Assembly: GCA_040767105.1 (NCBI GenBank) | Contig: JAXGPE010000007.1 | Location: forward strand, 2,465 to 66,464 | DNA length: 64,000 nucleotides | Source of the DNA: Peptococcaceae bacterium | Lineage (GTDB): Bacteria; Bacillota; Peptococcia; DRI-13; PHAD01 | Reading direction: 5' to 3' | In this document: positions 1 to 64,000 of the stretch, one piece after another | Position numbering within the stretch: position 1 is the first letter of the stretch | Layout of the letters: each line of letters opens with the position of its first letter | Program-made: the position numbers and the translations under genes | Notes under the pieces: model-generated | Told to the model about the DNA's origin: nothing | Seen by the model: only the letters and a program-made list of their open reading frames with translations | The model's database searches: none

Positions 1-1566
1 CGTGGCTATCGAGGACTAATAAGTATGCGCACGGCTATTCAATGGTCCGTTAATACAGCAGCGGTCAAAATGCTTGAAAAAATAGGCATTACAGAAGGAT
101 TTGACTTTGCTCAAAAAATGGGTATCAGTACACTTGTTGCCAGCGGAAAAGCAAATGATATGGGTCTTTCTTTAGCTCTAGGCGGGTTGACAAAGGGGGT
201 CACTCCGATCGAGATGGCTGTTGCCTATGGAACTTTCGCCAACGGCGGCGTCAGGGTCAAGCCGCATGTCATAAGAAAAATTGAAGATAATCAGGGAAAT
301 ATACTCTATGAACACTCTTTCTCCAAAACTGAGGTCATGAGCCCACAAACTGCCTACCTAATTACCGATATGCTCCGCTCTGTAGTAGAAGGCGGCACGG
401 CCGGCAAGGCTCGGATGAACAGACCTGTTGCCGGGAAAACCGGGACAACCTCCTTCGATGTTGATGCCTGGTTCTGTGGTTACACGGCAAATCTATCCGG
501 TGTAGTTTGGATGGGTTTCGATAAGGAAGAAGCTATGAGCGGTGTATATGGCGGAACAGTTTGCGGTCCACTATGGAAGGAGGTCATGACTGTAGCACAT
601 GAAGATATTCCTGTAACCGAGTTTATGGTCCCCGACAACATTAAAACGGTACAGGTCGATTATAAATCTGGACTTTTACCTTCACCTCTCACGCCAGAGG
701 AATTCCTGGTACAAGAATTATTCAACGGGGATCATGTACCTACCGAAATGTCTAATGTATGGATACAACTGCCTGTCTGTGCTGATTCAGGTGAATTGCC
801 TACAGACTTCTGTCCGCATCTGGGAACCGGCATTTTTCTTTCTCGTGCTGTTCCCTGGAGCGGAGAAGCGATCCCTCAGGACGCTGAGTTGGAAGCTCCT
901 ACCGTTTATTGTACATTACATGGAGGATCTGCTGGCACATCTAGCTCCCTTCGTTTACAAGGCTCCGCTGTTGCTGGCGATAATGATCAAGTGAAGTCTA
1001 TCCGCCTTTATTGGACTCATCCAATCGTCAGCTCTTCAACTCTATTTAATGTTTATCGCTCGATAAATGCAAATGTGGCATTGAATGAAAAAAACTTAGT
1101 AGCTCAAATAGGTACAGGAACTTCAACCTGGGAGGATACCGAAATATCTCCCGGAAGCAAATACTATTATGCTATTACAGCTTATGAACCGCAAACCGGC
1201 CAAATCAGCTTTGTTTCTAACGAAATAAATGTATCTACAATGATTAATTTATACGAAGATACTATTTCTGCTCCAATATTAAAAGGCACCGCCTCTTTTG
1301 ATGGCAGCGCCGTCACAGCTGATTTGAGCTGGAGTTTCACCTCCGGCAAAAACACTATTGTTTATTATATTTTCCGTTCAGATAAACCAGGATTTGAACC
1401 TAGCCCGGCAAACCAAGTCGCATTAGGTCAAAACATCAAATCTACCTCCTGGACAGATAGCGGTTTAACCAGGAATAAGCGTTACTACTATCGTATCATT
1501 GCTTTTGATTCAGCAACACAAAAACAGAGTCCGCCTTCAAACGAATTGCAGATTCACACACCTTGA
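1..1566 (+). CDS. Class A penicillin-binding protein (PBP1A), 3' part: transpeptidase, Cys-rich linker, two fibronectin type III-like domains; 5' truncated by window
   Basis: Frame is open from base 1; SxN motif (WSVN), KTGT motif, DAWFCGYT; C-terminal FN3-like repeats (LYW...YYYAITAY; LSW...YYYRIIAF). Confidence 0.9.
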   Translation, partial: RGYRGLISMRTAIQWSVNTAAVKMLEKIGITEGFDFAQKMGISTLVASGKANDMGLSLALGGLTKGVTPIEMAVAYGTFANGGVRVKPHVIRKIEDNQGNILYEHSFSKTEVMSPQTAYLITDMLRSVVEGGTAGKARMNRPVAGKTGTTSFDVDAWFCGYTANLSGVVWMGFDKEEAMSGVYGGTVCGPLWKEVMTVAHEDIPVTEFMVPDNIKTVQVDYKSGLLPSPLTPEEFLVQELFNGDHVPTEMSNVWIQLPVCADSGELPTDFCPHLGTGIFLSRAVPWSGEAIPQDAELEAPTVYCTLHGGSAGTSSSLRLQGSAVAGDNDQVKSIRLYWTHPIVSSSTLFNVYRSINANVALNEKNLVAQIGTGTSTWEDTEISPGSKYYYAITAYEPQTGQISFVSNEINVSTMINLYEDTISAPILKGTASFDGSAVTADLSWSFTSGKNTIVYYIFRSDKPGFEPSPANQVALGQNIKSTSWTDSGLTRNKRYYYRIIAFDSATQKQSPPSNELQIHTP

Positions 1567-3941
1567 TCTTTTTTATTAAGTTCAACGATTGTTACTCCTT
1601 GCCCACCATCATAATAACCTCCGACAGAGACAGAAGAAACGAAGCGATGCTTCTTCAGCATCTCTCCGATTGCGCTCCTCAATACCCCGGCTCCTTTTCC
1701 ATGAATTATCCGAACCTTTGGTAATCCGGCAAGAAATGCATCATCCAAATATTTTTCAGTCTCAATTACCGCATCTTCAGCCGAGTATCCACGCAAATCT
1801 ATCTCTGGCTTGATTGTTTGTGATTTTGCACTCAATATTCTTCCAGCTCCTGTTTTTTCTGCAGGAGCTGTATTTTTTTCCTCCTGAAGCATTATTATTT
1901 CATTCAGCTTAACAGTTGCCTTGATAATTCCAGCTTGTACCAAGACTCCATCCTTTGTCGGATTTTCTAGAACTATTGCTTTTTTACCGATCCTCTTTAT
2001 TAAAACTAAATCTCCTGGGCTTATTTCCTCGGCATTCAGGGCAAGAGATTCATCTGTAGAATATAATTCATCACGAAGTTTTTCTTCCATTGCGAGCAAG
2101 CTGCCTCGAACCTTTGCCAATTCTTCTTTAGTTTCCGGGGCAGCATTTTTTATCTTTTCTTTTATTTCTTTAATTAAGCCATCGCTTTCTTGTCTGGCTT
2201 TCATCGTTATTTCTAAAGCTTCTTTGCGAGCATTTTCTAAAATCCTACCGGATTTTTCACGCAGCTCCTTTTCCCTTTTTTCCAGTTGCTGGATCACTTC
2301 TTTGGCTGCTTTTTTCAGATCTTCGGCCTCAATTCTTTCTTTTTCGGACAAGATCTGATTTGTTTCAAGATTTGCAATCAAATCAGCTGCAAGTATTTCT
2401 TCCTGTGAAATGAATCCTCGCGCTCGTTCGACAAGTTCTTTCTTTAAACCAAGTCTCAAAGATATCTCGAAAGCATTACTCCTGCCTGGAATGCCAATCA
2501 GCAATCTGTAGGTTGGGCGAAGCGTCTCAATATCAAATTCAACGCTGGCATTTTCTACTCTGTTCTGTTTATATGCAAAGCTCTTTAATTCACTGTAATG
2601 AGTAGTTGCTATTGCTTTAGACTTTTTGTAAAGCAGTTCTTCCAATATTGCCATAGCCAATGCCGCGCCTTCTGTAGGGTCTGTTCCTGCTCCAAGTTCA
2701 TCTAAAAGTACTAAAGCCTTTTCGTCAATAAAATCCAGGATGTTAATAATATTTTCCATATGCGATGAAAAAGTGCTTAGCGATTGTTCAATACTCTGTT
2801 CGTCTCCAATATCAACAAATATCTTATCGAATACCGCCAGCTCTGTTCCGATTTGTGCCGGGACATGAAGTCCTGCCTGAGCCATTAAGGTGAATAGTCC
2901 TACCGTTTTTAGCGTTACAGTCTTCCCCCCTGTGTTGGGTCCGGTTATGACCAACACATCGAATTCACCGCCCAGCCTAATAGTTATAGGAACGACTTCT
3001 CCTTTAATCAAAGGATGTCGACCTTGCTTTATACTGATAAACCCCCGATCATTGATCAATGGCATTCCGCAATCCAAATCAGCGCTAAGTTTGGCTTTCC
3101 CAAATATAAAATCCAACATTCCTATATTTTCCGAGGTAGAGAGCAATTCAGGATACTCATTTTCAACTAAAGCAGTAAGTTCTCGAAGTATACGCAATAT
3201 CTCAGCTTGCTCCATAGCTTCGTAGCGATGGATCTCATTGGTCATTTCCACTATTGCCATCGGCTCAATAAACAAAGTCGCTCCGCTTGCTGATTGGTCG
3301 TGGATCAGTCCGGGTAGCTGGCCTCGGTATTCCTGTTTTACCGGAAGAACAAATCGTCCATTGCGCACGGTTACGAGAGAATCTTGCAGATACTTTTGAA
3401 TTTCAGTTAAACGCAGCAAAGAATCCAACTTTTCACGTACCTTAGTATTTTGATTGCGTAAGTGTTTACGTATGCGAGTCAATTCAGCAGAAGCAGTTTC
3501 GTTGATTTCTCCATCGTTGCCAACAACCTTGCGGATATTTTGTTCCAATTTATTTGAAATCAATACACCTTCTGCATATAGAAGGAGTTGTTTGTATTTG
3601 CTGCCATCGTCCATAAAAAATCTTTTAATCCTTCGCGCGGCGCCAAGGGTATCAATAATACATAAGAATTCTGCCGGTTCGAGGACTCCGCCTGCCTTAG
3701 CCTTATTCAGGGATTGCCTGATATCCTTGATCCCTCCGAATGAAAAATTCGGGAAGAGCCTGTCTATTTCTTTTGCTTCAGTCGTTTCATAAAGAAGGTC
3801 CATTATTTTTTCTTTTTCAAAAATAGGTTCCAAAATAGCAGCCTTTTCTTTGCCAATCTTTGTCGAACAATGTCCGATCAATATTTCAACTATCTTGTTA
3901 AACTCAAGCTTAATCAGGACTCTATCGTCAATCTTTTTCAT
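1554..3941 (-). CDS. mutS2: Endonuclease MutS2
   Basis: 795 aa; Walker A GPNTGGKT, QSLSTFSSHM, DELGAGTDP, C-terminal Smr domain (IDLRG...IIHGKGAGVLR). Confidence 0.97.
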   Translation of the reverse strand: MKKIDDRVLIKLEFNKIVEILIGHCSTKIGKEKAAILEPIFEKEKIMDLLYETTEAKEIDRLFPNFSFGGIKDIRQSLNKAKAGGVLEPAEFLCIIDTLGAARRIKRFFMDDGSKYKQLLLYAEGVLISNKLEQNIRKVVGNDGEINETASAELTRIRKHLRNQNTKVREKLDSLLRLTEIQKYLQDSLVTVRNGRFVLPVKQEYRGQLPGLIHDQSASGATLFIEPMAIVEMTNEIHRYEAMEQAEILRILRELTALVENEYPELLSTSENIGMLDFIFGKAKLSADLDCGMPLINDRGFISIKQGRHPLIKGEVVPITIRLGGEFDVLVITGPNTGGKTVTLKTVGLFTLMAQAGLHVPAQIGTELAVFDKIFVDIGDEQSIEQSLSTFSSHMENIINILDFIDEKALVLLDELGAGTDPTEGAALAMAILEELLYKKSKAIATTHYSELKSFAYKQNRVENASVEFDIETLRPTYRLLIGIPGRSNAFEISLRLGLKKELVERARGFISQEEILAADLIANLETNQILSEKERIEAEDLKKAAKEVIQQLEKREKELREKSGRILENARKEALEITMKARQESDGLIKEIKEKIKNAAPETKEELAKVRGSLLAMEEKLRDELYSTDESLALNAEEISPGDLVLIKRIGKKAIVLENPTKDGVLVQAGIIKATVKLNEIIMLQEEKNTAPAEKTGAGRILSAKSQTIKPEIDLRGYSAEDAVIETEKYLDDAFLAGLPKVRIIHGKGAGVLRSAIGEMLKKHRFVSSVSVGGYYDGGQGVTIVELNKKDQGV

Positions 3942-6535
3942 TTACAGAACTCCTCGATAATAATGTCCGGTCGTGAAACCTTCATTTGAAGTTTGTTGCA
4001 GCTCTTTGCATGATTTTTCACTTGGTTTGTATTTTGTTTGATTCTCTGAATAACGCCAAAGCTCGTCAGAATATATTTCGGTTACCCTCTTTACCCAGGA
4101 TTCATCCTCGCGAGTCCCTTCGATACGTAATACCTCTACCCCATTTTCCGCCATTTCTTTTATTGCTTCCAGCATATTCAAGGTTTTAGTATTATAAATA
4201 TGTGTTCGACAATTTTCGTCACACTCAATTGGGAAACACATATTCATTCTATCGCGGAGAGCATAAACTCGGTTCTTACAGGGCATAGAACATGTAGATT
4301 TATTATCTTTCAGCCCGGAAACTATTCCTGGCATACAATGCTCGGTGATCATGAGCTCCAATCGGCCATGAACGATACATTCAAAGCTAAGATCCGGTGG
4401 TTTATTCAAATTACCTATCTGTTCCATCGTGAGTTCCGGCGAGACTGCAAGTCTCGACAAGCCGTTTCTATTTAAGATCTTAATAGTAAAATCATTATAA
4501 GCATTTATGAAGTAATCTCCATATATTTTTTTTACCCCCATGATCGATGCAAGCTCAATCATTCCAGGATTGCCTGCAAGGCAGGCATTCATCTTCGCTG
4601 CTTGACCTGTTTCAAGCATTTTCTTCACTTGCTCGATTTGCTGTTGATTGGCCACGCGCGGTAAGACCAGTACGGCTTCGACACCTTTATCATGGCAAAT
4701 ACTGATCGCGTCTTGATAATCCTCACATAATATACCTTTCTTACTTTGAAGGCTGATACCTCCAAAATAGATTGTTGAGGCTCCTCCTTTAACAGCGTTT
4801 CGCAAAGAAGACATATCACCTACAGCAACAGCCAGGCGAAGCTTTTTTTCACCGGCTGGATTGCGTTTGCTAAATCCATTCTTTTCAAAAAATTGCTTTT
4901 TCCTCTCTTCAAATATTTCCGGTGCAAAATACGGTTTTGTATAAACCTTGATCCGTTCATCTTCTATGGTTCGAACAGCCTTCCTCCTTAGCTCGTTCAA
5001 TTCGCTAAGCGGTACCAAAATTTGTTCGTCACCTTCAAGGGTAATATTTCGCAGGTAAAAAATAGTGTTTCCTAACCTGCCTAGTTGCTTTTTTAAAAGC
5101 TCCACGGTCAATGGCTGTTTGTTTGCTTTTTCTACGATACAGTTTCCCTGCACTTCTGCATTATTACCCAATTCGTCAAATGCTTTTATTAAAGGTTTTT
5201 GTCCTATTCTGGCGATAAATACAACATCCAAGGGACATTTTCTGGTTCCATAAATATTCGCAAATGTTTTTCGGGCCGAATTGATAAGGGCAGCATCTAA
5301 ATTCTTAAAAACTCTATCTCCAGGATATGGATGCCCATTTTCCAACCGAAATGACACTACGCCTCCATCAGCTGAATCAATTTTATGGCCATCCTTATAA
5401 AGGCTTTTAATTTTTCCCGGAATGCGGCCTCCTTTAGTGACCCATATCTCATAACCATCATTAATACTCAATTTCCTTTCCAGCTGGATAAAAACCTCGC
5501 CCGTTCGGTAGTTAAAGGCACTAACTCGTCCAATGTTGATCCCGCGATTGTTTGGTCTTTGATAACTCATTAAATGCTCGCCAGGAGCATACAAGTAATA
5601 GCCGGTTGTGAAATCACGGTTGAAGATCTGTCTTAATTCTATCAGAGATTCTTCAGCTATTGAGCAGGCTTCCATTTTGTTTTCTTCTTGCTCTTGCAGC
5701 TTATCAAGGATCTGACGGTAATTCCTTGTTACGACTGCGACATATTCTGGACGTTTCATTCTTCCTTCAACTTTTAAGGCATCTACGCCCGCATTTTTTA
5801 ATAAAGGTATATGCTCGATCATTTGTAAATCGCGTGGAGACAATAAATACCCTTTTTTATTTCATCCTTTTTTTGGTCAATCAAAGTATACGGTAATCTG
5901 CAAGGCTGTGCACATCTTCCTCTATTACCGCTCCGTCCTCCGATCATACTGCTCATAAGGCATTGCCCCGAGTAAGATACACAAAGTGCTCCATGAATAA
6001 AAACTTCGACTGGCAGAATTTCTTCCTGACAAAGGGCTTTTATATTATCTATTGATAATTCACGTGCCAAAACAATTCTCGAAAAACCCATGCTTTTTAA
6101 GAAATGCATCCCAAATTTGTTGTTTGTACTCATCTGGGTACTTGCGTGTAAACTCATTTCGGGCAATGTGATTTTAAGTGCATATGCCGCGCCTAAATCC
6201 TGGATTATCAGGGCGTCGACATCAATTGAATACAAATCATACGCGTACTGCATGAAATCGTCAAATTCCTCAGAAGCGATGATTGTGTTTATTGTTATAT
6301 ATACTTTCACCCCGTAAAGATGCGCGTAGCGAACGATTTCCTTGATCTCATGCAGTTCAAAGTTATCTGCGCTTTGTCTTGCGCTAAAGCGTTTCCCGCC
6401 AATATATACGGCATTTGCGCCATTTTGTACTGCTGCATAAAATGCATCCTTTGATCCTGCAGGTGCTAACAATTCCATCTTGTTCATCTCACAATGCTTT
6501 TTATTTAATCTGTTAAAAACGCGGGCATTCTCCAA
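3942..6535 (-). CDS. U32-family peptidase / RNA hydroxylation protein with DUF3656-like region (RlhA-like); split by a frameshift near 5840
   Basis: ELLAPAGS, HASTQM, HGALCVSYSGQC, GGRSGNRGRCAQPCR in ORF 5819-6535 continue into LKVEGRMKRPEYV in ORF 3942-5843; break lies next to poly-T tracts; true start probably near 6489 or 6477. Confidence 0.88.
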
Positions 6536-6550
6536 AGCCCCGCGTTCTTT

Positions 6551-7504
6551 TTATGCTCTCTTTATACGAATCAGCCCTGAACAGGGTAATATTTCTATTC
6601 CTTCCTGCTGAAGCTTATCAAGTAACAGATTTATACCCAATGAGTCGCTTGCCATATGTCCAGCAATGACAATATTTATATGATTTTTTTCTGCTTCTTT
6701 ACGATGTTTTTCGCCAATATGCATACCAATCACGGTGCCAACTCCTGCAATGGCAAGCTTTTCGAAGGCTTCTTCCGAACCTCCTGTTCCACCTGTCATG
6801 TCAATAAATATTTTTCCTGCTCTTCTATCTCCTTTTCCAACAACAATTCTAGGCCCAGCGTCCATCTTGGCGGCTTGATTATATTCCGGGACATCTTTTA
6901 AAGTCTTGACAACATCATTTAGTGTCTCAGGTATTTTTTCCTCAAAAAGTCTGGTTAGAAAAGTATTGACCATATTATCAGCAGGTGTATGCACGCACAT
7001 AAAAGGAATATCGAGGATCCTCGCCGAGTCTACAGCACGATTATGATTAAGCGGCATCAACGATCTTTGAACTTCACTTATTCTTGATGATAAGATACCC
7101 TCGGCGACATTGATCGGCACGCCTAAATCAGCCAACATATCTTCCTGCATGTGCATTATCTGATAAAGGTTTATCAATGCTCTCCCTTCCGGGTGATGAG
7201 CAATAACAAGATCGATTTTTTCACCTTTTTCTCTTAAGCGATCAGCCAGTAATATTTCCGCATTTTCAATATCTATTCCAGCAAGAACCTTCTTAACTTC
7301 AATATTCGGATCACCGTATAGGATACGAGTATCATAATATGGATTAGCGAGTCTTTCTATGTCATAAAATTCGCGTTCGTTTTCTTTTGATTCTGCATAT
7401 TGCTTTTTGTTCTTTTCCATCAATTTTGCAAGTTCCGTTTTATCTCGAGGATCATATTCCCATCCAAGGTCAACGAAAAGTTTATATATTTCAGCTATCT
7501 TCAA
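6551..7504 (-). CDS. NIF3-like (NGG1p-interacting factor 3) metal-binding protein
   Basis: IAHHPEG, HTPADN, GHMASDSLG motifs typical of the clostridial NIF3-like family. Confidence 0.8.
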   Translation of the reverse strand: MKIAEIYKLFVDLGWEYDPRDKTELAKLMEKNKKQYAESKENEREFYDIERLANPYYDTRILYGDPNIEVKKVLAGIDIENAEILLADRLREKGEKIDLVIAHHPEGRALINLYQIMHMQEDMLADLGVPINVAEGILSSRISEVQRSLMPLNHNRAVDSARILDIPFMCVHTPADNMVNTFLTRLFEEKIPETLNDVVKTLKDVPEYNQAAKMDAGPRIVVGKGDRRAGKIFIDMTGGTGGSEEAFEKLAIAGVGTVIGMHIGEKHRKEAEKNHINIVIAGHMASDSLGINLLLDKLQQEGIEILPCSGLIRIKRA

Positions 7505-7516
7505 TTAAATCACTCC

Positions 7517-7813
7517 TTATTTGTTATTTTCATTTTTATCTTCATCAAGCATGCCAAGCAAAGCCTCATAATCCTTTTTTAAATTAAATAAATCGTTTGC
7601 AGTATTTAGTGAGGTCAACACAGCAACTTTCACAGGATTTAAGTCAGGACATTTCAATGTTAGTTGTCGCATTTTTGCATCAACATATGCCGCAACGGCT
7701 TCAATATGCCTACCGTCTTCCTCGCTGCGGATAATATATTCCCTATTAAATATATTTACGGCCACTCTGTTTTTTTGAGTAAGATCCTTCTTATCACGTT
7801 CTCTGAAACTCAT
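7517..7813 (-). CDS. zapA: Cell division protein ZapA
   Basis: VAVNIFNREYII...VAAYVDAKMRQL...AVLTSLNTA; ATG at 7813 preceded by GGAAGGAGG; the longer listed ORF runs into the IS end. Confidence 0.9.
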   Translation of the reverse strand: MSFRERDKKDLTQKNRVAVNIFNREYIIRSEEDGRHIEAVAAYVDAKMRQLTLKCPDLNPVKVAVLTSLNTANDLFNLKKDYEALLGMLDEDKNENNK

Positions 7814-7839
7814 AACTGCGCCTCCTTCCGGAATTCCTC

Positions 7840-9136
7840 GTTTTGTAAACTTAAATGAAAATTGAGGACCCGTCATCCTTTCTGGTACAATGTTTTTGCT
7901 ACAAAACAACGTACTCCCAGAAAGGAGCGAGTCCTCGTGCAAAAAATTGTATCATTAAGATGTCCAAGGTGCAACAATACTCATTCATATTTTATCGTTT
8001 CGGCAAAGATGTTGATGGTTACCAAAAGTATCAATGCTGGAACTGTAACCATCAGTTTGCTCCTGACCGACCCGCGGCTAAAGCAACCTCAAAAATATCC
8101 TCGATGCCCTGTCTGTGGCAGCATCCTTTATCCACCATGATTACAAGCATTACTCTAATTTTCGTTGCGGCGATAAACGCTGCAGTCATTCTTTTTCGTG
8201 CCTAAACATACTTCCATAGAACCAACTTCATTATCCGTACTTCTTGGTAAAACCGATTTTAAGCCGGAATGCGTCATCTGCATTTGATTATCACAGCTCT
8301 TTCGATGTTCTACTTCAGGAAACTCTTTTCGTAATATCGCCTTGATATTACGGGTTGCCTTCTAACATCAAGGTTTCTCATACCACGATCAGCAACTGGT
8401 GTAAGAACTTCGCACCTTTGTTCAATAGCTATAGCTTGCATCTCATCCCCAGTCTAAATTTCGACTCTGATGAATGGCATACTGACGAAACTGTAGTTAA
8501 GATCAACGGTGTGAAGCATTATATTTGGTTTATCATTGACGCTGAAACCCGTTTCCATTCTAGGCTATCACCTATCACCTCACCGTGATTCTCCGCGTGT
8601 TTTTTCCTTAATGAATTCCGTTAAATCACTTGGCAAACCAGTCTCCATCGTTTCTGACTGCCATAGCGCCTATAAGGTGCCTGTTAAGTCTATTTTCGAT
8701 GATACAAGGCATATCAGGGTTGAGTCGTTTAAGGATGATATCTCTAACAACATAATCGAATCTTTCCATCACCAGTTCAAAGCCTGGTATAGGACAAAGC
8801 AGGGATTCAATTCTTTGATTCCGCTAACAATTTAATCAGCATGTTTGTGTTCTTCTTTAACTTTGTCAGACCACACTCTTCACTTAATGGTCTTACACCG
8901 GCCCAGGTTGCCGGGCTGAAACTATCGCCAAGAGAAAACGGAAGTTTTTACTTGTAGCCTAAATTATTCTTATAACCATTTCAAAGGCTTGCTCTTGTGG
9001 ATTGTCATAGGGCAAGCTTTTAGCCCTGTTTATTTTACTTTTATAATCCGTAGAAAAGCATTTAGCACTTTTCTTGCGGAATTTAAGCTATGCTGCGTTT
9101 CATTGTGCTAGTTTTTCATTTTAACTTTACGGAGTC
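7840..9136 (+). mobile_element. IS6-family (IS240-type DDE) insertion sequence, about 1.3 kb
   Basis: Direct repeat GAATTCCTC at 7831-7839 and 9137-9145; imperfect terminal IRs GTTTTGTAAACTTAAATGAAAA (left) and GACTCCGTAAAGTTAAAATGAAAA (right, reverse complement); internal transposase. Confidence 0.85.
7937..8962 (+). CDS. IS6-family DDE transposase with N-terminal zinc ribbons (multiple frameshifts)
   Basis: GTG after AAGGAG; CPRC...YQCWNC, CPVC; VSHTTISNW, WHTDETVVKINGVKHYIWFIIDAETRF, IVSD, NNIIESFH. Confidence 0.85.
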
Positions 9137-9201
9137 GAATTCCTCCCCACTTTTTCTTCTTTTTGAGTTAAAGTCCTGCTTAATTAATAAAATCGTGTTC
9201 T

Positions 9202-11646
9202 TTAAATCAAGATCTGATTTGAGCTTTGAATTTCACCGCCAAAGCTTTGTAGAATATTTTCGTGTAACTGGTTTACTTCTTCATCGGTCATCGTTCGGTC
9301 ATCAGCCTGCCAGGTTAGCGAAAAAGCTAAGCTCCTTTGTCCTCTTTCGATCTGCTTGCCTTTGTATAAGTCGAATATTCTTGCTTGCTTCAATAATGGC
9401 TGACCCTTTGATAAAATCAGTTCAAGTATCTCTGCTGCAGAAATCTCATCGGGCACAATCACAGCCATATCCCTGATAAGAGCTGGAAATCTCGGTATTT
9501 CCCGGTAGAGTTTGTTTTCTGTTGCGAAATCTGTTGCCTTTTCGATTTCGAATGAACATAGAACAGTTTTTTGTTCAAGACCATAATTTTCCAGGACAAG
9601 AGGGTGTACCTCTCCTATCCAGCCACATTCCTGTTGATGGATAAATATCTTGGCTGCTCTCCCTGGATGTAAGAAAGGTATGCTTTTGTCATGGACAAAT
9701 TTACAATCTTCTTCATTTATACCCAGATTTTTAAAAAGGTTTTCCAAGACTCCCTTTAAATAATAGAAATCATATTCCAGGATAGGGTATGCCCATGTTT
9801 TTTCACTGTGGCCCGTTGCAGCTGCAGCAAGGACATACTTTTCGGTAGGCAATGCACTTTTTTGCAGAAATGTATCATTAAAATAAACTTTGCCTATTTC
9901 ATATATCGCTATGTTTTTGTTTCTTTTATTGTAATTCTTTCTTACTACCTCAAGAAGACCAGCGATGACATTAGTACGCATGATACCCTGTTCTTCTGAA
10001 AGAGGGTTTTGCACCGATATTACATCACGCCACTTATGCTTTTCAGGTATCAATAGCTGATCTAGATGCCGGGGATTTATAAAACTAAAGGTAAGAACCT
10101 GGTAAAGTCCCTGCATAGACATTATTTGCGATGCTTTTGCGCGAACTGTCTGTGCCCAATTTTTCTTGCCCTGAGTCATTTTTCCCCTGGGCAATGTTGT
10201 TGGTATCTTATCATATCCGTTTATACGGGCTATTTCTTCTATTAAATCGACCTCCAGGCGGATATCCCTGCGATATGACGGTATTTGCACCAGCCACGAA
10301 TCACCGTTTGCCTCGAATTCAAAGTTCAGTGCTTCAAGTACCTTCTGGACAACTTCTGTACCTAACTTGGTCCCTAATATTTTATTTATTCTATTTTTGC
10401 GCAGTTTAACGGAAACCTTTTCCTCAGGATTTGGATAACTATCGATATAGCCATGTGCCGGCTTTCCAGCTTCGATTTCCAGTATTAGTTCTGCCGCTCT
10501 TTCTGCAACAAGGGCTGTATTTTCAAGGTCTATGCCTTTTTCAAAACGTTGGGATGCTTCCGAGCGTAATCCAAGCTCCGCAGATGTTCTTCGAATTGCT
10601 GGTCCATGGAAAAATGCACTTTCCAGTAATATATTCTTTGTTTTTAAGGTTACTTCCGACTCCAGACCACCCATTACTCCTGCTATAGCAACTGGTTTGA
10701 GTGCATCTGCAATTACAAGCATATCATTGTTTAAATTTCTGTTTTGTCCGTCAAGAGTTATAATTTTTTCTCCATTTATTGCTTTTCTGACAATTATTTT
10801 TTGTCCTGCTAAGCTATCAAGATCGAAAGCATGAAGAGGCTGCCCTGTCTCATACATAACTAAATTGGTTATATCTACTATGTTATTTATAGGTCTTAAG
10901 CCAATATTCATCAATCTGGCTTTCAACCATAGCGGAGAATCTTCAACATGGACATCACTAATTATTTTAGCAACGTATCTCCGGCATAATTGGGGATCAT
11001 CAATTTGAACACTTGCTTTGACACTATCTCCTGCTCCAGCCCCATGATCAGTTACTGTCGGCAGCTTTAGTTTTCCTCCGGTCAATGATGCAACTTCCCG
11101 GGCAACATTTATCATACCCCAGCAATCAGCTCTGTTAGGCGTTAATCCCAGTTCGAAAACGACATCGTTCAAATTTAACAGCAAGGCAATATCTTCTCCA
11201 GGACATATCTCTCCCGGCAGTGGGTAAATGCCATCTTTTTCCTCACTGGAAAGTTTATCAGGATCAAGTCCCAGTTCTTCTGCTGAACATAGCATGCCTT
11301 CAGAATCTATCCCTTTAAATCCTGTTTTGTATATTTTTCTGCCATCAGCCAATACCGCACCAACCCGGGCTAATGGAACAAGTTGGCCTATTCTTAATCC
11401 CGTGGCTCCGGTCACTACATTTAGAACCATATTATTACCTACATCCACCTTGCATACTTTTAATTTTTCCGTCGATGGATGAGCGAAAACATCTAGCAAT
11501 TTACCGGCAAAGATACCCTCTATTTGATGCTCTCTATGTATGATGCTTTCAACTTCAATGCCTGACATAGTTAATAAACTGGCAGTTTCTGCCGGGGTTT
11601 TCTCGAATTCTACAAGCTCCTTAAGCCATTTCCAAGATATACGCAT
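9202..11646 (-). CDS. pheT: Phenylalanine--tRNA ligase beta subunit
   Basis: SEGMLCSAEELG, LTPNRADC, GQPLHAFD, RFEKG, DLIEEIARINGY; last few residues probably frameshifted. Confidence 0.97.
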   Translation of the reverse strand: MRISWKWLKELVEFEKTPAETASLLTMSGIEVESIIHREHQIEGIFAGKLLDVFAHPSTEKLKVCKVDVGNNMVLNVVTGATGLRIGQLVPLARVGAVLADGRKIYKTGFKGIDSEGMLCSAEELGLDPDKLSSEEKDGIYPLPGEICPGEDIALLLNLNDVVFELGLTPNRADCWGMINVAREVASLTGGKLKLPTVTDHGAGAGDSVKASVQIDDPQLCRRYVAKIISDVHVEDSPLWLKARLMNIGLRPINNIVDITNLVMYETGQPLHAFDLDSLAGQKIIVRKAINGEKIITLDGQNRNLNNDMLVIADALKPVAIAGVMGGLESEVTLKTKNILLESAFFHGPAIRRTSAELGLRSEASQRFEKGIDLENTALVAERAAELILEIEAGKPAHGYIDSYPNPEEKVSVKLRKNRINKILGTKLGTEVVQKVLEALNFEFEANGDSWLVQIPSYRRDIRLEVDLIEEIARINGYDKIPTTLPRGKMTQGKKNWAQTVRAKASQIMSMQGLYQVLTFSFINPRHLDQLLIPEKHKWRDVISVQNPLSEEQGIMRTNVIAGLLEVVRKNYNKRNKNIAIYEIGKVYFNDTFLQKSALPTEKYVLAAAATGHSEKTWAYPILEYDFYYLKGVLENLFKNLGINEEDCKFVHDKSIPFLHPGRAAKIFIHQQECGWIGEVHPLVLENYGLEQKTVLCSFEIEKATDFATENKLYREIPRFPALIRDMAVIVPDEISAAEILELILSKGQPLLKQARIFDLYKGKQIERGQRSLAFSLTWQADDRTMTDEEVNQLHENILQSFGGEIQSSNQILI

Positions 11647-11658
11647 TATTTCGTCCTC

Positions 11659-12681
11659 CTAAAACTGTTCTAAAAAGCGAATATCGTTATCAAAAAGTAA
11701 GCGCAAATCATCCAAATCATACTTGAGCATGGTGATCCTCTCTACACCCATACCAAATGCAAATCCCGTAACTCTTTCAGGATCATATCCACCCATTTCC
11801 AGGACCCGCGGATGGACCATCCCCGAACCAAGTATTTCCAGCCAGCCGGTGTACTTGCAAGCCCGACAGCCTTTGCCATCGCACACACCACAGGATACAT
11901 CAACCTCAGCGCTTGGTTCAGTGAACGGAAAATAGCTTGGCCTCAGCCGGATCTGACGTTTTGCTCCAAACATCTGTTGAGCGAAACTTAGTAAAGTGCC
12001 TTTTAAATCACTGAAACTTATATTTTCATCAATAACCAATCCTTCGACCTGGTGAAACATTGGTGAATGGGTTGCGTCGTCATCACGTCGGTATACTTTA
12101 CCGGGGACGATTATTTTTATCGGTGTCTTTGGATGCATTTTTTCCATTGTCCGAGCCTGTACCGGTGATGTTTGAGTACGCAATAAAATGTCTTTAGTAA
12201 TATAAAATGAGTCCTGCATATCTCTTGCCGGATGATCCCTTGGGATATTTAGAGCTTCGAAATTATAATAGTCGGTTTCGATCTCCGGTCCCTCTTCGAC
12301 TGTATAACCCATGCCTATGAAAATTTCTTCTATTTTTTCCATAACAGTATCTAATGGATGTCTTCGACCAATTTTAGTCACACTGCCAGGCATGGTAACA
12401 TCGATGCTTTCATGGCTGATCCTGCGCTCGATCTCTAAAATTTTTATCTTTTGCAGACTCAAGGATAACTTATTCTCCAATTCATCTCTTATTTCATTGG
12501 CCAGTTGTCCCACCAAAGGACGTTCCGCCGGTGACAGTGTGCCCATGCCCCTTAATACCTGAGTCAGTTCACCTTTTTTACCCATATAACGCACTTTGAT
12601 TTCGCTTAGTTCATCCAAAGATGAGCAATTTTGAAGTTCAAGCAATGCTTGCTTATGAAGCATGATCAATTTTTCACGCAT
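11659..12681 (-). CDS. pheS: Phenylalanine--tRNA ligase alpha subunit
   Basis: [42 protein letters not shown]. Confidence 0.98.
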
Positions 12682-12699
12682 GCAAAATACCTCCTGATA

Positions 12700-12935
12700 T
12701 AAAATAAAAAAGCTTCCGTCTCAAAAGGGACGAAAGCTGCCTTCCGCGGTACCACCCTGCTTAATCCGAATTGGATCCGCTCTGACTCCTATAACGGGGA
12801 AACCGGCCAGTTTTAAACTTTGTTTTCGAACTGGCAACTTCTGGGTGAACAACATTTCATCCTCTTGGCTGGCTCTCAGTCTTGACCAAGCTTCCTGTAC
12901 AAGTCAGAATCATGACTCCCATTCATTGTTTTTAC
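12700..12935 (-). promoter_or_regulatory. T-box riboswitch (Phe) upstream of pheS
   Basis: AGGGTGGTACCGCG T-box sequence, terminator AGCTTTCGTCCC/GAGACGGAAGCT plus U-tract, Stem I with ACTGAGAG distal motif and specifier TTC (GTTG-TTC-ACCC). Confidence 0.93.
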
Positions 12936-13018
12936 GCAAATCATTTTATCTATAAATGAGAAAGTTGATAAAAACATATGCAGTTACTAAATTTTTCATC
13001 CTCGAGGGGACACTTTTA

Positions 13019-13872
13019 TTATGGAATTATATCACACTCAAAACAATCATGACAAGTCTTCGCGGTTTTCTGGCGTAATATTTCGTAAAGCATCACCGCG
13101 CCAGCCACTGATGCATTTAAAGATTCCACTTCATTCAAGAGCGGTATTTTTATCATAATATCGATCTGTTCCGGCAATATATTTATAAAACCTTGTCCTT
13201 CATTTCCAATAACAAGCGCGACCTTATGCGGGTATTTGATATCAGTATAAAGCTGAGTAGCCTTCGTGCTTCCAGCAGCGATACAATAATTGTTGGTTCG
13301 ACACTTACTAGACATCTTTCCATTTTCTGCAATCACTATTGGGATATTAAATATACTGCCCATAGAAGAACGAATCGCTTTCCATTAAAAGGATCCACAG
13401 TTCGAGACATATGATTGCTTTTTGCTCCGCAAGCCAAGGAAGTACGCATCAGGGTACCAAGATTGCAGGATCTTTGAAGTGCATCAACGATCACAATCAA
13501 TTGATACTCTCCTTCCGGGACATACTCATCTATAGAATATCTCCTTCGCTTTGCGACGGCAACGATACCTTGTGGTGTATCGGTTTCGGAAAATAGATTC
13601 AGAACTGCTTCGCTAACTTCATGGAATAACACGTGCTCGTTCTTTGCTTCTGAAATATAAAGTTTAATTTTATCTAATAATTCCGATCCTTTTTTTCTTT
13701 CCAACAATGAGGCAGAGTAAAATATGACATGCAACGCTCCAGCAGATAAACCCTCTTCAACTAAGCGAATTCCTTCAATAATGAATCTGCCTGATTTTTC
13801 CCGATGTTTTCTCTGATGAAGCTTTTTGATCTCTTTGATTAAATGATTTTCGAAAGAACGAATAATTTCCAT
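13019..13872 (-). CDS. TrmH/SpoU-family RNA 2'-O-methyltransferase (frameshifted)
   Basis: FIIEGIRLVEE, TPQGIVAV, NLGTLMRT, IGNEGQG, ESLNASVAGAVMLYE across ORFs 13336-13872 and 13019-13363. Confidence 0.9.
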
Positions 13873-13895
13873 TTGCTCACCTGTTATGGATTTGT

Positions 13896-13942
13896 TTAAT
13901 TACGATCAAAAGATGGCTAAGCCATCTTTTGATCGTAATTAA
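13896..13942. terminator. Perfect 22-bp inverted repeat; probable terminator after rplT
   Basis: TTAATTACGATCAAAAGATGGC-TAA-GCCATCTTTTGATCGTAATTAA. Confidence 0.7.
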
Positions 13943-13944
13943 TA

Positions 13945-14297
13945 TTACTTGTTTTTCCCTGACTTCTTTTACTAATGAAGTAAATGCATTAATATCGTTA
14001 ACTGCCATATCGCCAATATTTTACGGTTTATGACAATTCCGGCTTTTTCTTAATCCGCTTTATAAAACAGCTGTAGGACATGCCATTCATTCTTGTTGCG
14101 GCATTTATCCGCGCTATCCATAATTTACGGAAGTCGCCCTTCCTTTTTCTGCGATGAGCGTACGCATAGGCAAGCGATTTCATTACCTGCTCATGCGCGA
14201 CGATATAGTTGGATTTAGCTCCTCTATATCCTTTGGCCAGTTTCAATATTTTTTTATGTCTATGGTGCGTAGTATACCCACCTTTAACCCTTGACAT
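13945..14297 (-). CDS. rplT: 50S ribosomal protein L20 (frameshifted in sequence)
   Basis: MSRVKGG...[15 protein letters not shown]...[11 protein letters not shown]; shifted frame continues [16 protein letters not shown]; 3' end approximate. Confidence 0.95.
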
Positions 14298-14322
14298 GTG
14301 TAAACCTCCTTAATAATACTTT

Positions 14323-14520
14323 TTACTTGTAGGGAATAAGCTTGATAACTCTTTGTGCATCAGCTGCTGACATTATAGCTGCCTTTCTCAGATTGCGTTT
14401 TCTTTTCGCTGTCTTCTTAGTCAATATATGTCTTTTAAATGCATGATTTCTTTTTATTTTGCCAGTACCCGTCAGATTAAAGCGTTTTGCTGCTCCACGG
14501 TGTGTTTTCATCTTCGGCAT
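14323..14520 (-). CDS. rpmI: 50S ribosomal protein L35
   Basis: [24 protein letters not shown]...HILTKK. Confidence 0.98.
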
Positions 14521-14539
14521 TTGCGAAGCCTCCTCTCAT

Positions 14540-14778
14540 TTAATGCTGTTTAGGTGACAGAATCATCGTCATATTTCTTCCCTCAAGCTTCGGGTTTTTT
14601 TCGACAGCTGCAATTTCCTGGACAACCAGAGCCATCCTTTCGAGCAGTTCTCTGCCCAGCTGTGGATGTGTAAGCTCTCTGCCCCTGAACATGATCGTAA
14701 CCTTGACTTTGTCTCCATCTTCAAAAAAGCGGATTGCATTCTTGGCTTTTCTTCAAAATAGATCCTCAATGTTAGGGC
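14540..14778 (-). pseudogene. infC: Translation initiation factor IF-3, C-terminal domain only; 5' half absent at this locus
   Basis: Manual translation: PNIED..FE.KAKNAIRF.EDGDKVKVTIMFRGRELTHPQLGRELLERM...EKNPKLEGRNMTMILSPKQH*; IF3 similarity stops near 14778. Confidence 0.85.
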
Positions 14779-14779
14779 A

Positions 14780-15183
14780 GTTTAGAGCCTCTTTCGCAGG
14801 AATTGTTTATGATACGATTCCATTTATCAAACCTGAAAAATCCGTGCAAAAATCACCAGTTAAGTCTAAGAACACTAGGTATATACCTGATGACAGCCAT
14901 TATTTCAAATACGGCCACCAGCTAATCAAAAAGGTCACTTTCGAAGATAACGACATTGCGATTCTTAAGATACTAGAAAAAATCTTCCTTTGGCGCTTGC
15001 CTCCGGCTAGCTGAACACCTTACTTCCTCGCATCATCCCTCGGCTTCTCATATTCAGCATGGCGGCAAACAGATGTCAAGCTTCTTTCCGCTTGATTTCT
15101 GTTTGAGGCCAATTATATTGGGGTGACATTTTGTGCCGATAATTAATGGGCCTTAAGGGTGACATTTTCAAAAGTTATTGACA
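14780..15183 (+). mobile_element. IS remnant (ISNCY/IS481/IS21-like end with a probable transposase C-terminus)
   Basis: Terminus ...AAAGTTATTGACA (reverse complement TGTCAATAACTTTTGAAAATGTCACC) with repeated GGGTGACATTTT at 15121 and 15157; orphan C-terminal reading frame ending at 15014. Confidence 0.6.
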
Positions 15184-15210
15184 TATATTTCTTAAGAGGA
15201 TCTTATATTG

Positions 15211-17114
15211 CTATACTCTATCCTTTATCTCATTCAGTAATTCATTTTTAAAATCAGCCAGCGAAATACTTCCCTTATCCCCTGTTCCGCGAACACGCAA
15301 AGAAGCAGTTCCTTCTTCCATTTCTTTATCTCCGACGATGAGCATATAAGGTACCTTCTCCAGTTGGGCTTCTCTTATTTTATATCCGATTTTTTCACTT
15401 CGGGCATCAAGCTCTACCCTTATTCCAGCGGCAAAAAACTCATCATATATTTTTTGTGCATATGAAAGCTGTCGCTCTGTTATCGCTAAAACCTTAAGCT
15501 GGACAGGAGCAAGCCAAACTGGAAAAGCTGCCGCATAATGTTCGGTGAGTATACCTATAAACCGTTCAATACTTCCAAATGCAACTCGATGGATCATAAC
15601 CGGTCGATGTTTTTGCCCATCTTCCCCGATATAGTTCAAATCGAACCTTTCCGGCATTTGAAAATCTAGTTGTATAGTGCCACACTGCCACGTTCTCCCA
15701 ATAGAGTCGCGAAGATGGAAATCTATTTTGGGACCGTAAAAGGCCCCGTCACCCGGATTTATCTTGTATTCCATTTCTTTGGCCTTCAGAGCTTCCTCAA
15801 GAGAATTTGTGGCCATCTCCCAAACCTCTTCCGAACCCATGGATTTCTCTGGCTTTGTTGACAACTCAACATAATAATCGAAATTAAAACGCTTATACAT
15901 ACTGTCAACCAAATTCACCACAGCAATAATTTCATCCTTTATTTGCTCCGGCAACATGAAAATATGTGCATCGTCTTGGGTAAAGCTGCGCACACGCATC
16001 AACCCGTGTAAGGCTCCAGAAAGCTCATGACGATGGACCAAGCCTAATTCTCCCATTCTGAGCGGAAGATCTCTGTAACTGTGCATACTGCTATTATAAA
16101 CCAGCATAGCTCCCGGACAATTCATTGGTTTGATTGCATAGTCTTCCTCATCAATAACTGTAGTATACATATTTTCGCGGTAGTGTACCCAGTGTCCGGA
16201 TCTTTCCCATAGTTCCCGGTTAAGGATTATCGGGGTTTTTATTTCTTCATATCCAGCAGCCCGATGTATCTCCCGCCAGTACTTCTCGAGTTCATTGCGG
16301 ATAACCATTCCTTTGGGAAGAAAAAATGGGAACCCCGGTCCTTCATCCATTACTGTAAAAAGTTTTAGTTCCTGACCTAATTTTCGATGATCACGTTTTT
16401 TTGCTTCTTCTATTCGATGCAGATATTCTTCCAAGTCAGTCTTTTTGGAAATGAAGTACCATAAATACGTTGGAGCATTTTGTTTTTTTCATTGCCACGC
16501 CAATAAGCTCCAGCAAGGCTTGTAAGCTTGATTGCCTTGACTTTTCCAGTCGAAGGGATATGAGGCCCGGCGCACAAATCTAAAAATTCTCCTTGTTTAT
16601 ATATTGAAATCCGTGCCTCCTCAGGTAAATCTCCAATCAATTCCACCTTATATTTTTCACCTTGTTCCTCTAAAAGGCTGATTGCTTCTTCTCTGGGCAT
16701 TTCTGCTCTTTCCAAATGGTGATCTTCACGTATGATTTTCTCCATTTCTTGCTCTATCATATGTAAATCTTCTGGAGTAAAAACATGTTCTGAGTCAAAA
16801 TCATAGTAAAAACCGTCTGCAATTGCGGGCCCTATACCTAATTTTGTGCCTGGAAATAGTCTTTTTACCGCTTGAGCCAATATATGCGAAGAGGTGTGTC
16901 TGAAGGCATTTTTTCCCTCCTGATCATCAAAAGTGATTATTTCCAGCATTCCGTCTTTTTCTACTTTGCACGTAAGATCGATGATCCGATCATCAAACTT
17001 TGCCGCCATAGCATTCTTGGCCAGTCCCCTGCTTATTTTTCCGGCTATTTCCAAAATCGTGCTTCCCGATTCAAAAGATTTTTTAGAGCCATCCTTTAAA
17101 GTGATTTCAACCAT
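15211..17114 (-). CDS. thrS: Threonine--tRNA ligase (single frameshift near 16430)
   Basis: TGS domain, RHTSSHILAQAVK, DLCAGPH, RDHRKLG, KPMNCP, GAFYGPKIDF. Confidence 0.97.
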
Positions 17115-17139
17115 TTCATTACCTCCAGTTTTATTAAAA

Positions 17140-17390
17140 TAAATAAGCCTCGTCCGGTCAGGGACGAGGCTATCGTGGTTCCACCCTTGTTAACAGAAAC
17201 ATGAATCAATAACCATGTATCTGCACTTTCAAATACCGTTAACGCCAGTTTACGCCTTCTCCGTACTATTACTTCAGGGAAGAAACTCCTAGGCGGTCAA
17301 ATACAAGCTCTCCATACAGCACTTTCAGCCTCGGTGCTGCTTCTCTTTTTTGGATCAGCATGTAAAAGTTGTCCTAGTCATAGTTTTATA
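17140..17390 (-). promoter_or_regulatory. T-box riboswitch (Thr) upstream of thrS
   Basis: AAGGGTGGAACCACG, terminator AGCCTCGTCC/GGACGAGGCT, Stem I with AGAGA and GCTGAAAG, specifier ACC (TTG-ACC-GCCTAG). Confidence 0.93.
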
Positions 17391-17414
17391 TTTCAGTATT
17401 AATATTTCAATGAA

Positions 17415-17443
17415 ATTATATTTAATTTAATAATGGTTGTCAA
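17415..17443 (-). promoter_or_regulatory. SigA promoter for thrS leader
   Basis: TTGACA-17 nt-TATAAT on minus strand. Confidence 0.8.
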
Positions 17444-18044
17444 TAAATATACCAATGGAAAAGGCTACCCTGAAGCGCGCCTATTATAAAACCCAATATT
17501 GCACCAAATATTTCTATGTGCTTGATTTCTCTTGATGCCAGATCTCGAACCATTTTCTCCAGCTGCTGCATATCATATTCGATGACTTTTTGTCTCACTA
17601 CCCGAAACATTTCACTACGAATACTCTCTTTGTCTATCGTATCAAAAACATTGTGAGGCTGTTTCAGGGCTGTTGATATATGACTGCCTATTTCGCGTGC
17701 AAAGTAAACAGAAATAGACCTTTGCAGGGTTCGCGGAAAAAAATTCGGCAGTTTTGCTTCTATTCCATCCGTGACGATAACCTCAGCTTTTTGCGTTACT
17801 TTTTACGCACTTCAGTACGGGCAAGTGTCTCTGTCAGGTCTTGCCCGGTAAGAAGTTCAGAGCTAACGAGCCTGCCTATCGCAGCGGCTATTTCAGATTT
17901 GCGCTTTGGTATAGCCCCCTGCAGCTGTAAGTTTATCAGCGGTACCTTGATTGGCTGATAAGGTCTGAAAAGCAGTTTTATTGCGATCACATTAGTTATC
18001 CATCCAATGACCGATCCAATCAATCCCGTTAAGATTATCAGCAT
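17440..18044 (-). CDS. DUF445 (YheB-like) membrane protein, frameshifted
   Basis: IGWITNVIAIKLLFRP...QGAIPKRKSEIA at the N-terminus; ASREIKHIEIFGAILGFIIGALQ at the C-terminus. Confidence 0.8.
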
Positions 18045-18073
18045 GGCATGCCTCCGGAGGGATTTGAAAATAA

Positions 18074-18979
18074 TTATTTCTTTTCCAAGTATTTTTCTAT
18101 ATCGTACTCTGTGAATTTCTCATCAAGCCAAATAGCATATTCGCTTTGCATTTTTTCTTCCATATAAGCAGTTTTTACTTGTTCCTTATTATCTTCATAA
18201 TTATTATCCTGAACTGTTTTTTTGTCTTCCAAACGAATTATATGGTAACCATAAATAGTTTTTACAGGTGCACTTAGTTCTCCAATTTCCAAGGCAAAAG
18301 CAGCATTCTCAAATTCAGGGACCATTGCTCCTTTTCCAAAATATCCTAAATCTCCTCCGGACTGGCTGTTGCTGTCATCAAGAGAAAACTCCTTTGCCAA
18401 ATCACTAAAATCCTCCCCGGAATTTATTTTGCTGATGATTTCATAAGCTTCTTTTTCTTCTTTTACTAATATATGGCTCGCTTTTATCTGCTCACCCTTT
18501 TCAAAAGAAGCTTTATTATCCTGAAAATACTTTTTCAATTCATCCTCACTGGCTTCAATTCTTAATTCCAGTAATTTTCTGATCTTTATATTTATTATTA
18601 TGTCTTCACGCAGGTCCTCCAGACCCATCCCTGAGGCCTCCAGTTCCTGAAGTATAGCTTCCTGCCCTCCATAATAAGCGTAAATCTCGTTTAATTCTTT
18701 TTCGATTTCTTCTTCCATGATACTGATCCCATTTTTATTGATCTCCTGATCAATTATTTTATTTGTGATAAGCGTGTCGAGTGATCTCAAGCCATTCTGA
18801 TCGACTAAAAATTCATAAAACTCATTTCTACTGATTTTTTCGCCATTCACACTTGCAACTGCCTCTGAATCGTCTTTAGCAGTGGCTGTCGAAATCAAGG
18901 ATCCAATCAGGATACCCACGATCAGTGCCGCGCCAACTGCTATTGCCCCAACGATTTTAACCGTTCTATCGATTTGCAT
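18074..18979 (-). CDS. prsA: PrsA-like foldase (parvulin-type peptidyl-prolyl isomerase)
   Basis: N-terminal hydrophobic anchor; KASHILV, FSDLAKEFSLD, GGDLGYF, MVPEFENAAF, PVKTIYGYHII. Confidence 0.85.
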   Translation of the reverse strand: MQIDRTVKIVGAIAVGAALIVGILIGSLISTATAKDDSEAVASVNGEKISRNEFYEFLVDQNGLRSLDTLITNKIIDQEINKNGISIMEEEIEKELNEIYAYYGGQEAILQELEASGMGLEDLREDIIINIKIRKLLELRIEASEDELKKYFQDNKASFEKGEQIKASHILVKEEKEAYEIISKINSGEDFSDLAKEFSLDDSNSQSGGDLGYFGKGAMVPEFENAAFALEIGELSAPVKTIYGYHIIRLEDKKTVQDNNYEDNKEQVKTAYMEEKMQSEYAIWLDEKFTEYDIEKYLEKK

Positions 18980-19082
18980 TGTTTCCCTCCATACTTTGAT
19001 TGCGTCCAAATATTATTTCATTTAGTGTATGACACAATTAATAATTATACATGCTTTGCTTAAATAAGTATGAGAATAACAC

Positions 19083-19123
19083 AAAAAGACTTGTTCCGCA
19101 AATTTATGCAAATCAAGTCTTTT
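19083..19123 (-). terminator. Probable terminator of the 4-hydroxybutyrate operon
   Basis: AAAAGACTTG...CAAGTCTTTT inverted repeat. Confidence 0.55.
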
Positions 19124-19144
19124 CACTTTATCAATCCCTATGTA

Positions 19145-19936
19145 TTATTTATTTTTAAAACTCGGCTTTCTTTTTTCTAAAAACGCAGATAAGCCTTCAT
19201 AATAATCCTCGGTGCTGAAGATCGTTGCAAAAGCTTCCGCTTCAAAGTCAGTGCCAATCTTAAGTTCCATATTGGCACCTTTGTCGATCAATGCTTTTAC
19301 GCCGATACGGATAGAGATTGGAGCCTTCGACTGTATAGTGCGTGCGACCTTCCTGATCAGTTTCCCCCATTAATTCTTCAGCCGGAACGACCTATCCACA
19401 AGACCGATTTGAAAAGCTTCTTGCGCGGTCATCATTTCACCTGTAAAAATATAATATTTAGCCCGGCCATTACCTACCAAACGAGCAAGACGCTGAGTCC
19501 CTCCCCATCCGGGGATTATACCCAGCCCAACTTCAGGTAATGCAAGTTTTGCTTTTTCCGAAGCAATACGGATGTCACAAGCCATGGCTAGTTCGCACCT
19601 CCTCCGCCCAATGCATATCCATTCACAGCCAAGCGCGACTGGTTTTTCAAGTTCTTCGATTTCACGGTACAATCTCTTGCCCAAAAAGCGAGTATTCTTT
19701 AGCCGGTATGGCCTTCAATGATTTCATTTCAGCTACATATTCCTGCCCCACCTACAATGTGTTGCCACTGCCAGCGATTATGACGATTCCACTGCTTCGT
19801 TTTCTTTCGCTTCTTTTATCGCCTGACCCATTTCACTTAACATTTCGACTGTCGCTGTATTCAGTGACTTTGGTCGATTGACACTGATCGTCATGATCCC
19901 TTCTGTTATTTCTACCAATAAATTTTTGTAACTCAT
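19145..19936 (-). CDS. crt: Enoyl-CoA hydratase / crotonase (several frameshifts)
   Basis: CELAMACDIRIASEKAKLALPEVGLGIIPGWGGTQRLARLVG; C-terminal FLEKRKPSFKNK*. Confidence 0.88.
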
Positions 19937-19949
19937 GCGCATCCTCCTT

Positions 19950-20721
19950 ATGATTAACTGAATCTTTTTTTCATTTCGAATTTCAACTCTTCACGAAACT
20001 TTGGTTGAGCTATATCGATCAAAGCTATTGCCCGTTGTTTCAATGTTTTACCTTTCAGTTCTGCAACACCGTACTCCGTCACTACGTAGTGAACATCATT
20101 CCTTGATGTTGTTACCGCTGCTCCCTGGTCCAAGATTGTACGATACGCGATATTTTCCCTTCAGCCGCGGTGGACAAAGTGGCGATAATAGATTTACCTC
20201 CAGCTGACATACTAGCTCCACGGACAAAATTAACCTGCCCGCCAACACCGCTAAATTGTTTGTAACCAATTGTTTCAGAAGCGATCTGACCCATTAAATC
20301 GACCTGAACGCATGAATTAATTGAGACCATCCGGTAATTCTTCATAATAACAGCCGGATCATTGACATAATCGACCGGGCAAATATCCATCCTTAAACAA
20401 TCTTGGTACCTGAGAAAAAAACAAGGTGTATAATCTGCTCTGCCTTCATTAACAGCTTTTCCGGTCACGCCCCCAACAAATATTGCATTGTGGCGGAAAT
20501 GTTTTTCCATTCCTGGTTGAACATAGGCGCCTTTACCCATTGCAACCATATGGACTATTTCAATATTCTCATACGCATTTTTTATTTTCGATCATTGCTT
20601 CAACCAAAGCAGGTGGTTCTCCGATGCAGTGACCTAAAACAACTCTATCTCCGGATTTGATTTTACGTACCGCATCTTCAGCTTAAGCAAGTCTGCTTTT
20701 ATATATTTTATCCCAGGTCAT
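19950..20721 (-). CDS. 4-hydroxybutyrate CoA-transferase (Cat2/AbfT family); frameshifted and apparently missing its middle part
   Basis: MVAMGKGAY, FRHNAIFVGG, PVDYVNDPAVI, SINSCVQVDLMGQ, SGVGGQVNFVRGA; only about 770 bp versus roughly 1.3 kb expected. Confidence 0.8.
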
Positions 20722-20746
20722 GCGCTCTAACCTCCGCTAAAGTATT

Positions 20747-21031
20747 TTATACGACCAGTTCATGCAATCTGTTCGCTGCGACTTCATAGTCCTCCTCTTT
20801 AGCAACGCTCAACACGTTATTGGTCAGGCTATATGATGATATATCTGCGCAAGCAGAACTGCAACCATTTATAACTATAAACATATCAAACTCTGAAAGG
20901 TCTTGGATATATTTAAAAATAACTCTGCCCTCAAACTCTTTGATCATTCTTTTTACGAAGGCGACCCGGTCAAATCGAGGATTACAACCCCCGCAATATT
21001 TTATGCCCACAACAGGTAGCTTTTTAGTCAT
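20747..21031 (-). CDS. Small Cys-motif protein (KYCGGCNP...GCSSAC), function unknown
   Basis: 94-aa ORF overlapping the NifU-like gene; four Cys in two motifs. Confidence 0.75.
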   Translation of the reverse strand: MTKKLPVVGIKYCGGCNPRFDRVAFVKRMIKEFEGRVIFKYIQDLSEFDMFIVINGCSSACADISSYSLTNNVLSVAKEEDYEVAANRLHELVV

Positions 21032-21323
21032 TCTTGATCCTCAACATTTTTTTAGCCATATCTAATATTTCTTCACTGATCGTGTTATCAATAATTACCT
21101 TCTTTATTTCAGGCAATTCCTTTTTAAGTGCATTTTCGATTATGTTTTCAACTGTATGATTTGCCGACGGGCAATTACTGCACTGCCCAAGCAATCTTAT
21201 GCTGACATTGCCTTCATCTACCCGGAGCAATTTAACGCCACCATAATGTTTTTCTAAATATGGACGCACTTCTTTATCCAATATATCTTCAATTCTTTTT
21301 ACTATTTTCTGATCCATGATCAT
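21024..21323 (-). CDS. NifU-like (Nfu C-terminal domain) Fe-S carrier protein
   Basis: VRPYLEKHYGGVKLL...LLGQCSNCPSANHT. Confidence 0.88.
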   Translation of the reverse strand: MIMDQKIVKRIEDILDKEVRPYLEKHYGGVKLLRVDEGNVSIRLLGQCSNCPSANHTVENIIENALKKELPEIKKVIIDNTISEEILDMAKKMLRIKND

Positions 21324-21349
21324 CCCCCATATTAAGAACGAAAAAACCC

Positions 21350-21382
21350 AAAAGAGGGGTAAGATGCTCACCCCTCTTTTTA
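21350..21382 (-). terminator. Hairpin between abfD and the NifU-like gene (terminator or RNA stabiliser)
   Basis: AAAAGAGGGGT...ACCCCTCTTTT. Confidence 0.6.
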
Positions 21383-21392
21383 TTTCTAAATG

Positions 21393-22862
21393 CTACTTCT
21401 TATTTTGAGCCTCATCAATCTTTGCTATTCTCTTAGCCAACTCTTTTTTCTGTGGTAAATTACCCTGCCTCGAGATCATGATCCTTTGTGCCTGCGGGGA
21501 ACCTGCTCCATGCAAGGACTCTGTGCGATAGCCTACCGCTGCTGTTCCCAGCGTAAGGTTCTCGATCAGGCGAAGTACCCTCATGCGATTTTCAGTGGAA
21601 ACGCTCGCAACGCCTTTCAGATATTTATCGATATATTTACCGATGACCGGATCACGGAAGTCTTTTTCCGAAGGCATGGTAACCATTAAACCTCCGGCGA
21701 TATCTTCAGCCAGCCTGGTAATTTCATACGGGAACCTTGTAACATTTTGCTTGCAAACATTGGCAAGTAATAAATCGATCTGGTAGTTGCCAGCCGCCGT
21801 TTTATGTCCTTCAGCCGAAGCGGCTATCCCGCAGCAATAAAGAGTTTCATTCAAATGGATCATTTCTACAAGCTTATCCTTTACGTGCGAAGCCTTGTGA
21901 GCTCCGTTGTAATCAGCAGCAAGAGCCGAAGCGCCAATAAGAACATCACCGACACCAACTTTGCAGCCTCCATAGCTCGAACGATGATATCCGGCAAATC
22001 TTTCTACAAGCATATTGGCGAATTCTGTCTCTCCATTCAAGAAAATCTTGTCATTAGGCACAAAAACATTGTCGAATACCATCAATGCTTCATGTCCACC
22101 ATATTGGCTGTTTCCTAAGTCGATATCTGCACCTGGTTCCAGTTTTCTTGTATCACATGATTGTCTTCCATAAATCATAAACAGACCTTCGACATCGGAC
22201 GGCACGGCAAAAGAAATTGCATAGTCTTTATCTTCCGGACGCATGGAGATAGTGGGCATTACAACTACTTCCTGCGAATTTATTATACCGGTCTGGTGGA
22301 CCTTTGCTCCTCTTACAACAACCCCATCGGGTCTTCTTTCGACGACTCTGAGGAAGAGATCAGGATCAGCCTGTTCACAGGGCCCTAATCCACGGTCTCC
22401 CTTAGGATCAGTCATTGCTCCGTCAACAGTATAGTCTTTTTCCTGGATCATTTTCCAATAGTTTACAAAGTTTTCCGCATACTTTGTTCCACAGGCTTTA
22501 TCAACTTCATATGTTGTGCTGTACAAGGCATTGGCGGCATCAAGTCCAACACACCTTTGAAAACATGTCGCGGTTTTCTGCCCCAGCAGACGCATCATTT
22601 TGATTTTTTTGATCAAATCCTCTGTGCTTTGATGAAGATGTGTAAAGCGATTTATTTTCTTACCGGTCAAATTTGATGTTGCTGTCATTAAATCCTCATA
22701 CTCCGGCTGATTAGCCAGCTCATAAGTCATTGCGACCGAATTCATTGATGGTCTGATGATTGGATGATCCACGGGGCTTTTGATTAATTCGCCAAAAAGA
22801 TATACCTTAATGTTCAGCCTGCGCAAACTCTCGATGTATTGTTCCCTGGTCATTAAAGACAT
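21393..22862 (-). CDS. abfD: 4-hydroxybutyryl-CoA dehydratase / vinylacetyl-CoA isomerase
   Basis: TATCFQRCVGLD, GAMTDPKGDR, YHRSSYGGCKVGVGD (Fe-S ligands), ESLHGAGSPQAQR. Confidence 0.95.
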   Translation of the reverse strand: MSLMTREQYIESLRRLNIKVYLFGELIKSPVDHPIIRPSMNSVAMTYELANQPEYEDLMTATSNLTGKKINRFTHLHQSTEDLIKKIKMMRLLGQKTATCFQRCVGLDAANALYSTTYEVDKACGTKYAENFVNYWKMIQEKDYTVDGAMTDPKGDRGLGPCEQADPDLFLRVVERRPDGVVVRGAKVHQTGIINSQEVVVMPTISMRPEDKDYAISFAVPSDVEGLFMIYGRQSCDTRKLEPGADIDLGNSQYGGHEALMVFDNVFVPNDKIFLNGETEFANMLVERFAGYHRSSYGGCKVGVGDVLIGASALAADYNGAHKASHVKDKLVEMIHLNETLYCCGIAASAEGHKTAAGNYQIDLLLANVCKQNVTRFPYEITRLAEDIAGGLMVTMPSEKDFRDPVIGKYIDKYLKGVASVSTENRMRVLRLIENLTLGTAAVGYRTESLHGAGSPQAQRIMISRQGNLPQKKELAKRIAKIDEAQNKK

Positions 22863-22908
22863 ACTATCCCTTCCTTTCGCATAAACCATTTTGATATTTT
22901 TATATACA

Positions 22909-22924
22909 TGCAATTAGTATACCA
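22909..22924 (-). promoter_or_regulatory. Sigma-54 (-24/-12) promoter of abfD
   Basis: TGGTATACTAATTGCA on minus strand: GG-N10-GC, 47 nt upstream of the abfD start, next to a sigma54 activator gene. Confidence 0.8.
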
Positions 22925-23045
22925 ATATACTTGACCCAGGTTTTGATATTATATTTTTCTAAAATAATCTGCTTTGTTGCCTCACTTAGCTCCATTTTTT
23001 ATTTTCAGCTTCAGCGATAAAGCTGCCCGGTCAATCAATAAGTTT

Positions 23046-23060
23046 ATTGCATTATTGCAA
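23046..23060. promoter_or_regulatory. Candidate upstream activator site for the adjacent enhancer-binding protein
   Basis: Palindrome TTGCA-TTAT-TGCAA about 120 bp upstream of the sigma54 promoter; related half-sites near 23130-23160. Confidence 0.45.
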
Positions 23061-23146
23061 CGTCATGAATATTTATAACTATCCAAACAGGTCTAATCCC
23101 TACCCTTAATGAAATTTTCTATTGTGCGCATATTTGCATCATTATT

Positions 23147-24883
23147 TCATTTTTGCAACATTCTTTCACGCATTTTCTTGCGTTTACGTACATAAGTTGC
23201 AGCATCTATTTCCAAAGCTTTAGCAGCTTCTCTGACATTACCGTATTTATCATAAGCTTTTTCTATAAGCTGCTCTTCTATTCTATTCACGGCAGCGCGC
23301 AAGGGCAAAATATCCTCAATATAGGGAACTCTTATATCCGACATGGAATGTTGGATATGCTGAGGCAAATCATCTTTGCCGATTATGTTTCCTGCACTCA
23401 TAACAAATACCCGTTCAACAATATTCTTTAATTCTCTGACATTGCCCGGCCAATCGTATTCATATAGATATTTCAATGCGTCAGCTCCAAAACCTTTTCT
23501 CAATTTATACTTATTGTTTACCTCCGCCAAGAAGTGTCTTAACAACGGTATTATGTCCTGCTTTCTTTCCCGCAAAGGCGGTATGGTTATAGGAACAACA
23601 TTGAGCCGATAATATAGATCCTCCCTGAATTTTTTCTGCCTGACAAGTTCTTCAAGATTCCGGTTGGTTGCGGCAATAATTCTTACATCAACTTTGACTG
23701 GCTTTGATCCTCCGATACGTTTGATTTCGTGTTCCTGCAACACCCTCAATAATTTGATTTGAACGGCAAGACTCAGCTCACCGACCTCATCTAAAAATAC
23801 CGTCCCGCCGTCGGCTACTTCAAATAAACCAATTTTGCCTGTTTCGCTGGCTCCGGTAAAAGAACCTTTTTCATACCCAAACATTTCCATTTCTATAAGA
23901 CTTTCAGGCATCGCCCCACAGTTTATACTAATAAAAGGCTTGTCTTTACGCAGACCGTTCTTATATATCAATTTAGCGATTTCCTCTTTGCCTACGCCTG
24001 TTTCCCCAAGCAAAATGACCGTAACGTCTGTTGGCGCAACTTTTTTTGCTGTTTGCATCACCTGAAGCATTTTCATATCTTCAGCGATTATATCCTCACT
24101 ATCCAATAGCTGCTTTCGGATCTCCTGTATCTCTAGATAATACTTATTGGCCAGTCTTTCTTTTTCTTCCAGTTCCTCTTTGAGTTCATAAAGCTCGGTA
24201 ATATCTCTTACATTGGTCACCACCATAGTGATCGATCCCTCGCTATCGAAAATAGGTGTAGAAGTGACCAATGCCTTTTTCCCCGTCTTAAAGCTCTGTT
24301 GGATCGTATTCGTCTTTTTATTTCTGAGAACCAGAACTGTAGCTGATTCGGAAAGATATCCTTCCCGAACAAGATCTTCGGTTTTTCTGCCGATTATCTC
24401 TTCTCTTTTCAGGCCGGTTATGCGTTCATATGCTTTATTCACCCTTAAGGTGACCGCTTCTCCGTCGGTAATATATATACCATCATATGACGATTCGATC
24501 ACATCATCCATTTTTGACCAGATCTTATGCGTTGTCATAAGTTGATTAAGCAATTCCTCCTTGGGAGTCACATCGTATATAAGCAATATGGCACACCGCC
24601 GGTTTTGATGATCAAGCAAAGGTATCAATTCAACATCAAGTACTTTATCAGAAATGTATATTCTGCCGATAGCCGGTTTTTTGCGTTTTGATAAAAACAG
24701 CGCCTGCATATCTCGGGGAAATATTTGTTTAACATTCTTGCCGAGCAAGTTCTCTTTTGGTTCATGCAATAGATTTGCAGCCAAAGCGTTGCAAGAAGTT
24801 ATCATGTTGTTTTTTTCTATAAATATTGTACCTACTGTTGAAGATTTGGCAAAAGTTTCGGAAATAACGCGCGCAAGATCCAA
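23147..24883 (-). CDS. Sigma-54-dependent transcriptional activator with PAS domains (PAS-PAS-AAA+-HTH)
   Basis: GETGVGKE, GSFTGA, FLDEVGEL, FREDLYYRLNV, WPGNVRELKN. Confidence 0.93.
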   Translation of the reverse strand: MDLARVISETFAKSSTVGTIFIEKNNMITSCNALAANLLHEPKENLLGKNVKQIFPRDMQALFLSKRKKPAIGRIYISDKVLDVELIPLLDHQNRRCAILLIYDVTPKEELLNQLMTTHKIWSKMDDVIESSYDGIYITDGEAVTLRVNKAYERITGLKREEIIGRKTEDLVREGYLSESATVLVLRNKKTNTIQQSFKTGKKALVTSTPIFDSEGSITMVVTNVRDITELYELKEELEEKERLANKYYLEIQEIRKQLLDSEDIIAEDMKMLQVMQTAKKVAPTDVTVILLGETGVGKEEIAKLIYKNGLRKDKPFISINCGAMPESLIEMEMFGYEKGSFTGASETGKIGLFEVADGGTVFLDEVGELSLAVQIKLLRVLQEHEIKRIGGSKPVKVDVRIIAATNRNLEELVRQKKFREDLYYRLNVVPITIPPLRERKQDIIPLLRHFLAEVNNKYKLRKGFGADALKYLYEYDWPGNVRELKNIVERVFVMSAGNIIGKDDLPQHIQHSMSDIRVPYIEDILPLRAAVNRIEEQLIEKAYDKYGNVREAAKALEIDAATYVRKRKKMRERMLQK

Positions 24884-24958
24884 AAGAGAAACCCTCCTTT
24901 ACCGCAATGGTTTTACTCCTTATATTTTAACTTTTTTTCATTTTGGTGAACTAAATGA

Positions 24959-25310
24959 TCATCCTTTTTGCTTGTATAATTCTTTACCCTGAGCGATTAT
25001 TTTCTCTTCGCATATTTTTCTTAATAATTCAAGTTCTTCAGCATAATCGGCGTCAGTAAACTCATCTTTATGTTCGAGCTCCTCATAAATAATGATATCG
25101 AAATTATCTTCGCCCATGCTTTTCCATTCCTTCTGCAATTCTTTGTTGGTATAAATCCGACCTGCAGGCGTTTTGTGCCGTTGATGCCAATCCTTCGTTT
25201 GCTGTAAAAGCATTTATTATTTAGCTTGCAACAAGCTGCGAATATACCACACCTTTGGTTTTTCTGTTCTTATATTGCTCGGTCAACTCTTTTTTACGCT
25301 GTGCATCCAT
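24959..25310 (-). CDS. Small GIY-YIG-like protein (frameshifted)
   Basis: MDAQRKKELTEQYKNRKTKG(G)VY... then NKELQKEWKSMGEDNFDIIIYEEL...DYAEELELL. Confidence 0.6.
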
Positions 25311-25411
25311 ATTATCTTTCTTCCTTTCTCAATATCACTTATTCAATGCTAATGCTTGTTTGTTCTCTTTGTCAATAAATTATACTTATTCGATAAGTCC
25401 ACGCGTAAAAC

Positions 25412-25440
25412 AAAAAGAGGAGTGCAGCTGCGCTCCTCTT
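25412..25440 (-). terminator. Terminator downstream of tRNA-Val
   Basis: AAGAGGAGCGCAGCTGCACTCCTCTTTTT on minus strand. Confidence 0.7.
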
Positions 25441-25467
25441 CCCAAATCCTTGTTTTGTAAATACCTA

Positions 25468-25544
25468 TGGTGGGCGGTAATGGACTCGAACCATCGACCC
25501 CTACGATGTCAACGTAGTACTCTAACCAGCTGAGCTAACCGCCC
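25468..25544 (-). tRNA. tRNA-Val (GAC)
   Basis: 77-nt cloverleaf GGGCGGTTAGCTCAGCTGGTTAGAG...CTACG-TTGACAT-CGTAG...GGTTCGAGTCC...ACCA; CCA encoded. Confidence 0.97.
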
Positions 25545-25572
25545 ATTAAAAGTTCTTGGCGAACTAAATATT

Positions 25573-25601
25573 ATTATAGAGGGGCCCATCTTTCTTGTCA
25601 A
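25573..25601 (-). promoter_or_regulatory. SigA promoter of tRNA-Val
   Basis: TTGACA-17 nt-TATAAT. Confidence 0.85.
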
Positions 25602-25616
25602 ATTTAATAATAAAAA

Positions 25617-25645
25617 TTGAAAATATCCTTTAACCTTGCTATAAT
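25617..25645 (+). promoter_or_regulatory. SigA promoter (extended -10) of the tRNA-His-like RNA
   Basis: TTGAAA-17 nt-TATAAT, with TG one base before the -10 box. Confidence 0.75.
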
Positions 25646-25663
25646 GGGTTCGAGCACATCATG

Positions 25664-25736
25664 AGGGATTGTGGTGTAGAGGTTGCACTCAGGTACGTGG
25701 CACCTGATTACGTGGGTTCGATTCCCACCTATCTCT
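25664..25736 (+). ncRNA. Non-canonical tRNA-His-like RNA (anticodon GTG)
   Basis: Cloverleaf: GGGATTG/CTATCTC acceptor, GTG/CAC D-stem, CAGGT-ACGTGGC-ACCTG anticodon arm, GTGGG-TTCGATT-CCCAC T-arm; A32/C33, A-1:U73, no CCA. Confidence 0.7.
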
Positions 25737-25789
25737 CTTGGCGTTGGCTTAAAACCCTTTTAAACCCTTTATGGGAACATTTTTTGTCC

Positions 25790-26568
25790 AAAAAGGTTTA
25801 TTCTGCCTGTATAACTCTGTGAAGCATGGTAAAAAAGAAATCCTTCCTGGCATACTTCATTTTTTATTTTATTGATATCCAATCCTGAATAATCATCATT
25901 CTCATACAAAATAAAGTTTTAAATTTTCATCGCTTATGCGTTTCAATCTCCTCTTTATAATGCTGACCCAGGCGGCGCTTTTCTTCTTTTTCTAAAGGTG
26001 GATTCTCTGCTTACATATCCCGTCAATGAGCCCCGCTGTATAAAGACAAACTTCTTCCACCCCGTTGTTTTGGATCAATAAGCCTTGAGGGTGGCGCTGG
26101 TTTATTTTTTGAATAATTTCTATTAAGGCTAATATTATTTCGTTTTTTTCTGATCTAGAGAACATTGGTGATTCAATATCAGCCATTGTATCAAGAAATA
26201 TACCGTCATAACCTGCATGATATAGTTCGCTTGCCTTATTCAACAAAATCCTGCTCCAGTTTTTGGATCTAGGATCAGCAAGGCTTGCGGCATATTTTTC
26301 GTTACGTAGGATCAAATCATTTCTTTTAAGGAGATCCGCTTGTCCGAGCAACATTTTTCTCTCTGGTATAATCAGCGACCTCGATAACACTCATGTAGGC
26401 AATACAGACTGTATTATTCTCTTTTAACCATCTGACGCTTTCAGCTGATTGTCCTGGGATTCCAAAATGGCAATGTCAAAATTAGCTGCTTCTTTTTCTT
26501 GTCCGTGTCCATAATAAAGCACCGCCAGTATCTGCTTCTGCAAAGCGTTTCCCAAGTATTTTCAACAT
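25790..26568 (-). CDS. Endo-alpha-1,4-polygalactosaminidase-like hydrolase (GH114 / PelA hydrolase-like), heavily frameshifted
   Basis: YYGHGQEKEAANFDIAILE, IAYMSVIEV, DPRSKNW, GYDGIFLDT, LLIQNNG, IDGIC; 3' end approximate. Confidence 0.75.
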
Positions 26569-26582
26569 GCTCCCGTTTGATA

Positions 26583-28425
26583 TCATAATTTCGGTCCCAT
26601 CCTATACAGAAACTCAGTATATACCATACAGCTGCGGCATGTATTTCCGTGTCTTTCACAAAGAACTCCTTCATTTTCCCAGCAATTTGTTCCCGGATTA
26701 TTAAAAGCCGGGCAATGCTTGCAGACGCTTTTGGGCGAGCAGCGGATCTCCCAGCATTTACCCAACGATCTGCCTCTGATTTCTGGTCTGGCCTGTTTTT
26801 TTGCGAACCAGTTGATCAAAGCATCAACTGCCTCAGTATCCAGCTGAGTTCCGGAAGCACTTTTCAGCAAGTCTATCGCCTCGGCGAAAGGCAATGGCTC
26901 ACGATATCTGCGGCCGCTTATTTTAGCTAAAAATGTCTGCACCACAGCAATGATTTTTGAACCTACAGGTATTTGTTCGCCCTTGATACCCTTGGGATAT
27001 CCGTATCCATCTATCTCATGATAACGGATGTAATCGGCGACCCTTTATTCGGTATTGTAGCTTTAATCAAGCCCCAACCTCCGCGTGCATTTTCATCTTG
27101 TCATATTCTGCTTCTGTGTATTTTCACATTTAAAGAGCAGTTCATTTGAAAACCAAGAACTCCGATATTGCCCCAGCAGCAGCCAATACCACATCTTTGA
27201 TGATCCTTCTTCTAAATTCATTTCGCAGGCGATGATACCGGCATACTTGGCCATAAGTTCAGAATATCCTACAGTATAAGGCTCAAGGTTATCAATCGTT
27301 TCTGCCATTAGCTTCAGTGTTTCAAGATATGATTCTGCAAGTTTTTGTATTTATTTTTGGCTGTCAAAGATCGGCTAAACGCTTCATCATTAAATGCAAT
27401 CCACGATAAAACGATGAGTTCTGCAAGGATATCATTGTACCAAAATGCCGCTATGCCCTTGTTCTTCTGTGTGGGTATATTTACAAGTATAACTCAACTC
27501 TATACCATGCTTGATCAGATGCTCCGGAAGAGTATAAAAATCGCGGTCTTTTTGTTCAGGATGCGGATCTGTCTTCCAAGTCCCAACGGCTCAGTTTGTG
27601 TATTCAGCGGTGTTGCGCATCATCACAACCTGCTCTGCTCTGTTTTTTACAAGTCTTCGTTGTTTTTCTTCTGCGATAATAAATCCTCCACCCGGCAGCT
27701 CCAATCATTTTTGCTGTTAAATTGATCAACAAGCGGCGTTGCCGACAAAATCTGTTAACTGTCACACTCAGGCTGTGAATAACGGCGCTTGGTACCTGTG
27801 ATCATGAACTCTGTTTTGGAGATCATCAAGATCATCGATCATTTTAGCTGAGTTACCAGCACCCGGCAAGCGTATTGTAGCCTTTTCCTGATTTTAGAAT
27901 TTTCTTTACCGGGACTATTTGGACAAGTCCTATATCCTCCAAAAGTATATTTAATAAATTTGACCGTATTTGATTATTGATATAAGCTTGAATATTTTTT
28001 GTTTTCATATCCTCAATTGCTTGGGAATATATTTATCTTTATAAGACAATAGACCACTGTATAGGTGATATATCAGTCATCTTCCTCCTGGTGCCTGATG
28101 TAGTACATATTGATCATTTCTTTTGTCGTAAAGGTAAAAAAAAGTATCAGGGCTCCAACTAAGGTTCGGAAAAATATCCAATACCGAACAAAGCATTTTG
28201 TCTAATCCCTCTTACATTAATACAAGTTCGGAATGGACCATTTTCAATATCTTGTGTTTTTCGATGTGTTTGGACTTTTTATGACTGACAACAACTACGA
28301 TCAAAGCAAAAATAATAATATCAGCTATAATGATCGAAATATTATTAGCTGGCAAGTTTGCGATAAAATCTTCGATGTTTTGATCGACCCAAAAATAGTC
28401 CCCAAAAACTACTAATTTTTTGCAT
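26583..28425 (-). CDS. Membrane-anchored degenerate HD-GYP protein with a C-terminal Cys-rich two-CW domain (heavily frameshifted)
   Basis: ATG 28425 after GAAGGGGG; TM IIIADIIIFALIVVVV; LEPYTVGYSELMAKYA; L.GNIGV in place of LHDIG; DGYGYPKGIKGEQIPVGSKIIAVVQTF; SGTQLD; CWE..C..CPA..NCWE..C..C..C. The link between the N-terminal TM and the HD part is inferred across frameshifts. Confidence 0.7.
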
Positions 28426-28429
28426 CGCT

Positions 28430-28782
28430 TTCCCCCTTCGCTTTTTTCAGATGCCTGTGCACATATTGTATCGCCATTTGTTAGTCAACTCGTTCAGCGT
28501 TCTTGTTTGAGATTTGGATGGATTGCTGCAGGATTACATCAATAACACTGCAATGCTCACGAATAAAAAACAGAAGGGTCGGCGGATAATCCACTCCAAC
28601 CAGCTCAGCAACGATGATCAGAGTGTTCGGCATAAAGGATAGGATCAGAATCAACAAAAGCCCCGCCAAACCATAGCATAGAAGTTCCTCTCGTTGATCT
28701 TTCTTCGGACGAGCAGAGCGCCTATTGCAACTACCAAGATGACACCGATAATCGCGGCCACCAGACGTGTTATAGGACTCAT
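28430..28782 (-). CDS. DUF2304-family small membrane protein (GacJ/Rv3632-like), frameshifted
   Basis: Directly downstream of a GT2; AELVGVDYPPTLLFF and SIQIS motifs followed by a short coiled coil. Confidence 0.7.
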
Positions 28783-29469
28783 TGTTTTGCCTCCTTGGTA
28801 GATTTCGAACGTATAATAATGACCAAAATACTTATAAGCATTTAAAGATATAATACGCTGGTCACAGGCCCAGAATGCGCCACTCCTCCTTCCTGCTCTA
28901 ATATTAGCAAGGAAACTCCTTTACTTTAAAAACCGCGCAGGATCATTCCGATAAAAATATCAGCATCAGGATAATCATAAAGGAAATTACCCATCATTGC
29001 GTAATACTTAAACACCTCTCTTCTCAAGCCTTGCAGCCCGAGGATGGTTATCCTCACTTTTGTTGCCATAAAGATTATCAGCGAAAAAGAATTGTGCTGT
29101 TCTTTTCATAAAACCAGTTCTAAAATCACCTTTGCCCAAAACCTTGAGCCAACTACTATATCAGCATTTTCTCCATCCATTATATCCAGCAGCTGAGATA
29201 TCTCGGTCATGCTGCCCGTCTGCATCGAACTGAATTACCCTCATAGCCGCGGGCACAAGCATACTTAAACCAGTCTGTAATGCTGCCCATGGCAAATTAT
29301 ACGGAAGCGCTATAACCTCCAAACCGGCCTCTTTGGCCTTTTTAACCGTTCGATCAGTGGATCCGTCGCGACTAAAAGTATATCGATCGGATAATTAAAT
29401 TTGCAGTTCCACAATGACTACTCGATACTTTTTCTTCATTCAGGGCTGGAATGATCAAGATTTTTCCAT
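28780..29469 (-). CDS. GT2 glycosyltransferase, polyprenol-phosphate sugar synthase (DPM1/GacI/PpgS-like), heavily frameshifted
   Basis: Manual fragments: IIPALNEE, DGSTDRTVKKAKEAG, AALQTGF.YA, QFDADGQH, ADIVVGSR, YDYPDADI. Confidence 0.75.
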
Positions 29470-31054
29470 CTCACGCCTCCTCTTTTTCTAAGTAAATACA
29501 GCGCCCAAAAATATACCGTCGTTAAGATCAATCCCGCTCCCATACCAAAAGCAAAGTTTGGTCCAAAGTTTTTCGGTTGAGAGTACCACAAACGGTTTAA
29601 AAATAAAATTATAAATAAGGGGAGTTGACCGGAGTATTTCGTATATTTTGCGAGTTGCTTTTTTCATTTTTACTCCCAGTGCTTTTTAAGGATAAAAAAA
29701 GCATAGATTGAAATTAAGTGAGCGCGGCCCCGCCCCGACCAGCCGGGCAAAAACTTTTGTCAAATAAAAATCGGCAGCAATTGTGATTAAAGAGGTGGAT
29801 GTTAGAATCACCAGGGGCTATCGTCTTGCCGTACCATAAAAAACCTTAATCAATGTAGATCATCCCGCCCGACAATGGTCAAAGAATATCCAGCTAGTAT
29901 ATCAGCAGTTATTTGCAGTGAAGGCTGATCAAAGCCCTCTCTGAAGCAATACAGGCCATTGGCACGCGCAGTAAACAAATTGTGAGCGTCAATGGTACGA
30001 GCGGTAGAGCTATCAGCCTGATTGCTCTGTTGTAGTTCACCGGAATAAATCATAGTCACCTATACCCTGGACTTGGCCATATCAGGAAATACGACGGCGA
30101 TAGCGCACAAAAACCCAAATGGAAACTGGGCAATGCGATAAGCATAATTAAGTCAGATATAGTTTCCTTCCCCGATAATCCGGCAAGATATCGTTCGGCA
30201 AAAAAAACTGTTTGCATTGCAAGCAAAATTAAAAAATAAGGAAAAAATGTTCCCAAAATACTTTCAAATCCTGTGAAGAGGATATTTTTGTCTTGTACTC
30301 ATCAAGCGGCCTTCTGATAGTAATATAAGCCGGCGAATCCCCCCCAAACAAGTACCGCCATGAATACGACCCCGCAAGTTATACCCCAGGCTATTATAAA
30401 TACGCCGTTTTGAATAAAGACATCATTCAATATACCGTATGTTATGGAGAACAGAAATATCATATTGAAAACAAGCGGACCCAAAGCCGGCAGATTAAAT
30501 TTTTTGTACACCTGCATTATTGATGCACCAATATTGTATAGGGGATAAAACAAAATAGTCGGCAGAAGGATACACAATAATTTTATCGTTAGTTCCGATG
30601 TTTCTTCAGACATACCAGGGCTAAGCAGTTGAATGATCTCCTCTCTGCCGAGGATCATAAGTATTGTTAATATAAGTGCCGCTCCCCAAAACATCAGGAC
30701 ACTATTTTTCAATGTTCTTCCTAACCTTTCTTTTTGTCCCAGTATCCATAGTTTGGCAAACACCGGGACACAAGCGACACCAACTGCTGCTGCAAAAAGG
30801 TTGTTACCGACAGTATCAGGTATAAATAGAGCTATCAGCAGTGCATCAGATTGTGGTGAAGTGCCGAGATAATATGCAAGCACAATATCCCTAAGCAATG
30901 CCGCGACCGCCAAAAGCATGTTAATAAATACTAAGGTGCTTATACTGCTGCTTAGCATCTTTTTGTTAGATTTTATCAGGCTTATCAAAGTTTTGATCAA
31001 CATGCTGCACTTCCTTAATATACCGCTATAAATATTGATTTTAGTATCGACCAT
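29470..31054 (-). CDS. MurJ/MviN-like (MOP family) lipid-linked sugar flippase; 3' half frameshifted
   Basis: LLRDIVLAYYLGTSPQSDALLIALFIPD, CVPVF, KFNLPALGPLVFN; downstream fragment FFAERYLAGLSG. Confidence 0.8.
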
Positions 31055-31078
31055 TCATAATCAATATAATTACTGTGA

Positions 31079-31939
31079 TCATAGCTTGACTTCAGGCCAT
31101 ATACATTCTTGGATCACCTGGCTCATCGGATAAAACTTATGCGCCTTTATTAACCTCCGGATTTTTGAAGCAGTAGTAACGATATTATAATAGTGAACAA
31201 AACATATATGAGGAGGAAAATCTAATCTGGGCTGCTCAACATCTATTTCCCAAGGATGGACATAAAGCATAGCTGTATTTTTTTTACTGACCTGTCTGAA
31301 ACAGTGATTTACAAACCAATATGGCCAAAATCGCAAGTAAAAGCCTCCTGAAAATGGTATCTTGAATATTCCGAACTTCAAAACTGTAGATGGATATTCT
31401 AAAATATTGATTTTTCTGCCGTCGATCACTGGATAAAAGGGTCTGAGCGGTGCTTTATTAACACCTGATAGAGGTGTTCGAAAAGGCTGTATACTGGAAT
31501 CGTATATAAAGCCCTCCTGCTCAAGAACTTCAAAGACCCAAAGTGTGTCGCGGGATATCGACCAAGATGCGGCACGATAACCAGTGACCGCCTTCCCCGT
31601 AACATCTTGCAGAATATTCTTTGATAAGATCAAATCCTTAGTGAACCATTCCCGGGATTGGGCATCAAGCATTCGATGCTCATAGCCATGCGAGGCTATT
31701 TCATGTCCTCTTGCGGATATTTCACGTATCAACTGCGGATATTTTTGTGCTATATAACCCAAAACAAAAAATGTCCCTTTCGTTTCTGTATGGTCTAATA
31801 TATCCAAGAGCTCAATGGTATTTCGTTCAATGCGATCTTCGTATTCCGGCCATTTTGAACAAGGAAAATCGAAATCGTTGGTTTGATACCAATCTTCCAT
31901 ATCGATCGTCAGGGTATTTTTCATCATTGTACTCCTCAT
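31079..31939 (-). CDS. Polysaccharide deacetylase (CE4, DUF3473-type)
   Basis: TIDMEDWYQ, GTFFVLG, HEIASHGYEH, GYRAASWS, YDSSI, GGFYLRFWPY, YVHPWEID; no signal peptide. Confidence 0.9.
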   Translation of the reverse strand: MRSTMMKNTLTIDMEDWYQTNDFDFPCSKWPEYEDRIERNTIELLDILDHTETKGTFFVLGYIAQKYPQLIREISARGHEIASHGYEHRMLDAQSREWFTKDLILSKNILQDVTGKAVTGYRAASWSISRDTLWVFEVLEQEGFIYDSSIQPFRTPLSGVNKAPLRPFYPVIDGRKINILEYPSTVLKFGIFKIPFSGGFYLRFWPYWFVNHCFRQVSKKNTAMLYVHPWEIDVEQPRLDFPPHICFVHYYNIVTTASKIRRLIKAHKFYPMSQVIQECIWPEVKL

Positions 31940-33102
31940 CTAAATAAAATCTTTTGCCACATATTCTTGTCAAAAAAATATCTTGCTGCTGCCAAGAAGA
32001 AACCTAAAACCGGCAGTGGATCATCCGGGGAATACATATCGTCATAAACCAGTTGCTTTTTACCGCTCAAAAATGGCGGGTCCATATTTCTCCGCTGCTT
32101 ATTAAAAAGGAAATGCAGAATTTCTCCTGGAAAAGTCCATTTGCATTTGATACCGGTTCGATAAGACGAAACATATTCGATGGGTTCGTTTATCATTGTT
32201 TGATAAAGCAGCCAGGGGAAATCTATGCCGGCAAATATGGCCATCTGGACTGAAGCCCAAAAGCGCGGATTTATTTCCATAAAATACATCTGTCCATCTG
32301 CTTTATTTTCCATGAATTCGATTTCGACAATTCCCTGCCAGGGCAGCAGTTGCATTAATTTGAGGCTCATATCGAGCAGTTCCGGATTTTCAACACTTTC
32401 CTGCACAGTACTTGGGCCCCAGTTGATAGGAAAGTTTCGAATCTCTTTTTGGACAAAAGAAGCTTTAAGCTCACCGTTTCTATCATACAGAAGACAAACA
32501 TCATATCTGTTTTTTGGCTCAATATATTGTTGAATCATGGGCCATGGATATTGCGAATGGATCTTTATGTATTCAGCTATCAGCTCTTCTTTACAGCTGA
32601 CTTTGCGAATGCCTCTTGATCCTGAGCTTATACGCGGTTTTATTATCAGAGGATATTTCATGTCTTCCGAAAATTCATATACTTGCTGCAAATCAGTTAT
32701 ATTCATCGTCAACGGGCAGCACAATCCTGCTTCCCGGGCTTTGACCATTGCTTTTCCTTTGTCAGCGGCACAAAAATAACTTTCCGAAGCAGGAAGAGGC
32801 ATAAGGCATAATTTTTCAAGCTCATCCCGATGTTTTACTGCAAGAAAAAAAGCATCGTCATCCATCGGGATAAAAATCTGGCAGTTATTATCCAGCAAAG
32901 TTTTTTTAATCCAGCTCAGATATTCATCTTCCTTTGAATGCTGTTCAGGGGAAACTATATGTTTGTAACAGTATTTGGAGCAGGCAGTCGGAGTAAAGTG
33001 AGTCCGGTCTGCGGCAATGATCTGCAGCCCCCGTTTGCCAAGCGATCTTGTTACTGCAAGCGTTTTGCGCTGCTGGGCATCAGAAAGGAGTACCTTTGGC
33101 AT
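31936..33102 (-). CDS. ATP-grasp carboxylate-amine ligase
   Basis: LAVTRSLGKRG, YPLIIKPRISSGSRG, MIQQYI, FMEINPRFWAS, AGIDFP. Confidence 0.88.
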   Translation of the reverse strand: MPKVLLSDAQQRKTLAVTRSLGKRGLQIIAADRTHFTPTACSKYCYKHIVSPEQHSKEDEYLSWIKKTLLDNNCQIFIPMDDDAFFLAVKHRDELEKLCLMPLPASESYFCAADKGKAMVKAREAGLCCPLTMNITDLQQVYEFSEDMKYPLIIKPRISSGSRGIRKVSCKEELIAEYIKIHSQYPWPMIQQYIEPKNRYDVCLLYDRNGELKASFVQKEIRNFPINWGPSTVQESVENPELLDMSLKLMQLLPWQGIVEIEFMENKADGQMYFMEINPRFWASVQMAIFAGIDFPWLLYQTMINEPIEYVSSYRTGIKCKWTFPGEILHFLFNKQRRNMDPPFLSGKKQLVYDDMYSPDDPLPVLGFFLAAARYFFDKNMWQKILFR

Positions 33103-33114
33103 GATCCTTCTCCC

Positions 33115-35166
33115 TTAATCATTTAGATTAATAATATCTACAGGATTCTTTCCATCTTGTTCGATTTTGTAAACCTTTAAAAAATCACTTTCATAAAATA
33201 CGCTGAAGCGGTCGTCTTTCTGCATGCCTAACTCTGCCCAGGCATTGACCTTTTTTTCAATATTATATCTATTTTTTATATCGTAGTAATAGGTTTCATT
33301 TGCATTATTGCCAGGCGCTGGCAAAGCTTCTTCCAGAGCATTTTCATTGACAAAACCGTTTGAATTCAACGGTACCTTTTCAACAAATACAAAAATATAA
33401 TCAGTCGGTATCTTCAGCTCCTGGTTATCCTCGATATTTTTTACAAACTCCCATATTTCGTAGTGCCAACCATAACCAAGTGCCTGCTGGTACTGTTCGA
33501 CAGGTGAGATTATCGTCCAATTCGCTCTTGGAAAATTTTCTTTTATTTCAAGATATGCCAGAACAGCCTCATCATATTCGTATCGCTCCCCTTTCGGTAT
33601 TGCATTAAAGGGACCAGCGGACAATACAAAATACAAAGCTGTAACACAAAATATCGTTTTATAAATATACTTGTGTTTATCTTTAATGCTTAATATATCG
33701 ACAAAATTTATCGGGCTGGCCAGCACAATAACAATAAACGGCGAAAAGAAAATACCGATCCTTACCGGGTCCATGACTTGGGGCAATCCATAATAATTGG
33801 CTCTATAGAGAAGATACAATACTATCGTTGTCAGAATAAATGCTCCAGATGATTGAAAGGACTCATTTTGCAGGTTTTTTTTGTATCTACTCAGTAAATT
33901 AGTTAAGATCAATATTGATATACATGCAAAAAACAGCAATAGTATTCTATTGTTTTCCATAAATATGCTTTTTTCGATTGACCCCGTGCTGTCCTGAATA
34001 ATTTTGAATTTACTCTGAACATATCCTAGGCTTTCATGGAATTTCTTGCCAAGAGCGAGTGCCGTAAACCATGGTAGAACGGCTATAGATACCGCACCTA
34101 TCATTGATAATGCGAGCGAAAAAATGATCCTTCCTTTGCATATTTTTTTTATGTTCGTCAGAATCGATATACTATAAGACAAAGTCAGAATAATTGTCGC
34201 ATACGGGTGGATAAAAGTTACTATCGCAAGGCACTCCGCTGCAAGGAACAGAAATTCTTTCTGACGTTTTTTGATATAGATATTCAGGAAGTGAATACCG
34301 GGCAAGATAAAAATGATCGCATATTCCATCGGCAGAGGAGATATTTGTCTCCATATATAACTGGGTAATTCTGCACTTACGGACAACCCATAGATCAACA
34401 TCGCTGCCCATGCCAAATGAGTTCCATTAAAATTCTTTCTCGCAAAATAGTAAATACTTATAACGATCATAATTCCGGCCAATGGTCCTAAAAAACGCAT
34501 AACATAATAAGGATCGATGAAGAAGACCCGTTCTATAGCAGCTACAACTGCTTGATAACCATAAGGATATATGCCGTCATGATATATATCATTCTGGATA
34601 AGATACTTAGTCCAGGCAAGATGCAGATAGGAATCCGAAGTTCCCAAATACATATGGGTGAATGAATGGTGGAAACGAATAAATGCCGCCCCGATAAATA
34701 CAGCTAAAAGCAATACTCCTTCAAAGGGGCAGCATATTATCTTCCTTGCTAGGACTCTTATACATACGAATATGCCTTGACGGCAGGAGCAAAAAATGCT
34801 TTGCATTAATTTCCGCAGCCAGTTTTTTGTTTCGGATATATCCAAAAGTCTCACGATAAGGATCATGCCAAAAGTTTCAGTGGATGCGGACGATTTTCTT
34901 CTTTTGGCAAGCCAGATAGCAAATATATATAGTGCCAAATAGCTCAACATAAGAGAAAATGTTTCATATATCTTCAAAAACACTAATATATGTGTCAAAA
35001 GTATGATCACAAAATGAGCATGAGTAATGCTGATAAAGAATTTGTCCCCTATTCCTTTGCTGTCTTCACGAAAAGGAATTATCCCAGAAGGTAAAATAAC
35101 GTAAAAAAGCATGTATACAAAGATAACTTTGAAAAACATCCCCATGGTATTGACAGGATCGATCAT
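33115..35166 (-). CDS. Polytopic membrane protein, probable GT-C fold glycosyltransferase (paralog 2)
   Basis: 683 aa with many TM segments; loop SDSYLHLAWTKYL...DGIYPYGYQ; soluble C-terminal domain; paralogous to the upstream gene. Confidence 0.7.
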   Translation of the reverse strand: MIDPVNTMGMFFKVIFVYMLFYVILPSGIIPFREDSKGIGDKFFISITHAHFVIILLTHILVFLKIYETFSLMLSYLALYIFAIWLAKRRKSSASTETFGMILIVRLLDISETKNWLRKLMQSIFCSCRQGIFVCIRVLARKIICCPFEGVLLLAVFIGAAFIRFHHSFTHMYLGTSDSYLHLAWTKYLIQNDIYHDGIYPYGYQAVVAAIERVFFIDPYYVMRFLGPLAGIMIVISIYYFARKNFNGTHLAWAAMLIYGLSVSAELPSYIWRQISPLPMEYAIIFILPGIHFLNIYIKKRQKEFLFLAAECLAIVTFIHPYATIILTLSYSISILTNIKKICKGRIIFSLALSMIGAVSIAVLPWFTALALGKKFHESLGYVQSKFKIIQDSTGSIEKSIFMENNRILLLFFACISILILTNLLSRYKKNLQNESFQSSGAFILTTIVLYLLYRANYYGLPQVMDPVRIGIFFSPFIVIVLASPINFVDILSIKDKHKYIYKTIFCVTALYFVLSAGPFNAIPKGERYEYDEAVLAYLEIKENFPRANWTIISPVEQYQQALGYGWHYEIWEFVKNIEDNQELKIPTDYIFVFVEKVPLNSNGFVNENALEEALPAPGNNANETYYYDIKNRYNIEKKVNAWAELGMQKDDRFSVFYESDFLKVYKIEQDGKNPVDIINLND

Positions 35167-37134
35167 TTATTGTTCCTCCCCCAAACCCGGCGTTTTTCTT
35201 CTTCTGCCTTCTTTTGCTGGTGTATATGCCATATTCTAAGTACATCATCTTCATAATAAACGCTTATGTTGTCATGATATTTTTGGTATTCGTAAAGCCA
35301 ATCCTTTAATTTTAAGTATTCCGATTCCCGACGTTCATATATTTCCTGTAAAGACTCAAATTCCGCCCTGAAAAGTTCTTTTTCTTCATAAATGAAAATA
35401 TCTTCGTTATCAAGAAATTCTTCAGGATCACCATCTTTACGAAAAAGCTTTGGGGTGCTGGGGTCATACCAGGTCAAAAAGTCCTGCAACATCAGATGCC
35501 AGCCTTTTCCGAGCACAATAGCATATCCTTCCTCTTGTGAGACGATAAGCCAGGTCGTAGGGGTAAATTCCTTTGATATTCTTAAATACTGAGCAACTCC
35601 GCTTTCGTGCTCCATTTTATATGGTTTTGGGATTATCGGTTTATCATTGACCAATATAAAAACAAAGATGGCCATCACAAAGAATATTCCCACACATCTT
35701 TTTTTCAGAGGCGGCAGAAGGTAAGCCAAAGAATTCATCCCAAATCCTATACTGATCGGAAGAGCCAGTGTCCATAAATCGTCTGCCCTGAAGCAACGAA
35801 GGTGCTTTGCGTCCATACCCTCCCCAGCGATAAAGCACAAACGTAAAGCTCGCAAAAAATAATATAAGTAAATCGTACGCACGACTTTTTTCACGACGAA
35901 AGGGAAGCGTGATCACTATGATGAGTAGTCCGGCTAAAGCAGCGTAATCCAGGTTTTTTAATGCCGGTATATATGTTATTGATGATTGGGCAACCAAATA
36001 TTCCGCTGAAGACCCGTGGAACTGAGAACCTAACAGTAGTCCAATCGCAGCAGGAAGAATCGAAATAAGACACGCTATGATCCCGGCAAGTGCAATGGTC
36101 AAAACCCTTCTCCACCGCTTACGAAACCCTGTCAACAATCCAGCCAGGCCGACTAACGCCATCCCCAGTCCTATGTAACCAAAACCAAGCGTATGAGAAA
36201 GTCCTGCTGCACAAGTTGCCGCTAAAGCCGGAATGAGGTCTTCGATTTTTCCCTCAAAGACAAAGCGAGCAAAGAAAAAGAGGGCCGGGAAAACAAAGAT
36301 AAAGGCAAACTCCTGAGAGTTTGTAGACGCTTGCCGCATCCAGTCATCAAAAAAGCTTCCACCCATTATCCCGTATATGAATGCCGCAAGCAAAGCCGGA
36401 GAAGTTTTTTCCGTGATTCTATATACAAAATAACCCATAGCTCCTGTTGTAAGCAAACCGTTAAAAGGTCCGGTAAATTTTAGTACATGTAAAGGATCGA
36501 TCGCCGAAAACTTATAGATCGAAGCCAGAATGATGTGAAAGCCCTGAGGATATATACCATCATGAAAAATATAGCGTTGGTTGATATATTTCATCCAGGC
36601 CAATGTGACGTATGCATCTGACATTGCCGGCGCAGAGGTCGTCCAAGCATCATAAAACCTCAAATATGCCGCTCCGCCTATAACCGAGATCAAAATCAGC
36701 ATTGTGAGGAGATTGGGTGGTCTGCGCAATTTTTTCAAGGCATTTAATGCTTTTTTTCGTTTGTCCGAAAGATTTTCGTTTAATACCTTGGAGACCTTTT
36801 CTTTATTTTCCAAAAGATCGTACATGCGAATGTTAAAGCTTGTAAGGAAGTTCTCATTCTTTTTTTTGCGATAAAAATGATACACCGCATAAATCAAAAT
36901 TACGATGCTTATACCCAAAACCTCGAATAGCTTTATCGCAGCCAGAATATATCCAAAAATGATCAAAAACATTGTCATAATGACATAGTTGCTTACTGCA
37001 TTATCTATGGAGCTTTCCTGGCGGCGCGAAAAAATAAACCGCGGGATTATCGAAAATATCACGACAAAGGCAAGCAGGAACCTACCAAATAATATTGTTT
37101 TTTCCCAGAAGAGAGCGTCCATGCAATTCACCAT
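35163..37134 (-). CDS. Polytopic membrane protein, probable GT-C fold glycosyltransferase (paralog 1), frameshift near 35800
   Basis: SDAYVTLAWMKYI...DGIYPQGFH; MRQASTNSQEF; C-terminal WLIVSQEEGYAIVLGKGWH matches WTIISPVEQYQQALGYGWH of paralog 2. Confidence 0.7.
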
Positions 37135-38724
37135 TTAAGCGTTTGAATACAGGTAATAATCCAGATGTTCGAGCAATCTGAATGCGGCCTTGCTCGTCAT
37201 TACAGTAAATATGATCGCTCCTAATAGAAACCCGAACACTGCATAGGTATGATCGAACCAGCGACTTAATAAAAATCCGAGGACTATATCTGATAATATT
37301 GCCCACAACATAGCTCTGGTGGCGTTTTCCGGGTGAGAAAAGCAAAATAATACTAACGCATTCATCAGTCCTATACATAAAATAGTAAATCCGATTAGAC
37401 CGATAATAAAAACAAAATTTGTTGTATTACTGCTGATCAGCGGGTCATGAACCGGGAAAAATGAAAGCAGGTGTACATGTTTGACAGAGTAATAGACAGC
37501 TGCCGAGCTGATCAATGAAAATACCGCAACGATTATCATTCTAAGAAAATAGCTTCTTAAGCTCATCCTGTTCATTAGTCCGATTTCATGCATACTGAAA
37601 TTTTTTTGGTTTTTTTCTATATTGCCCATCAATTCCGAGATAACGACTTCAATAAGACCCATTGGTATGATCAAGGCGAATAAAGCGTAATCAAGACCTA
37701 ATTCGTAAGCCCCTCTGAACCAGATGATATAAGGCATAAACTGCGTATCCGTTGACCAGGCGATTATCCTATCTGTATAAAGAAAGCTGAAGTACAAAAA
37801 CCCATAAACAAAATAAGGTAATACTGTATAAATAGTGATCGCGGTTCGGGGCATTGCTGAAACATTAAGAGCTTTACCTGACTTTTTTTCCATTTTTTTA
37901 AAATATCTCAGGGCGACCAAAGCTCCTAAAATCGAAACAATACCCAACGAAATCAACTGTGCTATGATCACGTCAATGCCAAACAATCTGAAAAGCACAA
38001 ACACAAAAGCTATGCCGATAACGAGCAAGAGAGGGATTACAATTTCCTTGCCCAATACATAAAATATGGTGAAAGACAGCCAAATGGCACTGAGAAAAAA
38101 GAAAAATATAATGATAACAAAAAGCATCCTGTAAGGAAAGATGCTGAAAAATAAATTAAATATTATAAAAAAAAGCGCAGCCGTTATACATACAACATAT
38201 CCAACACGAACCAGGTAGAAAACGACGCGTCGAGCCAAATTATAATTGCCCAGATTAATATAAAGGAACCCCCGGCGGGCAATAGCCTGGGCGAAGCCTC
38301 CAACAGCCATAAAGCTCATGATCGTTCCTATAGCAATACTGGTGGCAACTTCAAGAGTCAAGCCGATGTATGATGACATCGAAAAATTCATCGTAAGCAT
38401 AGCCAAAACGGAGATTGTCATGGGTAAAGCAAATATTGTTCCTCGAAAAAAACTTCTTATGACCATGTAGAGATAAGCTGGTATGGATTTTCGAGGAACA
38501 TCGGCAAAAGCCCGGGCGCTGATATTCTGTCGGGAAATCCTCCATATTTCTCCGGCAAGCTCAAAGATATCCTCTACTCCAAATTCTTTTGCTGCTCTTG
38601 CATCATTCCAGCCATTTGCCTCGAGGATAGCGGCAATCTCATATTGATCCTCCGGAGATAAATGCTTCTGCAGGACCTCATTGACAACATCATGATATTT
38701 GCTGTCTCGCACAGATAGCTGCAT
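37135..38724 (-). CDS. PelG-like multi-pass membrane protein (putative polysaccharide exporter)
   Basis: 529 aa with about 12 TM segments after a short soluble N-terminal domain (EIAAILEANGWND...FGVEDIFELA); YFSFLYTDRIIAW resembles the PelG loop motif; co-operonic with a PelF-like GT4. Confidence 0.65.
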   Translation of the reverse strand: MQLSVRDSKYHDVVNEVLQKHLSPEDQYEIAAILEANGWNDARAAKEFGVEDIFELAGEIWRISRQNISARAFADVPRKSIPAYLYMVIRSFFRGTIFALPMTISVLAMLTMNFSMSSYIGLTLEVATSIAIGTIMSFMAVGGFAQAIARRGFLYINLGNYNLARRVVFYLVRVGYVVCITAALFFIIFNLFFSIFPYRMLFVIIIFFFFLSAIWLSFTIFYVLGKEIVIPLLLVIGIAFVFVLFRLFGIDVIIAQLISLGIVSILGALVALRYFKKMEKKSGKALNVSAMPRTAITIYTVLPYFVYGFLYFSFLYTDRIIAWSTDTQFMPYIIWFRGAYELGLDYALFALIIPMGLIEVVISELMGNIEKNQKNFSMHEIGLMNRMSLRSYFLRMIIVAVFSLISSAAVYYSVKHVHLLSFFPVHDPLISSNTTNFVFIIGLIGFTILCIGLMNALVLFCFSHPENATRAMLWAILSDIVLGFLLSRWFDHTYAVFGFLLGAIIFTVMTSKAAFRLLEHLDYYLYSNA

Positions 38725-38727
38725 ACT

Positions 38728-39897
38728 TCAGTCTTCCATTCCGGGTAAAACCATATTCACGATCAATTCAGGCAATTTACCCTCGGTTTCAGCCTTAGAA
38801 ATAATTTCTTTAGTTATCGTTGCACCCTTTGTTATTATTGCCTCCCCGTTATTACCGATTAGATCTTTCCCGGCCAATTTACCGGCAATATATTTGAAGC
38901 GTGTATTTATTATTTCACTGGCAACCGCTGGACTGCCGGAGTTTCCGCCATCACTGCTTGCATTTTCTTCTGTACTGTTTTCTATTTTTTCATCGCTATA
39001 ATCTTTTAACTGGGTCTTTATCATTTCACTTGTTTGCGTTTTATAATGATCCAACATATCTTCTGCCTTCTGTATACTTTGTGTTCTGTTTTCTTGTGTG
39101 CTGTTGTTTTCAGTATCAGAAGTCTTCCAAAATTCTTCAATTTCTTCATGATTGGCGCTGATATTCTCGGATCCACTTTCTTCTTCGGCAGCTTCTGCCG
39201 TAAAGTCTTCCTTTGTTATTTCTTCCTTATTAAGTTTCTGGGCAAGTTTATTCATCATTCTTTTAAGACGCCCAGCCTCCTCGTCTTCTCTTTTTTCATT
39301 TTCACTCTCGAAAAAAGGTGTCCCATCAGCAGCGATCTCTTTTTCCTCAGCCCATTGATCATTTGAATCGAAATCGCTCAAGTCTTTTTCTTGGTTACGC
39401 AAATTTCTCTCATTTATTATTTCATTCAGTTTAATTATTTTGTTAGATAGTTGCTCAGTTTCAGGGACGCTTTTTTCAGTATCTTTCATGATGCTCGCTA
39501 ACTCCTCAAGCAAGCTTTTGATTTGTTTTTTTGTTGTGACAATTTCTTCTTCAATATCAGCGATTTTTTGTTTATCCGCAGCTTGTTCTTTTTCAGCTTC
39601 TTTTAAAACCTTTTCCGCATCCAACGCTGCTTTTTGCATTAATATTTCCGTCATTTCCTTGACCCTGTTTACCGTGAGGGTTATAAAATCTTCACCCTCA
39701 AAACGCGTTGCCCATTTTTCCTGGAGTCTATCAAGTTTCTCACTCAAAGTGTATTTCTCCGACAATGTCTCTTCAAGCTGCCTTTGCAACTGTGACAATT
39801 CAAAAGAATGGTTTTCCTTAAGTTTCTGAAAATAGCTTTCAACTTCACGTTTTCTATATCCTAATAACTTTATTCTAAAATTTTGAGGTCCCGTCAT
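38728..39897 (-). CDS. DivIVA-like N-terminal domain protein with coiled coil, acidic linker and small C-terminal domain
   Basis: FRIKLLGYRKREVESYF; long heptad region; C-terminal KYIAGKLAGKDLIGNNGEAIITKGATITKEIISKAETEGKLPELIVNM. Confidence 0.7.
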   Translation of the reverse strand: MTGPQNFRIKLLGYRKREVESYFQKLKENHSFELSQLQRQLEETLSEKYTLSEKLDRLQEKWATRFEGEDFITLTVNRVKEMTEILMQKAALDAEKVLKEAEKEQAADKQKIADIEEEIVTTKKQIKSLLEELASIMKDTEKSVPETEQLSNKIIKLNEIINERNLRNQEKDLSDFDSNDQWAEEKEIAADGTPFFESENEKREDEEAGRLKRMMNKLAQKLNKEEITKEDFTAEAAEEESGSENISANHEEIEEFWKTSDTENNSTQENRTQSIQKAEDMLDHYKTQTSEMIKTQLKDYSDEKIENSTEENASSDGGNSGSPAVASEIINTRFKYIAGKLAGKDLIGNNGEAIITKGATITKEIISKAETEGKLPELIVNMVLPGMED

Positions 39898-40315
39898 CTC
39901 CGTACGCCTCCAAAACCTTCTTGTATGAATTTGTGATTGTTTCCATCTCTTTGGTCAAAGACTCCAATGCCTTTTTGATTTCCAGGCGTTTTGTCTCCTT
40001 TTCAAAAATATCCGCTTTGGATTTTCTGATAATTCGCTGGCCTTCTTTTATCGCCGCAAACACCTCTTTGCTTGCACGATCATGACTATCGAACAACTCT
40101 TTCATTATTTTCTGGTTAAGTCGTTCGCGCTCCTCAAATTCATCATTGATCTGCCGGATCTTTTCTTGCAGCAACTCTATTTCTCGAGTGACATTGTATA
40201 ATTGATCGCTTAATTCCTTGATCCTATTCTCGTAGTGCTCTATATCAGAAATGATCCTGTTTTCGACCTCGGCCCGGTCATATCCAAAAAGAGCACGCGG
40301 AAATATCTTTTCCAT
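39875..40315 (-). CDS. DivIVA-like domain coiled-coil protein
   Basis: FPRALFGYDRAEVE followed by about 120 aa of coiled coil. Confidence 0.7.
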   Translation of the reverse strand: MEKIFPRALFGYDRAEVENRIISDIEHYENRIKELSDQLYNVTREIELLQEKIRQINDEFEERERLNQKIMKELFDSHDRASKEVFAAIKEGQRIIRKSKADIFEKETKRLEIKKALESLTKEMETITNSYKKVLEAYGDDGTSKF

Positions 40316-40324
40316 TTTTCCTCC

Positions 40325-42060
40325 TCAAGCGATTTGTTGATGATTTAGGACATCAAAAAGAGCTTCGGCCTTGTCCAGCTCATTGAAGGCCTTATCAAAC
40401 TGACCCATGCTATTATAGGCTTTTGCGATCTCAGTGATTATAGCCGGTACTGCCGGGGTATCCGGCGCTACTTCTACTGCCTCCCGCAGCTGGATCAAGG
40501 CTTCAGGCCACAATCCCAGAGACATAAAAGCATATCCTCTTTCGATACGCAGACGCTGAACACGGATCTTATCCGTGATCTTCGTTAAATCATCTTTACC
40601 CTTGGCAAGAGCTTTATAACTACTAAATACGCATCAAGTACTTTTTCAATGGTGAAATAATTCAGAGCCCGTTGGCGAGCTTCCTCGCCAAGGTTGATTC
40701 TCATCTGCGGATTTTCTAAAAGCCTTATAACTTCTTTTGCAAGCTCTTCCGGCTTGTTAGGCTGGATAAGTATCCCTGTTTCACCGAGCGCTTCGCTTAT
40801 GCCGCCAACATCAGTGGCAACGACAGGCTTCCCTGTCATCATAGCTTCTACAACGGAATAAGGGAACGCCTCAGTTATACTTGAAAGGCAACTACATCTC
40901 CACTGCGATAGGCCGCAGGTATATCCTCAGTGTGTCCAGCGAAAATAAAATTTTCTTGCAGTTCTTTTTCCTGGACCAGTTTCTGACACTCTGCGAAATA
41001 CTCAGGTACTGCTACCGAACCATACACAATAAAACGCACATCTTTTATTCTGCTGCGTACAATATCCGCAGCACGGATCAATGTGACTATATCTTTACCG
41101 GATCTATACGAGCTACAGTAATAACAGTAGGGAATTTGTTCGAAATACTTCTTGGAGGTGGAGTAATACCTCCTTATTAACTCCGTTATAAATAACTTTT
41201 ATCGCTTCTTGCTTTACTCCAAGATTTTTCTCCCAGCGTGGATTATAATTGCATACAGGTGAAACTTGGTCTGCGAAGTGGGAATTTAGCTGCGTGATCG
41301 AGTTTATCATTCGCACTAAAAAAGTGTTAAGAAAAGAAGGATAGCCCCTTTTAGACAAGGAAAGATATTGCTCGCGCAGGTAAACTCCATGTTCGGTCAA
41401 AAGAAAAGGTGTTTTATTTTGTATTTTTGCCAGCACACAGGGGATCCCGCAAAATGCCGCCGCGGCAGAGTGCGAGACATTTACCCTTGGTATAGGCGTA
41501 TTAAGAATTATCAGAAAGCGATATATCCAGCCCATGCTCTGGATCATCGCCCAGACATTGGGTTCACTTATCTGATTGCTTTTTTCAGAAGAGAAGGCCA
41601 TGAGCATTTTTTTATATATTTCCCATGTGTCTTCAGCCTTGAAGCTTTTTTTATAATCGTATTCCTGAAAATACTCATGCATATTCGTAAGAGTATTTCC
41701 AAATCTTACCGCATTTTTTTCAGTACTTACTAATTCTTCGATCAGGTCTAAAAATAAGGGCAAAAACTCGCGCCGTACTACCTGATCATTTGTTTGCCGC
41801 TTAGCGATATAAACCTGAGAAAAAGGTGTAGTCAAGTGTTCGCTTGGTTCTTCAGTTCCCCAAAGCGGTACGGTTATAAGGCTTGAAGTTAAAGGAAGAT
41901 TAAATTTCCTCGTGACAAATGGATTCATGATAATGCTATATACAACATACTCAATGTCTGTAAGATTATGTACAAGCTGATCACACCAAGTGCTGACTCC
42001 GCCTTGATGATATGGATATGTCCCTTCAGTTGTGAGCATCACCCTGATTTTATCTTCCAT
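40325..42060 (-). CDS. pelF: PelF-like GT4 glycosyltransferase (DUF3492 plus GT-B) with a fused C-terminal TPR region; several frameshifts
   Basis: TEGTYPYHQGGVSTW, LTEHGVYLREQY, VIYNGV, EAFPYSVVEAMMTGKPVVATDVGG; a shift near 40620 leads into SYKALAKGK...RGYAFMSLGLWPEAL...AKAYNSMGQFDKA. Confidence 0.85.
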
Positions 42061-42338
42061 TTGCAGGTCACCTTTGCTTGTTTGGTCGGCATTAAAAACA
42101 CAGTGCATTTTTACCAGACAATTAAGAATAAAATGTATAGCATTTTTCTATTAATACATTATAATTAGTGATACGTGACTAAAATGAATTGTTAAATATC
42201 ATTTAAAATTTATTTTAACATTTATTTACTTTTTATTCAAATATATCTTTGTTTTTCAACTCATTATTAGATAATCTTATATTATTCTCTAAATTTTTTA
42301 ATAAAATTAATGTTATTTAATTTTTAAGGAGGATTTTT

Positions 42339-43208
42339 ATGTCTGATTATGTTATATTAACAGATTCTTCCTGCGATCTTCCCCGAAGCTTTATAGATCA
42401 ATATCAGGTGCCTTTCGTCAGTCTGGTATGTAATTTCCGTGGTAAAGAATGGGTCGATGATTTTGGAAAAACTTTGGATTATAAAGAGTTTTATTCTGCC
42501 TTAAGACAAGGAGAAATGTCGAGTACTTCTCAGGTAAATGTCCAAACCTATCTGGATAAATTTAATGAATTCACAAAGCAAAACAAACCGATAATATATA
42601 TTGGTTTTTCTTCCGCCTTAAGCGGAAGTGTTTCAAGCGCCTATACCGCACAAAAAATCTTTTCAGAACAGAATCCTCATGCGGATATAACAATTATCGA
42701 CAGTAAAAGTGCCTCTCTCGGTCAAGGACTTTTAGTATACTACGCTTACGCTATGCAAAAAAATGGTACAAGTAAAGAAGATTTGATTGGATGGCTTGAA
42801 AATACTAAACTAAAAATCAATCACTGGTTCACGGTTGATTCCCTTGATCATCTGAAACGCGGAGGGCGTATTTCAGGAACTGCCGCCTTTATCGGTAATA
42901 TACTAAACATCAAACCTATCTTAAATGTAAATGACAGCGGCGGACTAGTTGCAGCATTCAAAGCTAAGGGTCGTAAAAAAGCTCTGCAAAAAATAGCAGA
43001 CATGCTTGAGGAAAACATCATTGATCCTGAAGAACAGGTCATTGCAATAAGTCACGGCGATTGTCTGGACGAAGTCGAATATCTTGTCAGTCTCATTAAG
43101 GCAAAATATACCTTCAAGGATATAATAATCAACCATGTTGGTCCTGTTATCGGCTCCCATTCAGGCCCAGGCACTATTGCCCTCTTCTTTATAGGTGAGA
43201 AAAGATAG
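42339..43208 (+). CDS. DegV family fatty-acid-binding protein
   Basis: TDSSCDL, STSQV, SSALSGS, DSKSASLGQG, HLKRGGRIS, IGSHSGPG. Confidence 0.95.
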   Translation: MSDYVILTDSSCDLPRSFIDQYQVPFVSLVCNFRGKEWVDDFGKTLDYKEFYSALRQGEMSSTSQVNVQTYLDKFNEFTKQNKPIIYIGFSSALSGSVSSAYTAQKIFSEQNPHADITIIDSKSASLGQGLLVYYAYAMQKNGTSKEDLIGWLENTKLKINHWFTVDSLDHLKRGGRISGTAAFIGNILNIKPILNVNDSGGLVAAFKAKGRKKALQKIADMLEENIIDPEEQVIAISHGDCLDEVEYLVSLIKAKYTFKDIIINHVGPVIGSHSGPGTIALFFIGEKR

Positions 43209-43278
43209 CTCTGCAGAAAACTCATATATAAGTGCTTAAACTATTTATATTAAATAATTTTGAACCTTGGGGATAAAT

Positions 43279-43305
43279 AAAGCAGTTCTCTAATAGAACT
43301 GCTTT
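43279..43305. terminator. Bidirectional terminator between DegV and the ABC operon
   Basis: AAAGCAGTTCT-CTAAT-AGAACTGCTTT between convergent genes. Confidence 0.75.
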
Positions 43306-44101
43306 ATTTATCCCCAAACATTTCTTCAAGTAATTTCTTTTTATAAAAAATAAACCTTTCATCAGTCAAAACACTTCTATCACGCGGGCGCTTGATGTCG
43401 ACCTTCAATTCTGAACGAACAGCTGCCGGTCTTGGAGAAAAAACATATATCCTATCTGATAAAAGGATCGCTTCTTCGATGTCGTGAGTTATAAAAAGTA
43501 TCGTAAATTTATATTTTGTAAACCTTTTAATAAACCATCTGTGCATCTCACTTTTTGTATATGCATCGAGGGCACCAAATGGTTCATCCAAGAGCAGCAG
43601 CTCTTTTTCTGCAAGGATTGTTCTGGCAAAAGCTACTCTTTGCCGCATACCACCCGAAAGTTCCTGCGGATAACTCATGGCAAACTTTTCTAATTCAAGT
43701 TCCTCGAGCATTCCTAAGGCCAGTTTGCGAGCTTTGGTCGCCGGGATACGGTTTACTTCAAGCGCAAGCATACAATTTGAAAGCACCGTTCGCCACGGTA
43801 AAAGCATATCTTTTTGCAGCATGTACGCGGTATGTCCTTTTTGTCCGGTTACTTCTTGGCCATTGAGCAAGATCCTGCCACTATCAGGTTTCTCTAAACC
43901 ACTGATCAAATTGAACAGTGTCGTTTTTCCACAGCCGCTTGGTCCTATAATACTGACAAATTCTCCAAAGCTAGCTTCGAGTGAAATTTTCTCGAGCGTG
44001 GAGATATTTTCTATTGATACCGAAGGTTTATTCTTAATTACATATGTTTTGGATATGTTTTTGATTTCCAAATATTTATACCCGATATCAGATAGCATCA
44101 C
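43304..44101 (-). CDS. ABC transporter ATPase (thiamine/HMP precursor, ThiZ-like)
   Basis: GPSGCGKTT, LSGGMRQR, LLLDEPFGALD; TPP-riboswitch operon. Confidence 0.9.
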   Translation of the reverse strand: MMLSDIGYKYLEIKNISKTYVIKNKPSVSIENISTLEKISLEASFGEFVSIIGPSGCGKTTLFNLISGLEKPDSGRILLNGQEVTGQKGHTAYMLQKDMLLPWRTVLSNCMLALEVNRIPATKARKLALGMLEELELEKFAMSYPQELSGGMRQRVAFARTILAEKELLLLDEPFGALDAYTKSEMHRWFIKRFTKYKFTILFITHDIEEAILLSDRIYVFSPRPAAVRSELKVDIKRPRDRSVLTDERFIFYKKKLLEEMFGDK

Positions 44102-44119
44102 ATTCTCCTCTTTCTAAGT

Positions 44120-45127
44120 TTACTTTTCCGGCAAATAATCGTTAGTAAAAGCTTTTGAAGTTTCTATCTGTGTTTCTAATAAACCTTCTCTGAACATCCA
44201 TTCCGCATAGTTTCTCCATACTTCACTTCTTTGCCATCCCCACTGCGGGGCATCTTCGCAATACTTATCAGCAAGCCATTTCTGACTTGCATAAACCAAT
44301 TCTTCATCAAGTTCCGGAGCATACTTAAGAAGTATTTCTCCTGCTTCTTGCGGATGTTCGATAGTGTAATCATATCCCTTGGAGACTGCAGCAATAAATT
44401 TTCTAACTAGTTCGGGGTCGTTGGCGATTAAGTTTTCAGCAGTTATTATTGTCGGTGTGTAATAATCCATAAAATCTGCATATTCTCTTAGCATAAGCAG
44501 ATTCATCTTTTTCTTTTCGAGTTCAGCACGAATTCCGTCCCATCCATAAAAAATCCAGGCAAAATCAATATCCTTGCCAATGACTGAAAAAAAATCTGCA
44601 GTTCCAATATCTATCTGACGAACGCTCTTAGGATCAGCCCCATCCTGTTTCATCAGTGCGCTGATCGCAGCAGTTTCCATCGGAGATCCCCAGCCTCCAT
44701 AACGCTTATTCTCCAAGTCTCGCGGCCTATCGATCCCGCTCTCCGGGAGCGAGGCAAAACCAGATGTGTTATGTTGGATCACTGCAGCTAAAGAAACAAG
44801 CGGTATTCCTTGTGCCCGGGCATTTGTTACTTGTTCCTGATAACTCACTCCAAAATCAAGCTTGCCACTGGCAATTAGTTGGGCTGGACCAGGATCACCC
44901 ATTTCCAATATTTCGACTATTAATCCTTGTTCCTCATAATATCCTTTTTCCAGGGCAACATATAATCCCGTATGATTTGTGTTTATGCTCCAATCAAGCA
45001 TTATTGCTGTTTTTATTTTCCCATCCGCTTCTTCCATGCTCTGTTTCTTTTCGGAGATACATCCGGCGGAACAAGTGATAATAATAGAAATAATTACTAT
45101 CTTCATAACAATCTTGAAGCTTTTCAT
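44120..45127 (-). CDS. ABC substrate-binding lipoprotein, NMT1/THI5 (ThiY-like)
   Basis: Lipobox SAGC; LDWSINTNHTGLYVA; QHNTSGF; WIFYGWDG; DYYTP. Confidence 0.9.
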   Translation of the reverse strand: MKSFKIVMKIVIISIIITCSAGCISEKKQSMEEADGKIKTAIMLDWSINTNHTGLYVALEKGYYEEQGLIVEILEMGDPGPAQLIASGKLDFGVSYQEQVTNARAQGIPLVSLAAVIQHNTSGFASLPESGIDRPRDLENKRYGGWGSPMETAAISALMKQDGADPKSVRQIDIGTADFFSVIGKDIDFAWIFYGWDGIRAELEKKKMNLLMLREYADFMDYYTPTIITAENLIANDPELVRKFIAAVSKGYDYTIEHPQEAGEILLKYAPELDEELVYASQKWLADKYCEDAPQWGWQRSEVWRNYAEWMFREGLLETQIETSKAFTNDYLPEK

Positions 45128-45149
45128 AAAATAATCTCCTCTCGTTTGA

Positions 45150-45958
45150 TTAATCGTCACTATTATTTTTGGTCATGATTTCGTCTTCCATCGGATTTTT
45201 CGATGATGAATAACGATATTGCCAAGGCATGACCAATCTTGAGATAACCTCCACAGCAGCAAAGACGAGCAGACTTAAGACAGAGATAACAAGGATCGCA
45301 GCAAATACCCTTTCCGTCCTAAAAGAATGCATCGATCTCATAAGATATATGCCTAATCCCTTTGATGCCCCGAGCCACTCGGCAATTACAGCTCCCATGA
45401 TACTGTATGCAGCAGATATTTTGATCCCGGCAAAAAGTGCTGGGATGACTGCCGGCAGCCTTACTTTGCGCAAGATTTGTGATTCGCTTGCTCCCATTGC
45501 CTGCAACAATTTAATTACGTCGGGATCGACCTTCGCCATGCCTTCAACAAGACTGACCGTAACAGGAAAGAAGCAAACCAATCCAACAACAACTATTTTG
45601 GGCAACAGACCGTATCCAAACCATATTATAAGGATCGGGGCCATTGCCATTACCGGGATTGTTTGGCTGATGATGACGAATGGATAAAGTGCTTCCTTTA
45701 CCGAGGAATATCTGGCCATTAGTAACGCAAGGAACAACCCAGCAAAAATTGCGAGTAAAAACCCAGAAAGTGCTTCGATTGCTGTCTGTAATCCATGCGC
45801 AAAAAAGTACTTGTCTGTCCTCAAAAAGAGCGGATAATTTTTTCCGGCTCCGGCAGTATATATGCCTGAATATCAAATACTCCCACGGCTAGCTTCCAAA
45901 TGACCAGAAGCAGAAATGCTGATGCTGCCGGCAAAAAATATTTTCGCATACTATTCAC
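45150..45958 (-). CDS. ABC permease (ThiX-like), 5' part frameshifted
   Basis: SQTIPVMAMAPILIIWFGYG, GAVIAEWLGASKGLG. Confidence 0.88.
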
Positions 45959-45995
45959 TCATTCCGACGATATTTATGGATTTTTTCTGCCATTG

Positions 45996-46250
45996 TCACG
46001 CCTTCTGGTTGTAGTCAATCTTCACGACAGAAAGAACTCTCGTTGCACCTTCTTTAACGCATATGTCCTGAGCTTTTCGGACAATATCCATTAATTGGTC
46101 TAACTCGCCTTCCATGGTTGTCTCCATAGGTCCCACAATGTATTTTACCCCGGATGACCTAATCGCTTCGATGACTTCATCAACGAGTGGATATACTTTT
46201 TCATCAGCTACTATAGGAATAATTTGCAGGCTCAAATTTGCTATCGACAT
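45996..46250 (-). CDS. Thiamine-binding protein (MTH1187/YkoF family)
   Basis: VDEVIEAIRSSGVKYIVGPMETTMEGE; first gene after the TPP riboswitch; C-terminus probably frameshifted. Confidence 0.85.
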   Translation of the reverse strand: MSIANLSLQIIPIVADEKVYPLVDEVIEAIRSSGVKYIVGPMETTMEGELDQLMDIVRKAQDICVKEGATRVLSVVKIDYNQKA

Positions 46251-46329
46251 AATTACCCTCCTCTAGAAATAAGACAAACCGCCCCTATAAAAGGAACGGT
46301 TAAAAATATTGCGCTGCAATCATCTTTTT

Positions 46330-46419
46330 CCAGTTCCCTCCGCTGGTATTACCCATGTCAGGTCTAAGGGTCGGCCCTTTTCGCCCTCTCAGCCGGTTTT
46401 CCACCAGCTCCCCTACTGC
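46330..46419 (-). promoter_or_regulatory. TPP riboswitch
   Basis: GGGGAGC...GCTGAGAG...GACCCTTAGACCTGA...GGGTAATACCAGCGGAGGGAA. Confidence 0.95.
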
Positions 46420-46476
46420 ATTCTTCTTTGATTTATCCCATATTAAGTCATTATTTGCTTTATGTCAATCTGCTTT

Positions 46477-47613
46477 TCATCCAAGCTCTTTTTTGGGGGA
46501 CGCCTCTTCGATTATAGCCTCAACAAAGCTTGCCAGATAGATAAGATCATCAATGCTTATCTCTTCCTCAGTCGTATGCACTTTGTTCATACCTGTAGCC
46601 AGATTTATAGTGACTATCCCTGCCTGATTAAAAAAATGCACATCACTTCCCCCTCCCGTGGAAGAAATCTGAACATTTAGCCCCACTTTTTCTGCAGCTT
46701 TACGTGCCAATTGCACAACCTCTTCATTTTCTCGGACATAAAAGGATGGGTAGGCTCGCTCTATTTCAAGTTCAAGGATCGCCCCAAAATCTTTGCATGC
46801 TTTTTGCATGGCTTCGATCATTTTTTGAGTCTGCAGTTCAAGTTTTAGTTCAGATAGGCTTCTCGCTTCCCCATCAAGAAATACTTCATCGCAAACTATA
46901 TTTGTTGCTTTTCCTCCGGATATGATACCAAAATTCGCTGTCGTATCTTCATCGACACGTAAAAGTTGCATATTCTCTATAGCTCTTGCGGCTACCTGAA
47001 TGGCATTTATGCCTTTTTCCGAGCATATGCCGGCATGAGCGGCTTTTCCTCGAAATATCGCGCGTATATGATTTTGTGCAGGCCCTCTGTTTATAATTAC
47101 TCCAGGGGTACCTCCGGCATCCAGCACATAGCCTATACGTGATCTTAATGCAGAATAATCAATATATTTTGCCCCTAATAGTCCCAGTTCTTCACCAAAA
47201 GTAAATACTATCTCCAAATCACCGTGAGCTCTATTTCTTTCTTTTATGCAAATAATTGCTTCAAGAATTGCCGCGATACCTGACTTATCGTCAGCACCAA
47301 GGATGGTCGTCCCGTTACTTCGGATGAATCCTTCACAAATCTTAGGCTCAATGCCATTGCCTGGCTCAACTGTGTCCATATGCGCACAAAACATCAATGT
47401 TGGTGCGCTCTTGTCATTTCCTTCCAATCTTCCGATCAAATTGCCTGTTTTTACGCTCGCCTTAACAGCGGCCTTATTATCTTCAAACACCGTAAGTCCT
47501 ATTTGCTCCATCTTTTTTTTCAGATAAGCAGCAAAAAGAGCTTCGTTTTTACTTACGCTGCTGATTCGGACCATATCGATAAACCCAGCTACCAAACGCT
47601 CCTGGTTGATCAT
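46477..47613 (-). CDS. M20-family peptidase T-like protein (YqjE-like)
   Basis: AHMDTVEPG, LGADDKSG, EELGLLGA, GKAAHAG, GGGSD, HTTEE. Confidence 0.9.
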   Translation of the reverse strand: MINQERLVAGFIDMVRISSVSKNEALFAAYLKKKMEQIGLTVFEDNKAAVKASVKTGNLIGRLEGNDKSAPTLMFCAHMDTVEPGNGIEPKICEGFIRSNGTTILGADDKSGIAAILEAIICIKERNRAHGDLEIVFTFGEELGLLGAKYIDYSALRSRIGYVLDAGGTPGVIINRGPAQNHIRAIFRGKAAHAGICSEKGINAIQVAARAIENMQLLRVDEDTTANFGIISGGKATNIVCDEVFLDGEARSLSELKLELQTQKMIEAMQKACKDFGAILELEIERAYPSFYVRENEEVVQLARKAAEKVGLNVQISSTGGGSDVHFFNQAGIVTINLATGMNKVHTTEEEISIDDLIYLASFVEAIIEEASPKKELG

Positions 47614-47680
47614 CTGTATGCCTCCTTCAAGGGATATACGAACAATATATCATGAATTATTTAATATAGGTATAATGTTA

Positions 47681-47710
47681 TTGACAAACATTGCACTTTT
47701 TTAATATAAT
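47681..47710 (+). promoter_or_regulatory. SigA promoter for the aroF-pheA leader
   Basis: TTGACA-18 nt-TATAAT. Confidence 0.75.
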
Positions 47711-47727
47711 ACGTATTAATTATAAAT

Positions 47728-48125
47728 AAAAAAGTAATGCGGAAGAAAAGTAAATCGTTGATGAGTCTTCAGGGAAAAAGTGACGCGACTGTGAGCACTT
47801 TTGGCTATAGGCGATCGAAGTTCCCTTCCAAACTGCAAGGGTCAAAGCTGTTATGCTAGCCCGCGCCGGAAGCTTCTACCGTTAAAAAGAAGGGGTATTG
47901 GATTATCTGTACCTTAGCTCATGAGTGGATAGAATCTGTTGTATCTATCAACAAGGGTGGTATCGCGGAAGATGACTTCCGTCCCTCGGGGCGGGGGTTT
48001 TTTGTTTCAAGAGAGATCCTGTACCTATTGAGTGGATGCATAATAATCATAATATGCATCAAGTAGGGTGGTATCGCGGAACCCATAGTTTCGTCCCAGT
48101 ATGGACGACTATGGGTTTTTTTATA
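47728..48125 (+). promoter_or_regulatory. T-box riboswitch (probably Phe) with a second tandem antiterminator/terminator
   Basis: Stem I with ACTGTGAG and GAAG-TTC specifier; AGGGTGGTATCGCGGAA at about 47954 and about 48065, each followed by a terminator hairpin and U-tract. Confidence 0.88.
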
Positions 48126-48149
48126 TTATATTTTAAGGGGGATAAGCTT

Positions 48150-49159
48150 ATGATCGTTGTGTTAAATAATTCCGAGGACGAAAGAAATCTTCAAAGAGTT
48201 ATAAAATTATTGAATGACAAAGGTTTTGTAACTGAAATCGTACGTGGCACGGAAAAAACAATCGTTGGAGCTGTAGGGGACAAATCCAGACTTATCGATA
48301 TTCCAATCGAATCTCTTGAGGGCGTTGAAAAAGTAATTCCGATTCTCGCTCCTTACAAACTGGCCAGCCGGGAGTTCAAGCCTCACGATACCGTGGTACA
48401 GGTGGGTGATCTATACATAGGTTCAACAGAGATCATTGTTATGGCTGGTCCTTGTGCAGTTGAAAACAGGGAGCAATTGCTCGAAAGTGCTAGAATAGTT
48501 AAAAAGTCCGGGGCAAAAATATTACGTGGAGGTGCATTTAAACCACGTTCTTCGCCTTATTCCTTCAAGGGCTTGAGAAAAAGGGTTGGAGTATCTGGCT
48601 TTAGCCAGAGAAATAACCGGCATGCCAATAATTACGGAGGTAATAGACGCCCGTAGTCTTGAAATGGCTTTGGATTATGCCGATATAATGCAGATCGGCG
48701 CTCGTAATATGCAGAATTATTCACTGCTCCAACAAGTTGCCCAAGCAGGCAAACCAATAGTACTGAAAAGAGGAATATCTGCCTCCATCGAGGAATGGAT
48801 ACTTGCTGCGGAATACATTCTTAAAGAAGGCAACCCTAATGTAATTTTATGTGAACGCGGTATCCGAACTTTCGAAACATATACCCGCAATACACTCGAC
48901 CTATCTGCCATTCCAGCTATCAAACAGTTGACTCATCTTCCGATCATTGTCGACCCGAGTCATTCAACCGGGAAGTGGCGTTGGGTCCAGCCAATGGCGC
49001 TAGGCGCTGTAGCCAGCGGTGCTGACGGTCTACTAATCGAGGTCCATCCCAATCCCGCGGAAGCATTATCGCGATGGACCACAATCACTTAATGCCGAGA
49101 CTTTTGATAAACTGATGCAAAGTCTCGCCCCGGTATCTAGAGCAGTAAACAGGAACTGA
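48150..49159 (+). CDS. aroF: DAHP synthase type I-beta (frameshifted)
   Basis: [55 protein letters not shown]. Confidence 0.93.
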
Positions 49160-49163
49160 TAAT

Positions 49164-50001
49164 ATGAAAACAAATACTATTGCTTATCTCGGTCACTGAA
49201 GGTTCTTTTTGTGAACAAGCGGCGATAGCTCGAAAGAAGGCATTCGGCTCTAAACAAACTTCTCTTGTTGCTTGTACAACCATCCCGGGGATTCTTTATG
49301 CAATTCAGGAAGGCATTTATTCTTTCGGGGTCGTTCCTGCTGAAAATTCAATTGAAGGTTCTGTGCATATCACACTTGATATTCTTGCTCATGAGTTAAA
49401 TTTATATATACAGCAAGAAATCGTTTTGGATATTGAGCATCACCTGATTTCGCACAGCCAAGACCTGCAGCAAATAAAAACTGTTTTGTCACATCCTCAG
49501 GCACTGGCACAATGTCGATCTTTTCTTGAGCAATTTCTGCCTGACGCTGAACTATGTGAAACCTCGAGCACTTCCGAGGCAGCCTCGAAGGTTTCTTCTG
49601 GTGTAAGCGGTTTGGCTGCCATTGCCTCGTGGAATAGCCATATAATCTACAATGTCTCGGTAATTGCAAAAAATATTGGTGATTATAAAAACAATCAGAC
49701 TCGTTTTTTTGTAGTTGGCAGAGAACCTTTTAAAAGTCCCACCACTAAGACTTCGCTCGTGCTGGGGATGAAAAAAGACCGTCCGGGAAGTCTTTATGAA
49801 GCATTGGGGAATTTGCGAAATATAACATTAATTTGACGAGGATCGAATCCCGTCCAGCGAAAAAAGAACTGGGCAATTATATTTTTTATTGATTGTGAAG
49901 CAGGAGAAAGTGATCAGAATTTAAAACAGGTCATGTGTAATCTTTCAGGTAAAACGATCCTTCTTCGTTCGCTAGGATCATACGGAGTCATTCATGGCTA
50001 A
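49164..50001 (+). CDS. pheA: Prephenate dehydratase (frameshifted)
   Basis: IAYLG, VVPAENSIEGSV, SHPQALAQC, NQTRF, DRPGSL, INLTRIESRP. Confidence 0.92.
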
Positions 50002-50859
50002 ATCTAGAAAAGCTTTAGCCGCATAACTCATATAGCTCCCACATAGAGTAGTTGCATATAGTTGACGAGATATTGTGTCTTCTTCACTGGATGTGGTCTT
50101 GATTTTTTCAAGCAGGATCGCTTCATTTGCAGCCCATTCTGAAACATAACTTATTCCTAGCCCAGGCAGCGACCATATTAATTATTGCTCTTGTGCTGCC
50201 TATTTCAATTCGGGGATTACTCTGGTGATCCCAACTCTTTTTTCAGGTAATCTTCCACAGCTTTTTCTTGTCCCTGAGCCTGCTTCCCTCAAAATGAGCC
50301 TCTTAACAGGGAAATGATCCCAGTTTATTTCCGTTGTCTCATTTGGAGGAAGTATCAAAACCAGCTTGTCTTTACGAAATAGCTTTGCTTCAAATATAGG
50401 TTCATTTGACAGGATACTTACAAAACCAATATGGATCTTTCTGTTCTTTAAGTCTTCCAATATCTCTCCTGAAGCAGCTATTTTTAGGTCAACCCTTATC
50501 TGAGGATACTTTGCTTTGAATCTCTTCAATAACTCTGGCAATATATATTCTCCCGGCAGCGTGCCGGCGCCTAAACACAAGCAGCCTTTGTGTAATCCTT
50601 TCAACTCATCCATATCCTCAATAGCTCTATCATATGCTGCAAGTATATCTTTTGCTGTGGTATAAAATATTTTCCCTGCGTCAGTTAATATGATTTCTTT
50701 GTCCTTGCGTTCAACAAGTTTTGCCTGTAAGCTGTCTTCCAAATTCTTGATTTGAATGCTCAGTGCAGGTTGTGACTGGTACAATGCTTCCGCCGCTTTT
50801 GTAAAATTTTTTCTTTCGGCCACCGTGACAAATGCCTTTAAATGCTTCAGACCAATCAT
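49978..50859 (-). CDS. LysR-family transcriptional regulator (CysL-like), 3' frameshifted
   Basis: NFTKAAEALYQSQPALSIQIKNLE, GTLPGEYILP, REAGSGTR; 3' end approximate. Confidence 0.88.
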
Positions 50860-50985
50860 TTTATTTACTCCTAATACTTTTTGCTTCATTATAGCATAGG
50901 ATAAATTTATTTATTTTATACAAAGGAATTTATGTTTTAGAATAGAAAAGTATTTGCTATATACAAACGAAACAGGTGATATCTC

Positions 50986-52167
50986 ATGATCGAAGCCGAT
51001 CGTCTGGCTAGACTCCAGCCGGGAATCTTTTCGGAAATAAATCTACAAATCAGGGAAAGCTCAGGACGAGGACACGAAATAATCGACCTGAGTGTTGGCA
51101 GCCCGGATATGCCTCCGCCAAAACATGTCAAACAAGTGCTGATCGATTCTGTTGCAGAAGACTCCAATTATGGTTATACTCTGACCGAGGGGATACAAGA
51201 GCTTAAGCTTGCTGTCGCCTCATGGTATGCAAAAAAATACTCCGTAAATCCGGACCCCGACAAAGAAATCCTTTCTTTAATGGGTTCACAGGATGGCTTA
51301 TCCCACCTGTTTTTAGCGCTCATTAACGATGGCGAGACCGTTCTTGTTCCTGACCCAGGTTATCCTATATATTTTGCCGGTCCGCTTTTGGCTGGGGCAG
51401 TTCTTTATAAAATGCCACTTTTGGCCAGTAATGATTTTCTGCCTGACTTTGCTGCCATCCCTACCGAAGTGTGCAAAAAAGCACGGATCATGATCCTGAA
51501 CTATCCGAGCAACCCTCACGCTGCTACAGCTTCAATGGGTTTTTTTCAACAAGCGGTCGATTTTGCAAAGGAATATGACATAAAGATTTGTCATGATTTT
51601 GCCTATTCTGAATTGTCTTATGACGGTTTTAAAAATACCAGTTTCCTTCAAGTTCAAGGATCATTTGATGTTGGCGTTGAATTCCATTCGATATCAAAGA
51701 CATTTAACCTAGCCGGGTGTCGTCTGGGATTTGTTGTGGGAAATGCAGAAATGATCGATGCCTTGCGTAAACTAAAAAGTAATATCGACTATGGTATTTT
51801 TCGTCCTGTGCAGCTGGCAGCTGTCGCTGCGTTGAATGGTTCGGAAGAATGCGTAACAAAAAACGCTATGGCCTATCAAGCTCGCCGTGATGTTTTGATC
51901 GATGTTTTGGCTAAATACGGTTGGTCAATTCCTAAACCAATGGCATCAATGTTTATTTGGGCAAAAATACCTGAAGGTTTCTCTTCTTCCTCGTCCTTCT
52001 GCCGTGAATTGTTGCAGGAAACCGGTGTAGCTATCGTTCCAGGCAATGCATTCGGTGAACATGGTGAGGGTTATGTCCGCATCGGTCTTGTTAAAGATGC
52101 ATCCACCCTTTATGAAGCCGGAAAACGCGTTGGCCTTTTTCTTTTGAAATATAAAACGGGGGCATAG
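50986..52167 (+). CDS. PLP-dependent class I/II aminotransferase (LL-DAP aminotransferase-like)
   Basis: GSQDGL, DPGYP, LNYPSNP, HDFAY, SISKTFNLAGCRLG. Confidence 0.9.
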   Translation: MIEADRLARLQPGIFSEINLQIRESSGRGHEIIDLSVGSPDMPPPKHVKQVLIDSVAEDSNYGYTLTEGIQELKLAVASWYAKKYSVNPDPDKEILSLMGSQDGLSHLFLALINDGETVLVPDPGYPIYFAGPLLAGAVLYKMPLLASNDFLPDFAAIPTEVCKKARIMILNYPSNPHAATASMGFFQQAVDFAKEYDIKICHDFAYSELSYDGFKNTSFLQVQGSFDVGVEFHSISKTFNLAGCRLGFVVGNAEMIDALRKLKSNIDYGIFRPVQLAAVAALNGSEECVTKNAMAYQARRDVLIDVLAKYGWSIPKPMASMFIWAKIPEGFSSSSSFCRELLQETGVAIVPGNAFGEHGEGYVRIGLVKDASTLYEAGKRVGLFLLKYKTGA

Positions 52168-52170
52168 TAT

Positions 52171-52851
52171 ATGTCAAAAGAAACTGATTTATCATTGATC
52201 CACGACTCTTCACTGCGCCATAAAATTTTAAAGTACATCAAGGCACAGATAATAACTGGTGTCTACAAACCTGGTGAGAGTTTGGTTGAATCTAAGCTAG
52301 CCGAAGAACTTGGCGTCAGTCGCACTCCTATTCGCGAGGCCGTCCGTTTACTAGAACAGGAAGGCCTTTTGGAGGCTACACCAAATAAAGGAGCGGTTGT
52401 CGTAGGTATATCAAGCAAGGATGTCCAAGACATATATGATATACGCCAGCTGGTCGAAGGTCTTGCAGCTCGCTGGGCAGCAGAACGCATCAGCGATAGT
52501 GAAAAGAAGGAACTGCAGAAGCTTTTTGACCTTATGGAGTTTTACGCAAAACGCGGAGATTTTGACGAAGTAGCAAACCTTGATAATCAATTCCACCATA
52601 TAATTTATGAAGCATCCGGCAGCAAGATACTTAATCTCACGCTCAGCAATCTTCACCAATATATTCAACTTGCACGAATGGAATCGCTGCAAATACCTGC
52701 CCGCCTTGACAAAACTCTTTGTGAACATCGCGCTATACTTCAGAGTCTGCTTGAAAATAAAGCGAACGAGGCAGAGCAAGCTGTTTCCGACCATGTGCGG
52801 AAGGCGTATTTAAACATTAAAAAAAGGATGGAAGATAAAAAAGACTCGTGA
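52171..52851 (+). CDS. GntR/FCD family transcriptional regulator
   Basis: LAEELGVSRTPIREA; DNQFH; EHRAI. Confidence 0.93.
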   Translation: MSKETDLSLIHDSSLRHKILKYIKAQIITGVYKPGESLVESKLAEELGVSRTPIREAVRLLEQEGLLEATPNKGAVVVGISSKDVQDIYDIRQLVEGLAARWAAERISDSEKKELQKLFDLMEFYAKRGDFDEVANLDNQFHHIIYEASGSKILNLTLSNLHQYIQLARMESLQIPARLDKTLCEHRAILQSLLENKANEAEQAVSDHVRKAYLNIKKRMEDKKDS

Positions 52852-52872
52852 CCCAAAGGTCACGAGTCTTTT
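52839..52872. terminator. Bidirectional terminator between two convergent GntR genes
   Basis: AAAAGACTCGTGACC-CAAA-GGTCACGAGTCTTTT. Confidence 0.85.
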
Positions 52873-53641
52873 ATTTCTGATAACTTATGACTTCCAGCAA
52901 CGCAGCTTTTGCACTTTCAATGTGCTCTTTCGCCGCTTTCCGTGCCGCCTCCGAATCACGATTGATTATTGCTTCAATTACTTTATTATGCTCTTCATGA
53001 GCAAATTTCATTCTTCCCGGTACAGCCAATGTTGTTGTTCTAAATCTCTGTACCTGTTCCCGCAAGTCTTTGACCATTGCTAACAATCTCTTGTTTTTTG
53101 ATGCTTTGAAAATCAATTCGTGTAATTTCGTATCCTCTTCAATAGTTTTTATTAGATCGCTGCTTCCAAAAATATCAGCCTCATATTCCATTGCAGCCCT
53201 TAATTCATTGATGTCTTCGTCGGTCGCTCTTAAAGCAGCCAAACTGGCCGCCAAAGACTCCAGCTCGGATCTTATCTCAAATACTTCGTTAATATCTTTA
53301 CTGGATAAACCAGCTACATAAGCACCTTTGCGCGGCTGAATTGTTACATAGCCTTCCATTTCCAATCTTCGAATGGCTTCTCTGACGGGAGTCCGGCTCA
53401 CGCCTATTTCATCAGCCAAATCAGTATCCCGAAGTCTCTCTCCTGGCTTCAGATCCTGGTTGACGATAGCATCCCGCAGCGACTCATAAACCATTTCACC
53501 CAAGGGCCTAAATGAATCGAGCTTTATCTTCAGGGAAGTTCTTTCTTCCAAGGATATCTCCTCCAATCTTGCTTTGATATCTTCTAAATAATAATTTCCA
53601 TGCGCAACATAATTCAACGTTCTTTTAACCAAGACTTGCAC
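52871..53641 (-). CDS. GntR/FCD family transcriptional regulator (true start probably near 53563)
   Basis: LDSFRPLGEMVYESLR, GVSRTPVREA, EEHNKV. Confidence 0.9.
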   Translation of the reverse strand: MQVLVKRTLNYVAHGNYYLEDIKARLEEISLEERTSLKIKLDSFRPLGEMVYESLRDAIVNQDLKPGERLRDTDLADEIGVSRTPVREAIRRLEMEGYVTIQPRKGAYVAGLSSKDINEVFEIRSELESLAASLAALRATDEDINELRAAMEYEADIFGSSDLIKTIEEDTKLHELIFKASKNKRLLAMVKDLREQVQRFRTTTLAVPGRMKFAHEEHNKVIEAIINRDSEAARKAAKEHIESAKAALLEVISYQK

Positions 53642-53850
53642 TTGGGCAAGCTCATCCTAATTATAAATGAATACTAATATAAAAACAAATTTGTAACAAT
53701 TACTACTTCTTTAGCATAATTATTATATCTTTCTATATTCTTTTTTAAATATTTATATTTCTTAAATTCTTGTCTTTACATATTTATCATATTTTCATCA
53801 AATTAAATTTACATAATTTCATATACTCCATTTAATATAGTCCGTTCATG

Positions 53851-53889
53851 ATAATAATAAGGGGACCATAAAGGTCTCCTTATTATTAT
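53851..53889 (-). terminator. Probable terminator after the Mrp gene
   Basis: ATAATAATAAGGGGACC...GGTCTCCTTATTATTAT. Confidence 0.65.
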
Positions 53890-54713
53890 CATGATAGTCT
53901 TGAAATTAATATATCCAAGTCAATATATTCTATATCCGCTGCCTTACCGCTTTGTCCGGCATCTCCGCTAATGCTGATCTCCGACTTTAGAGGGACCTTT
54001 CCCAGTAAAGGTATTTCTAGTTCATCAGCTAATATTTCTGCCTTCCCTTCACCAAACGGATGGAATATCCGTTCGCATTCTGCACATTCAAAATAGCTCA
54101 TGTTTTCAATTATCCCTAAAATAGGAACGTCCATTTTGCGAGTCATCTTGACCGCTTTTTTGACCACCATAACAGCCAGATCCTGAGGAGAAGTCACTAT
54201 AACCGCACCGCTGAGAGGTAATGCCTGCATTACCGTTAACGGAGCATCTCCAGTACCGGGTGGTAAATCTACGATCAAAAAATCCAGATCTCCCCATATT
54301 ACCTCCTCCCAAAACTGCTTTATTACCCCGGAAATCACTGGCCCTCTCCAAATAACCGGTTCATCTTCGTTTTCCAGCAGTAAATTGATCGACATTATCT
54401 CAATTCCCTCATCACTGGTTAGAGGCAGCAGCCCAAATTCAGTGACCTGTGGATCACCCTTGGTCCCAAAGAGCTTAGGGATACTTGGACCGGTTATGTC
54501 TGCATCAAGTATCCCCACTTTATAACCTTTGTTGTTTAAACCTGAGGCAAGCATTGCGGTGACAGTCGATTTTCCGACTCCCCCTTTACCGCTTACCACG
54601 GCAATCACATGCTTGATATCATTCAATTCGGATGCTTTAGGCTGGTTTCCTGCCGCACAATTACTATTTCCCATTTCAGCACAGCCGCTGCACATTCCGT
54701 TACATTCAGTCAT
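53889..54713 (-). CDS. Mrp/NBP35 family Fe-S cluster carrier ATPase
   Basis: N-terminal CxxxCxxC; GKGGVGKS, DADITGPS, DLPPGTGD, ENMSYFECAEC. Confidence 0.93.
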   Translation of the reverse strand: MTECNGMCSGCAEMGNSNCAAGNQPKASELNDIKHVIAVVSGKGGVGKSTVTAMLASGLNNKGYKVGILDADITGPSIPKLFGTKGDPQVTEFGLLPLTSDEGIEIMSINLLLENEDEPVIWRGPVISGVIKQFWEEVIWGDLDFLIVDLPPGTGDAPLTVMQALPLSGAVIVTSPQDLAVMVVKKAVKMTRKMDVPILGIIENMSYFECAECERIFHPFGEGKAEILADELEIPLLGKVPLKSEISISGDAGQSGKAADIEYIDLDILISRLS

Positions 54714-54777
54714 CTATTGACCACCTCCATTGATATGTCTAAGAAAGCTTCCATTTTTAAATATTTCAGATAAAAAC

Positions 54778-55950
54778 TCATTTCATATGCTTATTAATTC
54801 TTTCCTCTGACCAACCTAAGACATTTTTCAATATTTCTCGCGTGTGTTCTCCTAAGATAGGAGATGGTTTGCTCACTTCTCCCGGTGTAAGTGAAAGTTT
54901 GATGGGGTTCCCAGCCACTCTTATTTTTCCTGCCTTGGAGTGTTCCAATTCAACAATCATATCCCGAGCATTGATCTGCGGATCATTCACAACTTTATCG
55001 ACCGTATTTATTACTCCAACCGGGTGTCCTGCTTCATTTAACAAGTCTACCCACTGATCTGTTGTCTTCGTTTTTGTTATCGAAGCAATGATCTCTTCCA
55101 ATTCATCCACATGTTCAATCCTGTCTTTGTTTGTTTTGAAGCGAGGGTCATTCCGAAAATCATCCATGCCTAAAACACGGCAAAATTTCTCCCACAATGC
55201 ATCATTTCCACACGGTATGATAACATAGTAATCTTTGGTCGGGAATCCTTGGAACGGGGCAATTGATGGATGGCGCGTACCTATGGGCCCGGGTACCTTC
55301 CCGGTCACTTCATAACGGGCTATAGCATTTTCAAGAATTGCGACTTGGGAATCAAGCATAGCCACATCGACTTTTTGACCTAAGCCAGTTTTATTGCGGA
55401 CATTTAAGGCCAATAGAATACCAATTGTTCCAAAAAGAGCTGCAGTAATGTCTCCGATAGAAGTTCCGACTCTTACCGGCGGTCCTCCGGGCTCCCCGGT
55501 TATGCTCATCAATCCGCTCATGGCTTGAGCGAGCATATCATATGCTGCTCTCTTGCTGTAAGGCCCAGTGTGCCCAAATCCTGATATGCCGGCGTAAATG
55601 ATTTTCGGATTGGCAAGCTTAATATCTTCATATCCCATACCCAATTTTTCCATTGTTCCTGGCCTGAAATTTTCGACTATAATATCTGATTCTTTAATTA
55701 ACTCCCAAAATATTTTCATGTCCTCTTCTTTTTTAAAATCCAGAACCACGCTTTTTTTACCGCGATTTATACTCATGAAATAAGCGCTTTCTTCTCCGAT
55801 AAAAGGGGAAAAGGCACGAGCATCGTCACCTTCGCCCGGTCTTTCAATTTTTACTATTTCTGCTCCCATGTCCGCCAATAACATTGTACAATAGGGTCCA
55901 GCCAAGACTCTGCTTAAATCCAGGACACGAATCCCTTCCAAAGGTTTCAT
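54778..55950 (-). CDS. Family III CoA-transferase (CaiB/BaiF)
   Basis: DLSRVLAGPYC, NRGKKS, ENFRPG, GFGHTGPY, GDITA. Confidence 0.93.
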   Translation of the reverse strand: MKPLEGIRVLDLSRVLAGPYCTMLLADMGAEIVKIERPGEGDDARAFSPFIGEESAYFMSINRGKKSVVLDFKKEEDMKIFWELIKESDIIVENFRPGTMEKLGMGYEDIKLANPKIIYAGISGFGHTGPYSKRAAYDMLAQAMSGLMSITGEPGGPPVRVGTSIGDITAALFGTIGILLALNVRNKTGLGQKVDVAMLDSQVAILENAIARYEVTGKVPGPIGTRHPSIAPFQGFPTKDYYVIIPCGNDALWEKFCRVLGMDDFRNDPRFKTNKDRIEHVDELEEIIASITKTKTTDQWVDLLNEAGHPVGVINTVDKVVNDPQINARDMIVELEHSKAGKIRVAGNPIKLSLTPGEVSKPSPILGEHTREILKNVLGWSEERINKHMK

Positions 55951-56101
55951 CAGGTATTACCTCCTCAAAGTTGAATGCTTGATTTAAACTAATTACAAAA
56001 TTAAGTATACCATTATTGATGAGCTTTGCTTCATAAGTTAAGACAAGTTAATCAGATTAAAACAAATAAACAATAGAGGTTATTCTTTATTATTGTAAGC
56101 T

Positions 56102-57007
56102 CTATTGTTCACTCATTTTATTTTTTTTATACCATGCCAATGCCTTTATTATAAGAATATCGCTAATTAGAAGAGCTACGAAAAGATAAATCCCCAAATC
56201 CTTAAGGTAACGCTCCTGAACAGTTTTTTTAAGCAGCAAAACAATTAATGCCTGAATACAAAAAAACGTAACGATTTCTTTCCAATTTTCGAACACATCA
56301 TTGATCATATTTTCAAAACCGGCGATTTTTATCAAAGGCTTTTTCGTTTGTGTTTTTGGAGGATTTGATTCTACGGTAAAAAGTCTATAGTTATTATTGT
56401 TTATTATAATTGGTACTGGCAGTTTTTCTGTGTTTTTGATAATAAATGAAAATTTTTTCGCCGCAACCCTTAAATCAATGTCATTATCCTTATCAAATTC
56501 GTTATGCCAGTACTCTTCTAATTCTCGGAAAAGGCTGCTTCCTTTTATTTCTATATTCTTTTTTAGATAGTTCATGATCTGCAGTATCATCCCTTTTTTG
56601 CTATCAATTCTTTCATGATGTTCAAGCAAAGGGATGTAAACAAGATATATTTGTTTTTGTTTTAAATCATAAAACATGAGATCAATATCCAGTATAAATC
56701 CATCAGCTGGCAATAAAAGTTCTCCAGCTTCTTGGATTATATCCTCAATCGCTTCAAATAATCTTAATAAATCTGCAACTGTTCCCATCTGTTCAAGAAT
56801 AATATTTACGGGTTCTAATCCTTCATAAAAGATATGTAATTCGATTCTTCCGTTTAATACTATTTTCTTGATCTTCAATATCCCGGGAATATGATTATGT
56901 TCAAGCATTTTTAAACGATAGTCAATGATTTGAGCATTTTCTGGGAAACGAAAAATTATTTTTCCCTTTGCCTCGAACTTATTATATTGGATCATTCTAT
57001 GCTGCAC
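56102..57007 (-). CDS. DUF6382-like protein of clostridial tad loci, with two C-terminal TM helices and no FHA domain
   Basis: IDYRLKMLEHNHIPGIL...EAGELLL...IYLVYIP; last gene of the tad locus. Confidence 0.65.
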   Translation of the reverse strand: MQHRMIQYNKFEAKGKIIFRFPENAQIIDYRLKMLEHNHIPGILKIKKIVLNGRIELHIFYEGLEPVNIILEQMGTVADLLRLFEAIEDIIQEAGELLLPADGFILDIDLMFYDLKQKQIYLVYIPLLEHHERIDSKKGMILQIMNYLKKNIEIKGSSLFRELEEYWHNEFDKDNDIDLRVAAKKFSFIIKNTEKLPVPIIINNNNYRLFTVESNPPKTQTKKPLIKIAGFENMINDVFENWKEIVTFFCIQALIVLLLKKTVQERYLKDLGIYLFVALLISDILIIKALAWYKKNKMSEQ

Positions 57008-57016
57008 TTCTATCTC

Positions 57017-57796
57017 CTACAACCCAGGCGGACAACATATTTTACAGGCTTGATATTTCTTTTCAGCCTCTTCAAGCAATATAGGCATCCTGCTTTTGCG
57101 CAAATAACGGCATCCGCTGAGATGGTATTTTTCCCCTGTTTTTGTTATATAAACAACTGCCATCTTTTGTTCAGCATTTTTATAAAAAAATTTTTTTCGT
57201 TATTATCCGTATAATTACCATTACTACCGTTCAGCCAGGCTTTTTCAACTGAAGCTTTTGTATTTCTATTGTTTTATTGCCAATAAAAGGTAGCGTGATA
57301 TTCATGCTGCAGCTGGCTTTCAGAACTACATCATCCGTCCTGAAATGTTTTTCATCAGGCATTTTCATTAGCAGCTTTATTAAGCACTTTCGGTAGTGAT
57401 CATTTTTTTAGGAAGCTGTATAAAGCATATATTAAGATCCTTTCTTTTTAGTACTCCGTCTTCAAGATGTTTCTGCATAAGCATATTTGCCCACTTGCGG
57501 CCACCGTTTTCCAGCAATGATCTCATAGTCTTTTTATAGTTTTGTGTATCGTCCGGATCACGCTGCATTAAACCATCTGCTTTATTTTCTTCTTCGAGTA
57601 GTGACAGAGGATATGCGTAGGCTGCTATTTCTTTGCCTGTTTCTTTTATGACGTGGTTTAGAGCGCTTTGTATACATATTGCCTGCAACGCGTAAAGAAA
57701 CAGTAATGTAATAAACAAGAATACCGGTAACACGACCGCAAATTCTATTGTAAATGATCCTGATTCACTGCCTTTTTTTCTTGTCATCCTATTCAT
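57017..57796 (-). CDS. TadE-like pseudopilin with a small C-terminal Cys motif (frameshifted)
   Basis: GSFTIEFAVVLPVF prepilin-like motif; C-terminus ...LRKSRMPILLEEAERKYQACKICCPPGL. Confidence 0.7.
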
Positions 57797-57821
57797 GATT
57801 GTTTGACTTTTCTTTGTTGCA

Positions 57822-59195
57822 TCAATATTCCATATGTTTTTGAGAGCTTATTTCAATTTTTCTCGATCCGGGGACAAACCAAAGATCGATTGTTGCTGAA
57901 ACTTCCGCGGTATATGATTCAAAATAATCCACTAGGCTAAATCCTTCCTCGTGATTTCTTCTTATACTAGATTGTATTAGTTCTCTAGCCCTGTTTAATT
58001 GCACTTCCTCCGCTTGGATAAGCAAGAATACTCGTAAATAATCACTATAACTCAAAGAAATACATTCTTTAGCCGGTAAAAATTGTACTTTTTCCCTTCG
58101 TAAATATCAGCAGTTTCATTATTTGCTTTGCTGATACCTATAAAAACCGCCTGTGCCAAACGGATCGCTGGAGAAGCGGCTTCCGATTTGATGAAATTTT
58201 CTGCGCTGTTGACCGCGAAACGTATAAGCCAAATGCGGCTGAATACTTCAAGAATATTTTCTTTCTCTGACAAATTTCCACATAATATATATTCAATTTC
58301 TCCTAATTCAAAATAATGCTCCCGCTTTGTTGATGAGGTTATATAAGTGTACTTATCCAGAATATATTCGGCGATGGATATTTTCTCCCAGCCTTTCCCG
58401 GTTAAGTTGCTGATGTTTTTCTTAAGAGTATTTATTTGTTCCGAAATGATCGATCCCTGCTCTTGTGTTTTTCGCAAAGATAATACTATCATTTCCTTTT
58501 CGAGCAATTCTTTATCAATTTTGTAAATAGAACTTTTTGTCTGCTTTTCTTCTATTTGTATTTGCTCTTGGACACAAAGGTTTTTATAGATCAAATCTTG
58601 TTCATTCATATTTTTGTAATTAATTCATTCTTTAGACACCTTTAACACATCAGCAATTTTTTCGCAAAATGATTGTTCTTCATCTGAAGAATATTCTTCC
58701 TGAGAATAATTCGAATCCATCTCACCATCTAAAATGCTCAGGTAATTTTCATCCAATAAAGATGAGGCATCTCTCAACTGTAATTATTATTTTTTCCGCC
58801 GCGTTCAAAATTTTTTGCATGCAACGTATAATTTGTTTTTTAAATACCTTATTTTCAGTAATACTTGAATTTTGATCAGGAAAAATTTTCACATGCAAAT
58901 CTGTAAAGTTAATAAATCTGATTTTTTCATTTTCTGGGTAAAGATTAAGTCTCAAATAATGCTCGATTAAGGCTTTTTCGTTATTATTTGCATATAAGCC
59001 ATATTCTGCCGACATGACCTCGTGACAAGACGCAAATGATGATCTAAGTGCTGTTTCAAGAGATTCTCCTAATTCTTGGTAAGCAGCAAATATTCTGGCT
59101 ATATCCAGCAACACTCCCGAAAATATCACAAGTGCAAAAAGCACAATAAGCAAAAAGACGGTAACAGAACCTGCTTCACCTCTTAATGATCTCAA
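57822..59195 (-). CDS. DUF5702/TadG-like pseudopilin (fragmented into three or more ORFs)
   Basis: GSVTVFLLIVL...LLDIAR; EYILDKY...GEIEYILCG; SYSDYLRVFL. Confidence 0.7.
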
Positions 59196-59758
59196 AATTC
59201 TTTGCTCCGGATTTTTTTATTCAAAATTTCAAGTGTTAAGTCTATGTTTTGAATATATTCCAAAGGTTTGGACAATACTGAAATGCTCGAAGAGTTTATC
59301 ACAAATTTATCTTGTCCAAATACTGCTGCTCCAAGTTTACCAAAAGGAATCAAAATATCCATTGAAAAGCAAGTTTTCACCGTCTGATCAATGAACCCAT
59401 TTTCTGTTTCAATCAAGACCTTTGTTTCATTAGGATAAATAAACATCCTTTCTATTTTATTATCAATAATATAATCATGGCATGAAACATTCTTTGTTTC
59501 AGGAAATACACTCTTATTTTGCTCGAGAAATATTTCAGTCTCTAATATCACCTCTGTATTGATCTTTTCTTGCCTTTTGACCATACTTGCGGCTTCGCAG
59601 GCATTTTGAATCGAAATGAAATTTAGCATGTTTTTATTGTGTAAAATACTATAAGCAAAGAGTGTACAACAAAAGCAGATAAAAAACATCGTGAATACTA
59701 TAGTAAGCTCAACAGTTACACTTCCTTCTTCTTCGCTACACTTAAGACTTACGTTCAT
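59192..59758 (-). CDS. TadE-like pseudopilin
   Basis: EEGSVTVELTIVF; C-terminal PLEYIQNID. Confidence 0.7.
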   Translation of the reverse strand: MNVSLKCSEEEGSVTVELTIVFTMFFICFCCTLFAYSILHNKNMLNFISIQNACEAASMVKRQEKINTEVILETEIFLEQNKSVFPETKNVSCHDYIIDNKIERMFIYPNETKVLIETENGFIDQTVKTCFSMDILIPFGKLGAAVFGQDKFVINSSSISVLSKPLEYIQNIDLTLEILNKKIRSKEF

Positions 59759-59955
59759 TACATTGAGCCAAGCGGATTTTGTTTTACACTGCCAAGCTCG
59801 TCTCCAAATATATTAGTCATTATTGTATGCACAAAATCAAAAATATAGTGACGAAATATTAAAGCTATACCTACAAGAACTGCTAATATTATAACCATTT
59901 CTACAGTTCCAAGCCCCTTCTCGTTATCGATATTTCTTTTTATCCAGAAATACAT
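59758..59955 (-). CDS. Flp1-family type IVb pilin
   Basis: NEKG/LGTVEMVIILAVLVGIALIFR. Confidence 0.88.
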   Translation of the reverse strand: MYFWIKRNIDNEKGLGTVEMVIILAVLVGIALIFRHYIFDFVHTIMTNIFGDELGSVKQNPLGSM

Positions 59956-59970
59956 TTTTTCACCTCCTAT

Positions 59971-60804
59971 TTATCCTAAACCGTAGTTTTTTATTGAAAT
60001 AACCGCTGGAGCCACTGCGATAATAAAAACCGCAATAAGAATTATGACCAGAGGTAGAATCATTTTCGTTGAGGCCTCTTCTCCCGCTCTTTTTACCTCC
60101 GCCTTCCTGTTTTCCCAACACTCTGTCGACTGGATACGGAGTATTGGCAATAGTTCTGCATTACCTTTCCTAATGTTTTGTAATATTGCCGTAATAAATT
60201 TGTTAGCTTCCGCTGTTCTGCATTTCTTCGCAAAGCTCTCATAGGCTTGGACAATAGGTTTCCCTGATTGTATTTCCGTCAGGCAAACATAGATTTCCCT
60301 GTAAAGAGGTGACTCTTTCCCTCTGCCACAGGCTATTTTCTCCCAGGCTACTATTGTTGGGATGCCCGTACTGAGAAGTAATACCATTTTATTCATAAAT
60401 TCGGGGAATCCTCTTCTTATAGAATTGCGTCTGCGCTTAACACTGTTCATAATTTCAACATCCGGTGCGATGAAGAGTGTAATACATATACCTACTCCAA
60501 AAAATATCGTTGCTAAATCCAAGTGACCATAAATCAGTAAACATAGCGTAAATAGGATCAAGCCGAAAATACCGTAAATTATGCGAAAAGCATTGTGGAT
60601 CAAAAGTTGTTGATTTACATCATTTTTCCCTGATAGTTCCAACAAATAACACCTTAAATGCTTGTTGATATATATTTTTTTATTTAAACCGATCCTTTTT
60701 TCCAGATAAATTCCTAGCGGCAATAATTTCACCAGTGAGTAAGCCTCATAGTTTGTATTTGGCTTGATTTGGCAAAACTCTTTTGTATATTCCGAATATT
60801 TCAT
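59971..60804 (-). CDS. TadC-like type II secretion F-family platform protein
   Basis: FPEFMNKMVLLLSTG, QNIRKGN, GEEASTKMILP. Confidence 0.85.
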   Translation of the reverse strand: MKYSEYTKEFCQIKPNTNYEAYSLVKLLPLGIYLEKRIGLNKKIYINKHLRCYLLELSGKNDVNQQLLIHNAFRIIYGIFGLILFTLCLLIYGHLDLATIFFGVGICITLFIAPDVEIMNSVKRRRNSIRRGFPEFMNKMVLLLSTGIPTIVAWEKIACGRGKESPLYREIYVCLTEIQSGKPIVQAYESFAKKCRTAEANKFITAILQNIRKGNAELLPILRIQSTECWENRKAEVKRAGEEASTKMILPLVIILIAVFIIAVAPAVISIKNYGLG

Positions 60805-61655
60805 ACCTCTATATCCATGATTTTTCGGGCAATTTGCCACGCGGCGATAAGCAAAACAAGCGCGGTCGTCATTGCTATAAGCCCTGCTTCAGTTTCAAAT
60901 ACAGGTTTCATATAACCTCCTGCACAATAAGTGAAAATGCCTATTAAAAAAATGGGCATGACACTTAGAACTTTGTATTCAAGTTTGCGTTGCGCAAGAA
61001 CAATCATTATTTCTTCCTTGATACGCAGCTTCTCCCCGATTATTCCCGCAGCATTTATTATTATTTCGACCATATCACCTCCGTTTCTTTTGCCTGTAAT
61101 AAAAGCCTCAGCAAAATTGCGGATATCTTCTGATAAACTTCTTTGAGCAAAATCTTCTAAGCTCTCTTCGATTGGAACATTCATTTCAATTTGTGTTTTT
61201 ATGATCATAAATTCTCTTATTATGTCCGTTTCAGGGTCAGGATATATCATACATAATTCTTGGGCTGCCTCTTTAAAGGCATTTTCAACAGATTTACCTG
61301 CAGATACAGAAGCAGAGATCGTGTATAACGCATCCCGGAATTGCATATTCAGTTGGTGATTTCTCACATCTAGTAAACTTCTGCATTTTATTTTCGGGTA
61401 AAATACAGCAGTTATTGAAAATATCGCTGCGATCTTTGTATTATGATAAAACAAGTAACCAAGACCAAAAAGAAAAACAGCGGCTTCTGTTAAGTAAAGT
61501 GCCTTGGCTTTTTTCCCCATTATGTATACACTATAGTCTTTTTTGAAATTTTCTTTTTGCTTCAAATGATTCTTGCCAAAATGCTTCTCAAACAAAATCT
61601 TTATAAATATTATCAGTATCGACAAAATAGCTGCGCAAAAAACTATTGTGATCAT
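60801..61655 (-). CDS. TadB-like type II secretion F-family platform protein
   Basis: QFRDALYTISASVSAGKSVENAF, FAQRS, GGDMVEII. Confidence 0.85.
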   Translation of the reverse strand: MITIVFCAAILSILIIFIKILFEKHFGKNHLKQKENFKKDYSVYIMGKKAKALYLTEAAVFLFGLGYLFYHNTKIAAIFSITAVFYPKIKCRSLLDVRNHQLNMQFRDALYTISASVSAGKSVENAFKEAAQELCMIYPDPETDIIREFMIIKTQIEMNVPIEESLEDFAQRSLSEDIRNFAEAFITGKRNGGDMVEIIINAAGIIGEKLRIKEEIMIVLAQRKLEYKVLSVMPIFLIGIFTYCAGGYMKPVFETEAGLIAMTTALVLLIAAWQIARKIMDIEV

Positions 61656-61658
61656 CTT

Positions 61659-62918
61659 TTATAAAGGCACTCTGATCCCGGCCATCTTGAATTTCAATGT
61701 ATTAATCACTCTGTTTTCTGTTCTTGATAGTTCACCGCATAATGATCCCTCAACAGACTCATCGTTTTCTCTAAATATGAACAGCGGATTTAATTCTATT
61801 TCTCCTTCTTTAAGATTTAGTAGTTCGCTGATTTCAATTACCCTCCTCGATTTATCACGTAATCTTGCCAAATGAACAATTATGTCTAATGCAGAGGAAA
61901 TCTGATGTCTTATTGCTGTTAATGGTAATGATGCACCAATCAATGCCATCGTTTCCAGCCTGCGAAGCATATCTGATGCGGAATTTGCATGACCTGTCGA
62001 AAATGAACCAGCATGTCCGGTATTCATTGCCTGAAGCATATCCAGTGCTTCCGCTCCACGAACCTCTCCGACTATGATCCGATCAGGTCTCAAGCGTAAA
62101 GACATTTTTATCAGATCTCTTGTATTGATATCACCCTTGCCCTGAGAATTAGCACTTCTGGTTTCAGTGCTGACAACATTTTTTATTTTTTCAAGATTAA
62201 GTTCTGCGGAATCCTCAATTGTGACGACCCTTTCATCTTGTGCTATTTCCGCTGCTAGAGCATTTAAAAATGTGGTTTTCCCTGAACCAGTGCCTCCACA
62301 AATGAATATGTTATACCTTGCCTTGACCATCTTGCTCAGAACATCTGCTGCTTCGGCACTTAAGGTATTTTTGTCAACAAGCTCACTAAGTTCAAGCGGA
62401 TGTGCAGGAAATTTTCTAATAGACATTATCGGTCCGGATAATGAGATCGGAGGGAGTATAACGCTGACTCGAGAACCATCTGGTAATCGTGCATCAACAA
62501 GCGGTGATGTTTCATTTACTGTTCGGTTAACTTTTGATACGATCCCCTGGATCATATCTTCTAGTTTTTCTTCGCTTTCAACCTGGATGTCTGTCTCTGA
62601 AATACTACCTGCTCTTTCAACAAAGATGCGTTTAGTTCCATTGACCATTATTTCTGTTATTTCTTCATCGTCGATTAATGGCTGAAGAACACCCAGTCTG
62701 CGCATATCATTAAATATGATTTTTATTAACGCTCTTTTTTCATGAACACTCAAATACAAATTTTTTGATTTATCAAGAACGATCTTGGTTATTAGCTCCT
62801 CGATCTGCTGATCTGAACTCTCATTTCGGAAATCAACACTTTCGCTGATCATCGTTTTTAACTCGGCAACAATATTGCCATCAAAGACTTCAGTCAACAC
62901 CGATAAATATCCCTGCAA
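61659..62918 (-). CDS. cpaF: CpaF/TadA pilus assembly ATPase
   Basis: ITEIMVNG, VDARLPDGSR, GGTGSGKTT, IEDSAEL, LRLRPDRIIVGEVRG, AMNTGH. Confidence 0.95.
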   Translation of the reverse strand: MQGYLSVLTEVFDGNIVAELKTMISESVDFRNESSDQQIEELITKIVLDKSKNLYLSVHEKRALIKIIFNDMRRLGVLQPLIDDEEITEIMVNGTKRIFVERAGSISETDIQVESEEKLEDMIQGIVSKVNRTVNETSPLVDARLPDGSRVSVILPPISLSGPIMSIRKFPAHPLELSELVDKNTLSAEAADVLSKMVKARYNIFICGGTGSGKTTFLNALAAEIAQDERVVTIEDSAELNLEKIKNVVSTETRSANSQGKGDINTRDLIKMSLRLRPDRIIVGEVRGAEALDMLQAMNTGHAGSFSTGHANSASDMLRRLETMALIGASLPLTAIRHQISSALDIIVHLARLRDKSRRVIEISELLNLKEGEIELNPLFIFRENDESVEGSLCGELSRTENRVINTLKFKMAGIRVPL

Positions 62919-64000
62919 ATTTCATAGACTGATGTGCCAAAAGATCCTTCCAATATCGCAGGCTTAATATCTTTATCTTTTTGGGGTAAATTTTCTTGAT
63001 ATGATATGGTGTAAAAAGTTTTTGCGGACAACATATCACTTTTAGGTGTTTCGTTCATGCTTTTTCTTTTATTGTTAATAAGTTTGATTTTATGCGCTAA
63101 TTTGATTTTTCTATTTTCTTCGATCGACAAAAACTCTTTCAGGAGTATTTCTGTTTTCCTTTGGCTAATATAATCATCTCCATATATTAAAAATATATCG
63201 TCACAGAGTGGCAATAAAGACATATGCCTTTTACTAAATCCAGCTGAAAAATCTATTGCTATAAACCTATACCCACATTGATTTAGCAGATTTAGCAGAA
63301 ATATGTTCCCCTCGCATTTAAAATCACATTGCAAATCGATAAGATGTTCTGGACTTTTAAAATAATTCACCTTACTCACTGGGTCTTCTGTTATAGCTTG
63401 TTTGATTTTCTCCGGGACCCACAACTCCTTTTCCCCACTGAGATAATAGAAAATATCGGCACTGCTCTTGTCTGATCTGCCAGAAAAAAACATTTCAGGA
63501 GTAGGGACATTTTCCATGTTTAAATAAAATGTTCTTCTTCCCTCTAATGAAGCTTGAAGGCTCAATCCGACAGCTAATGTCGTCTTGCCTGTCCCACCCG
63601 CTCCAGAACAAAATGCAGCTGATTTAAAGGCTGTATCATCAATACTATTTGGAGATGTTTCAGACAAGCTATATGGTAGATACAGAAAAATTTTTGCCAA
63701 TATCTCACTTGGTTTGCCGTATTTAAAGATACATTCTCTTCCTTTTACAGCCGTATATTTTTCTTCAGCTAAAATAAGCAGAAAGTCTTGTGTGTTCTGC
63801 CAATCCTTTTCCACAAATATTTTTTCATTGATTAGGATTATTCTTTTATGCCTTTCACAATTTTTGTATTCAATAAAATCATTTATGTCATAAATAACCG
63901 AAACGTCGATCCCAAACTTGCTATTTATGGAAATGTAGTCTGCAATGCTTCTACAGTAATTGACATCTTCATCGATTATAATTATCCTGATTCTATTCTC
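62894..64000 (-). CDS. CpaE/TadZ-like ParA-family ATPase with a degenerate receiver-like N-terminus; 5' end beyond window
   Basis: Frame open to the window end (RIIIIDEDVNYCRSIADY), IFKY, GAGGTGKTT, YLNME. Confidence 0.8.
   Translation of the reverse strand, partial: ENRIRIIIIDEDVNYCRSIADYISINSKFGIDVSVIYDINDFIEYKNCERHKRIILINEKIFVEKDWQNTQDFLLILAEEKYTAVKGRECIFKYGKPSEILAKIFLYLPYSLSETSPNSIDDTAFKSAAFCSGAGGTGKTTLAVGLSLQASLEGRRTFYLNMENVPTPEMFFSGRSDKSSADIFYYLSGEKELWVPEKIKQAITEDPVSKVNYFKSPEHLIDLQCDFKCEGNIFLLNLLNQCGYRFIAIDFSAGFSKRHMSLLPLCDDIFLIYGDDYISQRKTEILLKEFLSIEENRKIKLAHKIKLINNKRKSMNETPKSDMLSAKTFYTISYQENLPQKDKDIKPAILEGSFGTSVYEICRDIYRC

Follow-up and report, generated by a model that had tools for sequence, protein, structure and literature searches.

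Gene content and integrity of the operon

The window, a stretch of 64,000 nt from a Peptococcaceae bacterium (contig JAXGPE010000007.1), carries on its minus strand an operon of 13 genes (Table 1), which extends from about 25992 to about 42063. The initial annotation had listed the same genes in the same order, but its operon border at 25790 falls in the spacer before a tRNA gene (25665-25736) and was moved to 25992. The genes for Div1, Div2, the 529-aa membrane protein, GT-C 2, the ATP-grasp ligase and CE4 are intact in the window, and 7 of the 13 (PelF-like, GT-C 1, MurJ-like, GT2, DUF2304, HD-GYP and the last gene) contain frameshifts or stops. Gene order and content are cleanly readable only in the intact orthologues of two relatives, G005 (locus L007) and G001 (locus L006).

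Table 1. Genes of the operon in the window, in gene order (positions in the window)
Feature	Position	Strand	State and basis
PelF-like GT4 (DUF3492 + GT1 domain, C-terminal TPR)	40328..42063	-	broken, start approximate
Div1, DivIVA-like coiled coil, 146 aa	39875..40315	-	intact; Pfam DivIVA
Div2, 389 aa	38728..39897	-	intact; DivIVA-like N-terminal coiled coil, PRC-barrel-like C-terminus
PelG-like MOP-superfamily membrane protein, 529 aa	37135..38724	-	intact; AF2, Foldseek, hhalign
GT-C-like membrane protein 1	35163..37134	-	one frameshift: ORFs 35644-37134 and 35163-35894
GT-C-like membrane protein 2, 683 aa	33115..35166	-	intact; AF2 + Foldseek
ATP-grasp ligase, 388 aa	31936..33102	-	intact, accessory; Pfam ATP-grasp families
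CE4 deacetylase with DUF3473, 286 aa	31079..31939	-	intact, accessory; Pfam Polysacc_deac_1 + DUF3473
MurJ-family flippase paralogue	29490..31054	-	broken after about aa 250, 3' end approximate
GT2 polyprenyl-phosphate sugar synthase-like (PpgS/GacI-like)	28775..29490	-	broken, ends approximate; tblastn pieces
DUF2304 small 3-TM protein (GacJ/Rv3632-like)	28406..28782	-	broken, end approximate; tblastn, two frames
TM-anchored GAF-like/degenerate HD-GYP/Cys-rich protein	26583..28436	-	heavily broken, start approximate; HD_5 on 153-aa piece, tblastn
PelA-hydrolase-domain-like TIM barrel (GH166/GH114 clan)	25992..26560	-	broken, start approximate

The frameshifts and in-frame stops could be taken to mean that the operon is decaying in the source organism, 7 of its 13 genes being pseudogenes without function there, a reading that we find hardly credible. 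Essential genes elsewhere in the window, those for ThrRS (15214-17189), a SpoU methyltransferase (13022-13899), a U32 peptidase (3945-6550) and DAHP synthase (47976-49089), are likewise split. Independent contigs from four public runs of four studies were compared with the window over 25700-42200, and almost all of their gaps fell within 25700-30550: X1 record 1 had 208 gaps over 25700-34243, X2 had 122, 57 and 29 in 25700-30554 versus 3 in 30536-35954, and X3 had 86 and 61 in the 25700-30550 region versus 0, 0 and 0 beyond. At several of the places listed, the four runs were concordant in their indels against the window. Given the splitting of essential genes and the concentration of these indels exactly in 25.7-30.5 kb, the breaks are assembly or consensus errors rather than signs of decay.

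Conservation across genomes

Intact syntenic copies of the operon were found in relatives and in 80 loci fetched from Bacilli and Clostridia. These 80 loci, all of other species, repeat the arrangement F-(d)-D-G-C, and the conservation of the gene set is far beyond chance. A subset of 43 was hand-picked out of the 80, each locus flanked on either side by about 10 kb. In it, F is present in 43, D in 42, G in 43, GT-C in 43, GT2 in 40, DUF2304 in 34 and HD-GYP in 38 loci; the hydrolase gene was seen in 28, often lying beyond the flank. The genes for ATP-grasp (29/43), CE4 (27/43) and MurJ (30/43) constitute an accessory module, absent from about a third of the loci. The co-conservation across genomes initially expected for the set is supported, but for a core smaller than all 13 genes. 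An epimerase gene adjoins the operon in 29 of the 80 loci.

As initially reported, there is no pelD- or pelE-like gene within the locus. The genomes of G001, G005 and G007 (completeness 99, 99 and 91%) each contain a single DUF3492 gene and yielded zero matches in a Pfam PelG search, so that the operon system stands alone in them; another relative, G002, carries the operon and a canonical pel copy (L011) side by side. Our literature searches found no published description of this architecture, in agreement with its earlier designation as undescribed.

Homologues of Pel proteins

The assignment of the first gene as a PelF-like GT4 with TPR is supported: a 331-aa piece from the window matches Pfam DUF3492 with 137 bits, the G005 orthologue exceeds the threshold of NCBIfam PelF (NF038011; 145.8 bits, cut-off 100), and the C-terminal window piece (40328-40633) exceeds that of TPR_14 (30.1 bits, cut-off 23.5), TPR matches being present in 14 of 14 C-terminal pieces of PelF-like proteins. 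In the tblastn alignment to the G005 orthologue (56% over aa 2-481, 48% over 483-581), the window copy displays a frame change and internal stops.

For the 529-aa membrane protein, the top Foldseek matches of an AF2 model (pLDDT 77.7) were MATE, MurJ and WzxE, and about 90 aa at the N-terminus of the protein form an additional helical domain in the cytoplasm. Against Pfam PelG it scores 13 bits (cut-off 29; covering 93-526), with 11 of 26 family members matching at E<=1. Comparison with an alignment of canonical PelG by hhalign gave a probability of 91.3% (E 9.7e-7, 411 columns); that of the profile with one single PelG sequence gave 4.8%. Judging from the profile alignment and the model, the protein adopts the fold of MOP transporters and is distantly homologous to PelG, and its original PelG label can be kept despite the score below the Pfam cut-off. 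A natural fusion protein (P0363) combines a PelF-like (41% identity, E 5e-124) with a PelG-like part, which fits a synthase-exporter pair.

The product of the last gene (36% in tblastn against G005) had been called GH114-like. Membership in this hydrolase fold family was upheld, and weak Pfam matches to GH114 and GH66 were obtained, but the closest relationship is to the GH166 domain of PelA, which gave the best PDB matches of the family profile (9cgy/5tcb, E 5e-23; alignment considered up to profile position 175). The hydrolase domain of PelA from Pseudomonas aeruginosa is assigned to GH166, and the available portion of the account names E218 as its catalytic base (PMC9894940). The operon protein has no signal peptide, a hydrophobic N-terminus is missing in 37 of 40 orthologues, and it appears to be cytoplasmic. 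Because CE4 is also devoid of a signal peptide (hydrophobic N-terminus missing in 38 of 41 orthologues), a PelA-like action on exported polymer is impossible for this pair.

Putative scaffold proteins and a putative c-di-GMP receptor

Div1 retains an N-terminal G-Y motif and matches Pfam DivIVA with E 6.3e-4 (20.1 bits, under the cut-off of 28); among its orthologues, 16 of 51 match at E<=0.01 (best 1.3e-10). Div2 (DivIVA E 5.6e-3) has a variable linker between its two ends, and its conserved part is the C-terminal ~70 aa; its orthologues match DivIVA in 5 of 51 cases and PRC barrel in 5 of 51 (best 7.3e-6). The orthologue matches agree with the two DivIVA-like proteins originally recognized, although the assignment is weak because the scores in the window and in G005 lie under the Pfam cut-off.

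The HD-GYP protein of G005 has one TM segment (32-50) and an HD_5 domain (104 bits), in which Y stands for the first His and SN for the HD dyad, with HHExxDGxGYP retained. The same pattern prevails among the 43 orthologues, in which the dyad position is SN in 33 and HD in 5, the first His is changed to Y/F/R in 37, HHE is retained in 43 and GYP in 42; GAF_3 is matched by 7, and the Cys-rich tail contains 7 Cys and 1 His, with two CW motifs. Thus, HD_5 and the (nearly) invariant HHExxDGxGYP are shared with the HD-GYP phosphodiesterases PmGH (4mcw) and V-cGAP3 (5z7c), whereas the first His and the HD dyad are mostly replaced (37/43 and 38/43), and a TM helix and GAF-like domains precede, and the Cys-rich two-CW domain follows, the HD-GYP domain. 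The loss of the dyad in 38 orthologues accords with the earlier view of a degenerate HD-GYP at the place expected for the c-di-GMP receptor, and inactive HD-GYP domains figure among the c-di-GMP-binding motifs listed in the available text of PMC4933438. Both the dyad and the first His persist in 5 of 43 orthologues, in which HD-GYP may act not as a receptor but as an active phosphodiesterase. A direct fusion of the TM segment and N-domain of this protein to the hydrolase, without the HD-GYP domain, occurs in 4 loci.

A scan with Rfam riboswitch models was positive for 2 of 14 loci, with none in the window. In Priestia abyssalis, the locus of which is without HD-GYP, the PelF-like gene is directly preceded, at a distance of 52 nt, by a c-di-GMP-II riboswitch (73.4 bits), and C. 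algoriphilum has a tandem pair further upstream. This c-di-GMP riboswitch control in two species points to vegetative or biofilm regulation and hence argues against a sporulation-specific system, in which the DivIVA-like proteins would direct polysaccharide deposition to the surface of the forespore or spore. Such a system would suit the DivIVA-like and PRC-barrel domains of the operon proteins, the presence of SpoIVA in 4 of 4 near-complete relatives with the operon, and the named carrier hosts, which belong mostly to endospore-forming genera (Paenibacillus, Psychrobacillus, Priestia, Desulfosporosinus, Clostridium, Pelotomaculum and others). Nevertheless, when the 250 nt preceding the PelF-like gene were searched in 63 loci for rough SigE, SigK, SigF and SigG consensus sequences, 0, 1, 0 and 0 loci were positive, which does not exceed the counts in shuffled sequences. 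The placement at pole, septum or forespore suggested initially gains no support from this result, and we deem the sporulation-specific reading very unlikely.

A probable lipid-carrier decoration module

Pfam and NCBIfam matches, together with the GT-C fold, sustain the labels given initially to the remaining genes. GT-C 1, which aligns with its G005 counterpart (GTC1) in two frames (41% over aa 1-440, 49% over 451-654), has a weak match to DUF6541 and is paralogous to GT-C 2, for which the top Foldseek matches of an AF2 model (pLDDT 84.8, pTM 0.87) are all GT-C enzymes (DPY19, STT3/PglB/AglB, ALG9/12, ArnT, Pmt, AftA and Emb; E 1e-7 to 1e-3). The PDB relatives of the ATP-grasp protein are only generic, of the biotin-carboxylase type. 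The G005 orthologue of CE4 matches TIGR03006 (282.9 bits, cut-off 276.2), and a weak ArnD-type NCBIfam match (E 5e-7) was obtained with a CE4 orthologue. The MurJ-like protein, represented in the window by a 250-aa piece matching Pfam MurJ and by tblastn pieces across three frames, scores in G005 202.9 bits with Pfam MurJ and 193.5 with NCBIfam murJ, under the cut-off of 235.6. The G005 GT2 matches Pfam Glycos_transf_2 and, as its best NCBIfam family, PpgS (E 1e-28, 100 bits, under the cut-off of 370), and the adjoining protein matches DUF2304 (79.6 bits, cut-off 25.5).

The proposed polyprenol-phosphate-sugar decoration module is thus present in its parts (GT2 with DUF2304, flippase and GT-C). 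As far as the source available to us describes them (10.1101/180810), the GacI/GacJ/GacK/GacL side-chain pathway of group A carbohydrate and mycobacterial PpgS-Rv3632 with the GT-C Rv3779 share with it a GT2 polyprenyl-phosphate sugar synthase, a DUF2304 helper, a MOP-type flippase and an extracellular-acting GT-C. The operon differs in that its module goes with a synthase of the Pel type, whereas the known ones serve a rhamnan, arabinogalactan or lipid A pathway, in that two GT-C paralogues are often present (20 of 43 full-flank loci), and in the added ATP-grasp ligase. A lipid-carrier sugar scheme of the same logic is the Arn pathway (ArnC/D/E/F/T), in which ArnD would be paralleled by a CE4 step on the lipid-linked sugar.

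Instead of making a synthase-dependent exopolysaccharide, these components could operate a lipid-carrier route of the Wzx type that leads to a wall-linked glycopolymer or to protein glycosylation. In this scheme, the role of the PelF-like GT4 would be to assemble a glycan or glycolipid at the inner face, and the 529-aa MOP protein would act like WzxE or GacK in flipping a lipid-linked intermediate. The sugars transferred by GT-C would end up on a wall polymer, on lipoteichoic acid or on proteins that are secreted or part of the S-layer. Indeed, the 529-aa protein is equally close to lipid flippases (MurJ, WzxE) and MATE exporters, and the GT-C protein is structurally most similar to glycosyltransferases that act on proteins (DPY19, OST, Pmt), so that the acceptor could be a protein or other wall polymer. 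Moreover, GT2/DUF2304 and GT-C are kept in loci without the MurJ paralogue, where another flippase would thus be needed, and the C. algoriphilum locus has a phosphoglycosyl transferase (Bac_transf) encoded upstream on the same strand. We nonetheless regard this pathway as rather unlikely: the conserved core is without an initiating phosphoglycosyl transferase, three separate Pel homologues (PelF, PelG-like and PelA-hydrolase-like) occur together, and the fusion of the first two fits a synthase paired with its exporter.

Relationship to known Pel systems and proposed function

We consider, with somewhat better than even confidence, that endospore-forming Bacillota possess in this locus a self-contained machinery akin to Pel, which makes a polysaccharide for the cell surface or the extracellular space. 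This relative of the Pel system for biofilm sugars is apparently undescribed and would have a regulator, scaffold proteins and a sugar-decorating module of its own. Bacillus cereus ATCC 10987 pelDEA(DA)FG, as presented in the accessible text (PMC7112168), likewise combines a DUF3492 PelF-type GT4 with a PelG-type MOP protein, c-di-GMP control (expected here) and UDP-sugar epimerase activity tied to the locus. By contrast to Gram-positive pel, the PelF of the operon carries a fused TPR and is 28% identical to a canonical PelF from a same-family genome (E 9e-53), its PelG-like protein falls below the family cut-off and has the extra N-domain, and PelD (GAF + degenerate GGDEF), a separate PelE and the DUF2194 deacetylase are replaced by the TM-GAF-HD-GYP* protein, two DivIVA-like proteins, the cytoplasmic PelA-hydrolase-like protein and the GT2/DUF2304/GT-C module. 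The pelABCDEFG operon of P. aeruginosa also unites PelF, PelG and PelA-hydrolase homologues, although the system described here is without the outer-membrane parts PelB and PelC, and its hydrolase-like protein is without the signal peptide and deacetylase domain of PelA. The PelD receptor has GAF and degenerate GGDEF domains according to the available text (PMC4933438). The operon protein at the receptor position is built alike, its membrane anchor and GAF-like domain being followed by a degenerate domain of c-di-GMP turnover, which here is HD-GYP and not GGDEF.

An alpha-1,4-GalNAc backbone, as initially suggested, is hinted at only indirectly, by the PelF and PelA-hydrolase homology and by the epimerase neighbour. 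The PelF-like protein, docked on the PelG-like exporter, would polymerize UDP-HexNAc (probably UDP-GalNAc from the often adjacent epimerase) at the membrane, and the scaffold role of PelE would pass to its fused TPR and to the two DivIVA-like proteins. TM-GAF-HD-GYP* would replace PelD as the putative c-di-GMP sensor and hold the PelA-hydrolase-like domain at the complex; for the gating by this protein that was suggested initially, the P. abyssalis riboswitch is the sole and indirect support. GT2 and DUF2304 would make a polyprenyl-phosphate amino sugar, which, where CE4 and ATP-grasp are present, would first lose its N-acetyl group and be acylated anew on the cytoplasmic side; the MOP flippase would then turn it outward, and the GT-C enzymes would decorate the polymer outside the membrane with the lipid-carrier sugar.

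The operon and the quality of its sequence

The window lies on contig C18 of G000 (G000:C18:2465-66464), a bin of 975 kb in 20 contigs that is 64% complete, and the Pel-related operon occupies it as one tight row of minus-strand genes, from about 25992 to 42063, bounded by tRNA genes and, on its start side, by a divergent DegV gene. Frame changes and stops fragment seven of the genes, namely those for the PelF-like protein, the first large membrane protein, the MurJ paralogue, GT2, DUF2304, the HD-GYP protein and the last gene, and the models of these broken genes were derived from orthologues.

Features of the operon and its borders in the window
Feature	Position	Strand	State
Div1	39875-40315	-	ORF open
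Div2	38728-39897	-	ORF open
529-aa membrane protein	37135-38724	-	ORF open
683-aa membrane protein (GT-C)	33115-35166	-	ORF open
ATP-grasp	31936-33102	-	ORF open
CE4/DUF3473	31079-31939	-	ORF open
tRNA bounding operon	25471-25544	-	
tRNA bounding operon	25665-25736	+	
DegV gene, divergent, at operon start side	42321-43205		

The same kind of split affects essential or conserved genes outside the operon: the threonyl-tRNA synthetase and SpoU methyltransferase genes (13022-17189), the U32 peptidase gene (3945-6550) and the DAHP synthase gene (47976-49089) are each read as two ORFs, and patches of low ORF cover occur across the bin. Public contigs from four runs of four studies span 25700-42200 at 90%-99% likeness, and their gaps relative to the window are concentrated almost wholly in 25700-30550. 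For instance, the first record of one contig set (X1) has 208 gaps over 25700-34243; in a second set (X2), three pieces reaching to 30554 have 122, 57 and 29 gaps, compared with 3 gaps in 30536-35954; and a third (X3) has 86 and 61 gaps in the 25700-30550 part and 0, 0 and 0 beyond it. At several listed positions, one letter of the window is absent from all four runs. Since conserved genes are split alike and the independent contigs disagree with the window as described, we attribute the breaks to assembly errors rather than to decay. The consensus of the bin is thus locally poor in the segment 25700-30550, the organism most likely carries an intact operon, and the short-read polishing proposed in the initial annotation is justified.

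Distribution and conservation of gene order

The gene for the 529-aa protein is present in four relatives, two of the same family (G001 and G002) and two of the same order (G005 and G007), so that five of the 41 genomes searched, G000 included, carry it. In G005 (locus L007) and G001 (locus L006), all 13 genes are intact and their order is unchanged. A scan of one genome per species yielded 137 pattern matches, 116 of which encode a relative, and the best 80 of these 116 were taken as loci L013-L092. The hosts include Bacilli (many Paenibacillus, as well as Cohnella, Gorillibacterium, Tumebacillus, Psychrobacillus, Paenisporosarcina, Priestia abyssalis and Ectobacillus) and Clostridia (Desulfosporosinus acididurans, Clostridium algoriphilum, Pelotomaculum, Desulfovirgula, Dethiobacter, Gracilibacter, Herbinix, Ethanoligenens and many bins). 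The host bins of three loci (L027, L070 and L084) are labelled Udaeobacter, Smithella and Ignavibacteriales, all outside Bacillota. Among 1.84 billion representatives, the 529-aa family comprises 298 clusters at E<=1e-30.

The initial annotation left it to be seen whether the gene set is co-conserved beyond this genome, and it is: the gene-order strings contain an invariant block of PelF-like, Div, PelG-like and GT-C genes, and most other components recur in 43 hand-picked loci taken with about 10 kb on either side. For the hydrolase-like and HD-GYP genes, the counts are minimum values, since their positions are frequently outside the 10-kb flank, and the ATP-grasp, CE4 and MurJ-paralogue genes are gained and lost jointly and therefore constitute an accessory module. 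In 50 of the 68 loci that have both a PelF-like and a PelG-like gene, the interval between them contains a small ORF (100-175 aa) and, after it, a larger one (at least 270 aa); in several other loci, these two ORFs are merged into one. A GalE-like epimerase gene occurs in 29 of the best 80 loci, often directly upstream and on the same strand; there is none beside the window operon, and one GalE-like gene is found elsewhere in G000, on contig C1.

Occurrence of the operon genes in 43 hand-picked loci with about 10 kb on either side
Gene	Loci
PelF-like	43/43
Div2	42/43
PelG-like	43/43
GT-C	43/43 (at least 2 copies in 20)
GT2	40/43
DUF2304	34/43
HD-GYP	at least 38/43
Hydrolase-like	at least 28/43
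ATP-grasp	29/43
CE4	27/43
MurJ paralogue	30/43

In G001, G005 and G007 (99%, 99% and 91% complete, respectively), there is a single DUF3492 gene, and no genomic match to the PelG family PF16933 was obtained at E<=0.1 in these three genomes or in G000; the operon is a stand-alone system in G001, G005 and G007. G002 possesses, besides the new locus, a canonical pel operon (L011, on G002:C153) which consists of a GAF-encoding gene truncated at the end of the contig, a 298-aa gene, DUF2194, PelF and PelG genes. A neighbour of the latter operon is a CoA-transferase III gene resembling that at 54781-55956 of the window.

Synthase, exporter and scaffold proteins

The PelF-like protein consists of DUF3492 and GT1 domains. 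Its G005 orthologue scores 145.8 bits against the NCBIfam PelF model NF038011 (cut-off 100), and the Pfam DUF3492 scores are 130.8-137.2 bits (cut-off 23.3); compared with the canonical PelF of G002, the PelF-like protein displays 28% identity (E 9e-53). Orthologues are 577-666 aa long (first 45 of 61 full-length sequences), whereas the canonical protein has 478 aa, and the roughly 100 extra C-terminal residues correspond to TPR repeats: all 14 pieces tested match TPR families, and the piece from the window reaches 30.1 bits with TPR_14 (cut-off 23.5). The early description of this protein as a PelF-like GT4-TPR fusion thus holds. A separate membrane TPR protein equivalent to PelE is absent from the locus, the TPR being fused to the PelF-like protein instead.

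The 529-aa protein is assigned to no family at Pfam thresholds. Its match to Pfam PelG (PF16933) is weak, at 13 bits against a curated cut-off of 29, and extends nearly end to end; 11 of 26 family members match the same model at E<=1, the best at 6.5e-7. In a profile-profile comparison with hhalign, the family profile (A1) was matched to 32 canonical PelG sequences (A9) with a probability of 91.3% and an E-value of 9.7e-7 over 411 columns, which supersedes an earlier run against one canonical PelG sequence (4.8%). The structural model (pLDDT 77.7) displays a four-helix N-terminal domain followed by a bundle like those of MATE, MurJ and WzxE, that is, the MOP fold. Because of the weak end-to-end Pfam match, the profile-profile match and the fold, we regard the protein as distantly homologous to PelG, with an additional cytoplasmic domain at the N-terminus, and as lying outside the Pfam family. 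The PelG similarity initially proposed for it therefore stands as remote homology, but not as membership of PF16933. In a 1056-aa database protein (P0363), residues 29-511 are PelF-like (41% identity, E 5e-124) and residues 544-1054 correspond to the PelG-like protein; this natural PelF::PelG-like fusion supports a physical synthase-exporter pair. Two other database relatives of the 529-aa protein (P0236 and P0253) contain the N-terminal helical domain twice, and in P0236 the membrane part is seemingly duplicated too (five matched stretches).

As for the two DivIVA-like proteins, DivIVA (PF05103, cut-off 28 bits) scores 20.1 bits with Div1 and 17.1 bits with Div2 of the window, and 26.3 bits with Div1 of G005. 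DivIVA is the commonest Pfam match of Div1, found in 16 of 51 orthologues at E<=0.01 (best 1.3e-10). For Div2, it is found in 5 of 51 orthologues at the same threshold, and a PRC barrel is matched at the conserved C-terminus in 5 of 51; in the ESM Atlas, the score of Div2 is only 0.81, and DivIVA is carried by 16% of the members of the matched clusters, which we take as a lead only.

A degenerate HD-GYP protein and a PelA-hydrolase-like protein

No GGDEF domain, and hence no candidate for PelD, was detected in any of the 13 proteins, which, together with the missing membrane TPR gene, bears out the initial view that pelD and pelE are not recognizable at the locus. A genome-wide search with the Pfam PelD_GGDEF model (PF16963) gave no match in any genome, the controls among them, and therefore carries no information on genes outside the locus. 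The operon instead encodes a protein with one transmembrane helix, about 330 residues in which GAF_3 is found in 7 of 43 orthologues, an HD_5 domain, and a tail with seven conserved cysteines, one histidine and two CW motifs. These 43 sequences comprise that of G005 and 42 of 44 candidates, two of which were cut by locus ends and dropped. HD_5 and the HHE motif are present in 43 of 43 and the GYP motif in 42 of 43. Compared with the phosphodiesterases 5z7c and 4mcw, however, the G005 protein carries Y in place of the first His and SN in place of the HD dyad, while HHExxDGxGYP is kept. Across the alignment, the dyad position is occupied by SN in 33 sequences, by HD in 5, among them that of D. 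acididurans, and by other residues in 5, and the first His is retained in 6 of 43, including all five with the HD dyad; the window copy is unreadable there. The description of the domain as a degenerate HD-GYP is accordingly sustained. In four of the five sequences that keep the dyad (L032, L060, L068 and L074), the gene order is variant, in that the HD-GYP gene precedes the PelF-like gene. An ‘HD domain/sensory box protein’ in the PDB (9rc0/9rbz) has SQ at the HD-dyad position of active enzymes and may represent a structural precedent for HD-GYP degeneracy.

The last gene yields weak matches to GH114 and GH66 in Pfam and had been annotated as a GH114-like hydrolase. A profile of 37 orthologues, when compared with the PDB, retrieves PelA at the top (9cgy, 5tcb and 5tsy; E 5e-23 to 2.5e-22), with GH114 entries far lower (7e-6 to 0.06), so that the assignment as a hydrolase homologue is retained but its closest relative is PelA rather than GH114. 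A hydrophobic N-terminus, and thus a signal peptide, is lacking in 37 of 40 orthologues. The loci of four hosts, Psychrobacillus lasiicapitis, P. insolitus, Paenisporosarcina indica and Priestia abyssalis, lack the HD-GYP domain; there, the transmembrane helix and first domain of the HD-GYP protein continue directly into the PelA-hydrolase-like domain within single ORFs (444-474 aa). The fusions tie the hydrolase to a membrane-anchored sensor protein, and the absence of HD-GYP from them indicates that this part is dispensable.

Genes of the putative decoration module

The two large membrane proteins are paralogues of each other. The model of the intact one (pLDDT 84.8, pTM 0.87) has as its best Foldseek matches exclusively GT-C glycosyltransferases (E 1e-7 to 1e-3, TM-scores 0.36-0.49), consistent with the GT-C fold of GacIJKL/PpgS-type glycosylation; the best structural matches are enzymes acting on proteins. 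In the ESM Atlas, this protein falls among unnamed clusters, a minority of which have DUF6541/DUF1616, again no more than a lead. The GT2 of G005 scores 89.7 bits with the Pfam GT2 model, and its best NCBIfam match is the polyprenyl-phosphate GalNAc synthase PpgS, at 100 bits, far below the cut-off of 370. The adjoining helper in most loci is DUF2304, at 79.6 bits (cut-off 25.5), and the CE4 protein passes TIGR03006 (282.9 bits, cut-off 276.2), so that both of these early calls are upheld. The CE4 protein is of the DUF3473 type, cytoplasmic and devoid of a signal peptide, and no DUF2194 deacetylase is encoded in the locus. The ATP-grasp protein retrieves generic carboxylase-type relatives only from the PDB, with no indication of its substrate.

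Regulation

The PelF-like gene of Priestia abyssalis is preceded by a c-di-GMP-II riboswitch, which scores 73.4 bits (gathering score 53.5) and whose end is separated from the gene start by 52 nt. In C. algoriphilum (L050:3099-3324), two tandem c-di-GMP-II riboswitches are located about 4.4 kb upstream and precede, on the same strand, a Bac_transf gene, UDP-glucose dehydrogenase fragments, GT4 genes and then the PelF-like gene. The other 12 of the 14 loci scanned with Rfam contained no c-di-GMP riboswitch, none is found upstream of the window operon, and our own two-sequence c-di-GMP-II model (R1) recovered only the known L055 and L050 sites over 84 sources. Five weak R1 matches (E 0.06-0.64) were treated as noise.

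Promoter and terminator scans in the window were at chance level. When the regions preceding the PelF-like gene of 63 loci were searched with rough regular expressions for sporulation and other sigma factors, no pattern exceeded the shuffles except a loose SigA-type one, with a modest enrichment (16 vs 8.5 +/- 2.7). SpoIVA is present in all four near-complete relatives, and the named hosts are mostly spore formers.

Relationship to known systems and a proposed mechanism

The closest known systems for the core are the Gram-positive pelDEA(DA)FG and the Pseudomonas aeruginosa pelABCDEFG operons, and for the decoration module GacIJKL, PpgS-Rv3632-Rv3779 and the Arn pathway. With Pel systems, the locus has in common PelF, a distant form of PelG and a homologue of the PelA hydrolase. 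PelD, PelE and a DUF2194 deacetylase are missing, the PelG-like protein remains under the family cut-off, and the locus is not a canonical Pel member. PelD is an inner-membrane receptor with GAF and degenerate GGDEF domains (PMC4933438). For the group A carbohydrate, GlcNAc-P-undecaprenol is synthesized by GacI and GacJ, GacK is the proposed flippase of this lipid, and transfer is carried out by the GT-C enzyme GacL; Rv3632 stimulates PpgS in a similar manner (10.1101/180810).

Considering the homologies, folds, conserved order, fusions and riboswitch observed in the operon, we infer that the locus works in the manner of a Pel system. Docked to the PelG-like exporter, the PelF-like enzyme would polymerize a UDP-HexNAc on the inner side of the membrane, with the fused TPR and the DivIVA-like pair acting as a scaffold, the role of PelE in known systems, and the TM-GAF-HD-GYP protein replacing PelD. 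For partially de-N-acetylated alpha-1,4 GalNAc as the product, the homologies and the epimerase neighbour in 29 of 80 loci are indirect hints. GT2 and DUF2304 would attach a sugar to polyprenyl phosphate. In the loci that have them, CE4 would take an N-acetyl group off the lipid-carried sugar and the ATP-grasp enzyme would add another acyl or aminoacyl group to the amine. The MurJ paralogue may then flip the modified lipid-linked product, and the GT-C enzymes may attach the sugar to the exported polymer. It is conceivable, if rather doubtful, that the locus represents a third, hitherto undescribed class of Pel-type synthase systems of Gram-positive bacteria, in which a degenerate HD-GYP c-di-GMP receptor switches the synthase on, DivIVA-like proteins hold the complex at a particular site of the membrane, the PelA-like hydrolase is cytoplasmic, and the polymer is decorated extracellularly with an aminoacylated amino sugar via an Arn/Gac-like lipid carrier.

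That the operon is a real, widespread and uncharacterized system is well supported. Literature searches at the level of article text retrieved no published description of the architecture, although a similar one drawn among the operon variants in the figures supplementing PMC7112168 and PMC7112194 would go unnoticed by them. In the text of PMC7112168, the terms DivIVA, MurJ and Paenibacillus do not occur. Both papers mention Gram-positive loci in which only pelF and pelG were identified (PMC7112168; PMC7112194), and these could include members of the new family. The locus can be regarded as a natural experiment, in which the PelF/PelG core is unchanged and the receptor (degenerate HD-GYP vs degenerate GGDEF), the scaffolds (fused TPR and DivIVA-like proteins) and the decoration (an extra lipid-carrier route) differ. 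Because it is carried by culturable species of Paenibacillus, Priestia, Psychrobacillus, Desulfosporosinus and Clostridium, it is directly testable. Such work would assign function to the 529-aa MOP family, the two GT-C-like families and the Cys-rich tail domain, and would add an example of an inactive HD-GYP domain as a sensor.

Other features of the window

No minus-strand ORF of at least 70 aa was found between L35 (14326-14535) and the threonyl-tRNA synthetase gene, the expected place of infC. An IS240-type DDE transposase is present as two fragments (8346-8832, plus strand) between zapA and pheT. On the minus strand, the segment 19000-24900 contains an HpaB-type (4-hydroxybutyryl-CoA dehydratase-like) gene, NifU and acetyl-CoA hydrolase/transferase fragments behind a PAS/sigma-54 activator. 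A TPP riboswitch (46318-46424, minus strand) precedes an operon for a thiamine-binding protein, NMT1 and an ABC transporter, and a T-box leader (47728-47989, plus strand) precedes the DAHP synthase and prephenate dehydratase genes. Finally, a Tad/Flp-type pilus cluster (56105-64000, minus strand) encodes an Flp1-like pilin, two T2SSF proteins, a T2SSE ATPase, DUF5702 (split) and DUF6382.

Follow-up and report, generated by a model that had tools for sequence, protein, structure and literature searches.

It is textbook knowledge that GGDEF and EAL domains which are catalytically dead can serve as receptors. As regards the HD-GYP domain, PA2572 of P. aeruginosa, whose HD dyad is degenerate (YN-GYP), is reportedly regulatory rather than enzymatic; it is said to be a soluble protein of the response-regulator type with no link to a polysaccharide operon, and it differs in this from the protein studied here, which we call the sensor. 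DvhD of D. vulgaris (PDB 9rbz and 9rc0; PMC13090378, PMC10990149) is described as a membrane-anchored protein with a degenerate HD-GYP domain that follows a stalk helix. In the account given in PMC13090378, DvhD has SQ in place of HD and N in place of the last Asp, contains no metal, shows no hydrolysis with any of the ions tried and binds c-di-GMP at about 99 nM. PmGH (PDB 4mcw) is an active phosphodiesterase, soluble and with all eight metal ligands. Its alanine mutants H189A, H221A, D222A, K225A and D308A are reported to abolish hydrolysis, and D305A to reduce activity markedly, with some activity retained in D305A and E185A (PMC4159591). PelD (P. aeruginosa; B. cereus, 10.1101/768473) is presented as a protein with a transmembrane (TM) anchor of four helices, a GAF-type region and a degenerate c-di-GMP-metabolism domain, in this case a GGDEF with an RxxD I-site, which acts within a PelDEFG complex and is encoded together with PelF, a deacetylase and a PelA-type hydrolase. 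Finally, the GacI/GacJ and PpgS/Rv3632 pairs, consisting of a GT2 and a DUF2304 protein, decorate cell-wall polymers and are described, in 10.1101/180810 and PMC9671496, without a c-di-GMP sensor.

The sensor gene lies in a stretch of 64,000 nucleotides from a Peptococcaceae bacterium (the window; Table 1). We judge it slightly better than an even chance (about 55%), on the basis of sequence features and of analogy with the systems above, that its product is a membrane-held, non-hydrolysing c-di-GMP receptor, analogous to PelD, which would steer its own Pel-related operon. Its architecture, a TM segment and a probably GAF-like region followed by a degenerate c-di-GMP domain, resembles that of PelD, and the operon carries a PelF-like gene, a CE4 deacetylase and a PelA-hydrolase-like gene. 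The likeness to PelD is one of role and context and implies no homology: the sensor has an HD-GYP domain and one TM helix, and no GGDEF or PelD_GGDEF match was obtained for it with Pfam. DvhD, which is the second to third best PDB match of the sensor, has in common with it the membrane anchor, the stalk helix ahead of the domain, Ser plus an amide for HD, an amide for the last Asp, and the retained GYP, Arg and Tyr, of which the Arg and the Tyr hold c-di-GMP in DvhD. Unlike the sensor, DvhD is described with a periplasmic and a PAS domain, a function in protease-adhesin (Lap-like) control, loss of the double His (MN) and no metal; the sensor has no periplasmic domain, a GAF-like region, H459, H483 and H484 retained, a Cys-rich tail and a polysaccharide operon. 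The idea that a dead phosphodiesterase fold serves here as a receptor is supported insofar as nucleotide contacts are kept and four metal ligands lost, but is not without precedent, given what PMC13090378 relates of DvhD. With PmGH the sensor has in common the order of a GAF or GAF-like region then HD-GYP and the fold (E 4.5e-35 with a sensor-family profile, A2), as well as G-site ligands and substrate contacts; PmGH, however, lacks a tail, and the equivalents of its H189, H221, D222, D305, K225 and D308 are changed in the sensor. A GT2/DUF2304 pair also lies just upstream of the sensor gene, embedded, unlike GacI/GacJ and PpgS/Rv3632, in a PelF-headed cluster.

Table 1. Features of the sensor gene and of its neighbours (positions in the window; residue numbers are those of the intact 629-aa twin P0008)
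Feature	Position	Strand	Remarks
Sensor gene (family FAM)	26583..28425	-	TM, GAF-like region, degenerate HD-GYP, Cys-rich tail; frame-broken in the window
Shine-Dalgarno-like GAAGGGGGA	28431..28439	-	5 nt upstream of the sensor ATG; read in sequence
Single N-terminal TM helix	28287..28355	-	Residues about 25-47; followed by SHKKSKHIREKHK
N-terminal sensory region, probably GAF-like	27363..28274	-	About 310 aa; residues about 52-365
HD-GYP domain	26832..27308	-	Residues 384-547; PmGH H189, H221, D222, D305 replaced by Y398, S430, N431, Q512, respectively
Cys-rich "two-CW" tail	26586..26777	-	64 aa, 8 Cys and 1 His; unbroken in the window
PelA-hydrolase-like (GH114/TM1410-like) TIM-barrel gene	25749..26586	-	Broken in the window; intact in redundant contig C8 (L108:586-1422)
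DUF2304 small membrane protein (GacJ/Rv3632 type)	28508..28782	-	Frame-broken; tblastn; DUF2304 2.4e-22 on L015 orthologue
GT2, polyprenyl-phosphate HexNAc synthase type (PpgS/GacI-like)	28800..29500	-	Frame-broken; tblastn; Pfam Glycos_transf_2 2.7e-25
MurJ-like flippase	29470..31054	-	First 250 aa intact, rest broken; low-coordinate end approximate; tblastn
CE4 polysaccharide deacetylase with DUF3473	31079..31939	-	Orthologue passes TIGR03006 (282.9 bits; cut-off 276.2)
ATP-grasp enzyme	31936..33102	-	
unkC	33115..35166	-	Polytopic membrane protein
unkB	35178..37134	-	Polytopic membrane protein; one frame break near 35800
unkA	37135..38724	-	Polytopic membrane protein
Two coiled-coil ORFs (389 and 146 aa)	38728..40315	-	Conserved in related clusters
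PelF-like GT4 (DUF3492 + Glycos_transf_1)	40343..42108	-	Cluster head; frame-broken at about 40343-41160

A single gene had been proposed for this region, and it could be confirmed in the window sequence, with an ATG at 28425-28423 behind the ribosome-binding-site-like motif and a stop at 26585-26583. Its reading frame is heavily broken. A frameshift-aware alignment of the window copy with P0008 showed 557 of 629 codons to be identical and 46 indel events, 33 frame-shifting and 13 of whole codons, with a net loss of 47 bases and one in-frame stop; the N-terminal sensory region has more frame breaks than any other part. These breaks are artefacts of the assembly of the window. The same MAG holds a redundant contig, C8, of 2592 nt; it aligns at 97.3% identity with 29 gap openings, and in it the last 195 aa of the sensor are unbroken. 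Contigs from all four public runs compared (four studies) cover 25900-30400, have common indels relative to the window and are free of its breaks, and one of them, X1, crosses this region in one piece with 4636 letters against 4501 in the window. The 33 frame-shifting indels and the in-frame stop could be taken for the marks of a gene decaying in the host organism, but this is highly improbable, since the neighbouring genes at about 25000-30300 are broken in the same way, C8 has no breaks over the common part, the contigs of the other runs carry common indels against the window, 557 of the 629 codons are identical to those of P0008 apart from the indels, and the intact twin was found on three contigs, with two further 629-aa members in its 90% cluster (three of three members being of this length). 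The search of sequencing runs gave word shares of 0.18-0.32, from which no habitat is named beyond the four runs compared.

Ahead of the TM helix lie about 25 residues. The helix shows as one hydrophobic segment (residues 28-46, score 3.57 in a Kyte-Doolittle scan) and is also seen in the frame-1 translation of the window. It belongs to the same gene, as it lies in one ORF with the rest of the protein in P0008 and in all of the orthologues read. From the helix and the SHKKSKHIREKHK that comes after it, the bulk of the protein is predicted to be cytoplasmic. The N-terminal sensory region is probably GAF-like. The A2 profile gave weak matches to the PtsP GAF domain (3ci6) at E 6e-5 over residues 50-109 and to that of CyaB2 (1ykd) at E 0.036, and the region falls among GAF clusters at 0.95 by ESM features; the weakness of these matches counts against the favoured reading. 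No Pfam match was obtained for this region, nor any to a PAS domain on the sensor; comparison by hhalign of its two halves with a 7-sequence GAF alignment and with one another gave probabilities below 2%, which is not evidence against GAF.

The HD-GYP domain was recognised by Pfam HD_5 (PF13487) at 6.2e-13 in the last 150 aa of the window copy and at 1.6e-29 and 1.9e-36 in orthologues. Residues of PmGH were mapped onto it by HMMER alignments to 4mcw and 9rbz, and the contacts of DvhD were taken from the list in its paper. Substitution of metal ligands had been reported at the GYS, HD and VVQ positions, and it is seen both in the window, which reads GYSELM (GYS at 27269-27261) and IAVVQ (Q codon at 26939-26937), and in P0008, which reads GYS, LSNIGV, YHHE, DGYGYP and AVVQTF. 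Where the preliminary description had L.GNIGV, the intact sequence has LSNIGV, and the absence of the HD dyad stands: P0008 has SN in its place, as do 70 of the 91 members of the family. YHHERIDGYGYP is complete in the intact sequence and the window lost one His there through a deletion. The retained loop, DGYGYPKG...IP, and SGTQLD were both read in the window, and the loop is near-invariant in the 91-sequence alignment. The site is degenerate in that four ligands are substituted, yet it is not wholly stripped, since H459, H483 and H484, the three G-site histidines, and E485, which completes the HHE, are invariant or nearly so among the 91 members. P0008 also keeps Y492, I501, R521 and R524, and conservation of the GYP and of the substrate-contact positions is high throughout the family: G491, I501, R521 and R524 in 91 of 91 members, P493 in 89, Y492 in 88 and Y523 in 78. 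The equivalents of K225 and D308 of PmGH are V434 and L515 in P0008 and are absent family-wide; these positions are M and N/V/T in the relatives of HD type, and K and D/E in five canonical outgroups. Loss of hydrolysis is expected in the sensor because the substituted positions coincide with residues at which alanine abolishes or markedly reduces the activity of PmGH. Of the DvhD contacts, Y621, R650 and Y652 correspond to Y492, R521 and Y523 in P0008, but K582 and E668 are not matched in kind, their positions being occupied by Y453 and A539, which counts against a receptor. To judge from the retained H459, H483, H484 and E485, a metal may still be bound, unlike in DvhD; some catalysis, residual or altered, or a metal-sensing function would then be conceivable, which also counts against a receptor.

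After correction of frames and alignment of homologs, the changes H to Y, HD to SN and D to Q proved to be conserved and coupled: in 70 of the 91 members Y, S, N and Q replace the four PmGH ligands together, and no mixed row (SN with D, or HD with Q) was found among the 91. Homologs with intact ligands exist as well, the remaining 21 members having H, HD and D (one E). Within the 70 degenerate members Y is conserved at 96%, S at 99%, N at 100% and Q at 100%, against a median domain column of 73%, which places the replacement columns among the best conserved of the domain in the 91-sequence alignment. In a tree built from 98 family rows and five canonical outgroups, the SN type makes up one clade of 72 rows (SH-aLRT 99) inside a grade of HD type, so that a single change suffices. 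The ligand substitutions are not due to chance. Among the 80 loci retained from a search of genome contigs, L018 was the only full-length family member and the others were generic HD-GYP proteins; genomic context was taken from the loci of a separate genome search. Cultured carriers, by source names, are Tumebacillus, Paenibacillus, Alicyclobacillus and Fodinisporobacter.

The C-terminal Cys-rich module, for which "two-CW" is a descriptive label carried over from the earlier annotation and not an established family name, could be confirmed as CWEIRC..C..CPAF..NCWE..C..HGN.C..C in the window. Seven Cys and one His are invariant or nearly so, with C573, C578, C587, C597, H608, C612 and C615 strictly invariant. 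The tail was found in 126 representatives at E<=1e-3 among 1.84 billion, and gave no match to Pfam or NCBIfam models and no usable match in the ESM Atlas. It behaves as a mobile module, present also on MerR regulators, on HD-GYP-STAS proteins and in stand-alone small proteins, and its occurrence on MerR regulators and by itself is consistent with the separate sensory input that had been suggested for it.

The Pel-related character of the operon was borne out by both of its ends. The PelF-like GT4 of the window, which is 51-59% identical (tblastn) to the proteins of L018, L103 and L105, scored 61.7 bits against the PelF model with its N-terminal ORF alone, and these three relatives pass the NCBIfam PelF cut-off of 100 with 155.5, 161.1 and 144.2 bits. 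A PelF-like gene stands at the head of the cluster in eight genomes. For the hydrolase-like protein, the closest solved relative is PelA (9cgy at 2.8e-17 and 5tcb at 1.1e-16 with the A3 profile), over about 150 residues, and an orthologue matched Glyco_hydro_114 (Pfam) at 1.8e-8. In view of these results, an earlier reading of the locus as unrelated to Pel clusters was given up. The PelG-like protein that had been named as a member was not recovered: the transporter matches MurJ by Pfam (1.7e-22 on the window piece, 9.5e-60 on an orthologue), and PelG (PF16933) had no match in genomes G000, G001, G005 and G007 and one in G002, on another contig. PelD_GGDEF had no match in five genomes, but the control likewise matched nowhere. 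The GT2 reached 100.3 bits against NCBIfam PpgS, under the cut-off of 370; the DUF2304 protein has three hydrophobic segments, and the deacetylase is a CE4 of the XrtA type. UnkA, unkB and unkC, with 9-13 hydrophobic segments each, have no Pfam or NCBIfam family; unkC has no PDB match, and unkB and unkC are paralogues with 26-29% identity. The sensor adjoins the same cluster in 10 of 11 related loci. The hydrolase-like gene lies directly 3' of it in six of the 11 loci and in the window, where its ATG overlaps the sensor stop (TTATGA; the stop/start overlap is found in the window, in C8 and in L016), and three loci of HD type have no such gene nearby; this incomplete adjacency counts against the favoured reading. 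TM-HD-GYP-tail-GH114 fusions occur in three representatives, drawn from two or more diverged lineages, and point to the PelA-hydrolase-like protein as the nearest partner in place of the PelF and PelG proposed before. The hydrolase-like protein shows no TM or signal segment in the hydrophobicity scan, and we know of no role for a cytoplasmic PelA-type hydrolase, which counts against the receptor, as does the lack of any c-di-GMP riboswitch match in the window (Rfam). GGDEF genes are present in the MAG itself. In L015, promoter-like and terminator-like sites were no more numerous than in shuffled sequence. One strong hairpin was seen there downstream of the hydrolase-like gene.

The same receptor might, by analogy with PelD and its action within the PelDEFG complex as portrayed in 10.1101/768473, have the PelF-like synthase or the GT2/DUF2304 lipid-sugar synthase as its output, the hydrolase-like neighbour being merely co-transcribed. 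The sensor is anchored in the membrane beside membrane enzymes, and the three of 11 loci in which it occurs without the hydrolase-like gene nearby would also fit; yet it is the hydrolase-like domain to which the sensor is found fused, and a scan of the 23 proteins of unusual length within the set of 126 that bear the tail showed no glycosyltransferase fusion. We regard this as a minority possibility that keeps some weight.

It could also be the case that the site has been remodelled and not inactivated, the Y, S, N and Q together with the His triad and Glu forming another mono- or binuclear centre of a slow "trigger" phosphodiesterase, acting on c-di-GMP or pGpG, whose turnover would be read by a partner. 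Each replacement is a polar residue that could act as a ligand and is strictly conserved, the retained His and Glu residues could complete such a centre, D305A and E185A of PmGH are given as partly active in PMC4159591, and relatives of HD type occupy the same cluster. However, all five equivalents of the residues whose alanine mutants are inactive in PmGH are changed in the sensor, and DvhD, with similar Ser/amide replacements, had no hydrolysis with any ion in the report of PMC13090378, and a slow enzyme appears unlikely. The sequence would allow, too, a sensor of metal, redox state or gas that does not read nucleotides, in which the His site and the Cys-rich tail sense and the HD-GYP fold is a scaffold. 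The mobility and the conserved Cys and His of the tail and the retained G-site histidines could be explained in this way, but the nucleotide-only contacts (Tyr of the GYP, R521, Y523, R524, I501) are conserved like the histidines, which argues against a pure metal sensor, as it would not need them, and makes this explanation quite unlikely.

With half of the metal-binding residues lost, c-di-GMP would most likely be sensed and not destroyed. In the receptor that we favour, c-di-GMP or a close cyclic dinucleotide would be bound without cleavage, and binding would alter the geometry of stalk and dimer, as in DvhD. Like PelD in Pel systems, the sensor would in this way control, at the post-translational level, the Pel-related machinery for polysaccharide that its operon encodes; the likeliest direct target would be the product of the downstream gene that overlaps it, the PelA-hydrolase-like protein. 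Additional inputs would come from the GAF-like region and from the tail, in the latter case probably metal, Fe-S or redox. A tentative extension is that the protein is a coincidence detector and more than a substitute for PelD, in which a one-metal HD-GYP pocket holding uncleaved c-di-GMP and a hitherto undescribed Cys-rich (Fe-S or Zn) reader of redox or metal together gate a cytoplasmic PelA-type enzyme in a PelF-headed, PelG-less pathway. If true, this pathway would comprise a Pel-type synthase, lipid-linked HexNAc donors and three polytopic membrane proteins, and would constitute a new Gram-positive exopolysaccharide system.

The mobile Cys-rich sensory domain common to this family and to MerR regulators is an unannotated part worth study, and the PelF-headed cluster, whose three large membrane proteins fall in no known family, is a second one. 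Since cultured carriers exist, the receptor hypothesis is directly testable, and the HD-type grade together with the SN clade that arose once, both set in this operon context, provides a natural series for the question of how an enzyme becomes a receptor. In the literature surveyed, the one structurally proven case of a dead HD-GYP receptor is DvhD (2026), in a protease-adhesin system. If the sensor family does act as a receptor, the principle would reach Gram-positive spore-formers, the control of polysaccharide synthesis and a metal site that is partly preserved.

The sensor gene (window 26583-28425, minus strand) is a single gene that is split in the assembly into many short frames, with no ORF of at least 100 aa spanning it in the window. 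Its start (ATG at 28425, GAAGGGGGA 5 nt upstream) and its stop (26585-26583) lie where the preliminary description had placed them, and the window's last 150 aa of the product match Pfam HD_5 (6.2e-13). The whole of ~25000-30300 is fragmented, six consecutive genes being frame-broken in this error-rich stretch, and both flanks are intact; single breaks are also found in unkB (window 35800) and in the PelF-like gene (40343-41160). The source MAG (975 kb, 20 contigs, 64% complete; the window is its contig C18) includes the redundant contig C8 and two further small ones, and these redundant contigs (C8, C9 and C10) are separated from their twins by indels. C8 (2.6 kb), which is 97.3% identical to window 24593-27158 with 29 gap openings, gives the C-terminal 195 aa of the sensor in one frame, YHHERIDGYGYP included, and its translation is 99.5% identical to P0008, a database protein of 629 aa whose N-terminus is the window's own MQKISSFWG. 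In a frameshift-aware alignment of P0008 with the window, 557 of 629 codons are identical; the window has one stop and, over 46 indel events of which 33 shift the frame, a net loss of 47 bases. The highest share of the stretch's 31-mers in any public run was 0.32; contigs from four of four runs (four studies) cover window 25900-30400 with common indels and substitutions relative to it and carry ~135 more bases over 4.5 kb, a single 20.5-kb contig that spans this region differing from it at 117 letters, with 207 gap letters in addition (4636 versus 4501 bases). On the basis of C8, the P0008 alignment, the four-run contigs and the P0008 cluster, whose three members are all 629 aa long, P0008 was taken as the corrected product, in which the HD position reads S430 N431. 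The frame breaks are assembly errors, not gene decay. Elsewhere in the window, a 1.3-kb segment without a long ORF (7839-9136) aligns with positions 12190-13490 of contig C12 at 97% identity and with 17 gaps; it may represent a repeat, a mobile element or a further redundancy.

The membrane helix, as had been proposed, belongs to the same gene, since it lies within P0008 itself. Given this one helix and the Lys/His/Arg-rich stretch after it, the rest of the protein is predicted to be cytoplasmic. The N-terminal region matched no Pfam or NCBIfam model, and weak leads suggest that it may be GAF-like: the family profile matched, among solved structures, the PtsP GAF (3ci6, E 6e-5) and CyaB2 (1ykd, 0.036); its match to PmGH (PDB 4mcw), an active GAF-HD-GYP phosphodiesterase, extends back into the end of the PmGH GAF; and ESM features of the region led to GAF clusters (0.95). 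A small hhalign test of the region against GAF found nothing.

Features of the sensor (P0008 numbering; PmGH equivalents from the HMMER alignment to 4mcw) and genes of its cluster (window coordinates)
Feature	Position	Strand	Remarks
Hydrophobic helix	P0008 ~27-47		single; then Lys/His/Arg-rich stretch
N-terminal region	P0008 ~52-365		three weak leads to GAF
HD-GYP domain	P0008 384-547		
Cys-rich tail	P0008 566-629		
PmGH E185	P0008 Y394		
PmGH H189	P0008 Y398		
PmGH H221	P0008 S430		
PmGH D222	P0008 N431		
PmGH K225	P0008 V434		
PmGH H250	P0008 H459		
PmGH H276	P0008 H483		
PmGH H277	P0008 H484		
PmGH D305	P0008 Q512		
PmGH D308	P0008 L515		
PmGH Y285, I294, R314, K317	P0008 Y492, I501, R521, R524		substrate contacts
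Cluster 1, PelF-like GT4	~40343-42108	-	frame-broken in window
Cluster 2, two coiled-coil ORFs		-	
Cluster 3, three polytopic membrane proteins	33115-38724	-	no family
Cluster 4, ATP-grasp enzyme		-	
Cluster 5, CE4 deacetylase		-	orthologue above TIGR03006 cut-off
Cluster 6, MurJ-like flippase		-	
Cluster 7, GT2		-	
Cluster 8, DUF2304		-	
Cluster 9, the sensor	26583-28425	-	
Cluster 10, hydrolase-like gene	25749-26586	-	

According to the available part of its description (PMC4159591), PmGH holds three irons through E185, H189, H221, D222, H250, H276, H277 and D305; hydrolysis is abolished by alanine at H189, H221, D222, H250, H276 or H277, not at E185 or D305, and likewise at D183, K225 or D308; and in the c-di-GMP complex iron is present at the G site only. 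The substitution of metal ligands initially reported holds for the equivalents of H189, H221, D222 and D305 (Y, S, N and Q), but the three histidine ligands corresponding to H250, H276 and H277 remain.

A homologue search rendered 131 proteins at E<=1e-5 among 7999 scored candidates, 102 of which are full-length relatives (at least 299 bits; next protein, 129 bits), with source names including Peptococcaceae, Tumebacillus, Paenibacillus, Alicyclobacillus and Fodinisporobacter. In an alignment of 91 sequences (89 of these relatives, chosen as near full length, and two orthologues from the loci), the H-to-Y, HD-to-xN and D-to-Q changes are conserved in 70 rows that read SN...Q, 67 of which have Y at 398; H, HD and D (E in one case) are present in the other 21, and none is mixed. 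Within the SN rows the conservation of Y, S, N and Q is 96-100%, versus a domain-column median of 73%. Across all 91 rows H459, H484, R521, R524 and I501 are invariant, and 88-90 rows retain H483, E485 and Y492. In a quick IQ-TREE analysis of 98 family rows and five canonical HD-GYP outgroups, from which a truncated copy (genome G003) was left out, the SN type forms a single clade of 72 (SH-aLRT 99) within an HD-type grade and needs one change, the root being uncertain because the outgroup branches are long. The same two states appear in a second, independent sample, consisting of 50%-identity representatives found by the tail alone (92 at >=330 aa): 34 rows are H-HD-D/E and 31 exactly Y-SN-Q, with near variants of the latter and a few intermediates besides. 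The four metal ligands were lost once, and their loss is conserved. The family is sparse: among 401 genomes drawn evenly from the phylum, 5 matched the N-terminal region, and a close C-terminal match was found in 5 of 40 relatives and in the own genome.

A search with the window's own 64-aa tail against 1.84 billion representatives yielded 126 proteins with E<=1e-3; almost all of these are family members of 590-650 aa with the tail at the C-terminus. Pfam analysis of 23 tail-bearing proteins of unusual length identified three TM-HD_5-tail-Glyco_hydro_114 fusions (P0183, P0206, P0227), three HD_5-tail-STAS proteins (P0170, P0191, P0196; GAF match in two), three MerR HTH proteins with the tail (P0210, P0230, P0231) and stand-alone tails of 67-84 aa (P0221, P0224, P0228, P0233, P0237), all sharing the core CWE..C..CxxCPA[FY]..CWE..C..CxxC. 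The tail matched no Pfam or NCBIfam model and nothing in an ESM search, and the name 'two-CW' under which it was first described was not found in the literature in that sense. Its occurrence on MerR regulators as a mobile module suggests a sensory role, to metal or redox.

The hydrolase-like protein, in which no signal or TM segment was found, has the PelA hydrolase domain as its best solved relative (2.8e-17), followed by entries for TM1410 and GH114. Its gene directly follows that of the sensor in 6 of 11 loci, with its ATG overlapping the sensor stop in the window species and in genome G007. In P0183, P0206 and P0227 the hydrolase-like domain is fused to the sensor (TM, SN-type HD-GYP and tail) through linkers of 30-40 aa; one fusion is only ~31% identical to the other two, and two or more diverged lineages are represented. 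In locus L015, ~140 nt past the hydrolase-like gene (6172-6186, minus strand), is a strong terminator-like hairpin with 6 G-C pairs and T9; overall site counts there were not above shuffles. The hairpin fits an operon that ends with the sensor and its partner. Shortly past the last gene of the cluster lie tRNA-Val(GAC) (25468-25544, minus) and tRNA-His(GTG) (25665-25737, plus).

The sensor closes the same cluster in 10 of 11 related loci, and HD-type and SN-type sensors both occur in it. A PelF-like gene is upstream in eight genomes, three other loci end at contig ends, and none was found at the atypical G003 locus; in three related loci the GT4 protein scores above the NCBIfam PelF cut-off. 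PelG (PF16933) was not found in the cluster. A true PelG (407 bits) is encoded on another contig of genome G002 (C153, 38517-39878), so that this genome may have a canonical pel locus as well. The GT2-DUF2304 pair has the arrangement of GacI/GacJ and PpgS/Rv3632, which, in the available parts of the sources, makes HexNAc-phosphate-polyprenol (10.1101/180810, PMC9671496). The three adjacent unk membrane proteins, of 529, ~650 and 683 aa, are a conserved part of the cluster in different genera and have no Pfam, NCBIfam or PDB relative; unkB is a paralogue of unkC. Between the deacetylase and MurJ-like genes of locus L014 (genome G001, 9483-14378) lie a radical-SAM gene and a second GT2-DUF2304 pair. 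In L018 (Alicyclobacillus mengziensis NZ_CP071182.1, 1647-13169) an exosortase-family protein is encoded in the cluster (8TM_EpsH at 7.2e-16, which is below cut-off), and a trypsin-like peptidase gene separates the sensor from the hydrolase-like gene. PelE is the TPR protein of Pel systems, and the PelF-family GT4 of the HD-type locus L103 (genome G044, 5874-7874) has C-terminal TPR repeats reminiscent of it. Outside the cluster, the window contains a T-box leader (47728-47989, plus) and a TPP riboswitch (46318-46424, minus), the latter preceding an NMT1/THI5-ABC transporter operon. GGDEF genes are present in the own MAG.

The second and third best solved relatives of the sensor, 9rc0 and 9rbz, are of DvhD from Desulfovibrio vulgaris. 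In the available part of its description (PMC13090378), DvhD is a receptor in the membrane; in its HD-GYP domain SQ replaces HD, MN stands at the double His and the last Asp is N. Metal density is absent, none of the ions tried supported hydrolysis of c-di-GMP, and c-di-GMP is bound with an effective Kd of ~99 nM, which splays the stalk helices. Both proteins have Ser for His and an amide for a carboxylate, and the DvhD contacts Y621, R650 and Y652 align with sensor Y492, R521 and Y523, while K582 and E668 have no like-for-like counterpart. The sensor family, unlike DvhD, keeps the His triad. One main alternative is that the site has been remodelled and the enzyme is still active; the kept triad speaks for it, and against it the absence of K225 and D308 equivalents from every family row, HD type included, both being retained by all five outgroups. 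The other is a metal or redox sensor blind to the nucleotide; the Cys-rich tail and the kept G-site histidines fit this reading, and the nucleotide-contact residues, which, as judged by alignment, are retained, speak against it.

We favour a c-di-GMP receptor without hydrolysis, at a probability a little above one half (about 0.55). Such a sensor would bind c-di-GMP without cleaving it, would pass the signal on by a DvhD-like stalk mechanism, and would control the hydrolase-like partner or the synthase; it is tightly linked to a Pel-related operon and a PelA-type protein. Gram-positive Pel loci have been described as pelDEA_DA FG with variable PelD proteins, and the available part of that source does not describe an HD-GYP protein in the place of PelD (10.1101/768473). 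Since dead HD-GYP receptors and the PelD principle have both been described before, the sensor is a variant of something known, set apart by its distinct architecture, the half-preserved metal site, the undescribed tail domain and the unusual operon.

Follow-up and report, generated by a model that had tools for sequence, protein, structure and literature searches.

Synthesis of the canonical Pel polysaccharide requires PelD and PelE, two membrane proteins that retain and activate PelF, the soluble polymerase. GpsB is a small adaptor of the DivIVA type whose N-terminal domain binds partner proteins, and the loop tip of DivIVA itself consists of an exposed hydrophobic residue and an arginine (F17/R18 in B. 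subtilis). In the available part of PMC13254593, PelD, PelE, PelF and PelG are described as one complex with PelE as the interaction hub, and the available part of PMC13432765 describes the Streptomyces DivIVA-CslA system, in which a polysaccharide (polar glucan) synthase partners a DivIVA-type scaffold. Here, we analysed a 64,000-nucleotide stretch of a Peptococcaceae genome (the window) in which two adjacent genes, divS and divL, encode diverged DivIVA-type proteins and lie between a pelF-like gene and a gene for a PelG-like membrane protein (Table 1). The Streptomyces system employs a housekeeping DivIVA and a GT2 synthase, whereas dedicated paralogs stand here in an operon with a GT4 enzyme of the PelF type; a normal DivIVA is encoded elsewhere in each of 34 genomes of the order.

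DivS and DivL resemble DivIVA (PF05103; B. subtilis, 2wuj/2wuk) in the succession of a short helix, a loop and a long helix with the pattern G-Y...E-V...F/Y-L, followed by a coiled coil. They differ from it in that they score below every curated cut-off, carry two hydrophobic residues at the tip instead of Phe-Arg and occur as a pair within a polysaccharide operon; DivL is further extended by an acidic linker and a module resembling the β-β' module 2 (BBM2) of RNA polymerase. The likeness to GpsB (PRK14127; 4ug1, 4ug3, 6gp7, 8e2b, 8e2c, 9pv2) lies in a family profile match and the similar size of DivS; however, DivS, at 19 bits, stays below the cut-off of 91, lacks the GpsB C-terminal domain and has another genomic setting. 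Literature searches with DUF3492, and with DivIVA combined with PelF, Pel polysaccharide or exopolysaccharide, retrieved no description of a DivIVA-type pair in a Pel-like operon. The words 'coiled' and 'additional genes' are absent from the available text of PMC7112168, whose supplementary operon-architecture figures could show such genes.

Table 1 Features of the divS-divL locus in the window.
Feature	Position	Strand	Basis or remark
DegV gene, divergent neighbour	42339-43208	+	Pfam
A+T-rich intergenic region, presumed operon promoter region	42109..42338	-	upstream of pelF
PelF-family GT4 glycosyltransferase with C-terminal TPR tail	40325..42108	-	DUF3492 137 bits, Glycos_transf_1, TPR pieces
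DivS, DivIVA-domain coiled-coil protein, 146 aa	39875..40315	-	ORF list; start MEKIFPRALFGYDRAEVENRI
DivS stop region/DivL start overlap, 23 bp	39875..39897	-	translational coupling
DivL, 389 aa	38728..39897	-	ORF list; start MTGPQNFRIKLLGYRKREVESYFQKLK
DivL residues 1-150, DivIVA-like N-terminal motif and coiled coil	39448..39897	-	hhalign 92.8%; AF2
DivL residues 151-325, acidic, poorly conserved linker; ADG 190-192, FW 256-257	38923..39447	-	45 D+E against 22 K+R
DivL residues 326-389, compact BBM2-like module (C-dom)	38731..38922	-	AF2, structural matches
Polytopic membrane protein in PelG position, 529 aa, with extra conserved N-terminal cytoplasmic domain of ~80 aa	37135..38724	-	Atlas structure
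memA, large membrane protein, 655-696 aa in relatives; two overlapping ORFs here	35163..37134	-	weak DUF6541, PTPS_related
memB, large membrane protein paralogous to memA, 683 aa	33115..35166	-	
ATP-grasp enzyme	31936..33102	-	
Polysaccharide deacetylase (Polysacc_deac_1 and DUF3473)	31079..31939	-	ortholog TIGR03006 284.6 bits, cut-off 276.2
MurJ/MATE-like flippase, three frames here	29536..31054	-	ortholog (L018) TIGR01695 193.5 bits, below cut-off

The two reading frames, their N-terminal motifs and their 23-bp overlap appear in the ORF list as a first-pass annotation had given them, and the C-terminal string that it quoted for the larger protein occurs in DivL. GGAGG lies 9 nt ahead of the DivL ATG and GAGGAGG ahead of the DivS ATG, as read from the sequence, and the overlap measures 8 bp in orthologous pairs (coordinates of loci L017, L018 and L019). 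An independent contig from another run (X2), spanning 38768-42110, has no indel in divS or divL. Metatranscriptome contigs from two runs of one study partially cover pelF, divS and divL; since DNA may contaminate such libraries, this cover is a hint only, and the contigs, from which level, ends and strand cannot be read, prove nothing for the stretches of the window that they leave uncovered. A promoter and terminator scan returned sites that were no commoner than in shuffled sequence.

Scored singly, both proteins fall short of the DivIVA families. Pfam DivIVA gave 20.1 bits for DivS and 17.1 bits for DivL (cut-off 28), and TIGR03544 matched neither window protein and scored 17.2-20.7 bits (about 17-21) with the orthologs, against a cut-off of 22. 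The word-based homolog search with DivS returned DivS itself as the sole match, so the DivS orthologs were taken from syntenic loci; the search for related loci with the family alignment retrieved six genome loci and three metagenome loci, only one of the latter (L083) being long. Profile-profile comparison by hhalign against 15 true DivIVA sequences, from the same order as the window genome, yielded 94.2% for the DivS alignment (E 1.1e-7, 100 columns, 3-113 against 9-119) and 92.8% for DivL residues 1-140 (E 4e-7). DivS and DivL matched each other with 87.5% probability, and all six reversed-sequence controls stayed at or below 1%. The alignments with DivIVA begin at the signature motif and keep their register. 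The top PDB sequence match for DivS in a profile search was the DivIVA N-domain (2wuj_A, E 0.0045), and the profile of the 144-member family retrieved eight GpsB N-domain sequences at E 0.0018-0.068, with DivIVA at 0.09. At the level of sequence profiles, these comparisons show that DivS and DivL are homologous to the DivIVA domain and paralogous to each other, albeit strongly diverged, in agreement with the earlier reading of their N-termini.

The AF2 model of DivL residues 1-70 (pLDDT 86) consists of a helix (7-10), a loop (11-15) and a long helix (16-67). Gly13 is invariant (65/65 family members) and Val19 is present in 63 of the 65. The loop tip reads LF in DivS and LL in DivL, compared to the canonical Phe-Arg; the alteration of the aromatic/Arg tip proposed in the first-pass annotation is thus real, and in most of the family the invariant Gly follows two hydrophobic residues. 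The residue adjoining this Gly is Arg in 7 of 65 members and hydrophobic in most, and 46 of the 65 have a basic residue two positions ahead of it. The helix-loop-long-helix order of the model is the one expected for a DivIVA N-domain, but fold searches with this helical monomer were unspecific and thus neutral on the crossed-loop parallel dimer: Foldseek returned four rows, the top two of them GpsB but at E 6-7, and a VIA-wide search returned 468 chains with Z ≥5, all plain helices with Z ≤5.8.

The linker of DivL, which is acidic as the first-pass annotation had claimed, contains F256 and W257, both invariant in the DivL alignment. Among 118 long family members, 103 have an [FY]W motif in the linker, where shuffled sequences give a mean of 7.9. 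The 74-aa C-terminal piece of DivL has no Pfam match at E ≤1, while C-dom matches occur in about 776 protein clusters (50% identity) at E ≤1e-3. In the AF2 model, C-dom has a core with pLDDT >90 and forms a helix, a hairpin and two helices. The top Foldseek rows are all RNA polymerase β chains, aligned over ~40 residues with an r.m.s.d. of 1.0-1.4 Å and 32-35% identity (best E 8.7e-3, none ≤1e-3). The superposition falls on BBM2 of the β insert i4 (E. coli β 225-343; 3lti, 7egs, 3e7h), as defined in the available part of PMC2939025; VIA gave Z 6.2 and 5.6 for the β lobe/β-i4, below the tool's caution line of 8, and the sequence profile of the C-dom family matches 3e7h at E 0.018. These matches, each weak, converge with modest scores on the BBM2 repeats of i4 as the structures most like C-dom. 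Unlike BBM2, which is located inside RpoB, C-dom either ends a scaffold protein as a single module or follows PRC barrels in 3-9 tandem copies. The likeness of the DivL tail to the tail of firmicute PRC-barrel proteins, which the first-pass annotation had noted, is correct: C-dom ends such proteins, and the PRC barrels in them are N-terminal. C-dom itself as a PRC barrel was ruled out, as Pfam is empty at E ≤1 and the model is not a barrel.

In the window, pelF is split into four ORFs (41113-42108, 40875-41081, 40585-40842 and 40325-40525). The frame changes located by tblastn (near 41165, 41094, 40887 and 40620) coincide with one extra base behind each of positions 41164, 41093, 40886 and 40623 in contigs of other runs, and because these four 1-base gaps are missing there, the breaks are probably assembly errors. 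The intact ortholog (L017, 579 aa) scores 149.8 bits on NCBIfam PelF (NF038011; cut-off 100), which bears out the pelF-like assignment of the upstream gene; the first window fragment alone reaches 61.7 bits on this model, and DUF3492 scores 137 bits in the window (cut-off 23.3). The DUF3492 score separates this variant PelF (130-153 bits) from the canonical type (255-293 bits), the variant having about half, and canonical PelF (467-480 aa) lacks the TPR tail. The pelG-like assignment of the downstream gene held for predicted structure and not for sequence. The protein scores 13 bits on Pfam PelG (PF16933; cut-off 29), compared to 407-458 bits for canonical PelG, and no genome-level match to this family was found in four genomes (G000, G015, G019, G033); the hhalign probability with a pair of canonical PelG sequences was 0.9%, from thin profiles that still allow a distant kinship. 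In the ESM Atlas, residues 79-529 align to a cluster with a PelG share of 100% (TM 0.71 over 433 residues) and to MATE/MurJ clusters (TM 0.63), and by features the protein scores 0.94 to a cluster in which the PelG share is 71%, although this fold match comes from one source with predicted models on both sides. The N-terminal residues of the PelG-like protein are conserved across seven orthologs.

The order pelF-divS-divL-pelG-memA-memB-ATP-grasp-deacetylase-MurJ is conserved in three related genomes (G015, G019, G033), and the same cluster order, divS included, is present in Paenibacillus alginolyticus. The position of divS and divL is not a chance pattern, because all complete related loci that we examined show this gene order. 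In a 401-genome sample of the phylum, all nine genomes with the long, TPR-tailed DUF3492 type have a C-dom gene on the same strand 2.0-3.2 kb downstream, whereas none of the 13 genomes with the canonical type does. Both proteins are present in homologous clusters, and the slot flanked by pelF and the PelG-like gene is conserved in at least three Bacillota classes. C-dom also occurs outside this setting: of 31 genomes of the phylum sample that match C-dom, 22 have the match away from any DUF3492 gene, and in one family (f8) a DivL-type protein stands beside unrelated genes. A Herbinix MAG carries the cluster with DivL and without DivS. In Clostridium magnum, the pair lacks PelF and lies between two GGDEF genes, beside GT2 synthase and TPR genes. 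Some single proteins carry two DivIVA-like motifs and C-dom, and one (P0018) has a DivS-like N-terminus fused to C-dom. With a 470-aa f8 protein, hhalign matched only the second motif (36% with the DivS profile and 31% with the DivL profile), so the reading of such a protein as a fusion of the pair rests on motifs read in its sequence. The overlaps of 8-23 bp, the recurrence of the pair without PelF and the fused forms argue for divS and divL as a unit.

For the heteromer, the predicted complex of DivL 1-140 with DivS scored 0.54, against 0.00 for the best control, with a partner pLDDT of at least 73 and a contact agreement between runs of at least 61%. Among 157 solved complexes, 116 reach the mark for this score, as do 2 of 215 mismatched pairs; scores up to 0.60 comprise only 18 of the 157 complexes and both mismatches, a band that is more often wrong without a strong prior, and the model may have remembered solved DivIVA and GpsB dimers. 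The model thus lends weak support to a DivS/DivL heteromer. Of the heteromeric scaffold proposed in the first-pass annotation, a weak signal was recovered, short of establishing it.

Because the pair always lies between the polymerising enzyme and the exporter-like gene, DivS and DivL are probably built-in scaffold subunits. The reading that we prefer, with about even confidence, is that they form a membrane-binding scaffold, act as fixed subunits of a variant Pel-type machine and stand in for PelD and PelE. This machine would comprise a PelF-family GT4 with a TPR tail, a PelG-like MOP-fold protein and two large GT-C-like membrane proteins, together with an ATP-grasp enzyme, a deacetylase and a MurJ-like flippase. 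DivS and DivL would be translated together, and their N-terminal basic-hydrophobic loop (K/R-h-h-G-Y/L) and coiled coils would build an oligomer apposed to the membrane. The acidic linker of DivL with its FW motif and the BBM2-like module would then serve as docking sites for the soluble glycosyltransferase, the membrane subunits or both, and the pair, possibly at curved sites of the membrane, would take over the job of PelD and PelE. What we infer here is the oligomer, its binding to the membrane, the identity of the docking partners and any targeting to particular sites.

The likeness to PelD and PelE (pelDEADAFG) concerns this proposed role of holding the cytoplasmic PelF at the membrane beside PelG, as far as the available parts of PMC13254593 and PMC7112168 describe it. 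Unlike these membrane proteins, DivS and DivL have no long hydrophobic stretch as their sequences read, and no sequence relation links the two pairs. By family annotation, none of the remaining operon genes fits a membrane adaptor for the cytoplasmic PelF. One genome (G017) holds a canonical PelA-PelF-PelG cluster in addition to a variant cluster, so replacement of PelD/PelE is meant as an analogy and not as a demonstrated substitution. Pfam PelD_GGDEF had no match in five genomes, not even in one with a canonical pel cluster (G041), nor in the controls, and this search therefore says nothing about the absence of PelD. A chain-length regulator of the PCP/Wzz type was also considered for the pair and rejected, as inspection of both proteins by eye revealed no hydrophobic segment.

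An unlikely alternative is that the pair works as a GpsB-like regulatory adaptor that links the synthase with enzymes of the cell wall or of signalling, for example those of c-di-GMP turnover, with the BBM2-like module as the switch-binding end, so that it would set when rather than where the polymer is made and cover the regulatory role of PelD. The better match of the family profile to GpsB N-domains than to DivIVA is consistent with this, as are the two flanking GGDEF genes and adjoining GT2 synthase in C. magnum and the lack of a recognisable c-di-GMP receptor in the variant cluster. However, neither DivS nor DivL was found to have a nucleotide-binding or PilZ/GGDEF-like feature, the cluster in the window has no GGDEF or EAL gene, and the BBM2 fold has no known ligand. 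We consider it quite improbable that the pair directs a spore or septum glycan to the asymmetric septum or the engulfing membrane: the named carriers (Peptococcaceae, Clostridium and Paenibacillus) belong to endospore-forming lineages and DivIVA recognises negative curvature, but the locus contains nothing specific to sporulation, no sporulation promoter or regulator was identified in it, and the Herbinix MAG carries the cluster too. Targeting to the pole, septum or engulfing membrane, as proposed in the first-pass annotation, we infer purely. That the two proteins are generic coiled coils with a compositional likeness to DivIVA, or that their genes are passengers without a function in the polysaccharide machine, is highly implausible: single-sequence family scores are all sub-threshold amid coiled-coil noise from SMC, Rad50 and HlyD, and the N-terminal model finds only unspecific helices, but the alignments start at the signature in a fixed register, the reversed controls fail, G13 and V19 are near-invariant, and the slot is kept across the Bacillota classes.

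A broader version of the built-in scaffold reading can be advanced tentatively, with the chances somewhat against it. The DivL type would represent a large unnamed scaffold family of Bacillota that, together with DivS, forms a dedicated cytoplasmic subunit of PelF-type GT4 and GT2 exopolysaccharide synthases, replaces PelD/PelE and ties polymer production to the geometry of the membrane or to c-di-GMP enzymes. If so, C-dom on PRC-barrel proteins would mark a docking target shared with DivL. C-dom delimits an unannotated domain family that links DivIVA-type and PRC-barrel proteins, and this BBM2-like family could illuminate the unexplained BBM2 inserts of RNA polymerase.

The locus represents a widespread Gram-positive variant whose operon is without PelD and PelE. 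It encodes two proteins of the DivIVA type instead; its PelF ends in a TPR tail, and its exporter-like subunit has an additional cytoplasmic domain. Paenibacillus alginolyticus DSM 5050 is a cultivable carrier of the full cluster, which makes the question testable. If the pair is an adaptor, DivS and DivL would be the first DivIVA paralogs built into an exopolysaccharide machine and would open a way to study how the cell positions such polymers.

The first-pass annotation had placed two genes at 38728..40315 with a 23-bp overlap, and the ORF coordinates match exactly, with 23 bases common to the reading frames of DivS and DivL, each of which is preceded by a Shine-Dalgarno-like GGAGG. The motifs quoted for both N-termini are present, DivL ends with the compact C-terminal stretch described, and the acidic linker ascribed to the larger protein is found in its middle part (residues 151–325), which contains 45 acidic versus 22 basic residues. 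A contig from an independent public sequencing run (X2) covers 38768–42110 and differs by 11 substitutions and four indels of one base, and none of these indels falls within divS or divL. Near-identical sequence to window positions 38700–42110 was present in 14 public runs (0.61–0.86 of sampled words), whose labels name metagenomes of sludge, digester, sediment, wastewater, landfill or biogas, or else give a coded organism name (X1, X5), and words of this stretch were also found in two anaerobic-digester metatranscriptome runs (0.41 and 0.32).

Features of the operon and its surroundings in the window
Feature	Coordinates	Strand	Length	Location	Remarks
PelF-family glycosyltransferase	40325-42108			upstream of divS	DUF3492, Glycos_transf_1 and TPR pieces on four ORFs
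DivS	39875..40315	minus	146 aa		from ORF listing
DivL	38728..39897	minus	389 aa		from ORF listing
Membrane protein, PelG-like in fold only			529 aa	downstream of divL	
Two large paralogous membrane proteins (memA, memB)	35163-37134 (memA)			next in operon	memA split by frame changes
ATP-grasp enzyme				after large membrane proteins	
Deacetylase				in operon	ortholog passes TIGR03006
MurJ-like flippase	29536-31054			end of listed operon	split by frame changes
A+T-rich gap				operon start	adjoins divergent DegV gene

A tblastn search with an intact ortholog as query located four frame changes in the pelF gene of the window. In contigs from four other public runs, a single extra base follows 41164, 41093, 40886 and 40623 wherever these positions are covered (all four sites in X2, three in X8, three in X16 and two in X15). 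Because these contigs carry the missing bases, the breaks most likely reflect assembly errors or a peculiarity of this strain, and the population has an unbroken pelF. The intact ortholog (579 aa, with a TPR tail at residues 505–579) scores 149.8 bits on NCBIfam PelF against a cut-off of 100. The stretch at 24900–29500, downstream of the cluster, contains few long ORFs, among them a 132-aa piece weakly similar to glycosyl hydrolase family 66, and may hold further broken genes.

DivS and DivL score 20.1 and 17.1 bits on Pfam DivIVA, amid coiled-coil noise and against a cut-off of 28. Ordinary DivIVA is present in all 34 genomes of the order, and the parent genome has two such matches elsewhere (141.5 and 113.7 bits); the 113.7-bit match (G000:C14:44677-44997) contains an in-frame TGA, which may be another assembly error or mark a broken copy. 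When aligned by hhalign with a profile of 15 true DivIVA domains from the order, DivS (four orthologs) reached 94.2% (E 1.1e-7, columns 3–113 on 9–119) and DivL residues 1–140 (six orthologs) reached 92.8% (E 4e-7), and DivS aligned with DivL at 87.5% (E 3.5e-6), while six controls with one side reversed gave 0.4–1.0% (E 0.06–0.13). The top match of DivS in a profile search of PDB sequences was the N-domain of B. subtilis DivIVA (2wuj, E 0.0045), and a 144-member family alignment retrieved eight GpsB N-domain sequences (E 0.0018–0.068) and 2wuj (0.09). An AF2 model of DivL 1–70 (65-row alignment, pLDDT 86) begins with a short helix, which a loop at the invariant Gly13 connects to a long one; structure searches with this model returned unspecific matches. 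The profile comparisons bear out the DivIVA-type N-termini proposed earlier and indicate that DivS and DivL are diverged paralogs of the DivIVA domain that lie outside the curated family boundaries. The altered loop tip was likewise confirmed: the two residues before the Gly are LF in DivS and LL in DivL, and the second of these is Arg in 7 of 65 family members and hydrophobic in most, with a Lys or Arg two positions earlier in 46 of the 65.

The two proteins had been proposed to form a heteromer. Complex prediction for DivL 1–140 with DivS, each with its own alignment, scored 0.54, 0.55 and 0.54 compared with 0.00 for three controls, with the caveat that the model may remember solved DivIVA/GpsB dimers. 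The partner had a pLDDT of 73 or higher, and 61% or more of the contacts agreed between runs. The tool's mark is attained by 116 of the 157 solved complexes and by 2 of the 215 mismatched pairs; only 18 of those 157 complexes, but both passing mismatches, scored 0.60 or lower. The tool grades this prediction as weak support.

The end module, formed by the last ~64 residues of DivL, matches nothing in Pfam even at E 1. A profile of six copies matched 776 clusters at E≤1e-3, including 427 at E≤1e-10, among 1.84 billion representatives, and the module lies nearly always at the extreme C-terminus of proteins of 300–500 aa. Among the best 150 proteins, 118 are at least 250 aa long and lack PRC barrels, and 74 of these carry a strict DivIVA-type N-terminal pattern. 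A Pfam scan of 144 end-module proteins found DivIVA in 17 (E≤0.01) and PRC in 11. Nine proteins checked individually have two N-terminal PRC barrels (E 1e-14 to 1e-23), eight of them with 3–9 matched stretches of the module; P0008, P0011, P0015, P0028, P0087 and P0147 (637–973 aa) carry 4–9 tandem copies behind the two barrels. The first-pass annotation had pointed to a likeness to the tails of firmicute PRC-barrel proteins, and this was right, because such PRC-barrel proteins in the window's class end in one copy of the module. Genes for the double-PRC-barrel module proteins of class families f10/f12 (L035, L036, L038, L040, L046) are flanked on one side by a membrane-protein gene and, in L035, L038 and L040, on the other by a conserved gene of 74–76 aa.

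An AF2 model of the end module (75-row alignment, core pLDDT above 90) shows a helix, a hairpin and two further helices. The top Foldseek matches were all RNA polymerase beta subunits, including 3lti, the crystal structure of E. coli beta2-beta-i4, and 7egs, the lobe structure. These alignments span ~40 residues (rmsd 1.0–1.4 Å, 32–35% identity), with a best E of 8.7e-3 and no match at or below 1e-3. A second structure search gave Z scores of 6.2 for plastid RNA polymerase beta (233–292), 5.6 for 7egs (233–347) and 5.3 for MoeA, and the sequence profiles touch rpoB fragments (3e7h, E 0.018). As all three approaches point to RNA polymerase beta, each of them modestly, we call the module BBM2-like, after the motif two copies of which are described as making up E. 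coli beta-i4, residues 225–343 (PMC2939025).

Three genomes from three families of the order, G015, G019 and G033, retain the complete gene order, and in them divS and divL overlap by 8 bp. In Paenibacillus alginolyticus DSM 5050, pelF, a 130-aa DivS-like ORF missed by BLAST, DivL (446 aa) and the PelG-like gene are arranged in the same way. DivL is present and DivS absent in a Herbinix MAG, and the contig of a Eubacteriales MAG, which opens within DivL, carries the same genes downstream of it. Six of the 88 genomes in the class sample have DUF3492, which comes in two types: a long, low-scoring type (117–137 bits, 579–604 aa) in G000, G015, G017, G019 and G033, precisely the set that gave strong DivL matches, and a canonical type (272 bits, 467–480 aa) in G041 and G017. 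In G017, the long-type gene and DivL both lie at contig ends, so that only their co-presence can be read. A canonical DUF2194 (PelA-like)–PelF–PelG cluster occupies 7437–12207 of L081 (G017:C153) and variant-cluster fragments lie on other contigs; therefore, both systems coexist in this genome. The phylum sample (401 genomes; DUF3492 in 23, end module at E≤1e-6 in 31) gave the co-occurrence that had been suggested as a check: the module shares contig and strand with the DUF3492 gene and lies 2.0–3.2 kb downstream of it in 9/9 long-type genomes (130–153 bits, G000 counted) versus 0/13 canonical-type genomes (255–293 bits), three of which have it elsewhere. G417, with a partial DUF3492 match, has no end module. 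Conversely, the module lies away from DUF3492 genes altogether in 22 of the 31 module-bearing genomes, so that the family extends beyond the Pel-like cluster.

The naming of the other neighbour as pelG-like holds for fold and not for sequence. In the ESM Atlas, the TM of residues 79–529 was 0.71 for a PelG cluster and 0.63 for MATE/MurJ clusters, while the protein scored 13 bits on Pfam PelG and 0.9% by hhalign against two canonical PelG sequences, and Pfam PelG had no match in G000, G015, G019 or G033. Its first ~80 residues form an extra conserved cytoplasmic domain, which travels together with the divS/divL pair and the PelF TPR tail as variant-specific additions.

In canonical Pel systems, cytoplasmic PelF joins PelD, PelE and PelG in a membrane complex, the predicted interaction hub of which is PelE (PMC13254593). 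DivS and DivL are the sole genes left in the variant operon for a PelD/PelE-type role. The DivIVA-like heads and coiled coils would form a membrane-apposed hetero-oligomer, and the acidic linker of DivL would offer peptide ligands. Short motifs are conserved within the otherwise variable linker (window 38923–39447), with [TS]A[DE]G in 41/118 long family members; [FY]W occurs in 103/118 versus 7.9 expected from shuffles, and these motifs are possible peptide ligands. The BBM2-like end would dock a partner, with the TPR tail of PelF and the N-domain of the PelG-like protein as obvious candidates. Such an assembly might also influence placement at the pole, septum or forespore. Streptomyces CslA provides a precedent for DivIVA–synthase pairing (PMC13432765). 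No description of DivIVA-like genes in Pel-type clusters was found in the literature as far as searched, which included text passages of PMC7112168.

Related arrangements occur outside the variant cluster. Clostridium magnum (L056, 2725–15432) has genes for 130-aa DivS-like and 300-aa DivL-like proteins together, without PelF, flanked on one side by a GGDEF response regulator, a HEAT-repeat protein, a GT2 synthase and DUF4317 and on the other by a GGDEF protein, a TPR protein and a MATE/Polysacc_synt gene. Family f8 of the order comprises single proteins of 420–485 aa with two tandem DivIVA-like motifs and the end module, located among unrelated genes, and in P0018 (232 aa) a DivS-like N-half is followed immediately by the module. 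The canonical Gram-positive Pel cluster of G041 (L080, C24, 8365–17357) encodes CotH, VTC, DUF4956, two unassigned proteins, PelF (271.5 bits on DUF3492) and PelG (458 bits on Pfam PelG), and directly after PelG a 246-aa protein above the Pfam DivIVA cut-off (65 bits), which carries a weak end-module copy at its C-terminus. These cases speak for joint action of DivS and DivL and for a recurrent link between scaffolds of this kind and polysaccharide synthases.
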